A DNA stretch of 64,000 nucleotides, from the NCBI GenBank assembly GCA_963726745.1, contig CAVSDR010000006.1, forward strand, positions 288,001 to 352,000, in the 5' to 3' direction. Below are positions 1 to 64,000 of this stretch, piece after piece. The DNA is from an uncultured Verrucomicrobiae bacterium. GTDB lineage: Bacteria > Verrucomicrobiota > Verrucomicrobiia > Chthoniobacterales > UBA10450. A program made the translations under genes and the position numbers. Under the pieces are notes generated by a model. It did not search any database. It saw only the letters and a program-made list of their open reading frames with translations, and was not told where the DNA came from. The number at the start of each line of letters is the position of its first letter. The first letter of the stretch is position 1.

Positions 1-378
1 ACCTTCCCTACCGCGGTCACCTTCACCAGTGCGGCGGTCACCGCTGGGGCTGGCACGGTAGCGACGAGTAGCGGCAGCGGCACCACCACGGTAGCGGTCG
101 ATCTCACGGGCGTGACCAGTGCCCAGAAAACAACCGTTACTCTCACCGGAGTGAATAACGGGGCCAGCACCGGCAACGTCGCGGTGCAGCTGAGCGTGCT
201 CGTGGGCGACAGCAATAACGACAACAACGTCAACGTCGGCGACGCCATCCAGGTTCGGAGTCGGTCCGGTGGCCCGCTCGACGGCACCACCTTCCGTTCC
301 GACCTGAATGTGGATGGCACACTGAACGCGGGCGATACCATCGTCGCCCGCAGCCGCTCCGGCGACTCCCTGCCTTAG
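1..378 (+). CDS. C-terminal part of a secreted protein ending in a dockerin-like (double EF-hand-like) domain; 5' truncated by window
   Basis: Frame open from base 1 (TFPTAVTFTSAAVTAG...); two Ca-loop-like motifs GDSNNDNNVNVGD and SDLNVDGTLNAGD before the stop at 378. Confidence 0.75.
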   Translation, partial: TFPTAVTFTSAAVTAGAGTVATSSGSGTTTVAVDLTGVTSAQKTTVTLTGVNNGASTGNVAVQLSVLVGDSNNDNNVNVGDAIQVRSRSGGPLDGTTFRSDLNVDGTLNAGDTIVARSRSGDSLP

Positions 379-395
379 CCGCCCGGTTCTCCCGT

Positions 396-426
396 CAGCC
401 GCCGGCGATTCTTTCGCCGGCGGCTG
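396..426. terminator. Perfect 13-bp GC-rich hairpin between convergent transcription units
   Basis: CAGCCGCCGGCGA-TTCTT-TCGCCGGCGGCTG; no U-tract, so a terminator or RNA-stabilising role is only inferred. Confidence 0.45.
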
Positions 427-545
427 CTCGCGGAGACGCGCCTTAGAAGAAACATGGGCAGCGCTTCTTCCCTGCTGCTCTTGCGGCAGCGAAAGCAACA
501 CCATGAAAATGGGCTGCGCATGGGAAGAGCTGGCGCGAAAGAGCG

Positions 546-616
546 CTGCCTCGCAAGGATTCGAACCTTGACAAAGAGATCCAGAATCTCTCGTGCTACC
601 GTTACACCACGAGGCA
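546..616 (-). tRNA. tRNA-Gln (anticodon CTG), CCA not encoded
   Basis: Reverse complement TGCCTCG-TGGTGTAACGGTAGCACG-AGAGA-TTCTGGA-TCTCT-TTGT-CAAGG-TTCGAAT-CCTTG-CGAGGCA-G folds into a full cloverleaf with a TTCGAAT T-loop. Confidence 0.95.
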
Positions 617-684
617 AAAAGCAGGGCGCCATCTATCGCCTCGATTCGCGGTGGCGGCAAGTGGGCGTGCGCCCAAGGTGCTGA

Positions 685-2019
685 CTAATTTTTCGCGGCC
701 GCCGGCTTGGGCGTAAACCAAATCTCCGCGCCTTCGCGGGCCGCTTCCACTTCCATGGAGGCGCCAGCCTCGACCACCAGCAACCGCGCGCCCTCGAGCA
801 TCTCGTCGATCTTTGCGTCGTCGTGATTTGGGTCGTGATGGAAAAGGATCAACCGCCGCACTTCCGCCTCGAGCGCGAGCGAAACTACCCGGCTGAGCGA
901 GCCGTGGCCCCAGCCGACATGCGTCTCGTATTCCTCGTCGGTGTATTGCGCGTCCATGATCAGCGCGTCGCAGCCGCGGAGGAAATCCGCCAGCTTTGTC
1001 TTCTCCGCTTTGGCAAAGGCGCGCGCCTCCTCGACGCTGGCGTTTTCGTTCTGCGCCAGTTGCACCTTGAGCAGTTCGAAAGGCTCGTTGTCGGGGAAAT
1101 AGGCGATGGAGCCGCCGCTGGTGTTCAGCCGGTAGCCGGCGCAAATCCCCGGGTGGTTGGCGAACTTTGCCTGCACTTTCACCTTGCCGATCGAGAACTC
1201 CATTTCGCGCAGCTCCTCGATCTGGATGTCGCTCCGGAGCGCTTTCAAGCTCACCGGAAAAAACGGCGTTTCCATCTGGCCGGCGAGAATCGTGGCCAGG
1301 CCGGCACGCGCCCCTTCGTAGCCAAGGACGCGGATGTCATTTTTGCGGTTGTAGGCCGGGAGAAAAAACGGAAGGCCCTGGATGTGATCCCAGTGCGTGT
1401 GCGTGACGAGCAGCGTGAGATGGATCGGGCGCTCGGCGAATTCCTCCTCCAGCGCGAGGCCGAGCGCGCGAATGCCGGAGCCGGCGTCCATCACGATAAT
1501 TTCCCCGTCCGTGCGCACTTCCACGCAGCTGGTGTTCCCGCCGTAGCGCACGGTTGCGGCCCCTGGCACCGGAATGGAACCGCGCACGCCCCAGAACTTC
1601 AGCCGGGTCGACGGCGTGTGGAAATCGGCCGAGCCATTGCGCACGACCGTGGGCAAGCGCGGCAGCGGGAGGATGCGCTCGATCGTCGAGGACAGCATCT
1701 CCCAGCTGACCGGCTTTACGAGATATTCATCCGCGCCGGCTTCGAGCGCGCTCGTGCGATCGACGCCGTAATCGCGCCCGGAAATGACGATAATTTTCGA
1801 GGGCTGGAGCGCCTGGCGCAGGGCCCGGCAAACTTGGAAGCCGTTCGCCTTTGGCATCAGCAAGTCGCACAGAATGACCTCCGGGCGATGCTTCAAAGCC
1901 ATCGCGATTCCCGCCTCGCCATCGCCTGCCTGGAGCACGGTCCAGCGCTCACGAGGGAACAATTCGCTCGTGATCCGCCGACTTTCGTCGTCGTCTTCGA
2001 TCAGTAGGACGGTGGGCAT
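685..2019 (-). CDS. Response regulator receiver fused to a metallo-beta-lactamase-fold hydrolase (phosphodiesterase-like)
   Basis: N-terminal LIEDD...LCDLLMP...KP receiver; WGVRGSIP, YGGNTSC, THTHWDH and GWGH motifs. Confidence 0.88.
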   Translation of the reverse strand: MPTVLLIEDDDESRRITSELFPRERWTVLQAGDGEAGIAMALKHRPEVILCDLLMPKANGFQVCRALRQALQPSKIIVISGRDYGVDRTSALEAGADEYLVKPVSWEMLSSTIERILPLPRLPTVVRNGSADFHTPSTRLKFWGVRGSIPVPGAATVRYGGNTSCVEVRTDGEIIVMDAGSGIRALGLALEEEFAERPIHLTLLVTHTHWDHIQGLPFFLPAYNRKNDIRVLGYEGARAGLATILAGQMETPFFPVSLKALRSDIQIEELREMEFSIGKVKVQAKFANHPGICAGYRLNTSGGSIAYFPDNEPFELLKVQLAQNENASVEEARAFAKAEKTKLADFLRGCDALIMDAQYTDEEYETHVGWGHGSLSRVVSLALEAEVRRLILFHHDPNHDDAKIDEMLEGARLLVVEAGASMEVEAAREGAEIWFTPKPAAAKN

Positions 2020-2118
2020 TAAAACGGGTGTAACGGCGTTCTGGCAAAACTGCTAGAGCGATCTTCGCGCCACGCAGGGCACTTCTCTCCCGAAAGCCCC
2101 CTGCCGAGAGGCAAAATC

Positions 2119-2526
2119 CTAAAGCAAACTGCGCCCGAAAGCTCCCGGCGCGCCGCGCTTCCAGCGCAGCTCCGGCTCGAGATTGATCTCGTCCAGCCGC
2201 ACCTCAAACCCAGCCGCGCGCAGTAAATAGGCGACACCTTCACGGCTCTCCATCGTCTCCTTCAGGCTGCGCGCGAAAAGCTCGATGTATTCTTTGTACG
2301 ACTCGAGCGCCAGTTTCCCGTCAGCGAAATGCTCCGCGAGCGATTCGTCGTGGTAATCGATCAACTCCGAGAGTGCGCGCCGCAGTTTCGCCCGCATCTC
2401 GGGATCGACCACCAGCTTGAAGGGCGTCGCCCCGGGGTCGGGCAGCTTCGGCATTTTCTTGGCCAACATCTGCTCCGGCGCCGCTGGGGGCGTGAGCTGG
2501 TAGTCTCCTGGAGTTTGCTCGGCCAT
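2119..2526 (-). CDS. Hypothetical protein
   Basis: 135-aa ATG ORF co-oriented between hppA and the regulator gene, typical codon usage. Confidence 0.65.
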   Translation of the reverse strand: MAEQTPGDYQLTPPAAPEQMLAKKMPKLPDPGATPFKLVVDPEMRAKLRRALSELIDYHDESLAEHFADGKLALESYKEYIELFARSLKETMESREGVAYLLRAAGFEVRLDEINLEPELRWKRGAPGAFGRSLL

Positions 2527-2556
2527 GCGGTCGCAGTGGCGGAAAGCCCGCGCCTT

Positions 2557-4635
2557 CTAGCGGAAGAAAATCGGGATAATCAAAATGGCCACGATGTTGA
2601 CCACTTTAATCATCGGGTTGATCGCCGGGCCGGCGGTGTCCTTGTAAGGATCGCCCACGGTGTCGCCCGTGACCGAAGCCGCGTGCGCCATCGAGCCTTT
2701 GCCGCCGAGATTGCCTTCCTCGATATATTTCTTCGCGTTGTCCCACGCGCCGCCGCTCGAGGTCATGGCGATGGCCACAAACAAGCCAGTCACGATCGTG
2801 CCCACGAGCAGGCCGCCCAGAACCGTCGGCCCGAGCTGCGGAATCGCGGCCACGATGCAGACAAACGCCACCGGTAGAAGTGCCGGGATAATCATTTCGC
2901 GCAGGGCCGCCTTGGTCACGATGTCGACGCAAACGCCGTAGTCCGGCTTGTCCGCGCCGGTCAAAATTCCCGGCTTCGCAGTCAACTGCCGCCGCACTTC
3001 ACGCACGACCGCCCCGGCCGCTTTGCCGACCGCGTCCATGCTGAAAGCGGTGAAGAGGAACGGCAACAATCCGCCAATGAAAAGGCCGATGATCACCTTG
3101 GGATCGTTCAGCGAGAAATCGAAATTGCCCACGCGCCCGATGATCGCAAAGTGCGCCCGCAATTCCTCCACATAAGAGCCGAAGAGCACCAGCGCCGCGA
3201 GACCGGCGGAAGCGATCGCGTATCCCTTGGTCACGGCCTTCATCGTGTTGCCCACGGCGTCGAGGTCATCGGTGACCGCGCGCACTTCCTTGGGCAATTC
3301 GCTCATCACCGCAATGCCGCCGGCGTTGTCGGTGATCGGGCCAAAGGCATCCAGCGAGATGATAATGCCAGCCATCGAAAGCATGCTCATGACCGCGATC
3401 GCGATCCCGTAAAGGCCCGCGAAGTGATAGCTGAGTAAAATAGACAGCCCGATGAACGCCACCGGCAGCGCGGTCGCGTGCTGCCCGATTGCGAGACCGG
3501 CGATGATGTTCGTCGCGTGTCCGGTCTCGGAAGCCTTGGCGATTTTGCGCACCGGGCTGTAGGCCGTGGAGGTGTAGTAGTTCGTGATCAGCACGACCAA
3601 GAAAGTCATCGCCAGGCCGACCAAGGCAGAAGCGTAGAGCGCGTTCGCCGAATGCAGCAGGCCGCCGATGGCGACGCCGTTCGGGAAGAGCAGCCGCGTC
3701 GCCGGCCAGAAGAGCACCGCCGAAACTACCGCGCTCGCGCCGACCGCGCCCATAAGCGCCGCGCCCGGCTTCATCGTGGTCACGTTTACGAAAATGATGC
3801 CGAGAATCGCGCCGAGCACCGAGATGCCGCCGAGGATAAAGGGATAAACGATCGCCGCTGGGTAGGTCGGCAGGGTCAGCGCCGCGACCAGGATCGCGCC
3901 GATCAAGCTGACCGCGTAGGTCTCGAAAACGTCCGCTGCCATGCCGGCGCAATCGCCCACGTTGTCGCCCACGTTATCTGCGATCGTCGCCGGATTACGC
4001 GGATCGTCTTCGTCGAGGTTCTGCTCGATTTTGCCGACGAGATCGGCGCCCACGTCGGCCGCCTTGGTGTAAATGCCGCCGCCGAGACGCGCGAAAACGC
4101 TGATTAAACTCGCGCCCAGCGCCAGGCCGATGAGGCTCTTGACCGCCGGATCGTGCCCGATCATGCGGCTGGCCAGGGTGTAGAAAAGGCCCACCGAAAG
4201 GAGCGCCAAACCGACCACGAGCAGGCCGGTGACCGCGCCGCCATTGAAGGCCACGCGCATCGCCGCGGTGCGGGAAGTGGTCGCGGCAAAGGCGGTGCGC
4301 ACGTTGGCCAGCACCGCGATGCGCATGCCGATGTAACCGGCGGCTAACGAGCAGAAGGCCCCAATGAGAAAGCCGACCGCGGTCGCGCCGTCGCGGAAAA
4401 TAAACAGCAAGATGAAGATCACCACCGCGATCGCACTGATCGTGATCACCTGGCGATTCAGATACGCCTTGGCCCCTTCCTGGACGGCGCCGGCGATCTC
4501 GCGCATGCGTTCATTTCCGGGGGAACGGCTGATCACTGCCTTGATCAGGAAGAAGGCGAAAACGAGGCCACCGGCGGCCAAAAGCATCGAAAGGGTGACG
4601 CCGAAATCGAGGATCGAGAGAGCAAGCAAAGTCAT
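2557..4635 (-). CDS. hppA: Membrane-bound proton-translocating pyrophosphatase (probably K+-independent)
   Basis: [48 protein letters not shown] and [11 protein letters not shown] motifs; Lys in GNTMKA; start placed at ATG 4635. Confidence 0.95.
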
Positions 4636-4741
4636 AGGCAGGGTCGGAATTGAAGTGCGAGACGATAGGGACTTTTCCCTCACTGGCAACGGCTATCTGC
4701 CGCGTTTCCGCGCCCTCCAGAGCACTCGTTAGCGCGAGGGT

Positions 4742-6244
4742 TTAGAGCTCAAAAAAGTTGCGCAATCGCTTGAGGAAATTGGCGGTGTATTCGCGCTCTC
4801 GCTGGGCCCGGTCCTCCGGCACCGTGGCCTCTTTCAGCCGCCCTTCGGTTTCCATTTTTCGCTGCGCCAGCAGCCCGCTCAACTGCGCCAGGCAATCCGG
4901 CGCGCCCCGCAGGAGTTCGCCCATGATCACCTTGCTGATCTCGAGCACTTCGCAGTCGTTCTCCGCCCGCACCGTGGCGGTCCGTTTTTCGCCCGTCAGG
5001 AGCGACATTTCCCCAAAGCAATCCCCTTCCCGGAGAACGCCCACGCGGATCGGCACGCCCTCTTTCTCCACCGAGACCTGCGCCGTCCCCCGCAGGAGGA
5101 CAAACATCGAGTCGCCTTCCGCCGCTTCCTCGATCACCGCCTCCCCGCGACCGAAATGGTTCGGCTCCGACTTTTGAATGATGCCGTCTAATTGCTCATC
5201 GCTCAGGCAGCCGAAGAGCGGCTCGTCGCGCAGAATGTCGCGCGCCTTCCGGCGCATTTCCTGCCCGGGCACGTGCGGCTGGCGCTGGAGATGGAGCGTG
5301 CGAATCGGGAACGGGATGGTGATTTTCCGCCGGCGAAATTCATACCAGACGTTCGTGCGGATGGCATCGCAGACGTCGTTGTAGCGTGCGTGTCCGGTCA
5401 TCCAAAACTTGATCTCGTAGAGAATCGCGGACTCGCCGTAGTCCCGCAGGAAAACCTTCGGCGGCGGCTGCGGCTCCACCCCCTCGGCCTCGGTCACGGC
5501 GCGCAGGAGCGCGTCCTTCACCCGGTTAGGCGGCACGCTGTAGTCCGCGCCCACCTGGATGCGCATCGCGTGGATCTGGCTCGGGTAGCTGATGTTCACG
5601 ATCGTCTGCTTGACGATGTCGTTGTTCGGAATGTGCAGGTAGATGGCGTCGTTCGTGCGCAAACGCGTGGCCCCCCAGCGAATCTCCATGACCTCGCCGT
5701 AGGTTTCGCCCACCTTGAGCCAGTCGCCGACTTTGTAGGGCCGTTGGATTTGCAGCGACATCCCCGCGACCACGCTGCTGAGGAGATTCTGCGCCGCGAA
5801 ACCGAGGATGATCGCAGCCACGCCGGAGCCCGCGAGCAGCCCTTTGAGTTGCGTCTCCGCGTGATAGCCCACGCTTAAGACGAAGAGGAGCGCGATCAGG
5901 AACAGGACCATCGCCGCGGTGTCGCGGAGAAGCTTCGGCACCGGCACTTGCCGGCGGGTCTGGAAGTAATAGTCCCAGAGATAGCGATCCAGCAGCGCGA
6001 CCACGATGCCGGTGCTGAGCAAGATGACCGCGGCGCCGAGATGCCCGCGCCAGGTCGTCTCCACTCCGTAGACCGCGAGCGCGGCATAGAAGGCGAGCGC
6101 GAGGCAGAAGAGCTGGTAGAGAATGCCCAGCGGCACACCCGCGCGCCGCTTGAGGACGCGTCCCAGGGTGAGGGCGACAAAGAAGACGGCGACGAATGCG
6201 AAGACCGTGGCCCCGGCCCGCTGTGCGCCCTCGAGATTAAACAT
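4742..6244 (-). CDS. MscS-family mechanosensitive channel with C-terminal cyclic nucleotide-binding domain
   Basis: TM helices; ILGFAAQNLLSSVVAG, PYKVGDW and IPN MscS motifs; FGEMSLLTGEKRTATV cNMP motif. Confidence 0.9.
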   Translation of the reverse strand: MFNLEGAQRAGATVFAFVAVFFVALTLGRVLKRRAGVPLGILYQLFCLALAFYAALAVYGVETTWRGHLGAAVILLSTGIVVALLDRYLWDYYFQTRRQVPVPKLLRDTAAMVLFLIALLFVLSVGYHAETQLKGLLAGSGVAAIILGFAAQNLLSSVVAGMSLQIQRPYKVGDWLKVGETYGEVMEIRWGATRLRTNDAIYLHIPNNDIVKQTIVNISYPSQIHAMRIQVGADYSVPPNRVKDALLRAVTEAEGVEPQPPPKVFLRDYGESAILYEIKFWMTGHARYNDVCDAIRTNVWYEFRRRKITIPFPIRTLHLQRQPHVPGQEMRRKARDILRDEPLFGCLSDEQLDGIIQKSEPNHFGRGEAVIEEAAEGDSMFVLLRGTAQVSVEKEGVPIRVGVLREGDCFGEMSLLTGEKRTATVRAENDCEVLEISKVIMGELLRGAPDCLAQLSGLLAQRKMETEGRLKEATVPEDRAQREREYTANFLKRLRNFFEL

Positions 6245-6304
6245 TGCGCGGGAGCCTAGCAGAAGCCCGCGCGCGGCGACAACCCCGTCGCTCGGCCTAA
6301 CGAA

Positions 6305-6952
6305 TTATTCCGCGGCGCTCGCTTCCGCGGACGCGGAATTCTCGGAGCCGACCGCCTCGCCCACAGAGTAGCGGGTGAACCGGCGGATGACGATGTTCTC
6401 GCCGAGCTCGGCGATCTTGGTCGCAACCAGTTCCTTGATCGTTTGGTCGGGATTCTTGATAAAGCCCTGCTCCATCAGGCAGACCGTGCTGTAGAACTTA
6501 TCCAGCTTCCCGTCCACGATTTTGCCGACAACATTGGCCGGCTTGTCCTTCACCTGGCCCTCGTAGATCGCACGCTCGGAGCTGATCGTTTTCTCCGGCA
6601 CTTCCTCGCGGTTCACGTAAAGCGGATGCGCCGCCGCGATGTGCAAGGTGATATCCTTCACGAAATCGCGAAAGATCTCGTTCTTGGCCACGAAGTCGGT
6701 CTCGCAATTCACTTCCACGAGCACGCCCACCTTGCCCTGCAGGTGAATGTAGGAGGCAACGATTCCTTCCTTGGTCGCACGCGAAGCCTTCTTGCTCGCG
6801 CCGGCGATCCCCTTGGTCCGGAGCGCAGCTTCCGCTTTCTCCAAGTCGCCGCCTGCTTCCGCGAGCGCACGCTTGCAGTCCATCATGCCCGCGTTCGTCC
6901 GTTCGCGGAGTTGCTTGACCAGTTGGGGATTGATTTCGGCTTTGGCTTCCAT
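6305..6952 (-). CDS. tsf: Translation elongation factor Ts (short form)
   Basis: VKQLRERTNAGMMDCKRAL and EVNCETDFVA; downstream of rpsB; start placed at ATG 6952. Confidence 0.97.
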   Translation of the reverse strand: MEAKAEINPQLVKQLRERTNAGMMDCKRALAEAGGDLEKAEAALRTKGIAGASKKASRATKEGIVASYIHLQGKVGVLVEVNCETDFVAKNEIFRDFVKDITLHIAAAHPLYVNREEVPEKTISSERAIYEGQVKDKPANVVGKIVDGKLDKFYSTVCLMEQGFIKNPDQTIKELVATKIAELGENIVIRRFTRYSVGEAVGSENSASAEASAAE

Positions 6953-7036
6953 GGGATGGGGAAAAGGTTGTGGCGATGGAGCTGACGGCATTGACCCATC
7001 AGCACACAGCATCGGCCGGATTTTGAAAACTGCGGG

Positions 7037-7768
7037 TTAGGCGGAAACGCCGGCCATCTCGACCTGCTCGCGAATCCGGGCTTCGCCGCTGGAGGAGACA
7101 ATCGAGTCGACCAATTTCTGCAGGACTACGCGAATCGCGCGGATGGCGTCGTCGTTCCCCGCGATCGGGTAATCGATCAACTCCGGATCGGCGTTCGTAT
7201 CCACGATCGCGACCGTCGGAATCCCGAGGCGGCGCGCTTCGTTGACGGCATTCTGCTCGCGAGTGGTGTCGATCACCACCATGGCGTCGGGTAATTTCTG
7301 CATCTCAAGGATGCCTTCGAGGTTGCGGCGAAGCTTCGCGCCTTCACGGCCGAGCGCGGCCAGCTCCTGCTTGCCCATCTTTTTGAAGTCGGGCGAGGAC
7401 TCGATCTCTTCGATATATTTCAAGCGGCCGATGCTCTTGCGGATGGTCGCGAGATTGGTCAGCGTGCCGCCGAGCCAGCGCTGGTTGACGAAAAATTGTC
7501 CGCACGCCTGGGCCGCTTCCTTGACCGCTTCCTGCGCCTGCTTCTTGCAGCCGACGAACAGAATCTTGCCGCCGCGCCGGGTCACTTCCTGGAGGAAATC
7601 GGTCGCTGTCTGCAGCTGCTTGACCGTCTCGTCGAGGTTGATGATGTAAATCTGGTTGCGCTGCTCGAAAATGAACGGCTTCATCTTCGGGTTCCAGCGC
7701 TTGGTCTGGTGGCCGAAGTGGACGCCCGCTTCGAGCAATTCCGGAACTAATTCTGTTGCTGTCGCCAT
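7037..7768 (-). CDS. rpsB: 30S ribosomal protein S2
   Basis: LLEAGVHFGHQTKRWNPKM, RWLGGTLTN, DTNADP and GNDDAIRA. Confidence 0.98.
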   Translation of the reverse strand: MATATELVPELLEAGVHFGHQTKRWNPKMKPFIFEQRNQIYIINLDETVKQLQTATDFLQEVTRRGGKILFVGCKKQAQEAVKEAAQACGQFFVNQRWLGGTLTNLATIRKSIGRLKYIEEIESSPDFKKMGKQELAALGREGAKLRRNLEGILEMQKLPDAMVVIDTTREQNAVNEARRLGIPTVAIVDTNADPELIDYPIAGNDDAIRAIRVVLQKLVDSIVSSSGEARIREQVEMAGVSA

Positions 7769-7783
7769 AGGGTAAAACGTGCG

Positions 7784-7804
7784 CGCTCCGCGCAATGCGG
7801 AGCG
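7784..7804 (-). promoter_or_regulatory. Hairpin in the rpsB 5' leader
   Basis: CGCTCCGC-N5-GCGGAGCG 8-bp stem about 15 nt upstream of the rpsB start; regulatory role is inference. Confidence 0.35.
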
Positions 7805-7866
7805 GACGTGGAAGATGCAACGGCGCGCGACAAAGGCAAACAGAATGTTCGCCCAGCGTCACCCAG

Positions 7867-9267
7867 CTATTTCGCGGCCGAAATCGGCGCGTGGTGGTAG
7901 TCGTGGCAGGTGGTGCAATTGCTCGCGACTTTCCCCGCCGGGCTGTGGCAGGCGACGCAGGAAGCCTTCGCCGGCAGGAGGACATCTGCCGTCTCGCGGC
8001 TGGCGGTCGCGTGATGGCAATCATTGCAACCCACGCTCTGGTGCTTCGCGTGGTTGAACTGGCCATGCAGCAGCCAGCGATCGACCAGGATCGGCTTTGT
8101 GACGAGCGGCGCGCCATGCGCCGCCGGTTTCACCTCGTGGCAAAAGGCGCAGCCATGGAAGACGCTGCCGATCGGCGGCGCGCTCCCTTCCACCTGGCGA
8201 TAGGGATCGCTCGTGAAAAAAATCTGCCGCTCGAAGTCCTCGCCGGAGCGCACCCGCTCGCGCAATTGTGTGAGCTGCGCGGCCACGAAACGCTCCCGCT
8301 GCGCTGGACTCGTTAGGCCCTTGCTCACCGCCAGCGCTTCGTATTGCCCCGGCAGCGTGCGCAGAAAACCGCGGACCGCCGCGGGATCGCCATGCGGCAA
8401 AGTGAGCTCGGGATTGCGCGGGTCGAACTGAAGCGCATGGCAGCTTCGGCAGTTCGCTTCGAAGCTGATCCGCCGCAGGTAGCGCCCGTCCGGCTCCGGC
8501 TGGTGGCAGCTGGCGCACTCGAGGCGCCGGCCATGAGACAGCGGGATGTCCGCCGCGAAGTGGCGTTGGTGATTGAAGCGCAGCGTGTCCGGATCGCGCG
8601 CCTGGTTTTGCTCCCAACGGAAGTCGGGATGCGCGCCATCGAAGCGCGCGAAGACCTGCGTCTGCCCATCCGGCGGCCGCGGAAGCTGCAGGGCCGCGCG
8701 CTGCGCGAGGTTGCGCGGCGGCGGGAAGGCGCTCGCAGGGAGCTGCCGGCCGAGCGCGGCCGAGGCCTGCATGACCTTGCGGTCGTTATGGCAGGCCGCG
8801 CAATCGCGATCGCTCGCGAGCGAGATCGCCTCCGGTCCGCGGTGTTCCTGGTGGCACGCGGAGCAGGAGCGATTCGCGACCACCGTGGGCGCATGAAAAT
8901 CCCGATCCGCGTGACAGTTGGCGCACTTGCCGTCGATCAGCGCCACCGTCGTGCGCAGGTTAAATTGCTGCCCGAGGGCAAAGCCGAGCTTGTAAGGATC
9001 GAGCAACTCGCGCGGCGCCAGCTTTGGCTGGTGGCACTTCGCGCAATCCTGCGCGATGAGCGCATGACCGCTCGAGATCGCGCCCGGATTGAAGAACTCC
9101 GGGTTGGCGTGTCGATGGTAATACAGCACCGCGAGCAGGCCGCCGACGAGCGCGACGAAGCTGACCGCGATGCGCGCTGCGCGCCAGGGATGCAGCCGTT
9201 TGTAATAAGCCAGATTGCCCTTGTAGCGCTCGGCGATCTGCTTCTGCGTGCGCGTCGGCTCGGCCAT
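7867..9267 (-). CDS. Membrane-anchored multiheme (10 CXXCH) cytochrome c
   Basis: CAKCH, CANCH, CSACH, CAACH, CASCH, CRSCH, CAFCH, CNDCH, CVACH, CTTCH; N-terminal TM segment. Confidence 0.92.
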   Translation of the reverse strand: MAEPTRTQKQIAERYKGNLAYYKRLHPWRAARIAVSFVALVGGLLAVLYYHRHANPEFFNPGAISSGHALIAQDCAKCHQPKLAPRELLDPYKLGFALGQQFNLRTTVALIDGKCANCHADRDFHAPTVVANRSCSACHQEHRGPEAISLASDRDCAACHNDRKVMQASAALGRQLPASAFPPPRNLAQRAALQLPRPPDGQTQVFARFDGAHPDFRWEQNQARDPDTLRFNHQRHFAADIPLSHGRRLECASCHQPEPDGRYLRRISFEANCRSCHALQFDPRNPELTLPHGDPAAVRGFLRTLPGQYEALAVSKGLTSPAQRERFVAAQLTQLRERVRSGEDFERQIFFTSDPYRQVEGSAPPIGSVFHGCAFCHEVKPAAHGAPLVTKPILVDRWLLHGQFNHAKHQSVGCNDCHHATASRETADVLLPAKASCVACHSPAGKVASNCTTCHDYHHAPISAAK

Positions 9268-9270
9268 CGG

Positions 9271-10302
9271 TCAGAAGCGGAAGAGCGCCACGTAGGCGTG
9301 CCAGATGGTGACGAGGATGAGCACAAAGGAAAACGGCACGTGCACGAAAAGCCAGCCGTGCAGCCAATGGTGCATCCGCGTTTGCGCGTCGAGCAGCCGG
9401 CGCTCGTCGCACCAGGCCTCGATCTCATCCGCGCGCGGGCGGTAACCGAGCGCGATCCGCAACTTCAGGAAGCGAAAAAGCTCGTCGCTGTAGCGGCGTT
9501 CGCCCAGGCGCAGGCGGCGGCCGTTGCGCGCACGCAGATACGGCAGGATTTGCCGTTCGATGAAATCAGCCAGCACTTTCTCCGATTCCGGATCGCCCGG
9601 GGCCGGCGCGGGTTTTGGCGGCGGCGCGGTCACGGTCGCGGCCGTCAAGGCGGAGTCGGAGGCGCTCTTCGCGCGGGCCGTGGGCGTGGTCACGGTCGGC
9701 GTCGCCGCGGCCATCGGCGCGGGCGCGGTTTTCTTTTCCGTCGCGGGCGCCGGCCGGAAGGAATCGCGCATCTTTTCCGCGGCCGCGCAGAGCTGCGCGC
9801 GGATGTGCGGGATTTGTTCGTAGACGGTTTCCGCGGGCAGGCGTTCCTTCATCAGGCGCGGGAGATGATGCTGCAGGATCAGGCCATAGATGCCGCTGGC
9901 CATCACGAAAGCGTAGAGCAGGAGCAACAGCGTGGTCATGGCGCCGCCGAGCCGGAAGCCGCTGTGCAGCGCCACTAGCGGAATCGTCAGGAGCGTGAGC
10001 CAAATGTGCGCGCGCAGCCAAAGTTGCACCCGGCCGACGCGCCAGAGCGGAATCTTTTTCCGCAGCCCGAGGAGCGCGGCGAACAGAAAAATAGCCAGCG
10101 AGATGGCGCCGTAGAGCACGCCCAGCGGCGTACCGCCGACGTGCCCGCGCGACGGCGGGGTGGCGCCGAAAATAGCCGGCAACTCGAACGCGAAAGGGAG
10201 ACTCTGCGGATGGAAATTTGCCAGGTAGAGCACCACCGCCGCGGCCGTGGCGGCGAGGGTAAACACGAGCCAGGGAAGATGGGTGCGATTAACAATGCGC
10301 AT
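9271..10302 (-). CDS. Integral membrane protein with His residues in TM helices (cytochrome b / ferric reductase-like)
   Basis: About 5 TM helices; WLRAHIWL, LHSGF, WLFVHVP and IWHAYV; Ala/Pro/Thr-rich linker. Confidence 0.75.
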   Translation of the reverse strand: MRIVNRTHLPWLVFTLAATAAAVVLYLANFHPQSLPFAFELPAIFGATPPSRGHVGGTPLGVLYGAISLAIFLFAALLGLRKKIPLWRVGRVQLWLRAHIWLTLLTIPLVALHSGFRLGGAMTTLLLLLYAFVMASGIYGLILQHHLPRLMKERLPAETVYEQIPHIRAQLCAAAEKMRDSFRPAPATEKKTAPAPMAAATPTVTTPTARAKSASDSALTAATVTAPPPKPAPAPGDPESEKVLADFIERQILPYLRARNGRRLRLGERRYSDELFRFLKLRIALGYRPRADEIEAWCDERRLLDAQTRMHHWLHGWLFVHVPFSFVLILVTIWHAYVALFRF

Positions 10303-10323
10303 GCGACCGGGACCCGAAAAACC

Positions 10324-12003
10324 TCAATGCGTGCGATGGGTTTCCACGTGCTCCGAGGTCGCCCATTCGTGCTGGAGAATTTCATCCTGCGCGCGCAGGG
10401 CGTCGCCGAAGAAACGCTGCGGGTCGACGCGCTTGGCGGCATCGTGCGGGCAGGCGTAAACGCAGCTCGGGGTGGAAAGCTGCGTGCAGAGGTCGCAGGT
10501 GTTCGCCTTAAAAGCGGTCGTCTTTTTCTTCTCCACCTTCACCTTCGGCGGTTCGCCTTCGACCTTCGATTTAATCTCCGTGCGCACCTCCTTGGTCACT
10601 TCCAGCGGGTGCATGTTGATGTTGCCGTAAGGGCAAAGCTCGGCGCACTTCCCGCAGCCGATGCACCAGTCCTCGATGATGATCTCGAGGTTCTCCTTTC
10701 GCCGGATCGAGCCGACCGGGCACTGCGTCATGCAGAGCGGATCGCGGCACGAGCGACAGGCCGTGGCCACGAGGTAGTGATCGTAGCGCAGGCCGTCGCG
10801 CAGGAGTCGCGAAACCCCATCGTGCGCCTTTGCGCAAGCCTGCACGCAGGCATCGCAGCGGGTGCAATTATCGAGATCGATAAGCAACAAATTCTGCGCC
10901 TCGAAAAGGCCTTGGTTCAGGAAATCGTCGAGCTGCAGGCCGGTAGGCAGGGTGCGCGGCGCGCTCGCGGCCACGCGCGCCGCGGCCACGGCTTCGAGTT
11001 GCGCTCTCACCTCGGGAAATTGCGCCAGCATCGCCTCGAATTGCGCCGCTGGGATCTTCACCACGTCGACCGCATCGAGCGCGGCGCAGGTCGCATTGCG
11101 CGTGGTCGCACGCAGCAGGCCGATCTCGCCGAAGTAATCGCCCCGGCCCAGATAAGTGCGCACCATTTCGCCGCCTGGCATGGCCTGCGAGACCCGCACC
11201 ATGCCCGAACGGATGAGGTAGAATGCATCTGCCTCTTCGCCTTCGCGGCAGATGACCTCGTTTTGATTGTAAGAGATCAACTCTACCTGCGCTTTCAGGT
11301 CCTCGAGGAACTCGTCGCTCAAGGTCGCGAAGAGCGGAACCGCGCGCAGGTGCGTGCTCAGGGAACGCTCCCGGTATTTCTGCTCCACCTCTTTCTTGAA
11401 CGAGGTGCCTTTGAACGTCGGCGCCTTCACCTTCGAGGTCGCCTTGCTCGCATCCGAGACCTGGCGCGTGCCCACGAGCATGTCCAAAATCACGCGCAGC
11501 ATCTCCACCATCACGCACGGCTCGCGCGCCTGCACCGTGGCCGAGCGCGGCTGGAAGGTGCGGCAAGTCATTTCCCCGAAGAGCTCGCCCGGCCCGAGTT
11601 GCGCCAGCGGTCGCTGCAACGGCAGGTCGACGTTCGCGTCGATGCTGATGAACTTCCGCTCGTGCGCCTCCGGCCGGCGGTCATCCGCGTCGTCCACCAG
11701 GAAGCTCTTCATCCGCGCGACGCTCCGCCAGAAAAGCCGCTTCGCCGGCGCCGTCCGCAGGTGCGCCAGCGGATTCTGGATGAAAATGTCGACTGATCCC
11801 GAGACGATGTAGTAGGCCGTGGAGCCGAACGCCCCTTCCTCGCAGACGATTTCGCCCGGGGCGTAGCGATGGAGCGCGGCTGCTCCCTTGGCCCAGTTCT
11901 CCAGCTGGGCACGCGGCAACTCCTGCAGCGCCGGGAGATACTCCAGCAACTGCTCGATCGTGAGCGGCGTCCCTCCGCTGAGCTTCTCGGTCACCTCTGC
12001 CAT
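10324..12003 (-). CDS. Tandem cyclic nucleotide-binding domains fused to a four-cluster 4Fe-4S ferredoxin domain
   Basis: FGEMTCRTFQPRSATV and FGEIGLLRATTRNATC; CTRCDACVQAC, CRSCRDPLCMTQCP, CIGCGKCAELCP and CDLC...CVYACP; start placed at ATG 12003 because the longer ORF is antisense to thrS. Confidence 0.9.
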   Translation of the reverse strand: MAEVTEKLSGGTPLTIEQLLEYLPALQELPRAQLENWAKGAAALHRYAPGEIVCEEGAFGSTAYYIVSGSVDIFIQNPLAHLRTAPAKRLFWRSVARMKSFLVDDADDRRPEAHERKFISIDANVDLPLQRPLAQLGPGELFGEMTCRTFQPRSATVQAREPCVMVEMLRVILDMLVGTRQVSDASKATSKVKAPTFKGTSFKKEVEQKYRERSLSTHLRAVPLFATLSDEFLEDLKAQVELISYNQNEVICREGEEADAFYLIRSGMVRVSQAMPGGEMVRTYLGRGDYFGEIGLLRATTRNATCAALDAVDVVKIPAAQFEAMLAQFPEVRAQLEAVAAARVAASAPRTLPTGLQLDDFLNQGLFEAQNLLLIDLDNCTRCDACVQACAKAHDGVSRLLRDGLRYDHYLVATACRSCRDPLCMTQCPVGSIRRKENLEIIIEDWCIGCGKCAELCPYGNINMHPLEVTKEVRTEIKSKVEGEPPKVKVEKKKTTAFKANTCDLCTQLSTPSCVYACPHDAAKRVDPQRFFGDALRAQDEILQHEWATSEHVETHRTH

Positions 12004-12129
12004 GGTTTCGTTAGGCCATTTGCCTCGGGCCCGGGATGGTAGAGAGGTGGGCGCGCGCTGAAAAGCAAACTTCCGCGCCCGGTGCTTGCCGACCCCGGCG
12101 AAAGCGCGGAATCTCTTTCCCTCATCGCC

Positions 12130-14006
12130 ATGGACGCCAACGAAGAAAGCATCGCCGAAGACGTAGCCGCCGCCGGGGTTCCCGCGGCCACTGAAGGCAA
12201 GCCAATGAGCGAGCTCGAGCGCATCCGCCATTCCTGCGCTCACGTCCTCGCGACCGCGATCCTCAAGCTCTGGCCGGAGGCGCAATTCGCCGCCGGGCCG
12301 CCGGTGGAAAACGGTTTCTACTACGATGTCGATCTGCCGCACCGGATCACCCCGGAAGACTTCGCGAAGATCGAGGCCGAGATGAAAAAGGAGACAAAGG
12401 CGAACCACCCCTTCGAGCGCGTGGTTGTTTCGCGCGACGAGGCCCTCGCGCTGGCCCGCGAAGGCAAACTGGCCGCGCTCGGCGCGCGCAATGCGCCGTC
12501 TAAATTCAAGCTCGATATCGTGGAGCACATCCCCGAGGGCGAAGAAATCTCGCTCTATCGCAACGGCGAATTCACCGACCTCTGCGCCGGCCCGCACGTC
12601 ATGCGCACCGGGAACATCGGCGCCTTCCGCCTCACCCACGTGGCCAGCGCCTACTACAAAGGCGACGAGAAAAATCCGCAACTCCAGCGCATCTACGGCA
12701 CCGCTTTTAAGAACAAGACGCAGCTCGAAGAATACTTCGCCATGCTCGAGGAGGCGAAGAAGCGCGACCACCGCAAGCTCGGGAAAGAGCTCGAGCTTTT
12801 CACCTTCGACGACGACGTCGGCCCCGGCCTTCCGCTCTGGCTCCCGCGCGGCGCCGCCATCATCGAGGAACTCGAAAAGCTCGCCAAGGAAACGGAATTC
12901 GCCGCTGGCTACCAGCGAGTGCGCACGCCGCACATTGCCCGGGAGAATCTGTACCTAACGAGCGGTCACCTGCCCTACTACGCCGACTCGATGTTCCCGC
13001 CGATGGAGCTGCACGATCATGGCGCGGAAGAGGGAGCCGTCGGCGACAAATATTACCTCAAGGCGATGAACTGCCCGCATCACCACAAGCTCTTCGCTGC
13101 GGTGCCGCACAGTTATCGCGACCTGCCGCTGCGCTTCGCCGAATACGGCACAACTATCGCTACGAACAGAGCGGCGAGCTCTTCGGGCTCATGCGCGTGC
13201 GCTCGCTCCAGATGAATGACGCGCACATCTACTGCACGGAGGAGCAATTCGAAGACGAGTTCCGCGCGGTTAACGAGATGTATTTGAAGTATTTCAAAAT
13301 CTTCGGGATCGAGAAATACGTCATGCGCTTCTCGACGCATGATCCGGCCAAGCTCGGCCAGAAATTCGTGGATAACCCCGAGCTCTGGAAGAAAACCGAG
13401 GACATGGTCCGCGGCGTCCTCCAGCGCAGCGGAATCAACTACGTCGAAGTGCCAAACGAGGCCGCCTTCTACGGCCCGAAGATCGACGTCCAGGTCTGGA
13501 GCGCGATCGGGCGCGAGTTCACCATCGCGACCAACCAGGTCGACTTCGCTGTCCCGGCTAAGTTCGGCCTGGTCTACAAGACCCGCGAAAACACCGAGGC
13601 CACGCCGCTTTGCATTCACCGCGCACCACTCGGGACGCACGAGCGTTTCATCGGCTTCCTGATCGAACATTATGCCGGCAATTTCCCGCTCTGGCTCGCG
13701 CCCGAGCAGGTGCGCGTGCTCCCGATCGGCGACGAGCCGGCGCTGGTCGAGTATGCCCGCAAAATAGCCGACGAATTGCGCGCGCACGAAGTCCGTTGCG
13801 AGCTCGACGCGACTAACGATCACATCAAGGCGAAGATCTCCAGCGCCGAGCAAATGAAGGTGCACACCATGCTCGTGATCGGCGGCCGCGACCTGGAAGC
13901 GAACGCGGTCAGCCTGCGCGAGCACGGCAAAGGCAACCTCGGCGCGCGACCGCGGGACGAGGCCATCGCCCGCATCCTGGCGGCCATCCGCCAGCGCGCT
14001 GCCTAA
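12130..14006 (+). CDS. thrS: Threonine--tRNA ligase (apparent 1-base frameshift near 13151)
   Basis: RHSCAHVLA, DLCAGPH, RDHRKLG, KAMNCPHH; continues in another frame as YRYEQSGELFGLMRVR...FYGPKID...IHRAPLGTHERF. Confidence 0.95.
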
Positions 14007-14710
14007 CGACCCAGCGTGACGATGTCGCGCACCAGGCGCAGGGTATCGACCAGGCCGCGCAGGAGCTTGCGATTCTTCTCTTTTTGCAAAGTGCGCCCCT
14101 GCGGAGTGAAGAGCTCGTTCTGCGCCTGCTCGAGCTTGTTGATCTCCGCGATCGCCTGCTCCGCCGGCTGGTAGCTCGGGTTCACCTCGAGCACCGCGCC
14201 ATACTGCAGGCGCGCCTGCGCCAGCTCGCCGCGCAGGAAATGGGCAAAGCCGATCGCGTTGTGCACCCGCCAGATCTCGGGATTCACCGGGACCTGCAAC
14301 CGCGCCGCGCGCGCGCGCTCGATCGCTTCCACCTGCTCGAGGTATTGCACCGCCAGCCGGAGGTCTTCGTCTTTCCGGTCGCCCTCGCGCTTCAAGTAGG
14401 TCAGCAACCGGCCGGCGTGCAGGTAGGAAGTCCCGCAGCGAAACGGGATCTCCGGCGCGCGCTCCGTCTCCGGTTGGCCCGCGCGCTCGAGCTCGGTGAT
14501 CGAAGCCGCCGCCAGCCGCCCGGCCCACTCGTAGGCATCGATCGCCGGCTCACGTTTCCCGCGGCGCTCGAGCTTTGAAGCGCGCTCGCTTTCCACCAGC
14601 GCCTGCTCGTAGAGCTTCTTCGCCGGGTCGAGTCCGCTCTCTTCCTGCGCCCGGAGCCCGGGCGGCAGCAAGAGGAGAAAGAGCAGGCTAAAATGGAAGC
14701 GAGACCGCAC
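14003..14710 (-). CDS. Secreted TPR-like helical protein
   Basis: Signal-like FSLLFLLLLPPGLRA after GTG 14710; TPR-like HNAIGFAHFLRGELAQARLQYGAVLEVNPSY. Confidence 0.7.
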   Translation of the reverse strand: MRSRFHFSLLFLLLLPPGLRAQEESGLDPAKKLYEQALVESERASKLERRGKREPAIDAYEWAGRLAAASITELERAGQPETERAPEIPFRCGTSYLHAGRLLTYLKREGDRKDEDLRLAVQYLEQVEAIERARAARLQVPVNPEIWRVHNAIGFAHFLRGELAQARLQYGAVLEVNPSYQPAEQAIAEINKLEQAQNELFTPQGRTLQKEKNRKLLRGLVDTLRLVRDIVTLGR

Positions 14711-14821
14711 CGCGCAGCTTCCCTTTGCGTCCCAGCCTCGGCAACTGTTTGCATCGCCCGGCAAAATTCCCCACAACAGAGAGAACGTGTCCCCCGCTCC
14801 CTGGCCTAACGAGTGTCCATC

Positions 14822-15271
14822 ATGAGAACTGCGCTCCTGCTCGTTGTTTCGGTGGCCCTCCTCGCGCTCGGCCTTTGGACCCAGCGGCCGGAGCCGATTT
14901 CCTTCGCGCCATCGCAATCGGCAGCCCCTGCCCGCGCCGCGCGGTTTACGGGCCAGAATGTCTACTCCACCCGTACCTGGGCCAATCCGGGGACGCTCCC
15001 GGATCACTTCGCGCGGCACGGCGCGGATTTCGGCGCGCGGGACGCGGAAGATTACGCCCGCCAGGCCTACGACTTTTTCCAGCGCGCCCAAGTTGCCGGC
15101 TACCCGGCGAAGGTCGACCAGAGCGGGACCTATCGCGTCTACGATCCCGGGAGCGGCGCCTTCGGCGTCTACACCGCCGACGGCAGGACCAAGACCTACT
15201 TCAAGCCCGGAGGGCGCGGTTATTTCCAGCGGCAGATCGGGCGCCCAGTCGATCTACGGAAGCGCCGATGA
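14822..15271 (+). CDS. Small exported or anchored protein with a putative nuclease-toxin-like domain
   Basis: Hydrophobic N-terminus; LPDHFARHGADFG...Y...A..F and G..KTYFKP pattern reminiscent of polymorphic toxin RNase tips. Confidence 0.6.
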   Translation: MRTALLLVVSVALLALGLWTQRPEPISFAPSQSAAPARAARFTGQNVYSTRTWANPGTLPDHFARHGADFGARDAEDYARQAYDFFQRAQVAGYPAKVDQSGTYRVYDPGSGAFGVYTADGRTKTYFKPGGRGYFQRQIGRPVDLRKRR

Positions 15272-15519
15272 AGCATCTTTGCCCGGTCTGCGGCTATCCC
15301 CACCTCGAGGAAGCGCCCCGCACTGCAGAGGGAGGCGGCTCGTTCGAGATCTGCCCGAGCTGCGGCTTTCAATTCGGCGTGAGCGATGAAGATGCCGGCT
15401 ATTCCTTCGCGGAATGGCGAGAGGCCTGGCGCGCCGCCGGGATGCCGTGGTCGAGCGTGCGGAAGCCGCCGCGCGGCTGGAATCCGGCGCGGCAACTGGC
15501 CGCGCTCCTCAGTCGTTAG
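15268..15519 (+). CDS. Cys-rich CPCC-like small protein (possible immunity protein)
   Basis: MKHLCPVCGY...FEICPSCGFQFG; ATGA overlap with the upstream gene. Confidence 0.75.
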   Translation: MKHLCPVCGYPHLEEAPRTAEGGGSFEICPSCGFQFGVSDEDAGYSFAEWREAWRAAGMPWSSVRKPPRGWNPARQLAALLSR

Positions 15520-16468
15520 GCAGCGAGTCCGTCCCGCCGCGCAAAAGAGCCAGCGCTTTCACAAACGCGGCCTCGCTTTGCGGGACCACCACGGACGTTT
15601 CGAAGTGACCCGCGTCCGGGAGAGGCAGCAAGACCGCGCGGTCGCCAGCCTTCTCCGCCGCAGCGACGTAGCTCCTCACGCTTGCGGGATCGACGATCGG
15701 GTCGCGTTCGCCCTGGAGGAAAATCTGCGGAACGCCGAGCGGCAGGCGCTCGCTCGGCGAGGTCTCGGCATAGCGGGCCGCGACCTTATCCGGCGCGCCG
15801 CCCAGGAGCGGCTCGACCGCGGAGTGACAACTGTCGGGCGGACCGATGCGGTAGTGCGCGAGATCGGTGATCGCCGCCAGCCCGAGCACGCCGCGGAGCG
15901 GCACCGGATCTTTCGCGTAGAGCTCGCTGTCTTTGGACAGGCGCGCGCGGCTCGCGAGCCAGAGCGCGAGCTGCCCGCCGGCCGAATGACCCGCGGCGTA
16001 GACCTGCTCGAGGTCGAGCGGCGCAGCCTTGGCGAGTTCGCGCAGATGATCCGTGGCTTGGGCCACATCGAGGAACGTCGTGGGCCAGCCGCCGCCATTT
16101 CCCAGCCGGCGATATTCGATCGTCCAGGTGGCAAACCCATGCGCGGTCAGCCAGGCCGAAAGCCGGGTGATGTATTGGTAATCAAACGCCGACTGCCAGC
16201 AGCCGCCATGGATCACGACCATCACTGGGAACGGTCCCTTCCCGGGCGGCAGCCGCAGTTCGCCGAGCTGCTCAGGCGCGCTCCCATACGCCCGGCGCTC
16301 CCCGGCGGGCGGCCGCGGCATTTTCCCGAGCTCGGACCAGCTGAGAGTTTTCGCCGGTGACGGCGAAGACGACGGCTCCGCCAAAGCCAGACTCGTTAGG
16401 CAAAGAGAAAGCGCGAGCGAGAGTTTGATCACTGGCGGAAACGGTGGCCCGCTTCGCGCGCGGTTCAA
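15509..16468 (-). CDS. Alpha/beta hydrolase (esterase/lipase), signal peptide
   Basis: IHGGCW oxyanion motif, GHSAGG nucleophile, GERDPIV and AGHF; start may be GTG 16432. Confidence 0.9.
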   Translation of the reverse strand: MNRARSGPPFPPVIKLSLALSLCLTSLALAEPSSSPSPAKTLSWSELGKMPRPPAGERRAYGSAPEQLGELRLPPGKGPFPVMVVIHGGCWQSAFDYQYITRLSAWLTAHGFATWTIEYRRLGNGGGWPTTFLDVAQATDHLRELAKAAPLDLEQVYAAGHSAGGQLALWLASRARLSKDSELYAKDPVPLRGVLGLAAITDLAHYRIGPPDSCHSAVEPLLGGAPDKVAARYAETSPSERLPLGVPQIFLQGERDPIVDPASVRSYVAAAEKAGDRAVLLPLPDAGHFETSVVVPQSEAAFVKALALLRGGTDSLPND

Positions 16469-17628
16469 CCGCCACCGCGCCGGAGGAGTTCGGCGACGAA
16501 GATCCCGGCGTAGGTGCCGAGGGCGTTGCCTAACGAGCCGACGAGGATGCCGGGCAGGCGGAGGTCATTGCGCCCGAGCGCGGTCGCGAGCACCCCGGCG
16601 CTGGTGGCGCCGCCGATATTGGCATTCGAGGCCACCGCGATCATGGCCCAATCCTGCCGGAGCAACCCGGCCAGGCCGAAGAGCAGCGCGCCGTGCACGA
16701 AAACAATCAGCGTGACCCAAAGCAAAAGGACGCCAGCGACGGAGCCATTCGCGATCAGCGCGCCGATGTCGCAATAAGCGCCGATGACCGCGAGGAAGAG
16801 CAGGACCGCGAAGTAACCGAGGGTGCGCGCGCCGCGGAGTTTTTGCACCTGCGGGACCTGCGCGAGGACGAGCGCGAGCGTGGTCAGCACGAGGACCATC
16901 GGGAGGAACGGGAGCAGTTGGCTCACGACTTGGGAAACAAAAAGCGCGGCCAGGCCGAGGGCGAGCAGGAGCGAAAGATCGATCACGCTGATGGCTTCGC
17001 CGGCGGCCAACGCCTCCACGGTTGCGACCGGGGCCGCCGCGGCGCCGGGCACGCGACGCGGGAACCAGCGCTGCAGCAGGCGCGGGAGAAGGAGCGTGGC
17101 CACGATCCAGATGGTGGTGATGATGTTGTCGGCCGCGTTGATCGCGGCAAAAAGCGTCCCGTCCTTGGTCACGCCGTACTGCAGCGCGACGGCGTTAAGG
17201 TTCACGCTCCCGCCGATGTAGGTGCCGGTGAACATGCCGGCCACGGCGTGAGCCTGGCGGACGCCATGAAGGTCCGGCCTAACGAGTTGATAGCCCACGT
17301 AGGTGCCGACCAACGTGGTCAGCGCGCCCGCGGCGAAGAGCAGGAGCATGGGCACGCCCGCGAGGCGGAGGTCGCGCAGGCGGACATCGAGCAGGAGGAA
17401 GAAAATCGCCAGCGGTGCGAGGTAGACAAAGATGCCGTCATAGAGCGGCGGGGCGTTTCGCGAGGAGGGCAGCACGCCAAGGTTGGCCAGGACCGCGGCC
17501 GCGAGGATAACCACGAGCGCGGAGCCGGCGGCGCGGAAGAACGGGCGGCGACAAATCCACTCCGAGAAAGCGACCAGCAGGAGGAGGACGGTGCCGACGT
17601 AAAGCGGATCGGAGAGGACGGAAAGCAC
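16465..17628 (-). CDS. DUF819-family membrane protein
   Basis: Multi-TM; TGTYIGGSVN and ASNANIGG re-entrant motifs. Confidence 0.8.
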   Translation of the reverse strand: MLSVLSDPLYVGTVLLLLVAFSEWICRRPFFRAAGSALVVILAAAVLANLGVLPSSRNAPPLYDGIFVYLAPLAIFFLLLDVRLRDLRLAGVPMLLLFAAGALTTLVGTYVGYQLVRPDLHGVRQAHAVAGMFTGTYIGGSVNLNAVALQYGVTKDGTLFAAINAADNIITTIWIVATLLLPRLLQRWFPRRVPGAAAAPVATVEALAAGEAISVIDLSLLLALGLAALFVSQVVSQLLPFLPMVLVLTTLALVLAQVPQVQKLRGARTLGYFAVLLFLAVIGAYCDIGALIANGSVAGVLLLWVTLIVFVHGALLFGLAGLLRQDWAMIAVASNANIGGATSAGVLATALGRNDLRLPGILVGSLGNALGTYAGIFVAELLRRGGG

Positions 17629-17703
17629 GGCGCGAGACTACGCAGGAAGGCGGGGCCGACGCCAGCCCTTGGGCAACCGGAAAATGTCGGCTAAGTTTCC
17701 GCC

Positions 17704-18846
17704 ATGGGGTCGAGCAGCCTAACGAGTGAAGAGCGGGCGCGCTACGCGCGGCACTTGATCATGCCGGAAGTGACCCTGGCGGGGCAGGAGCGTTTAAAAG
17801 CTGCGCGCGTGCTCTGCATCGGCGCGGGCGGGTTGGGCTCGCCGGCGGCGCTTTACCTCGCGGCTGCGGGCGTGGGCACGCTCGGACTGGTGGATGCCGA
17901 CGAGGTGGAGCTCTCGAATCTCCAGCGACAATTGCTCCACGGCACGAGCGACGTGGGCCGCGCAAAAATAGACAGCGCGCTCGGCCGCTTGCGGGAGATC
18001 AACCCACACGTGCAGACCGTCCCGCATCGCTGCCGTTTCACCGCGGAGAACGCAGAGGAAATCCTCGCGGGCTACGACCTGGTGGTCGATGGCTCGGATA
18101 ATTTTCCCACACGCTACCTCTCAAACGACGTCTCTGTTTTTGCGCGCAAGCCGAACGTCTACGGCTCGGTTTTTCGCTTCGACGGACAGACGACAGTCTT
18201 CGCGCCGCACCTCGGCGGGCCGTGTTACCGGTGCCTGTTCCCGGAACCGCCGCCGGCGGGGACGGTGCCAAATTGCGCGGAAGCCGGCGTGCTCGGCGTG
18301 CTCCCGGGAATCATCGGAACGCTCCAGGCGATCGAGGCGATCAAGCTCATCCTCGGCTTGGGCGAATCGCTCGTCGGCCGGCTGCTGCACTTCGATGCGC
18401 TAAAGATGAAGTTCCGCACTTTCAATCTTCGACGCGATCCGCAATGTCCCGTCTGCGGCGAGCAACCCACGATTACCGCGCCGATCGATTACGAAGCTTT
18501 TTGCGATATGACCACACCGACCAACGACGTGCCCGAGATCACCGTGCAGGAGCTACAGGAAATGCGGGAAGCGCAGAAGGATTTTGTGCTCCTGGATGTG
18601 CGCGAGCCGCACGAATACGAGCTCGCGCGGATCGAGGGGGCGCAACTCATTCCGCTGGGAGAATTGCCCGCGCGGCTGGAAGAGGTCGAGCGCGGGAAGG
18701 AACTGGTGGTCCACTGCCACGGCGGCGTGCGCAGCGCTCATGCGGTCCAGCTCCTGCAGCAGGCCGGCTTCAACCGCGCGCGGAATTTAGCCGGCGGGAT
18801 CGACGCCTGGTCGGTCGAGATCGACCCGGAAGTTCCGCGCTACTGA
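17704..18846 (+). CDS. moeB: MoeB/ThiF adenylyltransferase with C-terminal rhodanese domain (MoeZ-type)
   Basis: RYARHL, GAGGLGSP, SNLQRQ, CYRC and CPVC; rhodanese DVREPHE...HCHGGVRS...LAGGIDAW. Confidence 0.93.
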   Translation: MGSSSLTSEERARYARHLIMPEVTLAGQERLKAARVLCIGAGGLGSPAALYLAAAGVGTLGLVDADEVELSNLQRQLLHGTSDVGRAKIDSALGRLREINPHVQTVPHRCRFTAENAEEILAGYDLVVDGSDNFPTRYLSNDVSVFARKPNVYGSVFRFDGQTTVFAPHLGGPCYRCLFPEPPPAGTVPNCAEAGVLGVLPGIIGTLQAIEAIKLILGLGESLVGRLLHFDALKMKFRTFNLRRDPQCPVCGEQPTITAPIDYEAFCDMTTPTNDVPEITVQELQEMREAQKDFVLLDVREPHEYELARIEGAQLIPLGELPARLEEVERGKELVVHCHGGVRSAHAVQLLQQAGFNRARNLAGGIDAWSVEIDPEVPRY

Positions 18847-19415
18847 AGCGACTGCGCCGCGGCGGCGATCGCTTTGCCTAACGAGTCCTCGCTCGGGACG
18901 GAAAACCAGCGCTGCACCACCCGGCCGCGACCGTCGAAGACGAAAACCGCGAGCCCGCTGTCCTCCGGCGCCAGCCCGAGCTTGGCCACCTCGCTGCCAT
19001 CGAAATCAGCCACCGCGATCACATCCTCGCGCGGGCTGTGCGCAATCTTCCGCGCTTGATACTCGGCCGCCAGCTTCCTGGCCTCGGCGTTGAGCCGTTG
19101 GCGAATGATCGCGCGGGTGAGGCCACGGAAGGGACCCGCGAGCTTCCGCTGAAAGTTGACCAGCGTGAGGTAGCGGTAGTTCGAGTCCCCGGTGTATTTA
19201 TCAGGCACGTGATCGGCCACCGCCTCGGCCTCGTCCTCGTGCTCGCGCGTGACTACGGCAATGATCGTAACCTTGCCGGCCGCGGTAGCGTGCTCAATGC
19301 CGTCCACGTCGAGGAACTTCACCGAGGCCACGCTACCGGGCGCCAACGCCTCGCCGCGGACTGCGCCGCCCGCGAGCGCGAGGGCGAAAATCAATTGAAG
19401 GCCCCGGGCAATCAT
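18840..19415 (-). CDS. Hypothetical secreted protein (possible thioredoxin-like fold, no CxxC)
   Basis: Signal peptide after ATG 19415; VFVFDGRGRVV strand pattern. Confidence 0.6.
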   Translation of the reverse strand: MIARGLQLIFALALAGGAVRGEALAPGSVASVKFLDVDGIEHATAAGKVTIIAVVTREHEDEAEAVADHVPDKYTGDSNYRYLTLVNFQRKLAGPFRGLTRAIIRQRLNAEARKLAAEYQARKIAHSPREDVIAVADFDGSEVAKLGLAPEDSGLAVFVFDGRGRVVQRWFSVPSEDSLGKAIAAAAQSLQ

Positions 19416-19435
19416 GTTTAAGCACCGTTGCCACG

Positions 19436-20143
19436 ATGCTCGCGCCTGACAAGTCACCCCGTTTCCGCTGCACCCTGGCGATGCTTTGCCTGCTGGCGCT
19501 CGGCGGCTGCAATCGCATGGCCACGCCGCCGGCGAAGCAGACCTTGAAAGATGCCGAGGCGCGCGCGGCCAGCGGCGATTTCCTGGAAGCCCTAAGCCTC
19601 TACGAGAAGGCGCTCGATGGAAGTACGGACTCGGCGGAGATCCATTACAAGATGGCCCTGCTCTACGACGACAAGATGAAGGAACCGCTAAACGCGCTCC
19701 ATCATTTCAAGCGTTACCTCACGCTCGCGCCGAGCGGACGGCACGCGGCGGAAGTGAAGGGCTTCATGAAACGCGATGAGCTCACTTTGGTGACGACGCT
19801 TTCCGGCGACGCGGTCATGTCGCGCGCGGAGGCGGCGCGGCTACGGAACGAAAACCTGGCGCTGCGCCGCCAGCTCGACGAAAAAGCCGCGCAAGCCAAG
19901 GCGGCGGCGGCAACCGAAAAGGCGAGCGCGCGCACGAGTCGCGCGGAGAAATCTGCCAGCCCGGCGAAACGCAAGAAAGCCGGCAACCGGCAACATGTGG
20001 TCGAGGCCGGTGAGACGCTCTACTCGCTTTCGCGCAAATATTACGACACCCCGAGCCGCTGGAAGGAAATCCGCGAGGCCAACAGCGGGAAGCTGGGGAG
20101 CGGCGGAAAATTACGCGCCGGACAAACGCTCACCATTCCGTAG
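19436..20143 (+). CDS. Lipoprotein with TPR repeats, coiled coil and C-terminal LysM domain
   Basis: LGGC lipobox; TPR-like helices; HVVEAGETLYSLSRKYY...LRAGQTLTIP; start uncertain (may be 19481). Confidence 0.85.
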   Translation: MLAPDKSPRFRCTLAMLCLLALGGCNRMATPPAKQTLKDAEARAASGDFLEALSLYEKALDGSTDSAEIHYKMALLYDDKMKEPLNALHHFKRYLTLAPSGRHAAEVKGFMKRDELTLVTTLSGDAVMSRAEAARLRNENLALRRQLDEKAAQAKAAAATEKASARTSRAEKSASPAKRKKAGNRQHVVEAGETLYSLSRKYYDTPSRWKEIREANSGKLGSGGKLRAGQTLTIP

Positions 20144-20170
20144 GCTATTTTTCCCAACTGGAGGAATCCC

Positions 20171-21076
20171 ATGAAAGTCATCACCCGCATCGCCCCGGAC
20201 GTCGGCTGGATGCCGATCAGTTTCGTGAACGTCTACTTCATCGGCCGGCCCGGCGGGAACTGGGTCTTGATCGATGCCGGCCTGCCGGGACGCGCACCGG
20301 AAATCCTCGCCGCAGCCGAAGGTCGCTTCGGCGCGGGTGCGCGGCCGCAGGCAATCATTTTGACGCACGGGCATTTCGATCATGCGGGCTCGGCCCGATC
20401 GCTGGCGGACATCTGGGATGTGCCGATCTATGCGCACGAACGGGAATTGCCCTACCTCGACGGGCGTTCGGCCTATCCCCCGCCCGACCCGACAATTGGC
20501 GGAGCAATTGCTTTCCTTTCGCGCTTCATGCCCTCGCGGCCGGCACCGCTCGGGCCGAGATTACGCGCGCTGGTTCCCGGCGAGCTGCCCGGATTAAGCG
20601 ATTGGGAATGGATCGCTACTCCAGGACATTCGCCCGGACACATCTCGCTCTATCGCGCCGCCGATGGAGTGCTGCTGGCGGGCGACGCGCTCGCGACGAT
20701 GGACATGGATTCGTGGATAGGCCTGGTGAGCGGGCGCAAGACGCTGGCGCGCGCGGGCGCGCCGTTTAATTGCAACTGGGACGCGACCCGTGCCTCGGTC
20801 GCACAGCTGGCGCAACTGCGGCCGAACGTCATCGGCGCGGGCCACGGAATGCCGCGTTCCGATAGTGATCTCGCTGGCAAACTCGAAGCCTTCGCCCGGC
20901 GTTTCCGCCGCCCGCGGCACGGGCGTTACGTGCGCCACGCGGCGCAGACGGACTCGAACGGCGTGGTCGCGCTGCCGCGCGCGCCGTTCGACCCGGTGCC
21001 GTTCGCGACCGCGGCGTCGCTGATCGTGGCCGGCGCCGCGCTCGGCGCCGGCCTGCTCGATCGGGAGCGTCGTTAG
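20171..21076 (+). CDS. Metallo-beta-lactamase-fold hydrolase
   Basis: LTHGHFDH, TPGHSPGH, AGDA and AGHG motifs; C-terminal hydrophobic segment. Confidence 0.9.
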   Translation: MKVITRIAPDVGWMPISFVNVYFIGRPGGNWVLIDAGLPGRAPEILAAAEGRFGAGARPQAIILTHGHFDHAGSARSLADIWDVPIYAHERELPYLDGRSAYPPPDPTIGGAIAFLSRFMPSRPAPLGPRLRALVPGELPGLSDWEWIATPGHSPGHISLYRAADGVLLAGDALATMDMDSWIGLVSGRKTLARAGAPFNCNWDATRASVAQLAQLRPNVIGAGHGMPRSDSDLAGKLEAFARRFRRPRHGRYVRHAAQTDSNGVVALPRAPFDPVPFATAASLIVAGAALGAGLLDRERR

Positions 21077-21094
21077 GCCGCCAGCCTTAACTCG

Positions 21095-26711
<5,617 letters not shown>

Positions 26712-26878
26712 TTGTACCGGAAATCGGAGTCGTTTTGGGAATTGAAATTCAAGCTCCCGGGCGCCGGAAAACCAAGCACAAAACCTCGCGCGAAAATAAC
26801 CAGCGCTTTCTCCCGCCGATGACGCGACGGCCCTGCCACCGCCCAGGAGCGATCGTCCGCGAAAGGCGCGCCCGGACT

Positions 26879-27640
26879 TTACCGGCGAGATCGCGCCGGC
26901 GAGGGCGAGGGCGAGGCGGTCGGCTTCGCGGGCGGCGGCGGTCCGAGCGTGACCAGGGTCCCGCGGCCGTGGATCACGAGATTGGTCGGGAAGAGCTGCG
27001 GGTTCTGTTTTTGCTCCGCCGCCGCGGAGAGGATCGCGGCCTCGTTAGGCAATGGGGCAAACTGGCTGCTGGTGAGGACGGAGGTGCGGTAGAGCTGGCC
27101 AATGTTGAAATCGACTGGTTCGGGGAGTTGCTTCGCGGTCGGTTTCGCGATCAGGAGATGGCCGGCTTCGAGCAGGATCGATTCGCCGACTTTCGCCGGG
27201 AGGAAAACGCGCGCGGTTCCCTCGAGAAGCATGATCTTGACGTAGGTGGGCCCGAAGCGCTCGACCATGCCGGTGGCGCCGCTGGTTTCGACCCGAAAGG
27301 TGCCGGTGGCGATCTCTGGGCCGCGGCCGCGCGGCGCCTGGAAAAGCACCGCGCCTTCCTGTAGCTCGAGCGTTTCCCCCTCGACCCGCAGAGTGCTTTT
27401 CGAACCGAGGCGCACAAGGCTGCGCTGACCAAGACTCAGCTCAGCGCGCGACTGCGCGGCCGTCCGCAAAACCGCGCCGGCACCGAGGTCTTGACCGGAT
27501 TGCGCGGCCCGTCCATCGACGGAGACGTCTCGGAGCACGCGGGTGATTTTCCCCTGCGCGGAGGCGGATCCGCCGTGGGTGAAAATGCCGGCTATAATCA
27601 GCAGGCGCAGGCACCCGCAGGCCGCACTCCGGAGGCTCAC
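26879..27640 (-). CDS. Secreted FecR-domain protein, paralogous to the N-terminus of the giant protein
   Basis: [22 protein letters not shown]...VRLGSKS and [11 protein letters not shown] align with the downstream gene's N-terminus. Confidence 0.8.
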
Positions 27641-27643
27641 GCG

Positions 27644-28609
27644 CTAGAAGCGGACGTTGGCCGCGAGGGCACCGCCGCCATTGCCGACATCGTAATCGAA
27701 GACGTCGCGGTCGGAATCGTTGTGCGCAAAACTGGTGATCGCGCTCACGCTCAGGTAGCTGTTGATCCGATAGGTCGCGCTGAGGGCGAAGATCTCGCTC
27801 ACGTCGAGCCGGTCGACCTCAGTGTAATCGCGCACGGCCACGCGCACGACGGCGTTCATCGAGAAATTGCGCGCGAGATTGACCGCGTAGCCGACGAAGG
27901 CGCTGTAGTCATTGCGCCCGGGTGGCGCCGGGTGCGAGGCAAGGTCGACCGCGACCTCGCTGCCGACGGTCAACTGCTGGGCCCGGCCGATGCGGAAGGG
28001 CATTTCCGCGGCAAAGTCGAGCGTATGGCTGCGGAAGAATTCGTCGAAGCTGTCGTTGGTGAGGCGATTGAAAGCGTAGTCTGCGCGCAGCACCAGGCCG
28101 TGGAATTGCGCGAGGGTGTAGGCCAGCCCAGCGCGGGCCTCGAAGCTCCCGAAGTTGAAACCATCGAAGCGATCGTAATAAAACATTTGCTGCCCGACGC
28201 TGAAGGTGGCGTTGAGCGGACCGGAGATGCGGGGCGCGTAGATCAGCAGGGCGCTCGGGGTGAAGAGGACGTCGCCTTTTTCGTCGGTGCTCGAGAGGGC
28301 GACATTCGAGGTGAAGGAAAACGGCGCGGAAGCGATAAAAGTGAAAGGCTGCGGCTTTTCCGCGCGTTTCAGGATGGCCTGCTCGCCGAGGTCGGGATCG
28401 TTCGGGCTGGCGGGCGCGACGCCTTCATCAGAGCCGGGCTCGCCGGGCGCGGCCTCGCGCAGGCCAGGCGCGGAATTTCGCAGGAGCTGGGCGCGATCGA
28501 CACTGCCGCTGATGGGAGCTTGCGCGAGCGCGACGCTGCTGCTGCAGAGCACCAGGCACAGCGCGAGAAAGCGCGGCGTGCGCGCGAGTTTCACGTTCAT
28601 TTTAGACAT
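27644..28609 (-). CDS. Outer membrane beta-barrel protein
   Basis: Signal peptide; alternating amphipathic strands; C-terminal Phe (ALAANVRF). Confidence 0.75.
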   Translation of the reverse strand: MSKMNVKLARTPRFLALCLVLCSSSVALAQAPISGSVDRAQLLRNSAPGLREAAPGEPGSDEGVAPASPNDPDLGEQAILKRAEKPQPFTFIASAPFSFTSNVALSSTDEKGDVLFTPSALLIYAPRISGPLNATFSVGQQMFYYDRFDGFNFGSFEARAGLAYTLAQFHGLVLRADYAFNRLTNDSFDEFFRSHTLDFAAEMPFRIGRAQQLTVGSEVAVDLASHPAPPGRNDYSAFVGYAVNLARNFSMNAVVRVAVRDYTEVDRLDVSEIFALSATYRINSYLSVSAITSFAHNDSDRDVFDYDVGNGGGALAANVRF

Positions 28610-28691
28610 TCGGCCCGGCAGTTTTGCTGTCATCCTCGCGAAGGGTCAAGCAGTTAAAAGGCCACGCACAAAAGTGAGCGTAAAAATTAGC

Positions 28692-29741
28692 CTACACTTC
28701 GAGCAGGTCGCGCTGCCATGGAACAAGCAAGGCCTCGCTCCGGCTTTGATCGGCGGCGATCGATTCCACCGTGGCCTTGGGCGCGATCAAGGAAGGATCG
28801 AGGCCGAGTTGCTCCGCTTTGCGGTCGCGGCGACGGCGCAATTCCTCCGCCAGGCGCTCCATCTCCTGCGTCGGGCGCTGGCCTGGACGACGGATGCGGC
28901 GCGGCAATTCCTCATCCGGCAATTGCAGCCCGCGCTCGGCGGCCTCGTAAAAACTCCGGCGTCGCCGCGGGGAAAGATGGCGGAACTCCGGCTGCTTCCC
29001 GGCTTCGAGATCTTTCGCGGCTTGCAGGAGGAGATGATTCTGCAGGATGTGGAAAGAGGGGCGATCGACCGCCTGGGCTTCCTGGTCCCGCCAGCGCCAA
29101 AGCTCGCGCAAGATCCCCGCCGCGCGCGGCGAGAGCGTGCCTGCGCCGCTGATTCGCCAGACTTCTTCCTCGTCGCGCACCCGCTCGATCCCGGTGAGCG
29201 CAAGGTTCCGCTGGCAGGATTGCTGGAACCAATCGTAGCGCCCCTTCTCCTTCAACTCGTCCTCCATCATCTCGGCTAACGAGATGAGGAAATGGGTGTC
29301 GTTCTTCGCGTAGTCCATCATCTGCTTCGAGAGCGGACGCTGGGCCCAGTTAGCTTTCTGTGAACCTTTCGTGAGGACGACGCCAAAGTATTTCTCGACC
29401 AGAGCCGCGAGGCTGAACGCGCGCAGTCCGAGCAAACGCGCCGCGACCACGGTGTCGAAGACGCGCGTGGCCTCGAAGTTCATCGCGCGCTTGAGCAGGC
29501 GCAGATCGAAGTCGGCGCCTTGCAGGATGATTTCCTTCGGCGTCAAAGCGTCGGCTAAAGGCGTCAGGCTCATCGGCGCGAGCGGATCGATCAGCAGGTC
29601 CTGCTGGTCGAAGCTCAACTGCACCAGGCAAAGCTTCTCGAAGTAGCAATGGAGGCTGTCCGCCTCAGTATCGACCGCGATGCGGTCGTGCTTTTCGAGC
29701 GCGGGGAGGATGGCGGCGAGGTCGGCGTCGGTGCTGATCAT
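28692..29741 (-). CDS. rnd: Ribonuclease D (3'-5' exonuclease plus HRDC)
   Basis: AVDTEADSLHCY, FDT, NWAQRPL, YAKND and WRWRDQEA; ATG 29741 overlaps the rho stop. Confidence 0.9.
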   Translation of the reverse strand: MISTDADLAAILPALEKHDRIAVDTEADSLHCYFEKLCLVQLSFDQQDLLIDPLAPMSLTPLADALTPKEIILQGADFDLRLLKRAMNFEATRVFDTVVAARLLGLRAFSLAALVEKYFGVVLTKGSQKANWAQRPLSKQMMDYAKNDTHFLISLAEMMEDELKEKGRYDWFQQSCQRNLALTGIERVRDEEEVWRISGAGTLSPRAAGILRELWRWRDQEAQAVDRPSFHILQNHLLLQAAKDLEAGKQPEFRHLSPRRRRSFYEAAERGLQLPDEELPRRIRRPGQRPTQEMERLAEELRRRRDRKAEQLGLDPSLIAPKATVESIAADQSRSEALLVPWQRDLLEV

Positions 29742-31075
29742 CGGAGGCCGCTCAAAAGAAGTTCGGCGTTGGTTTTCGTCGCCTGGAGGTTGCCGATTAA
29801 TTGTTCCATTGCTTCCAGCGGAGGCAGGGCGGCCATCGACTTGCGCAGGAGCTGGACGCGCTCCCACTCGTCGGGGTGATAAAGCAATTCCTCGCGTCGC
29901 GTGGCCGATTGCTGCACGTGAATCGCCGGGTAAAGCCGCTTCTCGACCAGGCCGCGATCGAGGTGCAGCTCCATGTTTCCGGTGCCTTTGAACTCCTCGA
30001 AGATCACCTGGTCCATCTTGCTGCCAGTGTCGATCAAAGCGGTGGCTAAAATCGTGAGGCTGCCGCCTTCCTCGACGTTGCGCGCGGCGCCGAAGAAGCG
30101 CTTCGGCTTGAGCAACGCTTTCGCTTCCACGCCGCCGGACATCGTGCGGCCCTTGCCGGGTTGCAAGGAATTATAGCCGCGCGCCAGCCGGGTGATGCTG
30201 TCAAGCAGCACGACCACGTCCTTCTTCTGCTCGACCAGCCGCTTCGCGCGCTCCATGACCAACTCGGCCACCTGCACGTGGCGCTGCGGGCTTTCATCGA
30301 AAGTGGAATCGAAAATCTGGCAGTCGAGCTCGCGCTGGAGATCGGTCACTTCTTCGGGACGCTCATCCACGAGCAAGATGATGAGGACGATCTCGGGATG
30401 ATTTACGCGAATCGCTTTCGCGATTTCCTTCAGGAGAATCGTCTTGCCGACCCGCGGCGGGGCGACAATCAGCCCGCGCTGACCGCGACCCAGCGGCGTG
30501 AGCAAGTCGACCGCGCGGGCGCTGATCGAGTTGGTGGTCGTGTTCTCCAGCAGAATGCGGCCGTCGGGAAAGAGCGGGGTGAGACTATCGAAAGGCGTGG
30601 GCTCCTGCCACTCCTGCGGCGGGACCCCCTCGATCGCGGTGAGCTGATCGAGCATGAGCATTTTCTCACGGTCGCGCGGGAGCCGCACGGTGCCGGCGAG
30701 TTGTTGGCCGGGGCGGAATTTCCACTGCTGCACGAGTGAGCGCGGCACGCCGACATCGGCGGGAACAGGCAGGAAATTAAGCGACGGGAAGCGCAGAAGC
30801 GCGAATGAGTCAGCCACTTGTTCGAAGAACCCCTCGACCAAGACCGGCACCCGCCGGCTAAGCGCGCCGCGGACAAGATCGAGCACCTGATGCTGACGCG
30901 AACGGCCGGGGTGCATCCGCAGATCGAGGCGCTGGCAAAGATCCGCCAGTTCTTGCGGCGAAACATGCAGGAGATCGTTCAAGCGCAGCGGCTCCGGACG
31001 CTCGGCTTCCTCGGAGCGCGGCGGGATCTCGTGGGCGCTTTCCACTGCGGGTGGTTCCAAAACGGTCTCGTCCAT
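29738..31075 (-). CDS. rho: Transcription termination factor Rho (divergent RNA-binding domain)
   Basis: [38 protein letters not shown] and [13 protein letters not shown]. Confidence 0.93.
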
Positions 31076-31077
31076 GA

Positions 31078-31674
31078 TTATTCGCCCCACTGCGCCGCCA
31101 GCCTTCCGGCCTGGGCCGCGAGTAAGGGCCGGGGGCCATTATTCCAGACGACCTCGGTGGCCCGGCGAATCTTCTCCGGCAGCGGCATTTGGGCGGCGAT
31201 CATTTGGGAAGCAGCAGATTGGGAAAGCGAGGAGCGCGTCATCAGGCGGCGCAATTGCACGGCAGCCGAGCAGGCGACCACGACCACGCGGTCGCAGTGC
31301 GTTTCGCCACCGGTTTCGTAAAGGAGAGGAATGTCTGCAAAGAAAAGCTCCGTGGAGTTGCGCCGGCCGTCGGCTGCGCGGGTCCATTGACGCCGGATGC
31401 GCGGATGCAGAATCTGCTCAAGCGCGAGTTTCTTTTCCGGGTCGGCGAATATCATCGTGCGAAGGCGGGCGCGATTCAAGTCCCCCGCTGCGGAATAAAT
31501 CTCGGCGCCAAAAGCCGTCCGGATGAGCGCCTGCACCTCCGGGTCGCGATCAGTCAGCGCGCGCGCGGCCTGGTCGGCATCGAAGAAAATCGCGCCCGGC
31601 AACTCCGCGCGCAGGCATTCGCCGAAGGCGCTTTTTCCCGTGGCCACTCCGCCAGTTATTCCGATAACGGGCAT
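31078..31674 (-). CDS. coaE: Dephospho-CoA kinase
   Basis: IGITGGVATGKS, DAD, LEQILHP and DIPLLYE. Confidence 0.93.
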   Translation of the reverse strand: MPVIGITGGVATGKSAFGECLRAELPGAIFFDADQAARALTDRDPEVQALIRTAFGAEIYSAAGDLNRARLRTMIFADPEKKLALEQILHPRIRRQWTRAADGRRNSTELFFADIPLLYETGGETHCDRVVVVACSAAVQLRRLMTRSSLSQSAASQMIAAQMPLPEKIRRATEVVWNNGPRPLLAAQAGRLAAQWGE

Positions 31675-31700
31675 CCCTGCTCCGCGCCAGAAAGCGCTGC

Positions 31701-34374
31701 CTATTTCTTATACATCGGCACCTGCGGCAAAGCCGGCGGCACCACGATGTCTTCGGCTTCTTCCATCTCCTCGGTCTGGTTGACCAATTGCCCGCCCGGA
31801 TTGATCAGGCGCGCGGTCACGAAGATGACGAGGTTGCGCTTCAGGTGTTGCTCGGAGTTGGTCCGGAAAAGGCGGCCGACGATCGGGATGTCGCCGATGA
31901 TCGGCGTGCGGTCCTCGGTCTTCTGCACGTCCTCGCGCATCAAGCCGCCGAGCACGACCGTCTGGCCATCCCACACGCTGACGCTGGTGGTCACCTTGCG
32001 CGTGCTGAAGACCGGCTGGTTGATGATGTTTGGCGTCAAGATGTTCGTCTGGGTGACGCCGAGAATGTTCGTCGAAGTGGTCTGGATCGGGCTGCCGTAG
32101 TTGATGAAGCCTTCGAATTCCACCACCTGCGGGACGAGGTTCAGGTCAATCGTGACGCCATCCGGGCCGACGACCGGTTCGACCTCAAGAGTCACCCCGG
32201 TGTTGCGCGTCTCGAAAGCGGTCGGCGTCGTCGGCGTTACCGGGAAGGAACCGGAACTGCCGCTGCCGCTGCTCACCAAGCCGGTGAGCGGATTGATCGT
32301 GCTGCTGAAGCTGTCGCCGCCCCGAAAGTTCTGCGGAATTTGCGGCGGCTCGAACTGCGTCGGGTAACGGAACTCGCGCACGATCTCGATCACCGCGCGC
32401 TGGCCGCTCTTGGTCGTGACGCGCGGCGCGGAAAGGAGGTCGACGCCTTTCTTCTGGTTGAGCGCGCGGATGACAAGCTGGAATTGCGGATCGGTGAAGA
32501 CGCCGCTTAAACCGAAGATGCCCGGCGCGAGCGAACTGGCGCCGGGAATGCCGAAGAGCAGGGAGTCGATCGCATTCGCGCTAATCGCGAGACTTCCGCT
32601 GCGGTTGCCGGCGGTGACCGGAAATTGCCCCACGGGCGCGCCGCCTGGAGCGACGAAAGGAAAGTCCGCCGCGGTCGTCGCCGGCGCGGTGCCGGACGTG
32701 CCGCCGCCGCCAAAGAGACGGTTGCTGCCGATGTTGAACTGCCCAAGGAGCCAGTCGAAGCCGAGTTCCTTGAGATTATTCTGCGTGATCTCAACGAATT
32801 TCGCCTCGATCTCCACCTGCTTCGGCCCGGCTACGCTGGCCTGTTCCACGATGCGCGTCGACTAATTCCAAATTATCCGGCGTATTGCGGACCACGAGAC
32901 GGCTGCTTTGTGGGAGAAAATTCGCACTCGAGCCGGGGATAGAACCGAAAGGCACGCCCTGGCTTTCGAGATATTCCCGCGCGCCTTCGCGGCGCACCAA
33001 CTGGCTGCCCCCAGTGGACTCCACCGTGCCGACAGCGGTGCCGCTGCGCGCGCCACCCGTCGCTGGCGCATTGAGCGAAGAACTGCCGGAAGTGAGCGTG
33101 CTTTGGATGAAACCGGGCGGCACACGGTATTCTTTGGTCACGAGTTCCTGGCTCTGCTCGCTCAACGGAATAATCGAGACCGCATACGGCTCCACCTTGA
33201 CCTTCAAACCAGCCTGACTGGCGATGTAACGGAGCGCTTCGCCCAGCGGGATTTGGTTGAGCGTAATGGTGATCCGCGCGTCCTGCGGGTTGATTGCGGG
33301 CGCGGCGGGCGCGCTGAAGGCCGGCGCCGGGGCGGGGGCGCTGCCTTCTGCGGGCAACGGCGCCAGCGGATCGACCGGCGTGCCCGCGGGCAGCGGGGCC
33401 GCCTCGAGGGCCGCGGGCCGGCTGCTGCTGCCGCCGCCGAGCGCGGCCATGCGCAGGACAATATCGACGCCTTTGCGGCCATCCGGCGTGGGATCATTCG
33501 CCGCGGCCTGCTGGCGGAGGAAATCGATCGCTTCGCGAATGCTCGCGTCGCGGAACTCGATCTTTGGAATGATGATCGAGTTGAGCTTGTTCGAGATGCG
33601 GGCCGTGCCGGTGGCTTCACGCGCGGAACTTTCGGCGCCGGGCTGCGCGGTCGTACCGTATTGGCGGACGGGACGCTCCCAGCCTTTCTGCACTTCCCAA
33701 ACGGCGCGGGAACGAGCCTCGTTGTAGGCTTCCTCGCCGTATTGATACTTCTGATTGTTGATCTTCTCCTGCCCGCGGCGCGCGGCGGTGTTGTAAGGAT
33801 CGAGATTGAGGATCTGCTCGTATTTCTTGAAGGCGAGATCGTAACGGCCGCTGTTGTAGTAACCGTCGGCGTCGATCAGGAGCTTGCGCACTTCCTCGAC
33901 CTTGGCGATGAACTTCGGGCCCATCGTTTTGTTGATCTGTCCCGGCTCCTGCAGACGCGTGAGCAGAAGCGCGGCCGGGCGATAATTGGGATCGTATTGG
34001 CTGCTCAAAATGTCGCGGCAGATCGCCTCGGCCTCGTTGAACTTCCCTTCCTGCACGCGGATCTCGGCAATTTTGACGCCGCTTTCACAAAAGCCGCGGA
34101 CCGCTTCCTGGCGCGCTTTCCCGCTCACCGACGCGTCCGGGAGGAACTGCACCGCCATGCGAAATTCTTCATGCGCGCGGGCAAAATCGCCCTGCTGCAT
34201 CGCCAACTGCGCGCGCACCAACGCTTCGTTTCCGTGCGGCAGGCCGGCTTCGCGCCGGGCGATCTCGCGCTCAGCCGCGCTCTGCGCATCCTGCGCGCGT
34301 GCTTCCTGCAGCAGCCCGGCGACCAGGGCCAGGGCGAGGACGGGCAGAATACGGGAAGGAGGGAATTTAATCAT
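31701..34374 (-). CDS. Secretin (PilQ/GspD-like; Amuc_1098 family), apparent frameshift near 32855
   Basis: Signal and TPR N-terminus; QVEIEAKFVEI, LLSAPRVTT, GQTVVLGGL and IPIVGRLF; split into ORFs 32791-34374 and 31701-32849. Confidence 0.88.
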
Positions 34375-34389
34375 CGCGAAGGCGTTTCG

Positions 34390-35373
34390 TTAGGGAGCGA
34401 GCGGTCCGATTTCGATCCGCTCATTCGGATTTTGCTGGTTGACGATGAACGCCTTACCGGGCTGCACGTCGACCAGCTTGTACTTGATCTGCAACTCCGG
34501 CGGCAACGAAAATTCCTGATCTTTTTTGACGGCAATCTCTCGTTTCTCGCCCCAAGAGTAGACAAAAGTCGCGATCGATTCCGGCGAGGTCGCCGGCTTC
34601 TCTTTCACCAGGGTGATTTTCTGCCCGCTGTCGGTGTTCTCGAGGGTCAACTCCGAGACGTCGACTTCGGTGCCGTATTTATCCGGCAGCGTCTTCTCCT
34701 CGAACGTTGCCACCTTCAGGCGCGTGCCCTTGATCACCTCGCCCGGCTTGACGAACTGCGTCGGCTGGTTGCGATCGATGTTCGCCCGCCCATCAGCGCC
34801 CACGGGATTGCGGGTGTCGACGAAATTGACCGCATAGGAGTCGCCCGCCCAGGACGAGAAGACCAGCGGGAAGGGCTCGGTTGCGACCGTCTTCAGTTTC
34901 AGCTTCGAGGTGAAGGCCGGATGCGAGTTCTTCTCCGTGGGATTGGTTTTCCCCTGCCACTCCTCGAGGTTGCTGAAGCCATCGCCGTCCGCGTCCTGCG
35001 CGAGCACATCGGCGTCGGCAATCGGGAGGCCGAACTGTTCCAGCCACTCGTTAGGCACCGGCGGATGAATCTCGGTGTTTTTCAAGGTCGCCGGCTGTCC
35101 ATCCGGGCCGATAAAATGTTTCTCCGGCACGAAGAGTCCGGAGCGACCGCTGAAGGTCCACTGCGGCGGATGAGCCAGCTTTTGCACCGCGGTTTCCAAC
35201 TCGATCGCCTGAGCCGCGGCCGGCGCCGCTTTCGAGGGGGCGGCGGATTGCAGGGCGGCGAAGTTTTCGCCGAAACTGGCGGCGCTGCGCCAGATGGAGA
35301 ACGCGCACAGGAGCAGGAAGAGCGCGCCCAGGGCGACCGCGAGACGATCGAAATGTTCCCGCACCCAGGTCAT
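34390..35373 (-). CDS. Pilus-system protein, Amuc_1099-like
   Basis: N-terminal TM; DADGDGFSNLEEW repeat-like motif; position directly upstream of the secretin. Confidence 0.7.
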   Translation of the reverse strand: MTWVREHFDRLAVALGALFLLLCAFSIWRSAASFGENFAALQSAAPSKAAPAAAQAIELETAVQKLAHPPQWTFSGRSGLFVPEKHFIGPDGQPATLKNTEIHPPVPNEWLEQFGLPIADADVLAQDADGDGFSNLEEWQGKTNPTEKNSHPAFTSKLKLKTVATEPFPLVFSSWAGDSYAVNFVDTRNPVGADGRANIDRNQPTQFVKPGEVIKGTRLKVATFEEKTLPDKYGTEVDVSELTLENTDSGQKITLVKEKPATSPESIATFVYSWGEKREIAVKKDQEFSLPPELQIKYKLVDVQPGKAFIVNQQNPNERIEIGPLAP

Positions 35374-36248
35374 GGCGTGGTCTCCCGGGCAAACGTCAAC
35401 ATCTCGATGCGGGCGGCGGTTTGCAGGCGCTCATTCCCGACGATGAAATTGAAGGCGCTATTGCTCGCTGGCGGCGGCGGGGCGGTGGCGGCCGCGGTGT
35501 CTTCTTTGGCCGGACCTTTGTCCTTCTCATTCAAGACGTGCAGCGTGCGCACAACGTAAAATTGCTCCTTCGCGCTCGCGATTTGATTAAGCACCCGGCG
35601 CGCAGCCGTGGGCGTGGCCACGTAGGAAGCTTCCACCACATTGCGCTCCACTTCGGGATGCGCCGGCGCGGTCGGTTTGCGGACGGCGGCTGGGCCTGCG
35701 GGCGTGGACGCCGGCTTCGGCGCGGGCACGCGGCGGAAGGATGTGAGCGCATCGATCCGCGCCTCGAGCAGGAGATTCACCAGCATCTCCGCCTGCGCGA
35801 GTTCCTGGCCGAGGATCGGCGCGGCCGCGGTGTCCGGCAAGGCGGCCGCGTACTCGTCGAAGCCGAGGAAGAAATTATCCGGCAACTTCACTTTGTTCGC
35901 CTTGGCCTTCTCGCTCACGCTCGCGAGTGCCTGGCGCAAGCGCGCCTGGAATTCATTCGGCTCCATCGGCACGACCGCGAGCGAGCGCGTCTTCAATTCT
36001 TCCCTCAGCTTTTTCACTTCCCCGGTCAGATCTTCGCCCTGCGTTTTCAACTTCCGGAGATTGGCTTCGTTCGGGAAAGGATGGAGCCGTTGCAGGCGAT
36101 TGAACTCGGCCGCGTTTTCGTCGAAGCGCGCCCGCGCTTCTTCGTAGCGGCTTTTCGCGCTCCAGAGAAAATAAAGCACCGCCAGCAGGACCACCGCGAA
36201 AACCGCCAGGAAGGTCCCGAGAAATCTGTTTTGCCGGAACCAGGTCAT
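35370..36248 (-). CDS. PilO-like pilus protein, Amuc_1100-like
   Basis: N-terminal TM and coiled coil; FQARLR, FFLGFDEY and FIVGNE; operon position. Confidence 0.75.
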   Translation of the reverse strand: MTWFRQNRFLGTFLAVFAVVLLAVLYFLWSAKSRYEEARARFDENAAEFNRLQRLHPFPNEANLRKLKTQGEDLTGEVKKLREELKTRSLAVVPMEPNEFQARLRQALASVSEKAKANKVKLPDNFFLGFDEYAAALPDTAAAPILGQELAQAEMLVNLLLEARIDALTSFRRVPAPKPASTPAGPAAVRKPTAPAHPEVERNVVEASYVATPTAARRVLNQIASAKEQFYVVRTLHVLNEKDKGPAKEDTAAATAPPPPASNSAFNFIVGNERLQTAARIEMLTFARETTP

Positions 36249-38023
36249 GGGAGCTTCACGGGCTTCTTGAGGTCGAGGCGGAGCTCATACGGAAAGGCCC
36301 ACTCGGTCGCGGTCGGCGTAGTTGGGCGGATGTATTTCGCCTGGTTGTTTGGATCGATCGCGAAGAACGGCGAGTCGACCAGGTTCCGGAAATAATCGAC
36401 CACCACCTCCTGCTGTTTCGGGTTCGAGAGGTAGAGTCCGCGAATGAAAATGCCGTCTAAAGCCGGCTCGGCCGGAGCCGTGGCCGCAGCGCGAGAACCC
36501 GCCGGGCCGGGACTGGGCGTGGGCGTTTCCGCGACCGTGGGGACCATTTCCGGGAGCGATCCCTTTAGCTCCCCGGCGCCTACGGGCACGCCTTTCGAGG
36601 TGCCGACGAGCTCGGTGATCCAGATGCTTTCCTTCGGCAGCCGGGAGTTCAGGTCGTCGATTAATTCCGGCCAAAAGCTGCGCGCGACGATCGCTTCCGT
36701 GATCGGACGCGCGACACTTTCCAATCCGGTGATCTGTTTCCGCGCCGCGTCCATCTGGCTGGCTATTCCGCGCATTGCATCCACCCGCTCGATCAGACGC
36801 TCGCTCGCGCGCCCGACCACGCTGGCAGCGCGCGCGTAATAAATTCCCCAGCCCAGCAGACCAAGGATGAAGCAGGCCGCCGCGAGGATGAAAAAGGGCT
36901 GCCGCCGTTTCAACTGCTGCCGCCGCGCGACGGTGGCCGGCCGCAGGTTCAGCTCCATCGGGCAGGTGGTCACGCTTCGAAGCGCCAACCCTACGAGCTC
37001 GCCTAACAAATGAGCGGAGCGCGCGGCGTCCGCGGAATCAATCCCCTCACCCACGGCGACGTTGCGCAGCGGATGGAAAAACTCGATCGGCAACTGGAGT
37101 TTCTCGTGAAAGAACTCGCGCATGTAAGGCATGCTCGCGGTGCCGCCACAAAGGAAAACCCGCGCGGGCGCGGCGCCCTGCTGCTGCGCGCGATAGTGGC
37201 TGATCGAGCGCATCAACTCCGCATGCAAGCGCGTGAGCGTGCTCCGGATAATCTTGGAAACGCGCGCCACTTCCTCGTCCGAAGGCTCCGCGTAGGCCCC
37301 GCCCAGACTAACGAAACCATCGCGCTTCTTCCGCACTTCCGCGGCCATGAGCGGCTCGCTGAATTCCTTTGCGATCGCGGCGGAGATGGAGCTGCCGCCG
37401 ATCGGCACGCTGCGCGAGAAAATCTTCCCCGGCTCGACGAAGAGCAGGTTGGTCGTGCGCGCGCCGATGTCGACCAGAAGCGAGCAATCGTTCAGCTCGC
37501 TGTAGTTGTAGCGAAACGCGTTGTAGAGCGCCATCGTGGCCACGTCGACCGTCTCCGTCTCGAGCCCGGATTCCTCGACCGCGGCGTTCGTTCCCTCGAG
37601 CAAGTCGGACTTGATCGCCACCAGCACCACCTGGATTTGCTCCTCGTTGCCGGTGCCGACGAGCTGGTAATCCCAGACCACTTCCTCGATCGGGAAAGGC
37701 ACGTTCTGCTGCGCCTCGAAGGCGATGATGCGCTCGATCTTCTCCTCTTCGACAGCCGGCAACTTCACGAACCGCGCGAAGACCGACTGCGCCGGGACGC
37801 AATAGTTGACCGCGCTCGCCTTGATTCCGAGCTCGCGGGTGATCTCGCTCACGGCCGCGGCGATCTGGCTGTTGCGCGCGCTCTCGTTGCCCGCTTCCGC
37901 GAGGAGCTCGCGAAAACGGTAGTTCGCCAGCACCAGGCCTGCGTTCGTCTGGGTGCGGAATTCCGCCAACCCGACAGTCTGCGAGCCGAGATTAAGGGTG
38001 ACGATGCGCGTGCCGGCAGCCAT
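36245..38023 (-). CDS. pilM: PilM-like actin-fold protein fused to a PilN-like TM/periplasmic region (Amuc_1101-like)
   Basis: FEAQQNVPFP, VDIGARTT, LCGGTA, then LNLRP, a TM helix and SIWITEL. Confidence 0.85.
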   Translation of the reverse strand: MAAGTRIVTLNLGSQTVGLAEFRTQTNAGLVLANYRFRELLAEAGNESARNSQIAAAVSEITRELGIKASAVNYCVPAQSVFARFVKLPAVEEEKIERIIAFEAQQNVPFPIEEVVWDYQLVGTGNEEQIQVVLVAIKSDLLEGTNAAVEESGLETETVDVATMALYNAFRYNYSELNDCSLLVDIGARTTNLLFVEPGKIFSRSVPIGGSSISAAIAKEFSEPLMAAEVRKKRDGFVSLGGAYAEPSDEEVARVSKIIRSTLTRLHAELMRSISHYRAQQQGAAPARVFLCGGTASMPYMREFFHEKLQLPIEFFHPLRNVAVGEGIDSADAARSAHLLGELVGLALRSVTTCPMELNLRPATVARRQQLKRRQPFFILAAACFILGLLGWGIYYARAASVVGRASERLIERVDAMRGIASQMDAARKQITGLESVARPITEAIVARSFWPELIDDLNSRLPKESIWITELVGTSKGVPVGAGELKGSLPEMVPTVAETPTPSPGPAGSRAAATAPAEPALDGIFIRGLYLSNPKQQEVVVDYFRNLVDSPFFAIDPNNQAKYIRPTTPTATEWAFPYELRLDLKKPVKLP

Positions 38024-38032
38024 CAGAAATTG

Positions 38033-38620
38033 CTAACGCGCGGCCGGCGGCTTGATCTGCTCGTAACGATCCCAATACAAAGGCGCAAACGGAGTCTCGT
38101 TCTTGTTCAAGACCGCGCCGTTCACCTGCGGCAAAGCGGTAAACCAATTCGCGGCGGCCCGCTCCAGGCTCGATTCACTTTTCACGGCGCCTTGCTGGAC
38201 GATTTGCACGGCGACGTTCTGGATCGAATTCGGCGACATCGGCTTGCCGCCCATGATCCGCGAAAGCGTGCGCGGCGAGACATACATCACCGAACGATTG
38301 TCGCGGCCCGCGGCGACGCTCACATGCGTCACTTCGCCAGTGAGCATTTTGCCGTTCACCAGGATGTAATACTTAAAGGTGAGCTCGTCGGTAAATTCCG
38401 GCGCGGCCGCGAACTCCACTTCCACCTCGAGCCAACGCTCCCGCTGGTTTGGCGTGTATTGCTGCGCGCCGGTGTAGGTAAACTGCGGGGTCGTGATCAG
38501 ATTGCGGCTGATTTTGTTGATCCGGAATTCCTCGCCCGCCCGCGGCGCCTGCGCCCGCGCCACCAGCGGCAGCACGAGCAGCGCGAGAGAAATAGCCAGC
38601 CCTTTCCCAGTCATTTTCAT
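38033..38620 (-). CDS. Secreted pilus-associated protein, Amuc_1102-like
   Basis: Signal peptide; WLEVEVEF and [16 protein letters not shown]; first gene of the cluster. Confidence 0.7.
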
Positions 38621-39606
38621 GAGGAAATCTCCATGCGTTCGCCGAGTTGACCACGTTCCAGGCAGCCACGGAAGTATTCAATTGTCTCCACGATGCCTTT
38701 TTCAAACGGCACCCTCGGTTCCCAGCCCAGGATCGCTTTCGCCCGCCCGATATCCGGCTGGCGCACTTTCGGATCGTCCACCGGCAACGGCTTGAAAACG
38801 ATCTCCGATTCCGCCCCGATGATCCGCCGAATCTCTTCCGCAAATTGCCGGATCGTCATCTCACGCGGGTTGCCGATATTGACCGGCTCGTGGAAGTCCG
38901 ATTGCGACAGCCGGTAGATCCCGTCGATTAAATCCGAGACGTAGCAAAACGAGCGCGTCTGCGACCCATCGCCAAAGACCGTGATCGGCTGTCCGGTGAG
39001 CGCTTCGCCGATGAAGGCCGGCACCACGCGCCCGTCGCGCAAGCGCATGCGCGGACCGTAGGTGTTAAAGATGCGCACGATCTTCGTGTCCATCTTGTGA
39101 AAGCGGTGGTAGGCCATCGTGATCGCTTCCGCGAAACGCTTCGCCTCATCGTAAACGCCGCGCGGCCCGATCGGGTTCACATTGCCCCAGTAGTCTTCCT
39201 TCTGCGGATGGACCAGCGGATCGCCATAGCATTCGCTGGTCGAGGCGAGCAGGAATGCGGCCCCCTTCGCCTTGGCCAGGCCGAGCGCGTTGTGCGTCCC
39301 AAGAGCGCCCACTTTCAACGTTGGGATCGGCAGCTCGAGGTAATCGATCGGGCTCGCCGGCGAAGCGAAATGGAAAACGTAATCGAGCTTCTCTTCCGGG
39401 AGAAAAATGAAGTTCGAGACGTTGTGCTTCACGAACTGGTAGTTCTCGTTCCCCGCGAGATGCTCGATGTTCGCCAGGTTGCCGGTGATCAGATTATCGA
39501 TCGCGATCACCTTGTGGCCCTCGGCCAGCAGACGGTCGGTTAAATGCGAGCCGAGAAACCCCGCGCCACCGGTGACGACGGAGATGGGTTGAGCAGAGCC
39601 GGGCAT
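38617..39606 (-). CDS. UDP-glucuronic acid decarboxylase family NAD-dependent epimerase/dehydratase
   Basis: [38 protein letters not shown] and [10 protein letters not shown]. Confidence 0.93.
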
Positions 39607-39705
39607 GAGCGGCTCTAATTACGTGGTGCCCTGCCGGTTGGCCAGCAGAAACGCAAGCCGCTTCGCCCGGCTGGGCAAAAACCGCGCGACACGCTACAAG
39701 AAGTC

Positions 39706-41874
39706 GTGAGGAGCCCCCGCCTGCTTCACGAATTGCGTCAGCGGAAAGTTTTCCGCGTGGCCGCGGCCTACGGCGTCGTCGCCTGGGCGGTCATCGAAGT
39801 TTGCGCCACGGTCGTGCCCGCGCTCCATCTTCCGGACGCGATCACAACCGCGCTTGTCCTCCTGGCCCTGGCCGGTTTTCCGCTCGCGCTCGTCCTCGCC
39901 TGGGCCTTTGACGTCAAGCCCACCGGCCTCGAGCGCGCGCCGGCCGGCACAGCGGGCAACTTCTGGCTGGTGGCGCTCCTCGGCCTCCTCGTGGCCGTCG
40001 CCGGCGGCGCATTTTTCTTTTGGCCGAAAACGCCGGCGCCTGGGCCTGCGGCCGAACTCAAATCGATCGCCGTCCTGCCGTTCGCGAATCTGAGCGGTGA
40101 TCCGGCCAACGAATACTTCAGCGATGGAATCACCGAGGAAATCCTCCGCGCGCTCTCGCATTTGCGCGATCTCCGGGTCGCTTCGCGCACCTCCGCCTTT
40201 GCCTTCAAAGGCAAGAACGAAGACGTGGCCCGGATCGCGCAGGCGCTCCGCGTGAGCAACGTGCTCGAAGGCAGTGTGCAGCGCGCCGGCGACCATGTGC
40301 GCATCATCGCGCAGTTGGTCGATGCCCGGAACGGCTTCCAGCTTTGGTCGGATCGATTCGATCGTGAAACCAAGGACCTCTTTGCGGTTCAGGACGAAGT
40401 TGCGGCGGCGATTGCCCGCGCCTTGAAGTTGCAATTCAGCGCGCGCGCGGTCCCTGGCGCGCGCGCCGGCACCGAGAACGCTGACAGCCACGATTTCTAC
40501 CTGCGCGCACTTGATTCCTTCACCGCGCCTCAGGAAGCGCTCGAGTTCGTCGACCGTGCCCTTGCGCTCGATCCAAAGTTTGCCGCCGCCTTCGCCTTGA
40601 AGGCGCAAATCTTCAGTTCGCTCGCCTTCGCCAGCCCAGACAAAAAAAGCTGGGAGCACTACGTGGAGCAAGGCGAAGCCGCCGCTCGACGCGCCGTGGC
40701 GCTCGCTCCGGAAACCGCCGACGCCTACGCCGCGCTTGGCGAGATGGCTCGCCGCCGGAACGACTTTGCCACCGCGCGCGCCCACTTCGAGCGCGCGACG
40801 CAGCTCAAGCCGGGCGACCCAATCCTTTGGCAAGGCCTTGGCCTGACGGTCTCGCCCTACGATCCCGCTGCGGGCCTGGCTTCCTTACGCAAGGCGAAGG
40901 CGCTCGGCGGCGAGAACCCCTTTCTCGACCGGCAAATAGCCTACGCTTTGAGCTCGCTCGGGCGCACCGACGAGGCGCACGAGACGATCGCGCAGGCGCA
41001 TGACGCGCGGCCCGATTTCATCCCCATTCTCATCGACCTCGGACGAGAGGAGCTGTGGGTCCATGGGCGGCCGGACCGCGCCCTGGAAAAATTTGTCGAA
41101 GCCTACCGCAAGGCGCCCAGCTTCATCGATGCGCAAGTGCCGGTCACGTTTTATCCCGCGCTGGTGTATGCTTTGAGCGGGCACTGGCCGCAGGCGGAAA
41201 TCTGGCGAGCGCGCGCCGCCGCTACCGCTGCGGAAGCCGATGCCGTCCTGGTCGTGGATCTGCTCTTCGCCGGCCTGCGGCACGAGCCGGAGCGAGCGCG
41301 GGCACTTGCAGGAGAATTCCAGGAGCGCGGGGCCGACCGCATCCTGCTCGCGATCTATGCCGGCGATGCCGCGACGCTTGCGGGCGATTGGCCGTACGCG
41401 GCCGCGCTTTACCGCAAGGTCCTGGCCGATTCCAAAGACCCCGCGGATTCCCTTCGCACCCGCCGGGTGCAAACGAAGCTCGCTTACGTCCTCGGGCAGC
41501 TGCACGAGGAGACGGAAAGCGCCCGGCTCTTGCAAGTTGCTGCCAAAAATTTCCCGGCCGGGCCGCAGCGTTCGCTGATCAATTGGACCTTTGGTCCCGT
41601 GGCCGCAGTGCAATATCTCGATGCGGAACTCGCGGCCCTGCGCGGCGAAAAAGCGCGCAGCCTGGCGGCGCTCGAAGCGATGCTGGCGCTGCCCGACGAT
41701 GGCTTGATTCTGCTCGGCTCGCTCCCGTTGGCGATCGACGAGTCGCCGCTTCTTGCTTCGTTGCGCGCGGAACCGCGCTTTCTTTCGTGGCAACAGGAAG
41801 TCGCCCGCCGCCGCGCCATCCTGCGCGCAAGGGTGAGCGCGGCGCGCCTCCGCCTCGACCTGGGGGAAGACTAA
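39706..41874 (+). CDS. Membrane protein with TolB-like and TPR domains
   Basis: ELRQRKVFRVAAAY, three TMs, KSIAVLPFANLS...YFSDGITEEI...SRTSAFAFK, TPR repeats. Confidence 0.88.
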   Translation: MRSPRLLHELRQRKVFRVAAAYGVVAWAVIEVCATVVPALHLPDAITTALVLLALAGFPLALVLAWAFDVKPTGLERAPAGTAGNFWLVALLGLLVAVAGGAFFFWPKTPAPGPAAELKSIAVLPFANLSGDPANEYFSDGITEEILRALSHLRDLRVASRTSAFAFKGKNEDVARIAQALRVSNVLEGSVQRAGDHVRIIAQLVDARNGFQLWSDRFDRETKDLFAVQDEVAAAIARALKLQFSARAVPGARAGTENADSHDFYLRALDSFTAPQEALEFVDRALALDPKFAAAFALKAQIFSSLAFASPDKKSWEHYVEQGEAAARRAVALAPETADAYAALGEMARRRNDFATARAHFERATQLKPGDPILWQGLGLTVSPYDPAAGLASLRKAKALGGENPFLDRQIAYALSSLGRTDEAHETIAQAHDARPDFIPILIDLGREELWVHGRPDRALEKFVEAYRKAPSFIDAQVPVTFYPALVYALSGHWPQAEIWRARAAATAAEADAVLVVDLLFAGLRHEPERARALAGEFQERGADRILLAIYAGDAATLAGDWPYAAALYRKVLADSKDPADSLRTRRVQTKLAYVLGQLHEETESARLLQVAAKNFPAGPQRSLINWTFGPVAAVQYLDAELAALRGEKARSLAALEAMLALPDDGLILLGSLPLAIDESPLLASLRAEPRFLSWQQEVARRRAILRARVSAARLRLDLGED

Positions 41875-41877
41875 CGA

Positions 41878-43590
41878 ATGAGGTCGCGCCGCCTCTTCCG
41901 TCTCCTCCCGTTGCTCTGCGCGGCGCTCGCGGTTGCGCTCGGGCTCATGACCTTTGTCGGCTGGATCTCGGGGCTCTCTCTCCTGGCGAGCGTCCGCGCG
42001 AAATATATCCCGATGGCGCCGAGCACCGCGCTCTGCTTTTCGCTCATCGGTCTGGGGCTCATCGTCCAGCGGCGCGGCCTCGGCTGGCGTTGGCTGGCGC
42101 GTTTCTTCGCTGCGCTCGTCCTGCTCCTGGCGGCCGCGAAACTTGCGGAATTTTTCGGCGGCTACCGCTTCGGCATCGATGCCTGGTTCGTGCGCAATCC
42201 GGAGTTCTTCGGCGCCGTCCCCACCGGCCGGATGGCGCCGCTGACCGCGCTCACCTTCGTCTTCAGCGCTGCCGGCCTGCTGTGCCTAACGAGTAAAGCC
42301 GACGCAGCCGCCGGTCCCCTGGGCGCACTCGTCACCGTCATCAGCGCGATCATCCTCGTGGGCTATTTCTACGGCACGCCCTTGCTCTACGGCGGCACGG
42401 TTATCCCCGTGGCTCTCTCCACCGCCTGCGCATTCTTTCTTTGCGGCGTTGCGACGACCACGGCGGCCGGGCGCGAGGCCTGGCCGTTGCGCGCCTTCCT
42501 GGGCGATTCGACGCGCGCAATCCTCCTGCGGGCCTTTGTGCCTGTCATTGTCCTGGCCGTTCTCCTCCATGGCTGGATCAACGCCGCCGTCTGGCAGCGG
42601 CTCCACGCCAATCCGGCCCTGAGCGCGGCGATCGGCGCGCTCGTTTTTGCCAGCCTGATCACCTGGATCGTCTCGCAAGTTTCCGCGGTCGTCGGCGGAC
42701 GGATCGATCGGGCGGAAGCGGCGCTGGTGGCGCTTAATGCCGAGCTGGAAACGCGCGTGCAGAAACGGACCGCGGAATTGCGCGAGAAGCACCGGCAGAC
42801 GGAGGAAGAGCTCTTGATGGCGCGCGAGCTCCAGATCGCCCTCCTGCCGCAGAAATTTCCCGCTGTTCCAGCGCATGCCAGTCTTCAGGAGAGCGCCTTA
42901 CGTTTCGTTAGTCTCTATTTCCCCACCGGTGACGTCAGCGGCGATTTCTTCAGCGTTTTCCCCGTGGGCGAGCAAGCCGTCGGCGTGCTCATCTGCGACG
43001 TCATGGGCCACGGGGTGCGCTCGGCTTTGATCACGAGCATGATTCGCGGCCTCGTCGAAGAGCACGCGCAAGCCGCGGCCGATCCGGGCGAACTCCTCAC
43101 GCGGGTCAATCACGCGCTCGCGGTCATCTTGAAACAGGCGGAAACGACCATGTTTGCGACCTGCTTTTACGTGGTGGCCGATGTCGCGCGCGCCGAACTG
43201 CGTTTCGCCAATGCCGGGCACCCGAGCGCACTGCACATCCGCCGGGAGGCCGCCTGCACCGAACCGCTCCGCGGTGAAGGTGGCGCCGGGCTGGCCCTCG
43301 GGCTCCTGCCCTTCGCGACCTACCAAACCCACTCTCGACCGATGGCTGCGGGCGACCTGGTGATGCTCTTTACCGACGGCCTCTTCGAAGTGGAAGACAC
43401 CGTCGGCAACTTTTTTAGCCAGCAACTTCTCCAGCAAACGGTCGAGCGGCACGCAGCTCTTCCGCCGGAGGAATTCTTTGCCAGCGTCCTCAGCGAAATT
43501 CGCGCCTTCGCCCGCCGCGACACCTTCGACGACGACGTTTGCGTCGTTGGCCTGCAAGTGCAGCATCTCACCGGATCCGCCCGCCCGTGA
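41878..43590 (+). CDS. Membrane-bound PP2C/SpoIIE-family phosphatase
   Basis: Multiple TMs; ARELQIALLP, VSGDFF, DVMGHGV, ANAGHP, FTDGL and DDVC. Confidence 0.9.
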   Translation: MRSRRLFRLLPLLCAALAVALGLMTFVGWISGLSLLASVRAKYIPMAPSTALCFSLIGLGLIVQRRGLGWRWLARFFAALVLLLAAAKLAEFFGGYRFGIDAWFVRNPEFFGAVPTGRMAPLTALTFVFSAAGLLCLTSKADAAAGPLGALVTVISAIILVGYFYGTPLLYGGTVIPVALSTACAFFLCGVATTTAAGREAWPLRAFLGDSTRAILLRAFVPVIVLAVLLHGWINAAVWQRLHANPALSAAIGALVFASLITWIVSQVSAVVGGRIDRAEAALVALNAELETRVQKRTAELREKHRQTEEELLMARELQIALLPQKFPAVPAHASLQESALRFVSLYFPTGDVSGDFFSVFPVGEQAVGVLICDVMGHGVRSALITSMIRGLVEEHAQAAADPGELLTRVNHALAVILKQAETTMFATCFYVVADVARAELRFANAGHPSALHIRREAACTEPLRGEGGAGLALGLLPFATYQTHSRPMAAGDLVMLFTDGLFEVEDTVGNFFSQQLLQQTVERHAALPPEEFFASVLSEIRAFARRDTFDDDVCVVGLQVQHLTGSARP

Positions 43591-43642
43591 ATTAGAAGTT
43601 GGACGTGGTGCGCTGGACGTTGAACCTTCCGCTCCTTCCCAC

Positions 43643-44602
43643 ATGCGCATTCTCTCCGGCATCCAACCCAGCGGCGTCCTGCACATCGGAAATTATTTCG
43701 GGATGATGCGGCCGGCGATCGCGCTGCAGGATGAAGGCGAGGCTTTCTACTTTGTGGCCGATTACCATGCGCTCACCAGCTTGCGCGACCCGAAGGTGCT
43801 GCGGGAAAACAGCCGACGCGTCGCGCTCGATTTTTTAGCCTGCGGGCTGAACGCCGAACGCGCGGCGCTGTTCCTGCAAAGCGACGTCCCGCAAGTCACC
43901 GAACTCGCCTGGATTTTGTCGACCGTTACCCCGATGTCGCGGCTCGAGCTGGCCCATTCCTACAAGGACAAGATCGCCCGCGGGATCGCGGCCAACGCAG
44001 GCCTCTTCACCTACCCGGTGCTGATGGCGGCCGACATTCTCATCTACGACAGCGACGTCGTGCCGGTGGGCAAGGACCAGAAGCAGCACGTCGAAATCAC
44101 CCGCGACATTGCCACACGGATGAACGAAGCCTTCGGCGAAATCTTTAAGTTGCCCGAGCCGCGCATCCAGACGACCACCGAAACCGTCCCCGGCCTCGAT
44201 GGCCAAAAGATGAGCAAGAGCTACGGGAACACGATCGACATTTTCGGCGAGGAAAAGGAAACGCGGAAAAGGATCATGAGCATCGTGACCGATTCGACCC
44301 CGGTCGAGGCGCCAAAGAATCCGGACGAGTCGTCCATCGTGCAGTTATTCTCCCTTTTCGCGACCCCGGAGGAGACCGCGGAGCTGCGCGCGCAATTCCA
44401 AAAAGGCGGGACCGGCTACGGCGATTTCAAGAAGCAGCTCTTCGCGAAGCTGTGGGAATTCTTCGCCCCCATGCGCGCGCGCCGCGCGGAGATTCTCGCG
44501 CAGCCGGATTACGTCGAGGACGTGCTCGCGCAGGGCGCGAAACGGGCTAACGAGGCCGCGAACCTGGTGATGGCGCGGGTCCGCCAGGCCGTCGGCTTGT
44601 AG
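43643..44602 (+). CDS. trpS: Tryptophan--tRNA ligase
   Basis: SGIQPSGVLHIGNY, YPVLMAADIL, PVGKDQKQH and KMSKS. Confidence 0.97.
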   Translation: MRILSGIQPSGVLHIGNYFGMMRPAIALQDEGEAFYFVADYHALTSLRDPKVLRENSRRVALDFLACGLNAERAALFLQSDVPQVTELAWILSTVTPMSRLELAHSYKDKIARGIAANAGLFTYPVLMAADILIYDSDVVPVGKDQKQHVEITRDIATRMNEAFGEIFKLPEPRIQTTTETVPGLDGQKMSKSYGNTIDIFGEEKETRKRIMSIVTDSTPVEAPKNPDESSIVQLFSLFATPEETAELRAQFQKGGTGYGDFKKQLFAKLWEFFAPMRARRAEILAQPDYVEDVLAQGAKRANEAANLVMARVRQAVGL

Positions 44603-44605
44603 TCG

Positions 44606-47076
44606 TTAGGCCGAGCCGCCGAGATACGAGGCCAGACGCAACAAATCGGCGAAAACCCCGCCCGCAGTCACTTCCGGCCCAGCGCCCGGACCTTGCACGA
44701 TCAGCGCCTGGGCTTGGTAACGCCGGGTGGTGAAGGCCACGATGTTGTCGCTTCCGCTGGTGCCGGCGAAGGCGTGCGTCGCGGGGTAACGCTGCAGGCC
44801 GACGGAGCATTTCCCGCCCGCATCGACCACGCCGACGTAGCGCAGAACTTCGCCCGCAGCGCGGGCCGTCTCAAAACGCGCCCGCATCTCGTCGTCAAAT
44901 TCCGCGAGGCGCGCGAGAAATTCGTCGACCGATCCCGCGCGCAACGACGCTGGCACCAGGCTCTCGATCGCGACCTCTTCCAGCTCCACTGCCAGCCCCA
45001 TCTCACGCGCCAGAATCACCAGCTTCCGGCCCACATCCGTCCCGGAAAGATCGTCCCGCGGGTCGGGCTCCGTGTATCCGCGGGCGCGCGCGTCGCGCGA
45101 CGATTTCGGAGAACGGCACGCTCCCGTCGAAGGTGTTGAAGATGTAGGAGAGCGTGCCCGAGAGCACGCCCTCGATTTGCTGCACGCGGTCGCCGGTTTG
45201 CACCAAATCACGCAGCGTATTCAGGATCGGCAGGCCCGCGCCGACGGTGGTTTCGTAGAGATAATGCCGGTTCGTCCCGCGCGCGGTCGCCTGCAGTTCG
45301 CGGTAGAATTCCATCGGCCCGCTGTTGGCTTTTTTATTCGGCGTGATCAGGTGAATCCCGCGCCGCAGCCACTCCGGATACTGCGCGATCAACTCCGCGC
45401 TCGAGGTGCAATCGACCAGCACGGCATGCGGCAAGTGATCGGCCTGCACGTGCTCCACGAACGCCGCGAGGTCGGCCGCCGGCGCCATCTCGCTGGCTAA
45501 ATTTTCCCGCCAGCCCTCGAGCGTACGGCCTTCGCCGAGCGTCATCTGGCGCGAGTTTAAAATCCCGCGCACCCGGAGATCGATCCGGAACTCCTCCTTC
45601 AACCGCGCGGCTTGCGCCCGCAGTTGCTCGAGCAATGTCCCGCCGATCAAACCCGGCCCGATGACGCCGATCGAGATCGTCTGGTTCGAGAGATAGAAGG
45701 CCGCATGGACCGCGCGCAGCGCCCGGCGCGAATCCACCCCATCGATCACCGCGGAGATGTTCCGCTCCGAGGAGCCCTGCGCGATCGCGCGAATGTTCAC
45801 CCGCGCTTTCCCAAGCGCGGTGAAAAAGCGCCCGGCCACGCCCGGATGATCGACCATGTTGTCGCCTACCGCGGCCAGGATGCTGCATTGCCCGAGCACC
45901 TCGATGCGCTCGATCTGCCGGTGATGCAGCTCGGCAAAGAAAGCGCGCTCGAGCGTTTGCCTAACGAGTGCCGTCTGCGCCTCCGGGATGGCGAAGCAGA
46001 TCGAATGCTCGGAACTAGCCTGCGAGATCATGACCACCGAGACCCCCACCTCGCGCAGCGCGCCGAAGAGGCGATGGGCCACGCCGGGCACGCCAATCAT
46101 CCCGGTGCCCTCGACGTTGATCAACGCCATCCCATCGACCGTGGCGAAGCCCTTGATCGGCGTGCGCGAGGAAGCTCGCGCGTGGATCTTCTGTGCCCGC
46201 AGCCGCGGGGTTGAAGGTATTCCGGATCCAGATCGGAATCTGCGCCTCGATCGCCGGCGCCATCGTACTCGGGTGCACCACCTTGGCGCCAAAGTAAGCC
46301 AGCTCGGTCGCCTCCTGATAAGACACCTCGTCGAGCACGACCGCATCCGGCACCAGCCGCGGGTCCGCGCTAAGGACGCCGTCTACATCCGTCCAGATCA
46401 CGATCGCGCGCGCGCCGAGAAGCCGCCCGAAAATCGAGGCGGAAAAATCGCTCCCGTTGCGCTTCAAGGTCGTTGGGATGCCGTCCGGCGTGGAAGCGAC
46501 AAAGCCGGTGATGACGACGCGCTCGGTGCGCAAGGTTTCGCGCCAGCGATCGACCTGCTCCTGCGAGCGCGCCCAATCCACCGCCACGGTCGACTCGCCG
46601 GGCTCGACCGTAAGCACGCTGCGCGCATCCAGAAAAACAGCCGGCAAGTTCTCCGCCTCCAGGTGCGCCGCGAGCAATTGCGCCGACCAGAGTTCGCCGT
46701 GGCCGGAGATCAATTCCACCATCCGTTCCGAGCAGGAGCGGCTAAGAAAAACGCCGCGCAAGAGCTCGCGCAGGTCGTTCGCGTCCGCGCGCAAACGCGC
46801 GCGCAAACTCTCCCGCGCGGGTTCCGGGAGCAACGCTTCCACCGTTTCCAAATGCCGCGCGAGGAGCGCCTCCAGGCGCGCGAGGTAGACCTCGTCGCGC
46901 CGGGTGGCCAGCTCGGTCAATTCCACCAGGGCATCGGTCACTTTGGCCATGGCCGAGACCACGATCGCCTGCCGCGGCCCGGCGTTGTCGCGCAGGATGG
47001 CGGCGACCCGGCGGAAATGCTCCGCCGACGCGAGACTGCTCCCGCCAAATTTGTGAACCACCCAGGCTTGCTCCAT
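44606..47076 (-). CDS. thrA: Bifunctional aspartate kinase/homoserine dehydrogenase; two apparent frameshifts (~46190, ~45090)
   Basis: HKFGGSS, RNGSDFSA, WTDVDG, ACT domains (SQASSEHS, AQGSSERN), GPGLIG, YETTVGAGLP, TEPDPRDDLSG and GPGAG across three ORFs. Confidence 0.92.
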
Positions 47077-47133
47077 TGGGCGAGAAGCGTAGCGCACTTC
47101 GGCGACTTTCCGATAGTCGTTAGGCTGGAAACG

Positions 47134-47958
47134 CTAAACGAAGTCGCGCGGCGCGAAATCCGGCCGGCGCGCGAGGTTCACGTAGAGCCCGTCGCACATC
47201 GAGGCGCGGCCGTTCAGCCGCAGCGGCCGCGACGCGTCCACGAGCACGAAGGGATGCTCGCGCGTGAGGATTTCGTGGATTTCCCCGAGCCACGAGCCGC
47301 CTTCGTATTGCGGCATGAAGTTGAGCTCGATCAGGAGAAAATCCGTCCGCGCGAGCGTCGCGCGCGCGCCGGCGAGCGCCGCTCTCTCGTAGCCTTGCAC
47401 GTCGATCTTAAGGAGGGAAATAGCCGGCCACTTCTCCAGGAGCAGATCGAGCGTAGTCAGCGGCACTTCCACCTCGCCGGTCACGGTCCAGTTGCTCCCG
47501 ATGAGCTCGCACATCTCCCTGCGCGGGGTCAAAACGGAGGCGCCAGTGGTGTCGCGCGTGACCTGCAGACGCGCCACGCCTGCGCGGTCGCCGATTGCCG
47601 TCTGGCGCAACTCCACGCCCGCGCGGCCGCCCAGGGTCCGCTGCAATTCCGCGAAGGCCGCGGGCTCCGGCTCGATCACCAGGAGGCGCTCCGGCGTGAT
47701 CAGGTCGAGCAGCATGCCGGACCATTGGCCGACGTTTGCGCCCACATCGACCACATTCGTTAGGCTACGCCAACTGCCGGGCGGCAGGAGATCAAGGCCG
47801 GAGGCCGCGGCCTCGTGCCGCAGCCAGGCACTGCGCCACCAATCGCGCAGCGGCATCGCGCGCCCGAACTGGCGCAGCGCGCGCACATGGCGTGCGGTCT
47901 CGACCACGCCGTGCGGCAGGAAATACTGGAGCGCGCGACGACCGGCGCGCGCACTCAC
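47134..47958 (-). CDS. FkbM-family methyltransferase
   Basis: VVDVGANVG and LLKIDVQGYE. Confidence 0.88.
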   Translation of the reverse strand: MSARAGRRALQYFLPHGVVETARHVRALRQFGRAMPLRDWWRSAWLRHEAAASGLDLLPPGSWRSLTNVVDVGANVGQWSGMLLDLITPERLLVIEPEPAAFAELQRTLGGRAGVELRQTAIGDRAGVARLQVTRDTTGASVLTPRREMCELIGSNWTVTGEVEVPLTTLDLLLEKWPAISLLKIDVQGYERAALAGARATLARTDFLLIELNFMPQYEGGSWLGEIHEILTREHPFVLVDASRPLRLNGRASMCDGLYVNLARRPDFAPRDFV

Positions 47959-48980
47959 GTCGCGCTGCGCCCTTCGCGGCCGTTTTTGAGCTCGGCGAAA
48001 ACCAGCCGCCCGCTATTTGTTTGCAGCGCGCTCGAGATGACGATGCGCTGGACGGAGCCGAGATGGGTGCGCGCGTGATTGACCACGATCATGGTGCCAT
48101 CGGGCAAATAGCCGACCGCTTGGTGCGCATCGCGGCCTTCTTTTACCAGGCTCAAATCCAGCTCGTCGCCTGTGGCCAGCGGCGGACGCAAGGCGCGCGC
48201 GAGATCGGTCAAATTCAGCGCCGGGACTTGCTGCAAGCGCGCCACCTGGCAGAGCGCGGTGTCGTTCGTGAGCAGGCGCGCGCCGAGCACCTTCGCCGTC
48301 CGGACGAGCCGGGCATCGGCCGTCGTTTCGCCGTCATCTTCCACGGTTTCGTGAATCGTCAGCTCGATCTCGCGTGCGCGCTGGAGCTGATTGAGAATCT
48401 CGAGGCCGCGGCGGCCGCGTTCGCGTTTCAAGGAATCCCGCGAGTCCGCCAGCGTCTGTAATTCCGCGAGGACAAAACGTGGCACGATCAACGAGCGGCT
48501 GAGGAAGCCGGTCGCGCAGAGGTCGGCGATCCGGCCATCGATGATCACGCTGGTGTCGACCACGATCGGCTCGTGCTGCGTGGTCTCGCGGGTGAAGCGG
48601 ACATACGGAATGATGAGCGAGAACTCATCGCGATTACTCCGCATCGCCAGCATCGTGCCGAGGTAACCGAAGGTGCAATAGACGACGAGATGCGCGGCCC
48701 ATTGCACCGGTTGCGGCTGATAGTGGAGGATGGCCGAAGCCACCAGGAGGCGCGCAAAAAGGAGCCCAAGGAGCAGGCCGAAAGTGGCCGAGGAAAAGGC
48801 ACGCAGCGAGACGCCCTTCAACAGCCGATCGATCAAAACCACGACCAGGCCGAAGGTGAGGCCGAGAAGCACGCCAGGAAGCGGGCTACCGAGAAACTCC
48901 GTGCCCACCAAACCGCCCACGGTCGCGCAGAAAGTGACAAAGAGCGCGCGCAGAAGGTTGACGGTAAACAGCGGGGTCAT
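47955..48980 (-). CDS. Membrane PIN/TRAM-domain protein (YacL-like)
   Basis: TMs, then VDTSVIIDGRI, RGRRGL, LLTND and VGYLPDGTMIVV. Confidence 0.9.
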   Translation of the reverse strand: MTPLFTVNLLRALFVTFCATVGGLVGTEFLGSPLPGVLLGLTFGLVVVLIDRLLKGVSLRAFSSATFGLLLGLLFARLLVASAILHYQPQPVQWAAHLVVYCTFGYLGTMLAMRSNRDEFSLIIPYVRFTRETTQHEPIVVDTSVIIDGRIADLCATGFLSRSLIVPRFVLAELQTLADSRDSLKRERGRRGLEILNQLQRAREIELTIHETVEDDGETTADARLVRTAKVLGARLLTNDTALCQVARLQQVPALNLTDLARALRPPLATGDELDLSLVKEGRDAHQAVGYLPDGTMIVVNHARTHLGSVQRIVISSALQTNSGRLVFAELKNGREGRSAT

Positions 48981-49897
48981 CGGCGAGAGCGTGGGCGGGG
49001 CGTGGGTGAAGGTTCCTGGGCGGCGCGTTGTTGCTCCAGTTTGCGCGCGCTATCCCGGTAGAAGAGCACGCCGTGCGCCCGGAGATTGGCGACCAAGGCC
49101 TGAAGATCTTTTGCGACCTGCTCGTTGCCCAGGAGCATGGCCAGCGGGCCATCGCCCTTTTGCGCCGTGCGGACGAGTTGCGTGGCCGCTTCAAAGGTCT
49201 TGCTCGCTTCCGCCAGCGTCTTGCGCACGTCGTCCGCCGCGCCCTTGGCGGAGTCCATCGTGGCGCCTGCTTTCTCGATCACGCTGTCTATTTTCTTCGA
49301 AGACTCGGCGAGGTTGCCGGTGGTTTGGTTGAAGCGATCGATGCTCGACTTGAGCGCATCCATGTTTGCCTGCGACAGGGCCTGCTCATTCAGGCGCGTG
49401 ACCGTGTTGTTGATGTTTTGCACGGTCCCGCGGAGATCTTTTACGAGCGCGCCGCCTTCGCGGGTGAGATCGTCCATCCCAGTCTCGCGAATGCCGACGA
49501 CAAGGGTGTCTTTCTCGAGGAAGCCGGAGATGGTCTCGTGCGGCGGCGTCCAGATGGAAACAAAACGATCGCCCAGCAAGCCGGAGCTGCCGACGACAAA
49601 TTTGCTCCCCTGCGGGATCTTCACGAAATCGTAAATCCGCAGCGGCACGAGCACGCCCTCGCCGTCGGGATTGAGCCTGGGACCGACGGAGACGCGACCG
49701 ATCTTCGCGCCCGACATCAGGACATCGGAGCCTTTCAGCAGGCCGCTGGCATCGGGAAAATTAACCGTCAGATTGTAGTAGGTCTTGAAGCCCTCGCCGA
49801 CGCGTCCGAACTGGACCACGAGCGCGGCCAGCACCGCGAGCCCGACGAAGACGAAGAGCCCGACTCTGAATTCCAATCCTTTGCCCCGTTCGCTCAT
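48977..49897 (-). CDS. mlaD: MlaD/MCE family protein
   Basis: VGLFV TM; ASGLLKGSDV..SGAKIGRV and GLLGDRFV. Confidence 0.88.
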   Translation of the reverse strand: MSERGKGLEFRVGLFVFVGLAVLAALVVQFGRVGEGFKTYYNLTVNFPDASGLLKGSDVLMSGAKIGRVSVGPRLNPDGEGVLVPLRIYDFVKIPQGSKFVVGSSGLLGDRFVSIWTPPHETISGFLEKDTLVVGIRETGMDDLTREGGALVKDLRGTVQNINNTVTRLNEQALSQANMDALKSSIDRFNQTTGNLAESSKKIDSVIEKAGATMDSAKGAADDVRKTLAEASKTFEAATQLVRTAQKGDGPLAMLLGNEQVAKDLQALVANLRAHGVLFYRDSARKLEQQRAAQEPSPTPRPRSRR

Positions 49898-49948
49898 CGC
49901 CCGCAGAACCTAACACGGCTTTCCATGGCGTCAGCGATTTCGCGAGCG

Positions 49949-50704
49949 CTAGAGCTTCTCCGCGCGTCCGAGGAGGAAATCCTGGATGAGCGGTTCGGGC
50001 GATTGCTCGAGCTCCGCGGGCGTGCCGTAGAAATGAATCCGGCCCTCGTGCAGGTAGGCGATGTGATCGGCGATATGAAAGGCGCTCTTCATGTCGTGCG
50101 TCACCACGATGCTGGTGACGTGATAGCGCTCCTGCAGACGGCGAATGAGCTGGTTAATGCTGTCGGAGACGACCGGATCGAGACCGGCGGTTGGTTCGTC
50201 GTAAAGCACGCACGAGGGCCGGCGGATGATGGAACGCGCCAGGCCGACGCGTTTCTTCATCCCGCCGCTTAAATTAACCGGCATCTTCTGCTCCTGCCCC
50301 TCGAGCTCGATCACCTCGAGCATTTCGCGCACGTGCTCGCGGATGACGGCCGGGTCCCGCTCGCCCGCTTCGCGCAGCGGGAAGGCGATGTTTTCCTCCA
50401 CGGTCATGCTGTCGAAGAGCGCGCCGCTTTGAAAAAGAATGCCGACCTTGCGCCGAATGGGTGCGAGCGCGCGTTCGCTCAAGCCGATGATGTTTTGCCC
50501 CTCGATCCAAATCTCGCCCGCGTCCGGCGTCATCAAGCCGACGAGATGCTTCAGGAGCACGCTCTTGCCGCCGCCGCTGCGGCCGATGATCACGAGCGTC
50601 TCGCCCTTGCTGACATCGAGCTCGACGCCGCGCAGGATTTCCTGCGGGCCAATGCTCTTGGTCAGCCCGCGGACGGCGATCATGGAATCGGCCGCAACGG
50701 TCAT
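49949..50704 (-). CDS. mlaF: MlaF-like ABC ATPase
   Basis: GRSGGGKS, LFQSGALFDS, LSGGMKKRV and YDEPTAGLDP. Confidence 0.9.
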   Translation of the reverse strand: MTVAADSMIAVRGLTKSIGPQEILRGVELDVSKGETLVIIGRSGGGKSVLLKHLVGLMTPDAGEIWIEGQNIIGLSERALAPIRRKVGILFQSGALFDSMTVEENIAFPLREAGERDPAVIREHVREMLEVIELEGQEQKMPVNLSGGMKKRVGLARSIIRRPSCVLYDEPTAGLDPVVSDSINQLIRRLQERYHVTSIVVTHDMKSAFHIADHIAYLHEGRIHFYGTPAELEQSPEPLIQDFLLGRAEKL

Positions 50705-51495
50705 TGGTAGCCGGCCGGAAAGAGGACGTTAAGCGCCATCGTGAGGAAGAAATTAAACACCAACACGGCCAGCGACGCGTCCACCACCGCCTCGGTGGTC
50801 GCGCGGCCAACACCGACCGCGCCCTCACGTGTCGTTAGCCCTTTGTGGCAGGCGATAATGACGATCAAGATGGCGAAGGCGAAGGCCTTCGAGAGCGACA
50901 TGGTGATGTCGCGCATTTGCGTCCAGCGAACCATGTTCGCGACGTAGTAGGGGCCGTTGACTTCAAGCAACCCAATGGCCACGAAGTAGCCCGCGGCGAT
51001 GCCGACGCCGACGCATTCCGCAACCAGCAGCGGCATCGAAACCATCATCGCAAGGACGCGCGGGACCACCAGGTAATCGATCGGATGCACCGCGAGCGCG
51101 CGGAGGGCGTCGATTTGCTCGGTCACCTTCATCGTCCCGATTTCGGCCGACATCGAGGCGCCTACGCGCCCGGTGACCATGAGTGCGGTTAAGACCGGCC
51201 CGAGTTCGCGAAAGATGGAAACGCTCACGACTGCGCCCACCGCTGAGCCCATCCCGAGCTTGTTGAATTGGAAGAAAGTCTGCGCCGCGAACACCGCCCC
51301 GGTGAAAGCGCCGGTTATGACCACGACCGATTGCGAGCGCAGCCCGATCTCGACGATTTGCGCGAGAAAAAGCCGCCAACGAATCTTCTGCGTGGCGATC
51401 GAGGCGATCGTTTCGCCCGCGAGGACGACGAGTTCGCCGCCGTAGGTAAAGAAGCGGATGACCGCCGCCCCGAGCGCCGTGAGCAACCGCGTCAT
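50701..51495 (-). CDS. mlaE: MlaE-like ABC permease
   Basis: RELGPVLTALMVTGRVG, AEIGTMKVTEQIDAL and GVGRATT. Confidence 0.92.
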   Translation of the reverse strand: MTRLLTALGAAVIRFFTYGGELVVLAGETIASIATQKIRWRLFLAQIVEIGLRSQSVVVITGAFTGAVFAAQTFFQFNKLGMGSAVGAVVSVSIFRELGPVLTALMVTGRVGASMSAEIGTMKVTEQIDALRALAVHPIDYLVVPRVLAMMVSMPLLVAECVGVGIAAGYFVAIGLLEVNGPYYVANMVRWTQMRDITMSLSKAFAFAILIVIIACHKGLTTREGAVGVGRATTEAVVDASLAVLVFNFFLTMALNVLFPAGYQ

Positions 51496-51503
51496 CGCCG
51501 CCG

Positions 51504-51770
51504 CTAGGCCGTGAGCGGCTGGGTCGCGATCTTCGGCCGCAGCTCAGTCGGGATCGCGCCGACAAAGCGCGGGTCGAGCCCGAGCTTGCGAAAGACGCGG
51601 CGAATTTCGCGGAAAGTGATCGCCGGCGGCTCGTCGACCTCGAGGTAAACCAGGTCGTGGTTCCGGTCGACCTTGTAGCGCAGGCCGGCGAGCGTCTCGA
51701 GTTCGTGGTCGAGCTCGAGCACCTTGTTCAGGTCGCGCACTCCGGCGGCGTAGACTTCCAATTCGAGCAT
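51504..51770 (-). CDS. Small hypothetical protein
   Basis: About 88 aa, co-oriented just upstream of mlaE, normal codon usage. Confidence 0.6.
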   Translation of the reverse strand: MLELEVYAAGVRDLNKVLELDHELETLAGLRYKVDRNHDLVYLEVDEPPAITFREIRRVFRKLGLDPRFVGAIPTELRPKIATQPLTA

Positions 51771-51904
51771 CGGCGGCACCTTAAAGGACGGCAGGCTCGA
51801 TGCAAAGCGCTTTACCCGGCGGGAAAATAGCCGGCTACTTCAGCCGCCCGGGTGGAGAAGCGATTGCGCCCGCGAAGCGCATGCGATACATCAGCGCTGT
51901 TCCT

Positions 51905-52402
51905 ATGATGCCACGCGCCCTTCGCTTGTTTCTCTCGTTGCCGCTGCTGGCGGCGGCTCTCTTTCTCAATGGCTGCGCGACCGAGAATCTCGGCATCCAG
52001 CAGGCAAAAATAAACACCGCCACGAGCATCGCGAGTGAGCCGCCGGGGGATTACTGGATCGGCCGGCGCTATTACAAACCGGTCTATAAGTTCTGGGGTT
52101 ACGTCCGCCGGCCCGGCCAGCCCTGGAGCACCGCGCAGATGGTGATGATGAACGAGAAACAAAAGCTCGCGCCGGACCGCGCGCAGAACGCCATCGGGAG
52201 CGATAACAATTACGAATACAAGCTCTACGGCAACTTCAGCGGCGACAAGGTTTACGAGCCCGCGAGCAACGGCATCTACCCGGAGTTTGTGCTCCGAAAT
52301 TACACTCTCGTCTCGACCAATCCGCCGCCTATTTTCCGCAGCCAATACAGCGGCCGCGCGCAGGCGGGCAGCACCATGACGACGATTGAGCGTCCCGAAT
52401 AA
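51905..52402 (+). CDS. Hypothetical lipoprotein
   Basis: LFLNGC lipobox after a hydrophobic signal; aromatic-rich domain. Confidence 0.7.
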   Translation: MMPRALRLFLSLPLLAAALFLNGCATENLGIQQAKINTATSIASEPPGDYWIGRRYYKPVYKFWGYVRRPGQPWSTAQMVMMNEKQKLAPDRAQNAIGSDNNYEYKLYGNFSGDKVYEPASNGIYPEFVLRNYTLVSTNPPPIFRSQYSGRAQAGSTMTTIERPE

Positions 52403-53306
52403 CCAGGAAACTCCGGCGCCGCCGAGCGATCTGCTCGCGGTGGCTTTCCTGCGTTATCTCGAGGTCGAGCGAAACGCTTCGCCCCGCACTCTGCTGGCTT
52501 ACGGCCGCGCGCTCGCGGCTTTCCGCGCGGCACACCCGGAGAAGCGCTGGGAGGACTGCGATGCGGAGGACTTCCGCGATTACCTCTTCGCCGCGATGAA
52601 GCGGAAGCAGGCGCGCTCCTACATTCGCCTGCAGTTTTCCGCGCTCCGCACCTTCTTCCGCTTCCTGGTCGAGCGGAAAGCTTTCACCCGCGACCCGGTG
52701 CGCGAGCTCGAGCTGCCGAAAACGGCGAAGCGTCTGCCGCTGGTGCTCACGCGCGCGCAGATCGACGAATTGCTCTCAGCGCCGCTGCGGGTGCCGAAGG
52801 AGCGGGCGGCGCCCAAGTGGATGCCGCTGCGGGACGCCGCGATCATGGAGATCTTCTACAGCAGCGGCCTGCGCCTGGCGGAACTGGCCTCGCTCAACGT
52901 GGCCGACATCGATCCCTACACCGAATCGGTCCGTGTGCTCGGCAAAGGACGCAAGGAACGCGTCTGCCCAGTGGGCGCGCCGGCGCTGACGGCGGTCTCG
53001 CGCTACCGCGCCGCGGCCAGGGTCGAGAGCGGTCCGCTTTTTCTCGGCAAAACCCGGCAACGACTCGCGCCACGCTCAATCTGGCTCATCCTCAAGCGCT
53101 ACCTGCGTTACACCTCGATTCCGATTTCGCTGAGCCCGCATAAGCTGCGGCATAGCTTCGCCACTCACCTGCTCGATGCCGGGGCCGACCTCCGCAGCGT
53201 GCAGGCCCTGCTCGGTCACGCGAGTCTCTCGACCACGCAAATCTACACGCACGTGACCGTGGAGCGGCTGAAGCGCGCCTACGACAGCGCGCATCCGCGG
53301 GCCTGA
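52386..53306 (+). CDS. xerC: XerC/XerD-family tyrosine recombinase
   Basis: YLEVERNASPRT, SGLRLAEL, GKGRKER, PHKLRHSFATHLL, LLGH..LSTTQIYTHV and HPRA. Confidence 0.88.
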   Translation: MSVPNNQETPAPPSDLLAVAFLRYLEVERNASPRTLLAYGRALAAFRAAHPEKRWEDCDAEDFRDYLFAAMKRKQARSYIRLQFSALRTFFRFLVERKAFTRDPVRELELPKTAKRLPLVLTRAQIDELLSAPLRVPKERAAPKWMPLRDAAIMEIFYSSGLRLAELASLNVADIDPYTESVRVLGKGRKERVCPVGAPALTAVSRYRAAARVESGPLFLGKTRQRLAPRSIWLILKRYLRYTSIPISLSPHKLRHSFATHLLDAGADLRSVQALLGHASLSTTQIYTHVTVERLKRAYDSAHPRA

Positions 53307-53328
53307 CCGAAGAGCAGCGGCGGTCTGT

Positions 53329-53488
53329 GGAACTTACGAGGATCCGCTTCCACGCGCAGGGACGGAACAGCGCAATTAACCGCAAGGGCCATGCTGCTGT
53401 TAGGCATCGTCGCCGGCGGTCTCTTCGCCGCTCGCGCGCGACGCGCAGGTTTTCAGCCGTCCGTCTCTCTAGGCAGCTCCTGAGTTCC
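53329..53488. ncRNA. Candidate structured ncRNA (rod with central bubble, 6S-like)
   Basis: Nested complementary segments GGAACT/AGTTCC, AGGA/TCCT, GGACGG/CCGTCC, CGTCGC/GCGACG and GCGG/CCGC within a 240-nt gap between convergent genes. Confidence 0.5.
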
Positions 53489-53490
53489 GA

Positions 53491-53531
53491 CAAAAAGAGC
53501 GCACGCGATTCCGCATGCGCTCTTTGATTTT
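53491..53531. terminator. Rho-independent terminator (serves clpC; possibly bidirectional)
   Basis: Minus strand AAAGAGCGCAUGCG-GAAU-CGCGUGCGCUCUUU-UU; T-rich tail on the plus side as well. Confidence 0.75.
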
Positions 53532-53546
53532 GTCGAGCAGCCGACG

Positions 53547-56035
53547 CTAACTCGCGCTCGCGGTTTCGCTGCCCTGCGGCTCGGCCACGTTGAAAGTCAG
53601 CTTGCCGTCTCTCGCTTCCGTGTGGACGACGTCGCCGGCTTTTACGTTGCCGCGCAAAAGCTCTTCCGCGAACGGATCCTCGAGATAACGCTCGACCGCG
53701 CGCCGCATCGGCCGTGCGCCGTACTGTGGGTCGTAGCCTTTTTCGATGAGGAATTCCTTGGCCGATTGCGCGAGCTCGATATGCACTTCCTTCGCCTTGA
53801 TTCGGGCCAGGACCTTGGCCACTTCGAGATCGACGATCTGAAGCAGGTCGACCTTGGTCAGCTGATGGAAGACGATGATGTCGTCGAGGCGGTTGATGAA
53901 CTCCGGCTTGAAGGCCTTTGCGTCGCTTCTTCGAGCAGACGGTCGCGCATGGTCTCGAACTCATGTTCGCCCACCGGCTTGGTCGCGCCGAAACCCATCG
54001 TGGTCTGCTTGCGCAGGATCTCTGCGCCCACGTTGGAGGTCATGATAATGATCGTGTTCCGGAAATCGATCTTCCGGCCTAACGAGTCAGTCACCTTCCC
54101 TTCCTCGAGGATTTGCAGGAGCAGATGCATCACATCCGGGTGCGCCTTTTCGATTTCGTCAAACAGCACCACCGAGTAAGGCCGACGCCGCACCGCCTCG
54201 GAAAGCTGGCCGCCTTCCTCATAGCCGACATAGCCCGGAGGCGAGCCGATCAAGCGCGAGGCGGTGAACTTTTCCATGTACTCCGACATGTCGATCTGGA
54301 TGAGCGCATCGCGGTCGCCGAACATGAATTCCGCGAGCGTCTGCGCGAGGAAGGTTTTGCCGACGCCAGTCGGGCCGAGGAAAATGAACGAACCAATCGG
54401 CCGGCGCGGATCTTTCAAATCGGCACGGCTGCGGCGGAGCGCCTTGGAGATCGCCGTGACCGCCTCGTCCTGGCCGATGACCTTGCCTTTCAACTCGGAT
54501 TCCATCGCGAGCAGCTTGGCGGTTTCCTTCTGCTCCATCTTCTGGAGCGGCACGCCCGTCACCTTCGAGATGATGTTCATCATGTCGTCGGCTGTCACCA
54601 GGACTTCCTTCTCTTCGCGCTCTTCGCGCCATTGCGCGAGGATCGCCTCGAGCTTGTCCTTGGTCTGCTTTTCCTTGTCGCGCAGCGAGGCCGCCTTCTC
54701 GAAATCCTGCGCCTTGATCGCGCCTTCTTTCTCGACGCGGATTTCCTCGATCTCTTTTTCGATCTCCTTCACGTCCGGCGGACGCGTCATCGCATTGATC
54801 CGCGCGCGGGCGCCGGCTTCGTCCATCACATCGATCGCCTTGTCCGGCAGGAACCGGCCGGTGATGTAGCGCTCGGAGAGCTTGACGGCTAATTCCAGCG
54901 ACTCGTCGGTTAATTTCGCCTTGTGATGCGCCTCATATTTCGGGCGCAGACCTTTCAAGATCAGGATCGCCTCGTCGACCGTCGGAGCCTCAACCTTCAC
55001 CGTCTGGAAGCGGCGTTCGAGCGCCGCGTCTTTCTCGATGTATTTGCGATACTCGTTCAGCGTCGTCGCGCCGACACACTGCAATTCCCCGCGGCTCAAG
55101 GCCGGCTTGATGATGTTCGACGCATCCATCGCGCCCTCGGCCGAGCCCGCGCCCACGATCGTGTGCAGCTCGTCGATGAAAAGGATGACATTCTTCGAGC
55201 GGCGAATCTCGTCCATCACTGCTTTGATCCGTTCTTCAAACTGACCGCGATATTTCGTTCCCGCGACCATGAGCGCGAGGTCGAGCGTGATCACTTTCTT
55301 GTCGCGCAAAAGCTCCGGCACGTTGCCGCTGGCAATTTCCTGCGCCAGACCTTCCGCGATCGCGGTCTTGCCCACGCCAGCTTCGCCCAGCAACACCGGG
55401 TTGTTCTTCGTCCGGCGGCAAAGCACCTGGATGACGCGCTCGATTTCGTTCACGCGGCCGATCACGGGATCCAGCTCGCCCTTTTTCGCCAGCTCCGTGA
55501 GGTCGCGGCCAAAAGCGCGCAGCGCCGGCGTCTTCACGTCCTTCTTGCCACCGGTCCCCTGTTCCGGTCCACCTTCGCCCTCGGATTCCGGCGGAGTGAA
55601 ATTCGGATCGAGTTCCTTGAGAATTTCGTTGCGGGTGCGCTCGATATCGACCTCGAGACTCTTGAGCACGCGCGCGGCCACGCCTTCGCCTTCACGTAAA
55701 AGACCCAGCAAGATGTGCTCGGTGCCGACGTAGGAATGGTTGAGCGCCTTCGCTTCCTTGCCCGCAAGCGCGAGCACTTTCTTCACGCGCGGCGTGTAGG
55801 GAATGTTCCCGACCATCTTGGTCTCCGGGCCAGAACCCACCTGTTTCTCGACTTCCATGCGCACGGTCTCGAGATCCATGCCCATCTTCTGGAGGACATT
55901 CACGGCCACGCCTTGACCCAACTTGATCAACCCAAGCAGAAGATGCTCGGTGCCGACATAGTTGTGGTTGAAGCGGTCTGCTTCCTTGCGAGCGAGCGCC
56001 AGGACTTGCTGGGCTCGCGGAGTGAAATTGTTCAT
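53547..56035 (-). CDS. clpC: ATP-dependent Clp protease ATP-binding subunit ClpC; apparent frameshift near 53920
   Basis: Clp-N repeats (GTEHLLLGL), [16 protein letters not shown] and [14 protein letters not shown]-terminus [10 protein letters not shown] in another frame. Confidence 0.95.
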
Positions 56036-57154
56036 TAGTTTGGTGACTCGGAAGATGCCCCGTTGCCGGACTCCCGCGCCACTTTACTAATATCAGGCTT
56101 GGGGAAGACCCGCAAACGGTCGCGGATGATTTGCGCGCGCAGTTCGTCGCGCTCCTCGGCGTTTAACTTCTGCTGCGAACTCTTCTGCAGGTGGGCGGGT
56201 TGAGTGTCGATAAAAAGCTCATCAATCGGCAGCCGGCGATCTTCCGGGAAGGCTCCCAAGTCGACGCCGAGCTTGATGATAGACAGCAAGTTGAGCGCCT
56301 CCTTCGAAGTCATCGCATGTGCGAAAGTGAGCACGCCATAAGCGCGCCCGATCTGGTCCCAAAGCGTGTTCGATTTCTTCTGGATGAGCACTTGTCGCGC
56401 GTCGTGCTCCTTCTCGATGATCGTCTCGATCACCTTGCTCAAGCGGCTGATGATTTCGTCTTCCTTCTCGCCGAGCGTCGTCTGGTTCGAGATCTGGAAC
56501 AGGTTGCCCATCGCCTCGGTGCCTTCGCCGTAGAGCCCGCGGACCGCGAGACCGATCTTGTTCACCGCGCCGATGACCTGGTTGATCATGTCGCTCAAGA
56601 CCAGCCCAGGCAGATGCAGCATCGCCGAGGCGCGCATCCCGGTGCCGACGTTCGTCGGGCAGGCGGTCAGGTATCCGAGCTTGGCGTCGTAAGCGAAATC
56701 CAACCGGCCTTCCAAAGTGCTGTCTACTTTGTCGACCAGCTTGAAGGCGTTCTTTAATTGCAGGCCCGAGCGGATCGATTGCATCCGCAGAGTGATCCTC
56801 CTCGTTGATCATGATCGAGAGGGTTTGCTTGCGGTTCATCACCACCGCGCTCCCGACGCTCTTAGCCGCGTGCTCGCGCGAAATCAGATGCCGCTCCACC
56901 AGGACCTGCTTCTCGAGCGCGGAAAGATCCTGCAGGTGCTCGGAGAGCGAGTCCTGCATCTCTGGAAGCGCCTCCACCGAGGGCTTGATCAACTCGAGAA
57001 TCTGCGTGCGCTCCGCTTTCTTCGCCCAACCGGGAAACGGCCGCTGCTTCAGATTACGCGCCAGCCGCACCCGGCTCGAGACCACGATCTGATGGTGCGG
57101 GCCTTCGCCGCGCAGCCACTCCCCGCCGTGCTGCATCACGTTGGTTATTTTCAT
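56035..57154 (-). CDS. mcsB: Protein arginine kinase McsB; apparent frameshift near 56788
   Basis: [17 protein letters not shown] and MINEEDH, then [13 protein letters not shown] and VRGLYGEG. Confidence 0.92.
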
Positions 57155-57645
57155 TTCTCGGCCAACTGCGTTTCGAGCTGCTTGATCTGGTCGCGCAAAC
57201 TCGCGGCGGTTTCGTAATTTTCGTCCGCCACCGCCTTCTGCAAATCACTCGTTAGGCTGCGCATCCGGTCGCTTAGCTCGATTTCGCGATGCGCCCGCTG
57301 CGGCAGCTTGCCGACATGCTCGGTGCCCTTGTGCATCGCCTTGAGCAGGCTCCCGAGGCCTTCCGAGAAAGTCCCATAGCAAGCACTGCAGCCCAGCCGC
57401 CCGGTCTTCTTGAAATCCGCCTGCGTATAGCCGCACACCGGGCACTTCTGCGCCGGCGCTCCCTTTTCGATTTCCTCCGCCGCGCCGATGCCGAGCAGCA
57501 GGTCGGCTAGTGCAAAGCCGGTCGGGTCCTGCACGCCCTTTTCCTTCGAGCAGGCATCGCAAAGATTCACCTTCTGCATCTTGCCTTCGACAATCTGCGT
57601 CAGGAAAACCGTGGCATCATTGCATTTGCAAACGTCGCACAACAT
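57151..57645 (-). CDS. mcsA: McsA (UVR domain, four CXXC)
   Basis: CDVC, CDAC, CPVC and GRLGCSAC; ENYETAASLRDQI. Confidence 0.92.
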   Translation of the reverse strand: MLCDVCKCNDATVFLTQIVEGKMQKVNLCDACSKEKGVQDPTGFALADLLLGIGAAEEIEKGAPAQKCPVCGYTQADFKKTGRLGCSACYGTFSEGLGSLLKAMHKGTEHVGKLPQRAHREIELSDRMRSLTSDLQKAVADENYETAASLRDQIKQLETQLAEK

Positions 57646-57733
57646 CGCTGCTAATTAGACCTCAAAGCCGGACAAACATTCAACCCTGACGTTGTTCCTG
57701 CACCCGCGGCGCGCGGCGCCGTTCGCTTCCCAC

Positions 57734-58657
57734 TCAGGAGTCAATCGGGGTGCCGCCCTCGCGCACTAACTCGCGGAAGCGCGCGATGATCCGGCCGGTT
57801 AAGGCCCCGGGCTTGCCATCCCCGATCACGCGGCCGTCCGCCTTGATCACCGGGATCACTTCCGCGGCCGTCCCCGTAAGGAAACACTCGTCGGCAATGA
57901 ATACGTCGTGCCGGGTGATCTCGGTTTCAGTGATCTTCATCCCCAGCTCGTCGGCAATCTCGAAAACCACCGAGCGCGTGATCCCGCGGAGCGCGCCCGC
58001 GGAGATCGGCGGGGTGAAGATTTGCCCCTTCTTGATGATGAAAACATTGTCTGCGGTGCACTCGGCGATGTTGCCCGCTTCGTTCAACATCAGCGCTTCG
58101 TCCGCGCCCGCGAGGTTCGCCTCGATCCGCGCCATCACGTTGTTCAGGTAGTTGAGCGACTTCACCGCCGGGCTGAGCGCGGCCGCACTCACGCGACGGG
58201 TTGCGCAGGTCACGATCGTGAGGCCATTGCGATAAACTTCCTCCGGATAAAGCGCGATCGTCGCGGCGATAATGATCACGCTCGGCTTCTTACAAAGCGC
58301 AGGATTGAGCCCCAGATTGCCGACGCCGCGCGTCACTACCTGCCGGATGTAACCATCGCGCAGCCCGTTTTGCCGGATCGTTTCCAGGAGCGCTTCCGTC
58401 ATCTCCTCGCGGCTCAGCGGAATTTCCAAAAGGATGCTGCGCGCGGAGTCCCACAGCCGGTCGAGATGCTCTTCCAAACGGAAGACGCGCCCATTGTAAA
58501 AGCGGATCCCTTCGAAAATGCCGTCGCCGTAAAGCAGGCCGTGATCGAAGACGGAAATCTTCGCTTCCGCCTCCGGAAGGAACGCTCCATCGAGATAAAT
58601 AATCGACGACTTCTTGGCGGCCGGCGCCCCGGCGCGCGACTCGTTAGCGGGCTTCAT
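57734..58657 (-). CDS. ilvE: Branched-chain amino acid aminotransferase
   Basis: DHGLLYGDGIFEG, KSLNYLNN, LRGITR and FLTGTAAEV; start may be 58711. Confidence 0.93.
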   Translation of the reverse strand: MKPANESRAGAPAAKKSSIIYLDGAFLPEAEAKISVFDHGLLYGDGIFEGIRFYNGRVFRLEEHLDRLWDSARSILLEIPLSREEMTEALLETIRQNGLRDGYIRQVVTRGVGNLGLNPALCKKPSVIIIAATIALYPEEVYRNGLTIVTCATRRVSAAALSPAVKSLNYLNNVMARIEANLAGADEALMLNEAGNIAECTADNVFIIKKGQIFTPPISAGALRGITRSVVFEIADELGMKITETEITRHDVFIADECFLTGTAAEVIPVIKADGRVIGDGKPGALTGRIIARFRELVREGGTPIDS

Positions 58658-58754
58658 GGAAGTCTTGGCCGGTTGCTCCAGCACGGCGGTTTCAGAAGGA
58701 TTCGTAGGCACGCGAAAAGGTTCCGCCCTCCCTCTTCCAATTCAAGCAGCAACT

Positions 58755-59507
58755 TCACGCCGTGGGCGCGGCGATCATCACCCCGACTTGTGCCAGGCAG
58801 GTGCGCAGGCTCCGCGCAAACTCCACTGCCCCGGGCGTGTCGCCATGCAGGCAAATCGTCTCCGCCCGCACCGGCACCTCCGTCCCATCGACTGCGCGCA
58901 CCTTGTCGTCGCGCAGCATCCCGAAGACGCGATCCGCGGCCGCTTCCGGATCGTGCAGGAGCGCATCCGGATGGCTCCGCGGCACGAGCGAGCCATCGGC
59001 CTGGTAATTCCGATCCGCAAAAATCTCGCACACCACCCGCACCTCGTGCGCCTCCGCCGCGCGGGACAGCGCGCTCCCTGAGGGCGCGAAGAGCAGCAGC
59101 GCCGGGTCGACTGCGCGGAGCGCGCGCACGATCGCGTCGGCTATTTCGTCGTCGCGCGCTCCCATATTATAGAGGGCGCCGTGCGGCTTCACGTGTTGCA
59201 CCCGCAAGCCAAAAGCCTGCGCCATGGCCTGGAAAGCGCCCAGTTGCGCCACCACCAGCGCGAAAATCTCGTGGCCGGCCAGCGCCAGCTCGCGGCGGCC
59301 GAAGTTTTCCCGGTCGTCGAATCCCGGATGCGCCCCCACGGCCACGCCGCGCTGCTGCGCCGCGAGCAAGGCATCGCGCATCACCGTCGCGTTCCCCGCG
59401 TGCACCCCGCAGGCGATGTTCGCCGAGCTCACCAAACCCAGCAGCGCCTCGTCCTGGCCGGCGCCTTCGCCGAGGTCGGCGTTGAGATCGACGCTCCAGT
59501 TGCTCAT
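58755..59507 (-). CDS. pxpA: 5-oxoprolinase subunit A (LamB/YcsF)
   Basis: DLNADLGE, ANIACGVHAG, GAHPG, HVKPHGALYN and CLHGD. Confidence 0.92.
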   Translation of the reverse strand: MSNWSVDLNADLGEGAGQDEALLGLVSSANIACGVHAGNATVMRDALLAAQQRGVAVGAHPGFDDRENFGRRELALAGHEIFALVVAQLGAFQAMAQAFGLRVQHVKPHGALYNMGARDDEIADAIVRALRAVDPALLLFAPSGSALSRAAEAHEVRVVCEIFADRNYQADGSLVPRSHPDALLHDPEAAADRVFGMLRDDKVRAVDGTEVPVRAETICLHGDTPGAVEFARSLRTCLAQVGVMIAAPTA

Positions 59508-60463
59508 GGTGTGCGCAACGCCAGCCCCGCCCGGAACCAGGCCAGGTCGCGCTCCCGTTCCTGCAAAAGTTTTCGCGCCGCCGCCAGCGGCACTTCCACG
59601 AAACGCACTTCGTCGCCCGCGCGCAATTGCGCCGCCTTCGGGAGATCGACCGTGATCACGTGGCCGATCTTCGGGTAGCCGCCGATCGTTTGGCAATCCC
59701 CGAGCAGGATCACCGGCTGCCCATTAGGCGGCACCTGGATCGTTCCCGGCGCGACTGGCTCGGAAACGAGATCGTCGCGATGCGAGCCGACGATCTTACG
59801 CCCCCGCAAACGCAGGCCCATGCGATCGGAATCAGCGGTCACGGCAAAAGTCTCACGGGTGAAAGCTCCCTGCGCTTCGCCGAAGAATTCGTCCCAGCCA
59901 TTTCCGCGCACGAAATGCAGAATTCCCGGCACGGGCGAAGGGCGCGACCACTCGCGAGGGGCAAAACAGTTTGCTGGCTGTTTTTCGATGATCGCCGCGG
60001 GACCGAGCGGCAGTTCGTCGCCCTCGCGCAAGGCCCGGCCCTGCCAGCCGCCGAAGCCCGCGCGCAGGTCAGTCGCGCGGCTCCCGAGGACCAGCGGCAC
60101 GTCGATTCCGCCGCGAATGGCGAGCCATAGCCGCGCACCTTTCGGCGGCGCCGCCAAGGTCAGCTCCGCGCCCGCGGGCACGGAGATTCGCTGGCCCGGC
60201 GGCAGGCTTTCGTTATCCAAAGTGACGGCAAAATCTCCGCCGCACCAGGCGATCGCGCGCGCCTCCTCGAAGCGCAGGACGACCGTGCCGAGAGCCGCTT
60301 CCAAACCGGCGGCGGTCTCGGGATTACCCACCAGGAGATTCGCCACCCGCAGCGCCACCGGGTCGAGCGCGCCCGCCAGCGGCACCCCGCTCGCGCGATA
60401 TCCCGCCCGCCCCAGATCCTGCACGCTGCAGAGAAAACCGGCGCGCCTAACGAGCAATCGCAT
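59504..60463 (-). CDS. pxpC: 5-oxoprolinase subunit C (allophanate hydrolase subunit 2-like)
   Basis: VQDLGR, ANLLVGN, SDRMG and QTIGGYPKI. Confidence 0.9.
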   Translation of the reverse strand: MRLLVRRAGFLCSVQDLGRAGYRASGVPLAGALDPVALRVANLLVGNPETAAGLEAALGTVVLRFEEARAIAWCGGDFAVTLDNESLPPGQRISVPAGAELTLAAPPKGARLWLAIRGGIDVPLVLGSRATDLRAGFGGWQGRALREGDELPLGPAAIIEKQPANCFAPREWSRPSPVPGILHFVRGNGWDEFFGEAQGAFTRETFAVTADSDRMGLRLRGRKIVGSHRDDLVSEPVAPGTIQVPPNGQPVILLGDCQTIGGYPKIGHVITVDLPKAAQLRAGDEVRFVEVPLAAARKLLQERERDLAWFRAGLALRTP

Positions 60464-61125
60464 CGAACTCCTCCCGCGTGATCGCGCGAAAACGCACCCG
60501 GTCCCCGGCCTGGAGCAGCGCCGGCGGCGTCGCCTCCGGGTCGAACATCCTCTGCGGCGTGCGCCCAATGAGATTCCAGCCGCCGGGCGAACGCAGCGGG
60601 TAGATCCCGGTCTGCCCTCCGCCAATCCCGACCGCGCCGGCCGGCACTTCCTTGCGCGGTTCCGCCCGCCGCGGCGTCGCCAGGCTTTCCGGCAAGCCGG
60701 CCAGATAAGCAAAGCCAGGCAGGAAACCGACGCAGGCGACCGTGTAGTCCGCGCCAGAATGTCGTCGGATAATTTGCTCCGCGGAGAGTCCGGCGTGGCG
60801 CGCGACCTCCTCCAGATCGGGCGCAAACTCCGCGTGATAACAGACAGCAATCTCCACGCGCCGCGGTTTGCTTTCCCGCGCCGCGCGCGGTGCCGGCTGG
60901 GCCAAGCGCCGCGCGCACCTGCGTTTCCCGTTCCTCGAAGCTCGCCCGCGCCGCCGGCGCGAAAAAAACGCCTAACGAATGGTAAGCCGGAAGGCACTCG
61001 ACCAGTCCCGGAAGCGCGGCTGCTTCCACCCGCCGCTGCATTTCCCGAACCGCGCCGAGGGTGCGCGCCGGATCCGCCTCCAGCCGCACGAGCAGTGCGC
61101 AATCTCCCAGCGGCTCAATCGTCAT
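60447..61125 (-). CDS. pxpB: 5-oxoprolinase subunit B (KipI-like); apparent frameshift near 60905
   Basis: PLGDCALLV and PAYHSL, then GFLPGFAYL and GIYPLRSPGGWNLIGRT. Confidence 0.88.
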
Positions 61126-61186
61126 CTCGCCTCCTTCCCTAGCAGGTCGCCACCGGAACGGAAGCGCCGAAGAGCGGGCCCGCGCT

Positions 61187-61498
61187 TCAGCGGCGCCCGG
61201 CGTCGCGCGGCTCCTCGGCCTCGACCGCCACCGCCACTTCCTTCACCGAGTGCTCGATCTTTTGCACCGCGGGATGGACCTCGCGCAGGAGTTCGTGCTC
61301 CGCTTCCGAGAGTTCCTCGATGCGCTTGGTCACATCGCGCAACTCACAGAGCATCGCTTCCTGCCGCTGCGAAATGCGGTGCATCCACCAAAAGCAAATG
61401 CCCCAGCAAATCGTGCCGAAGGCTCCCAGCGAAACGCCCACGATCTCGATGGTTTTCGTCACGCGCGGAGCATGCGCGAGCAACTCCGCCTTGTCCAC
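61187..61498 (-). CDS. Small membrane-anchored coiled-coil hypothetical protein
   Basis: One TM segment followed by a heptad-like region; start uncertain. Confidence 0.55.
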   Translation of the reverse strand: MDKAELLAHAPRVTKTIEIVGVSLGAFGTICWGICFWWMHRISQRQEAMLCELRDVTKRIEELSEAEHELLREVHPAVQKIEHSVKEVAVAVEAEEPRDAGRR

Positions 61499-61560
61499 GC
61501 GAGCGGGAGAATAGATTTACGCGCGGAGGTCGCGCTGGCAGGATGCCGCGGTTTGCCGCC

Positions 61561-64000
61561 ATGAAAGCCTGGAAGATCACGCTCCTCTTCGCCGCGCTCG
61601 CGCTCCTCCTTTGGTGGCTCGCGCCTTCGCGCGCGCTCTCGCGCGAGCCTGGCGTGGTCGAGATCAGCTACCTCGGCGACAGTGGGCCAAACTCCGCCGC
61701 GGTCGAGGATGCGATTCGTGTTTTTGAAAACGAAAGCCGTGCGCGCCATGCGGCCGATCCCACGCAGCCGATCTATCGCGTGATCGCCGGGCAAAACGCC
61801 TCGCGCGACATGACCGCGGACCCGACGCGCTTTCTCGTGAGCGTGGCCGGTGGGCAACCGCCGGACCTGATCCTGTTCGATCGTTATGCGGTGAGCGAAT
61901 GGGCCGCGCGCGGGGCCTTCACCAAATTAGACAGCTTTCTCGCGCGCGAAGCCGCAGGCGGAAAAGCCGACCCGATCCGCGCGGAGAATTATTACCGCTC
62001 CTGCTGGGACGAGGTCGTGTTCGTCAATCCCGTTACCGGCGAGCGCGGGACCTACGGCATCCCGGAACGCGTGGACGACCGCGCGCTCTTTTATAATAAG
62101 TCGCTGCTAAAACGTGGTGGCTTCGTCGATGCCAGCGGCGAGGCGCGGCCGCCGCAGACGCTCGAGGAACTCGCCGCGATGGCGCCCGCGCTGACTGAGC
62201 GCGACGCGCGCGGCAACATCACGCGGCTCGGGTTTGCCCCGAACTACGGCAACGCCTGGCTCTACATCTACAGCTGGATGATGGGCGGCCAATTCCTGAG
62301 CGCGGATGCCAAGACCTGCACGCTCAACTCGCCCACGAACGTCGCCGCGCTCAACTGGATGGTGCAGGTTTACGATTCGGTCGGCGGCGCGGCGGCGGTC
62401 TATGCGTTCCAGAGCAGCGCGCAAACCGGGCAGCTCGATCCTTTCACCCAGGGCACGGTGGCGATGAAGATCGACGGCTACTGGAACTTCCCGGAAAACC
62501 TCGCGCAATTCGGCGCCAATTTAGACTACGGGCTCGCAGTGCCGCCGTTACCCGCGGCCGAGGTGGCGAAGGGGCGCAACGGTTTTTCGTGGGTCAGCGG
62601 CTGGTGCTTTGCGATTCCCTCCACCGCGCAGAACAAGGAAGGCGGTTGGGAATTGCTCCGTTTTCTCGCGAGTCCGCGCGCGGCCGAGATCATCGGCGAG
62701 AGCAACCGGCTGACGCTCGAGAGCCAGGGGCGCATCTATGTGCCCACACAAAGCGCGAATCGGCAGACTAACGAGTGGTTGTTCCAGCGCTACGTCGCCG
62801 GCAATCCCGCGGTCCCGGAGAAAGTGCGCGACGGCGTCAAGCTGCTGAATGATTTGCTCGAGACCTCGCCCTTCCGGCCAGTCACGCCCGTCGGCCAGCT
62901 CCTTTTCAACGAACAAAAACGCGCGACCGAGAACGCGATCTTCCACAAGCTCCCGCCGCAGGCCGCGCTCGACGAGAGCACGCGCGTAGTCCAGCAGGCG
63001 CTCGACCGCGCGCTCGCGCCCCCGCGCGGCGCGGTGATTCCGTGGCGGTATTTTATTTGGGTCTACCTCGCGCTCCTTCTCGCGACCGCGGGCTCCATCT
63101 ATTGGTGGGAAACCCGGCGACGGACCGTCGAGGGAACCCAGAGCCGCTATTTCCGCACCCAATGGCGCGGGGGCTGGCTCACCGCCTCGCCCTGGATCCT
63201 CGGCTTTATCGTGCTCACCGGCGGGCCGATTCTTTTCTCGGTCATCATTAGTCTAAGCGACTACGACATTCTCAATCCCGCGCGCTTCGTCGGCCTGGCG
63301 AATTACCGGCGGATGTTCACCGCCGACCCGCTTTTTTGGAAGGCGGTCGGCAACACCACTTACATGATCCTGGGCATTCCGCTCGGGATGGCGCTCAGCC
63401 TCGGGATCGCGCTCCTGCTCAACCTCGAGATCCGCGGCGTGGCCCTCTGGCGCACCTTTTTCTATCTCCCGTCGATCGTGCCTGCGGTCGCTTCCAGCAT
63501 TCTCTGGATCTGGATTTTCAATCCCAACGCCGGCCTCTTAAACAGCATTCTCTTGTCCTTCGGGATTCACGGTCCGAACTGGCTGCAGGATGAAAGCACG
63601 AGCAAACCGGCCTTGATCATCATGGGTCTCTGGAGCGCCGGCGGCGGAATGATCATCTGGCTCGCGGGCTTGAAAGGGATCAGCGAGACCTATTACGAAG
63701 CCGCGGCGCTCGACGGCGCGAATGCCTGGCAACGTTTCCGCCACGTGACCCTGCCGCTGCTCACGCCGTACATCTTCTTTAACGTCATCATGGGTCTCAT
63801 CGGCACGCTGCAGATCTTTACCCAGGCCTTTATCATGACCCAGGGCGGGCCGGTCGATTCGACGCTCTTCTACGCCTATCACCTGTTCAACCACGCCTTC
63901 CGCTTCCTGCAGATGGGCTACGCCTCTGCGCTCGGGTGGTTTCTCTTTTTGGCTGTGCTCGGGTTGACCTTGCTGCAGCTCAAGCTCTCGAAACGCTGGG
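61561..64000 (+). CDS. Carbohydrate ABC transporter: extracellular solute-binding protein fused to a permease; runs off the window
   Basis: Frame open from ATG 61561 to the end (absent from the ORF track); PPDLI and LFYNK SBP motifs, then TMs, FVGLANY, FYLPS and EAAALDGA (EAA loop). Confidence 0.88.
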   Translation, partial: MKAWKITLLFAALALLLWWLAPSRALSREPGVVEISYLGDSGPNSAAVEDAIRVFENESRARHAADPTQPIYRVIAGQNASRDMTADPTRFLVSVAGGQPPDLILFDRYAVSEWAARGAFTKLDSFLAREAAGGKADPIRAENYYRSCWDEVVFVNPVTGERGTYGIPERVDDRALFYNKSLLKRGGFVDASGEARPPQTLEELAAMAPALTERDARGNITRLGFAPNYGNAWLYIYSWMMGGQFLSADAKTCTLNSPTNVAALNWMVQVYDSVGGAAAVYAFQSSAQTGQLDPFTQGTVAMKIDGYWNFPENLAQFGANLDYGLAVPPLPAAEVAKGRNGFSWVSGWCFAIPSTAQNKEGGWELLRFLASPRAAEIIGESNRLTLESQGRIYVPTQSANRQTNEWLFQRYVAGNPAVPEKVRDGVKLLNDLLETSPFRPVTPVGQLLFNEQKRATENAIFHKLPPQAALDESTRVVQQALDRALAPPRGAVIPWRYFIWVYLALLLATAGSIYWWETRRRTVEGTQSRYFRTQWRGGWLTASPWILGFIVLTGGPILFSVIISLSDYDILNPARFVGLANYRRMFTADPLFWKAVGNTTYMILGIPLGMALSLGIALLLNLEIRGVALWRTFFYLPSIVPAVASSILWIWIFNPNAGLLNSILLSFGIHGPNWLQDESTSKPALIIMGLWSAGGGMIIWLAGLKGISETYYEAAALDGANAWQRFRHVTLPLLTPYIFFNVIMGLIGTLQIFTQAFIMTQGGPVDSTLFYAYHLFNHAFRFLQMGYASALGWFLFLAVLGLTLLQLKLSKRW

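Follow-up and report, generated by a model that had tools for sequence, protein, structure and literature searches.

The 64-kb window, by which we mean the whole stretch of DNA analysed, raises the question of why one short word, CTAACGA, recurs along it on both strands. The word occurred 38 times (21 on the + and 17 on the - strand), the first copy starting at 4344 and the last ending at 62774, which corresponds to one copy per 1.68 kb in DNA of 63.9% GC. Twenty-four copies were found of GCCTAACGA, 14 of the 10-mer GCCTAACGAG and 10 of G[GA]CTAACGA (Table 1). All counts of the original prediction were reproduced, as was its spacing of about one copy per 1.7 kb. In 100 dinucleotide shuffles of the window, CTAACGA averaged 2.75 copies (SD 1.79, maximum 8) and never reached 38, while the mean for GCCTAACGAG was 0.09.

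Table 1. Copies of the core CTAACGA in the window; coordinates are those of the whole 64-kb stretch, and GCCTAACGAG is the exact 10-mer.
Sequence	Position	Strand	Context
Core CTAACGA (GGCTAACGAG)	4344..4350	+	antisense in H+-PPase gene, read TCG TTA GCC = S L A
Core	4726..4732	-	spacer, H+-PPase / MscS-like genes
GCCTAACGAA	6297..6303	+	spacer
GCCTAACGAG	8309..8318	-	sense, multihaem cytochrome c gene
GCCTAACGAA	12008..12014	-	sense, cNMP/4Fe-4S gene
ACCTAACGAG	12955..12961	+	no called gene
GACTAACGAT	13813..13819	+	sense, class II aaRS gene
GCCTAACGAC	14003..14009	+	reverse strand gives TAG stop of gene 14003-15091
GCCTAACGAG	14804..14813	+	antisense, S L G frame
GCCTAACGAC	15513..15519	-	sense, hydrolase gene
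GCCTAACGAG	16392..16401	-	sense, hydrolase gene
GCCTAACGAG	16528..16537	+	antisense, DUF819 gene
GCCTAACGAG	17277..17286	+	antisense, DUF819 gene; frame differs from copy at 16528
GCCTAACGAG	17717..17726	+	sense, ThiF/MoeB gene
GCCTAACGAG	18876..18885	+	antisense
GCCTAACGAC	21070..21076	-	gives TAG stop of MBL gene 20171-21076
GGCTAACGAG	21092..21098	-	spacer; direct repeat, 22 bp from copy at 21070
GCCTAACGAC	22198..22204	+	antisense, gene of 1435 aa
GCCTAACGAG	27041..27050	-	sense, FecR-like gene
GGCTAACGAG	29276..29282	+	antisense, RNase D gene
CCCTAACGAA	34387..34393	-	gene junction, pilus-assembly cluster
GCCTAACGAG	35047..35056	-	sense, pilus-cluster gene
GACTAACGAA	37308..37314	+	antisense, pilM
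GACTAACGAA	41871..41877	+	end of TPR gene
GCCTAACGAG	42284..42293	+	sense, SpoIIE-type phosphatase gene
GACTAACGAA	42905..42911	-	antisense, SpoIIE-type phosphatase gene
GGCTAACGAG	44547..44553	+	sense, Trp/Tyr-tRNA synthetase gene
GCCTAACGAC	44603..44609	-	just beyond Trp/Tyr-tRNA synthetase gene end; convergent with copy at 44547, 56 bp apart
GCCTAACGAG	45959..45968	+	antisense, ACT/homoserine dehydrogenase gene
GCCTAACGAC	47117..47123	-	spacer
GCCTAACGAA	47757..47763	-	sense, FkbM methyltransferase gene
GGCTAACGAC	50832..50838	-	sense, mlaE
GCCTAACGAG	54077..54086	+	antisense, clpC
GCCTAACGAG	57248..57257	-	sense, McsA-like gene
CGCTAACGAG	58641..58647	-	sense, aminotransferase IV gene
GCCTAACGAG	60445..60454	+	antisense, carboxyltransferase gene
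GCCTAACGAA	60972..60978	+	antisense, carboxyltransferase gene
GACTAACGAG	62768..62774	+	sense, SBP/permease gene

The excess extended over the whole genome searched (3,406,779 bp in seven contigs, 94.7% complete), which held 2025 copies of CTAACGA (1034 on + and 991 on -) and 820 of GCCTAACGAG, with no 10-mer commoner than the latter. CTAAC continued as CTAACGA in 2025 of its 2782 genomic occurrences. The comparisons recommended in the original prediction bore it out: Markov models gave expectations for GCCTAACGAG of 4.6 (order 1) and 6.1 (order 3), and in 20 shuffles that preserved each protein and the codon usage of each of 2349 crudely called genes, 118 ± 11 genic copies of CTAACGA and 8.7 ± 3.4 of GCCTAACGAG remained, against 1444 and 589 observed (12-fold and 68-fold excess, respectively). 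Uptake sequences are typically hyper-abundant on both strands, with hundreds to thousands of copies at about 1 per kb, and the word here resembles them in this. A literature search for GCCTAACGAG found no earlier description.

The word has a sharp core and soft flanks. Its consensus was the core CTAACGA within weak flanks, ..t.GC[core]Gt..w, and across genome-wide sites the information content was limited to positions -2 to +11, the flanks beyond being uninformative. Single changes at the core positions C-T-A-A-C-.-A occurred at 0 to 0.9 of expectation, with two exceptions (1.8× and 5.5×), whereas flank variants, and also G to A at the single variable core position, reached up to 68 times expectation. 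Read directly, GCCTAACGAG differs from its own reverse complement and is not a palindrome.

Called genes contained 71% of the sites, 551 in sense and 885 in antisense orientation. Based on crude gene calls, all four stop-free frames were occupied (in antisense as S-L-G at 610 sites and as L-V-R at 181, in sense as L-T-x at 273 and as P-N-E at 278), 94 sites gave a TAG stop and 589 lay in uncalled DNA. Rare codons were often part of the word, which included 611 of 2627 TTA and 275 of 1285 CTA codons. At the site in the H+-PPase gene the word stood in place of synonymous codons of the TCC CTC GCG type; orthologues in six of 27 genomes had the core, and the rest had other synonymous codons. The word is a DNA-level signal, held against codon preference, on both strands over the core genome and common to the genus.

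All 24 genus genomes searched had GCCTAACGAG above their own control, at 51 to 1549 copies per genome against 11 to 57 for reversed words, with a minimal margin in the lowest. Outside the genus, 16 genomes from 15 other families of the same order had 0 to 14 copies, and no comparable word was seen in samples of 80–160 kb from three other-family genomes. Within the genus, the density of CTAACGA spread about tenfold among 34 genomes, forming a continuum across several clades that starts at background and reaches about 1000 per Mb; in G002, a 96% complete member, the core was not enriched. Such a continuum is not predicted by a single, switch-like gain of a receptor. The search for 'dialects' that had been proposed found no one-base series among genus genomes; in high-density genomes the ratio of the flank-extended 10-mer to the core was constant (0.40–0.52), and samples of 140–254 kb from the low-density relatives G002, G003 and G005 had no replacement word. 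In an alignment of G048 with G044 that covered 26.5 kb (85.7% identity), 40 of 48 cores were intact in the partner compared to 40.1% of all 7-mers; cores are conserved across species beyond background.

Copies of CTAACGA shun one another and are spaced more evenly than random. At 4.2% of sites the nearest neighbor stood no more than 100 bp away, where random placement gave 11.1 ± 1.0%, and at 10.3% it stood no more than 200 bp away, where random placement gave 21.3%; spacings <200 bp made up 5.4% for CTAACGA compared to 12.3% (minimum 9.9%) for 40 equally abundant control 7-mers. If one copy per fragment suffices for uptake, copies would be expected to avoid each other; the H. influenzae experiments described in PMC7811141 report no rise in uptake from a second USS within 100 bp. 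Long gaps were in excess, with 30 of >8 kb against 16.5 expected. The largest (C7:60030-85007; 25 kb, 58.2% GC) was an O-antigen/polysaccharide island. The word thus combines presence in 24 of 24 genus genomes with absence from this 25-kb gap, as is characteristic of uptake sequences, which are taxon-specific and missing from island DNA.

These features are best accounted for if GCCTAACGAG serves the genus as a self tag resembling a DNA uptake sequence, a reading to which we give about an even chance. A putative surface or periplasmic receptor of the type IV pilus/competence apparatus would bind double-stranded DNA carrying the word, so that fragments from the genus itself would preferentially enter via the secretin. 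Pilus retraction and ComEA would pull the DNA in, ComEC would pass it through, and DprA and RecA would aid its recombination. A mutation creating the word would then be transmitted more often than the alternative allele; the word would thereby accumulate wherever coding permits, until each fragment has roughly one copy, and existing copies would persist intact. If true, a verrucomicrobial genus from soil would tag its own DNA for uptake, as Neisseria and Haemophilus do.

The genome had the genes for natural transformation, namely a ComEC open frame of 849 aa, DprA, a ComEA-like candidate (a small HHH_3 protein), three secretins, one of them within the window in a pilM-to-secretin cluster, ten matches to PilB/PilT-family ATPases and about 18 pilin-like genes. 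A lack of competence genes, which had been named as an argument against uptake, was therefore not the case. Control genomes matched the same genes too, with 10 to 13 positive cases out of 14, and 33 of the 34 genus genomes had ComEC, at high and low motif loads alike. Competence genes are near-universal and do not correlate with word load, and because ComEC also occurs in the motif-free G002, their presence does not discriminate. The receptor search comprised the ComP_DUS profile and two pilin-like genes used as phyletic markers. ComP_DUS (PF16732) has a cut-off of 27.3 bits, and its genomic matches reached 21.9 and 19.1 bits over a generic pilin segment only; the two markers had no clear pattern, and no ComP-type candidate for a cognate receptor exceeded the threshold in this genome. 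Of the sequence-level predictions for an uptake-like element, strand symmetry, lack of replichore polarity, frame independence, genus restriction, conservation, even spacing and absence from the island all stood.

Comparison with the uptake signal sequence (USS) of Pasteurellaceae revealed the closest parallels. The USS, with a core of 9 bp, likewise has a short non-palindromic core with soft flanks on both strands, occurs at about 0.6–1 copy per kb, mostly in genes and in any tolerated frame, is spread and not clustered, and is missing from foreign DNA. A gene-orientation bias, as in the sense and antisense counts above, is also described for USS in PMC2346458. The USS differs in phylum, word and GC context (here a word containing TAA in a genome of 64% GC), and its receptor was recently predicted, according to PMC12616744, to be the minor pilin ComN, whereas the search here yielded no receptor candidate and the word varies within its genus from none to about 1000 copies per Mb. 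Terminators are reported to contain about half of all DUS and USS copies, frequently in inverted pairs (bioRxiv 10.1101/2025.10.24.684340). Among the 2025 sites here, just 10 inverted pairs, along with 15 direct ones, were ≤60 bp apart, and most sites are genic; judged from these pair counts, the copies do not form terminator hairpins. For the DUS of Neisseriaceae, a receptor, ComP, and dialects are described (PMC3630211, PMC3868556). Like DUS, the word here is a 10-mer that is limited to one taxon and varies among relatives; unlike DUS, it has no ComP_DUS-family protein above cut-off and no one-base dialect series, and an unrelated second word coexists with it in a few genomes.

An unlikely but serious alternative is that the word is bound by a chromosomal DNA-binding protein, such as a nucleoid organizer, a condensin-like loader or the reader of a 'self' mark for defense or repair, with selection holding sites at regular intervals along the resident chromosome. 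Spacing evener than random with too few close pairs, restriction to the genus, conservation across species, absence from the atypical island and the lack of correlation with competence genes would all suit such a protein. However, no protein emerged as a candidate, steric exclusion covers about 30 bp and not a deficit reaching to 200–400 bp, and a roughly tenfold density spread among close relatives would be odd for essential architecture. The sites of matS, SlmA, Noc and parS number tens, and we know of no nucleoid protein with some 2000 sites of 10 bp that are neither palindromic nor polar.

It is distinctly improbable that the word is a functionless by-product of biased mutation or repair, for instance by a methyltransferase and a very-short-patch-type mismatch nuclease converting near-matches, a model proposed for HIP1 of cyanobacteria. 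HIP1 shares with the word an extreme, frame-independent over-representation of an 8–10-mer within genes. Most one-mismatch variants of the core were below expectation, as if converted, and the genome had four DNA methyltransferase genes. Further support came from a second word newly found here, [CG]A..G..GGCTAAWT, unrelated to GCCTAACGAG, with 629 copies in the same genome. It occurred in a few genomes, in a patchy distribution that differed from that of GCCTAACGAG and looks horizontally transferred. Its spacing was Poisson and it was not depleted within gaps lacking CTAACGA; normal density where GCCTAACGAG is absent suits an in-situ process and a mobile enzyme gene. The second word complicates a simple picture of one word and one receptor, and its contrary behavior implies that at least one hyper-abundant word here departs from what is expected of an uptake sequence.

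Against such an origin, mutation bias does not predict the mutual avoidance of copies, and the word is asymmetric and genus-wide whereas HIP1 is palindromic and phylum-wide, as is, in being palindromic, every HIP-type element known to us. The Vsr family was not found in the 94.7% complete genome, and no methyltransferase tracked the load of GCCTAACGAG across genus genomes. The sole C5 methylase had close orthologues in two of 33 other genus genomes (G013, 64% identity; G046, split) and, as a query, retrieved none from the motif-rich G044, G047, G048, G010, G042 and G001; an N6/N4 methylase was present in all five genomes tested irrespective of motif load, and two N6 methylases had no matching pattern. 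With neither a methylase nor a Vsr link, the methylase-plus-Vsr origin is disfavored.

A Chi-like recombination hotspot or a polar chromosome signal of the KOPS/AIMS type is very improbable. Chi and KOPS are, like this word, short, asymmetric and highly over-represented, but they are co-oriented with replication. The strand skew of CTAACGA did not follow GC skew (r = -0.03, p = 0.82; 69 bins of 50 kb), + and - copies were not heterogeneous among bins (p = 0.29), and counts were +218/-209 in bins of positive and +717/-692 in bins of negative GC skew, a skew that is itself weak in contigs of unknown order. Strong replichore polarity, named in the original prediction as pointing to Chi or KOPS, was not seen, with room for at most a very weak one, and a Chi or KOPS role was rejected.

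There is next to no probability that the word stems from a repeated peptide motif, from codon bias, from a mobile element scattered through the genome or from faulty assembly: the antisense S-L-G frame is favored (610 of 1436 genic sites), but use of four frames plus spacers and the codon-shuffle excess led us to reject a protein-motif origin, the word is neither a mobile element, since flank information ends beyond -2 to +11, nor of the REP or MITE type, which are longer, mostly intergenic and hairpin-forming, and it is not an artefact, because the same word occurs in 24 separately assembled genus genomes.

The first word, the 10-mer GCCTAACGAG with its 7-nt core CTAACGA, was strongly over-represented in the window. 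The counts of the original prediction were reproduced, with 38 copies of the core (21 on the + and 17 on the - strand) compared to 2.75 ± 1.79 in 100 dinucleotide-preserving shuffles of the window, 14 exact copies of the 10-mer against a shuffle expectation of 0.09, and 24 and 10 copies of the extended forms GCCTAACGA and G[GA]CTAACGA, respectively. Across the whole genome (G000; 3.41 Mb in 7 contigs, 64% GC, rated 94.7% complete), in which the window spans C6:288001-352000, there were 2025 cores (1034/991 by strand), to which 73% of all CTAAC pentamers belonged, and the exact 10-mer (n = 820) ranked as the commonest of its length. The logo, G(0.87) C(0.75) CTAACGA G(0.64) T(0.44) n n W(0.71), held zero information farther out, indicating a bare word and not a fragment of a longer repeat. 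Forms with one substitution at the C, T, A, A, C or final A of the core occurred at 0 to 0.9 of the second-order Markov expectation, with two exceptions at 1.8 and 5.5 times expectation; the variant GCCTGACGAG, for example, was seen twice against 13.9 expected. At position six (G) an A was allowed (93 copies, 58 times expectation), and flank variants were over-represented as much as 68 times. The core is thus read strictly and the flanks loosely, and near-matches seem to have been swept into matches.

The word is a signal at the DNA level. Crude gene calls, i.e., 2349 long ORFs with coding-like GC3 covering 58–81% of each contig and ~77% of the genome, placed the 2025 core sites in the antisense S-L-G (TCG TTA G; 610) and L-V-R (181) frames and the sense L-T-x (273) and P-N-E (278) frames; 94 supplied the TAG stop of a gene, 589 lay in uncalled DNA, and none used either of the two stop-creating frames. 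The enrichment withstood a codon shuffle that keeps all protein sequences and the codon usage of each gene, with 1444 real cores against 118 ± 11 expected and 589 real 10-mers against 8.7 ± 3.4. In the same genome, 611 of the 2627 TTA codons and 275 of the 1285 CTA codons were within the word, which thus takes up roughly one in four of the cell's TTA and CTA codons. Housekeeping genes carrying it in the window included those for H+-PPase, an aminoacyl-tRNA synthetase, RNase D, ClpC and pilM, among others. At the H+-PPase site (window position 4344) it is spelled TCG TTA GCC; the core was present in 6 of 27 aligned genomes, and the rest encoded the same residues with common codons.

Copies of the first word avoid one another. 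A neighboring copy was found within 100 bp of 4.2% of sites, compared to 11.1 ± 1.0% under random placement, within 200 bp of 10.3% (21.3% at random) and within 400 bp of 27.7% (38.0% at random). Spacings <200 bp made up 5.4% of the total, against 12.3% for 40 similarly abundant control 7-mers (minimum 9.9%). Long gaps (>8 kb) were in excess, with 30 observed and 16.5 expected; the largest had 58.2% GC and encoded an O-antigen/polysaccharide cluster. Presence of the word is a mark of the genus's core DNA, and islands are recognizable from its absence.

Among relatives, GCCTAACGAG was present in all 24 genus genomes searched, at 51 to 1549 copies per genome (reversed-word controls 11 to 57); outside the genus, in 16 genomes of the order representing 15 other families, its count was 0 to 14. 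Core counts over 34 genus genomes ranged from 284, under that genome's own control of 351, up to 3705, and core load within the genus grades continuously, with no division into two classes. A tree built from H+-PPase alone (27 genomes, enlarged to 29), with a poorly resolved backbone and five genus genomes absent, had three high-density clades, namely G000 with G010 and G042; G013 with G024; and G049, G047, G048, G001 and G044. Core density was near or at background in the clade of G002 and G005. Three unpublished genomes (G001, G008, and G042) appear as rows in the counts and tips in the tree, and no conclusion is drawn solely on them. The ratio of 10-mer to core in high-density genomes was always 0.40–0.52, so the flanks are the same across them. 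No replacement word was found in samples of the low-density genus members G002 (254 kb), G003 and G005 (140 kb each), nor anything comparable in samples of three genomes of other families (G027, G030, and G032; 80–160 kb each); G018 retained the same first word at lower density. In a 26.5 kb alignment of G048 and G044 (85.7% identity), 40 of 48 cores were intact in the partner, compared to 40.1% of all 7-mers, and the lost cores mostly differed by one or two bases. On this comparison the word is maintained across species. Overall, the first word is real, strong and maintained.

Its closest counterparts are the uptake words of the Neisseriaceae (DUS) and Pasteurellaceae (USS), and we regard an uptake-sequence-like element of that class as an evenly balanced proposition. 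Biased uptake followed by homologous recombination would produce and maintain the word. Like those uptake words, it has a strict core, strand symmetry and frame independence, occurs as one copy per stretch, is maintained across species and is absent from foreign DNA, the pattern to which biased uptake with subsequent recombination gives rise in those two families. The self-avoidance fits as well, since a second USS within 100 bp gives no rise in uptake (PMC7811141). Both known words habitually form terminator hairpins (bioRxiv 10.1101/2025.10.24.684340), whereas such hairpins are absent for the first word, of which G000 has just 10 inverted pairs at distances up to 60 bp. The sequence pattern behind the predicted uptake role held, but two features of the USS/DUS class did not follow, namely terminator pairing and a known receptor family, the ComP_DUS profile being sub-threshold in G000.

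Competence genes, whose presence was a further check on the prediction, were found in G000 as ComEC, DprA and a 95-aa ComEA-like HHH_3 protein. The genome also encodes three secretins (one in the window, in the pilM-to-secretin cluster), ATPases matching PilB/GspE (four) and, in shorter form, PilT (six), and about 18 pilin-like genes. The pilus cluster of the window adjoins coaE and rho and holds three copies of the first word. Such genes permit uptake without specifically supporting it, because they are common in bacteria and ComEC occurs in 33 of the 34 genus genomes regardless of word load. A correlation of competence genes with the word was dropped on the same ground: ComEC is intact even in G002, the genome with the lowest load, and also in G043. 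Elsewhere in their low-motif clade it was split into two frames in G005 (C12:409293-409950), and none turned up in the 86% complete G045. Both minor-pilin clusters of G000 sit in first-word gaps; relatives of the 247-aa pilin of the C3 operon were all ≤41% identical.

Coordinates of features in G000 (window positions or contig coordinates)
Feature	Location	Strand	Remarks
Second word	window 18785	-	
Second word	window 28685	-	
Second word	window 45495	+	
Second word	window 54887	+	
Type IV pilus assembly cluster	window 31701-38023	-	PilM 36245-38023, two unannotated genes, TPR protein, secretin 31701-32849
Minor-pilin operon	C3:1032975-1034760		outside window; resembles 'Verru_Chthon cassette' below cut-off only
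Pilin pair and DUF7305 protein	C6:623614-626130		outside window; 3 kb from dprA
DUF7305 protein	C6:624571-626130		beside the pilin pair
Largest first-word gap	C7:60030-85007		
Segment with second word alone	C3:2761-21337		outside window
Single copy of G028 repeat	C6:739472-739594		no called gene
Seemingly split gene (overlapping ORFs)	window 56035-57154	-	conserved
Seemingly split gene (overlapping ORFs)	window 44606-46346	-	conserved
Seemingly split gene (overlapping ORFs)	window 12082-14006	+	conserved

The rival that survives best, a binding-site array for a chromosomal protein, would explain why word and competence genes do not correlate, and we consider it unlikely, though worth keeping in view. 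A methylase-plus-Vsr (HIP-like) origin is disfavored. A Vsr search of G000 found none, and mutation bias does not predict self-avoidance. Methyltransferases were sought with a [DNS]PP[YFW] screen of the crude gene calls (25 candidates, 20 taken to Pfam) and with PF00145, and four were tracked in five genomes of contrasting word load, the C5 enzyme in all 34; none followed either word. The single C5 methylase had orthologues in just two other genus genomes of the 34 covered, and the other three enzymes did not follow the first word; one may have been missed, since the screen covers 77% of the genome. Should the word serve a chromosomal protein or stem from biased repair, it would still be an unexplained genome-wide code. 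A Chi or KOPS role was rejected for want of strong polarity, as the check on replichore polarity gave r = -0.03 (p = 0.82) between word strand skew and GC skew in 50 kb bins (n = 69), with a homogeneous +/- ratio (p = 0.29); only strong polarity is excluded by these values, because GC skew is weak in G000 and contig order is not known. Also rejected were a peptide motif (four frames used, codon-shuffle excess), a mobile element (no information beyond the near flanks) and an artefact (24 genus genomes carry the word).

A second word, GGCTAAWT, occurred 629 times in G000 with the consensus [CG]A[AT]N[TG][TC]G[CT][CT]GGCTAA[AT]T[TC], in which A at -8 was present in 83% and G at -3 in 95% of copies. 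It used four of four stop-free frames in both orientations, and 67% of copies were genic. Its spacing was Poisson (CV 1.02), in contrast to that of the first word, and it was not depleted in the ten largest first-word gaps (21 copies, 24 expected). Its phyletic pattern also differed: GYYGGCTAAWT numbered 539 in G000, 238 in G011, 113 in G015, 60 in G017, 45 in G009, 41 in G018, 36 in G002 and 29 in G045, and ≤25 in all remaining genomes, including the nearest relatives of G000 (G010, 2; G042, 6). The carriers were spread over three separate clades of the H+-PPase single-gene tree. The specificity of the word-writing process is therefore capable of quick, patchy change, and the second word could reflect exchangeable receptors or, alternatively, a different in-situ process. 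As a natural experiment, it lends itself to a search for the reader gene(s) by phyletic comparison. The DUF7305 protein is a weak lead as its receptor. Orthologues at 67–71% identity occurred solely in G015, G018 and G002, and at 50% in G003 and G005; overlap with the carriers was partial, G011, G017 and G009 having the word without an orthologue and G003 and G005 the reverse. That the genus has self-DNA uptake independent of the two proteobacterial systems, with modular, exchangeable specificity, lineages gaining, amplifying or losing words, and the two unrelated words of G000 (GCCTAACGAG and [CG]A..G..GGCTAAWT) each having a putative receptor of its own, is a rather improbable reading; if true, word repertoires would be shifting gene-flow barriers among soil populations. 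An 18.6 kb segment of contig C3, of typical GC (63.1%), held seven copies of the second word and none of the first, and may derive from a lineage writing the second word alone.

To our knowledge, sequence-specific DNA uptake is known solely from two families of host-associated Proteobacteria. No description of the first word, or of any uptake sequence in Verrucomicrobia, was found in the literature, and a text search for the 9-mer in either orientation returned, among the matches listed, only oligonucleotide strings from unrelated work. The consulted part of a 2025 comparative preprint treats just Neisseriaceae and Pasteurellaceae (bioRxiv 10.1101/2025.10.24.684340). If the uptake reading is true, such uptake would gain a third example, from another phylum and from free-living, uncultured soil bacteria; self-preferring transformation would have arisen more than once and natural transformation would shape population genetics in a dominant soil group. 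For metagenome-assembled genomes, the word would also provide a genomic handle on foreign DNA and on partners in recombination.

Other repeats were observed in the compared genomes. In G028, of another family (entries L080-L083), a repeat of ~110 bp begins with GCCTAACGAG and recurs every 0.4–0.9 kb in one orientation; it had no match in Rfam, and a single copy, 79–83% identical, is present in G000. Transfer of GCCTAACGAG from the genus to G028 was rejected, the 14 clustered matches being copies of this repeat at contig ends. The palindrome-containing ACCGCGGTCG occurred 18 times in 140 kb of G003 (L123-L129; 1.9 expected), and CGGCGTTCCC / CCGGGAACGCC about 19 times in 160 kb of G030 (L104-L111; 0.8 expected). 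Words enriched in the G002 sample (L006-L018) came from a repeated D-G-K peptide, encoded by the recurrent GGACGGCAA, and from tandemly repeated TTCCGCA; heptamer tandem arrays of both TTCCGCA and CCTACTT were seen in this genome. Within the window, several conserved genes were seemingly split: the McsB-type guanido kinase was in two pieces, the homoserine dehydrogenase had lost most of its catalytic domain, and the match of the class II aminoacyl-tRNA synthetase started at core-domain position 57. Frameshifts due to errors in the long-read assembly are one possible cause, genuine pseudogenes the other.
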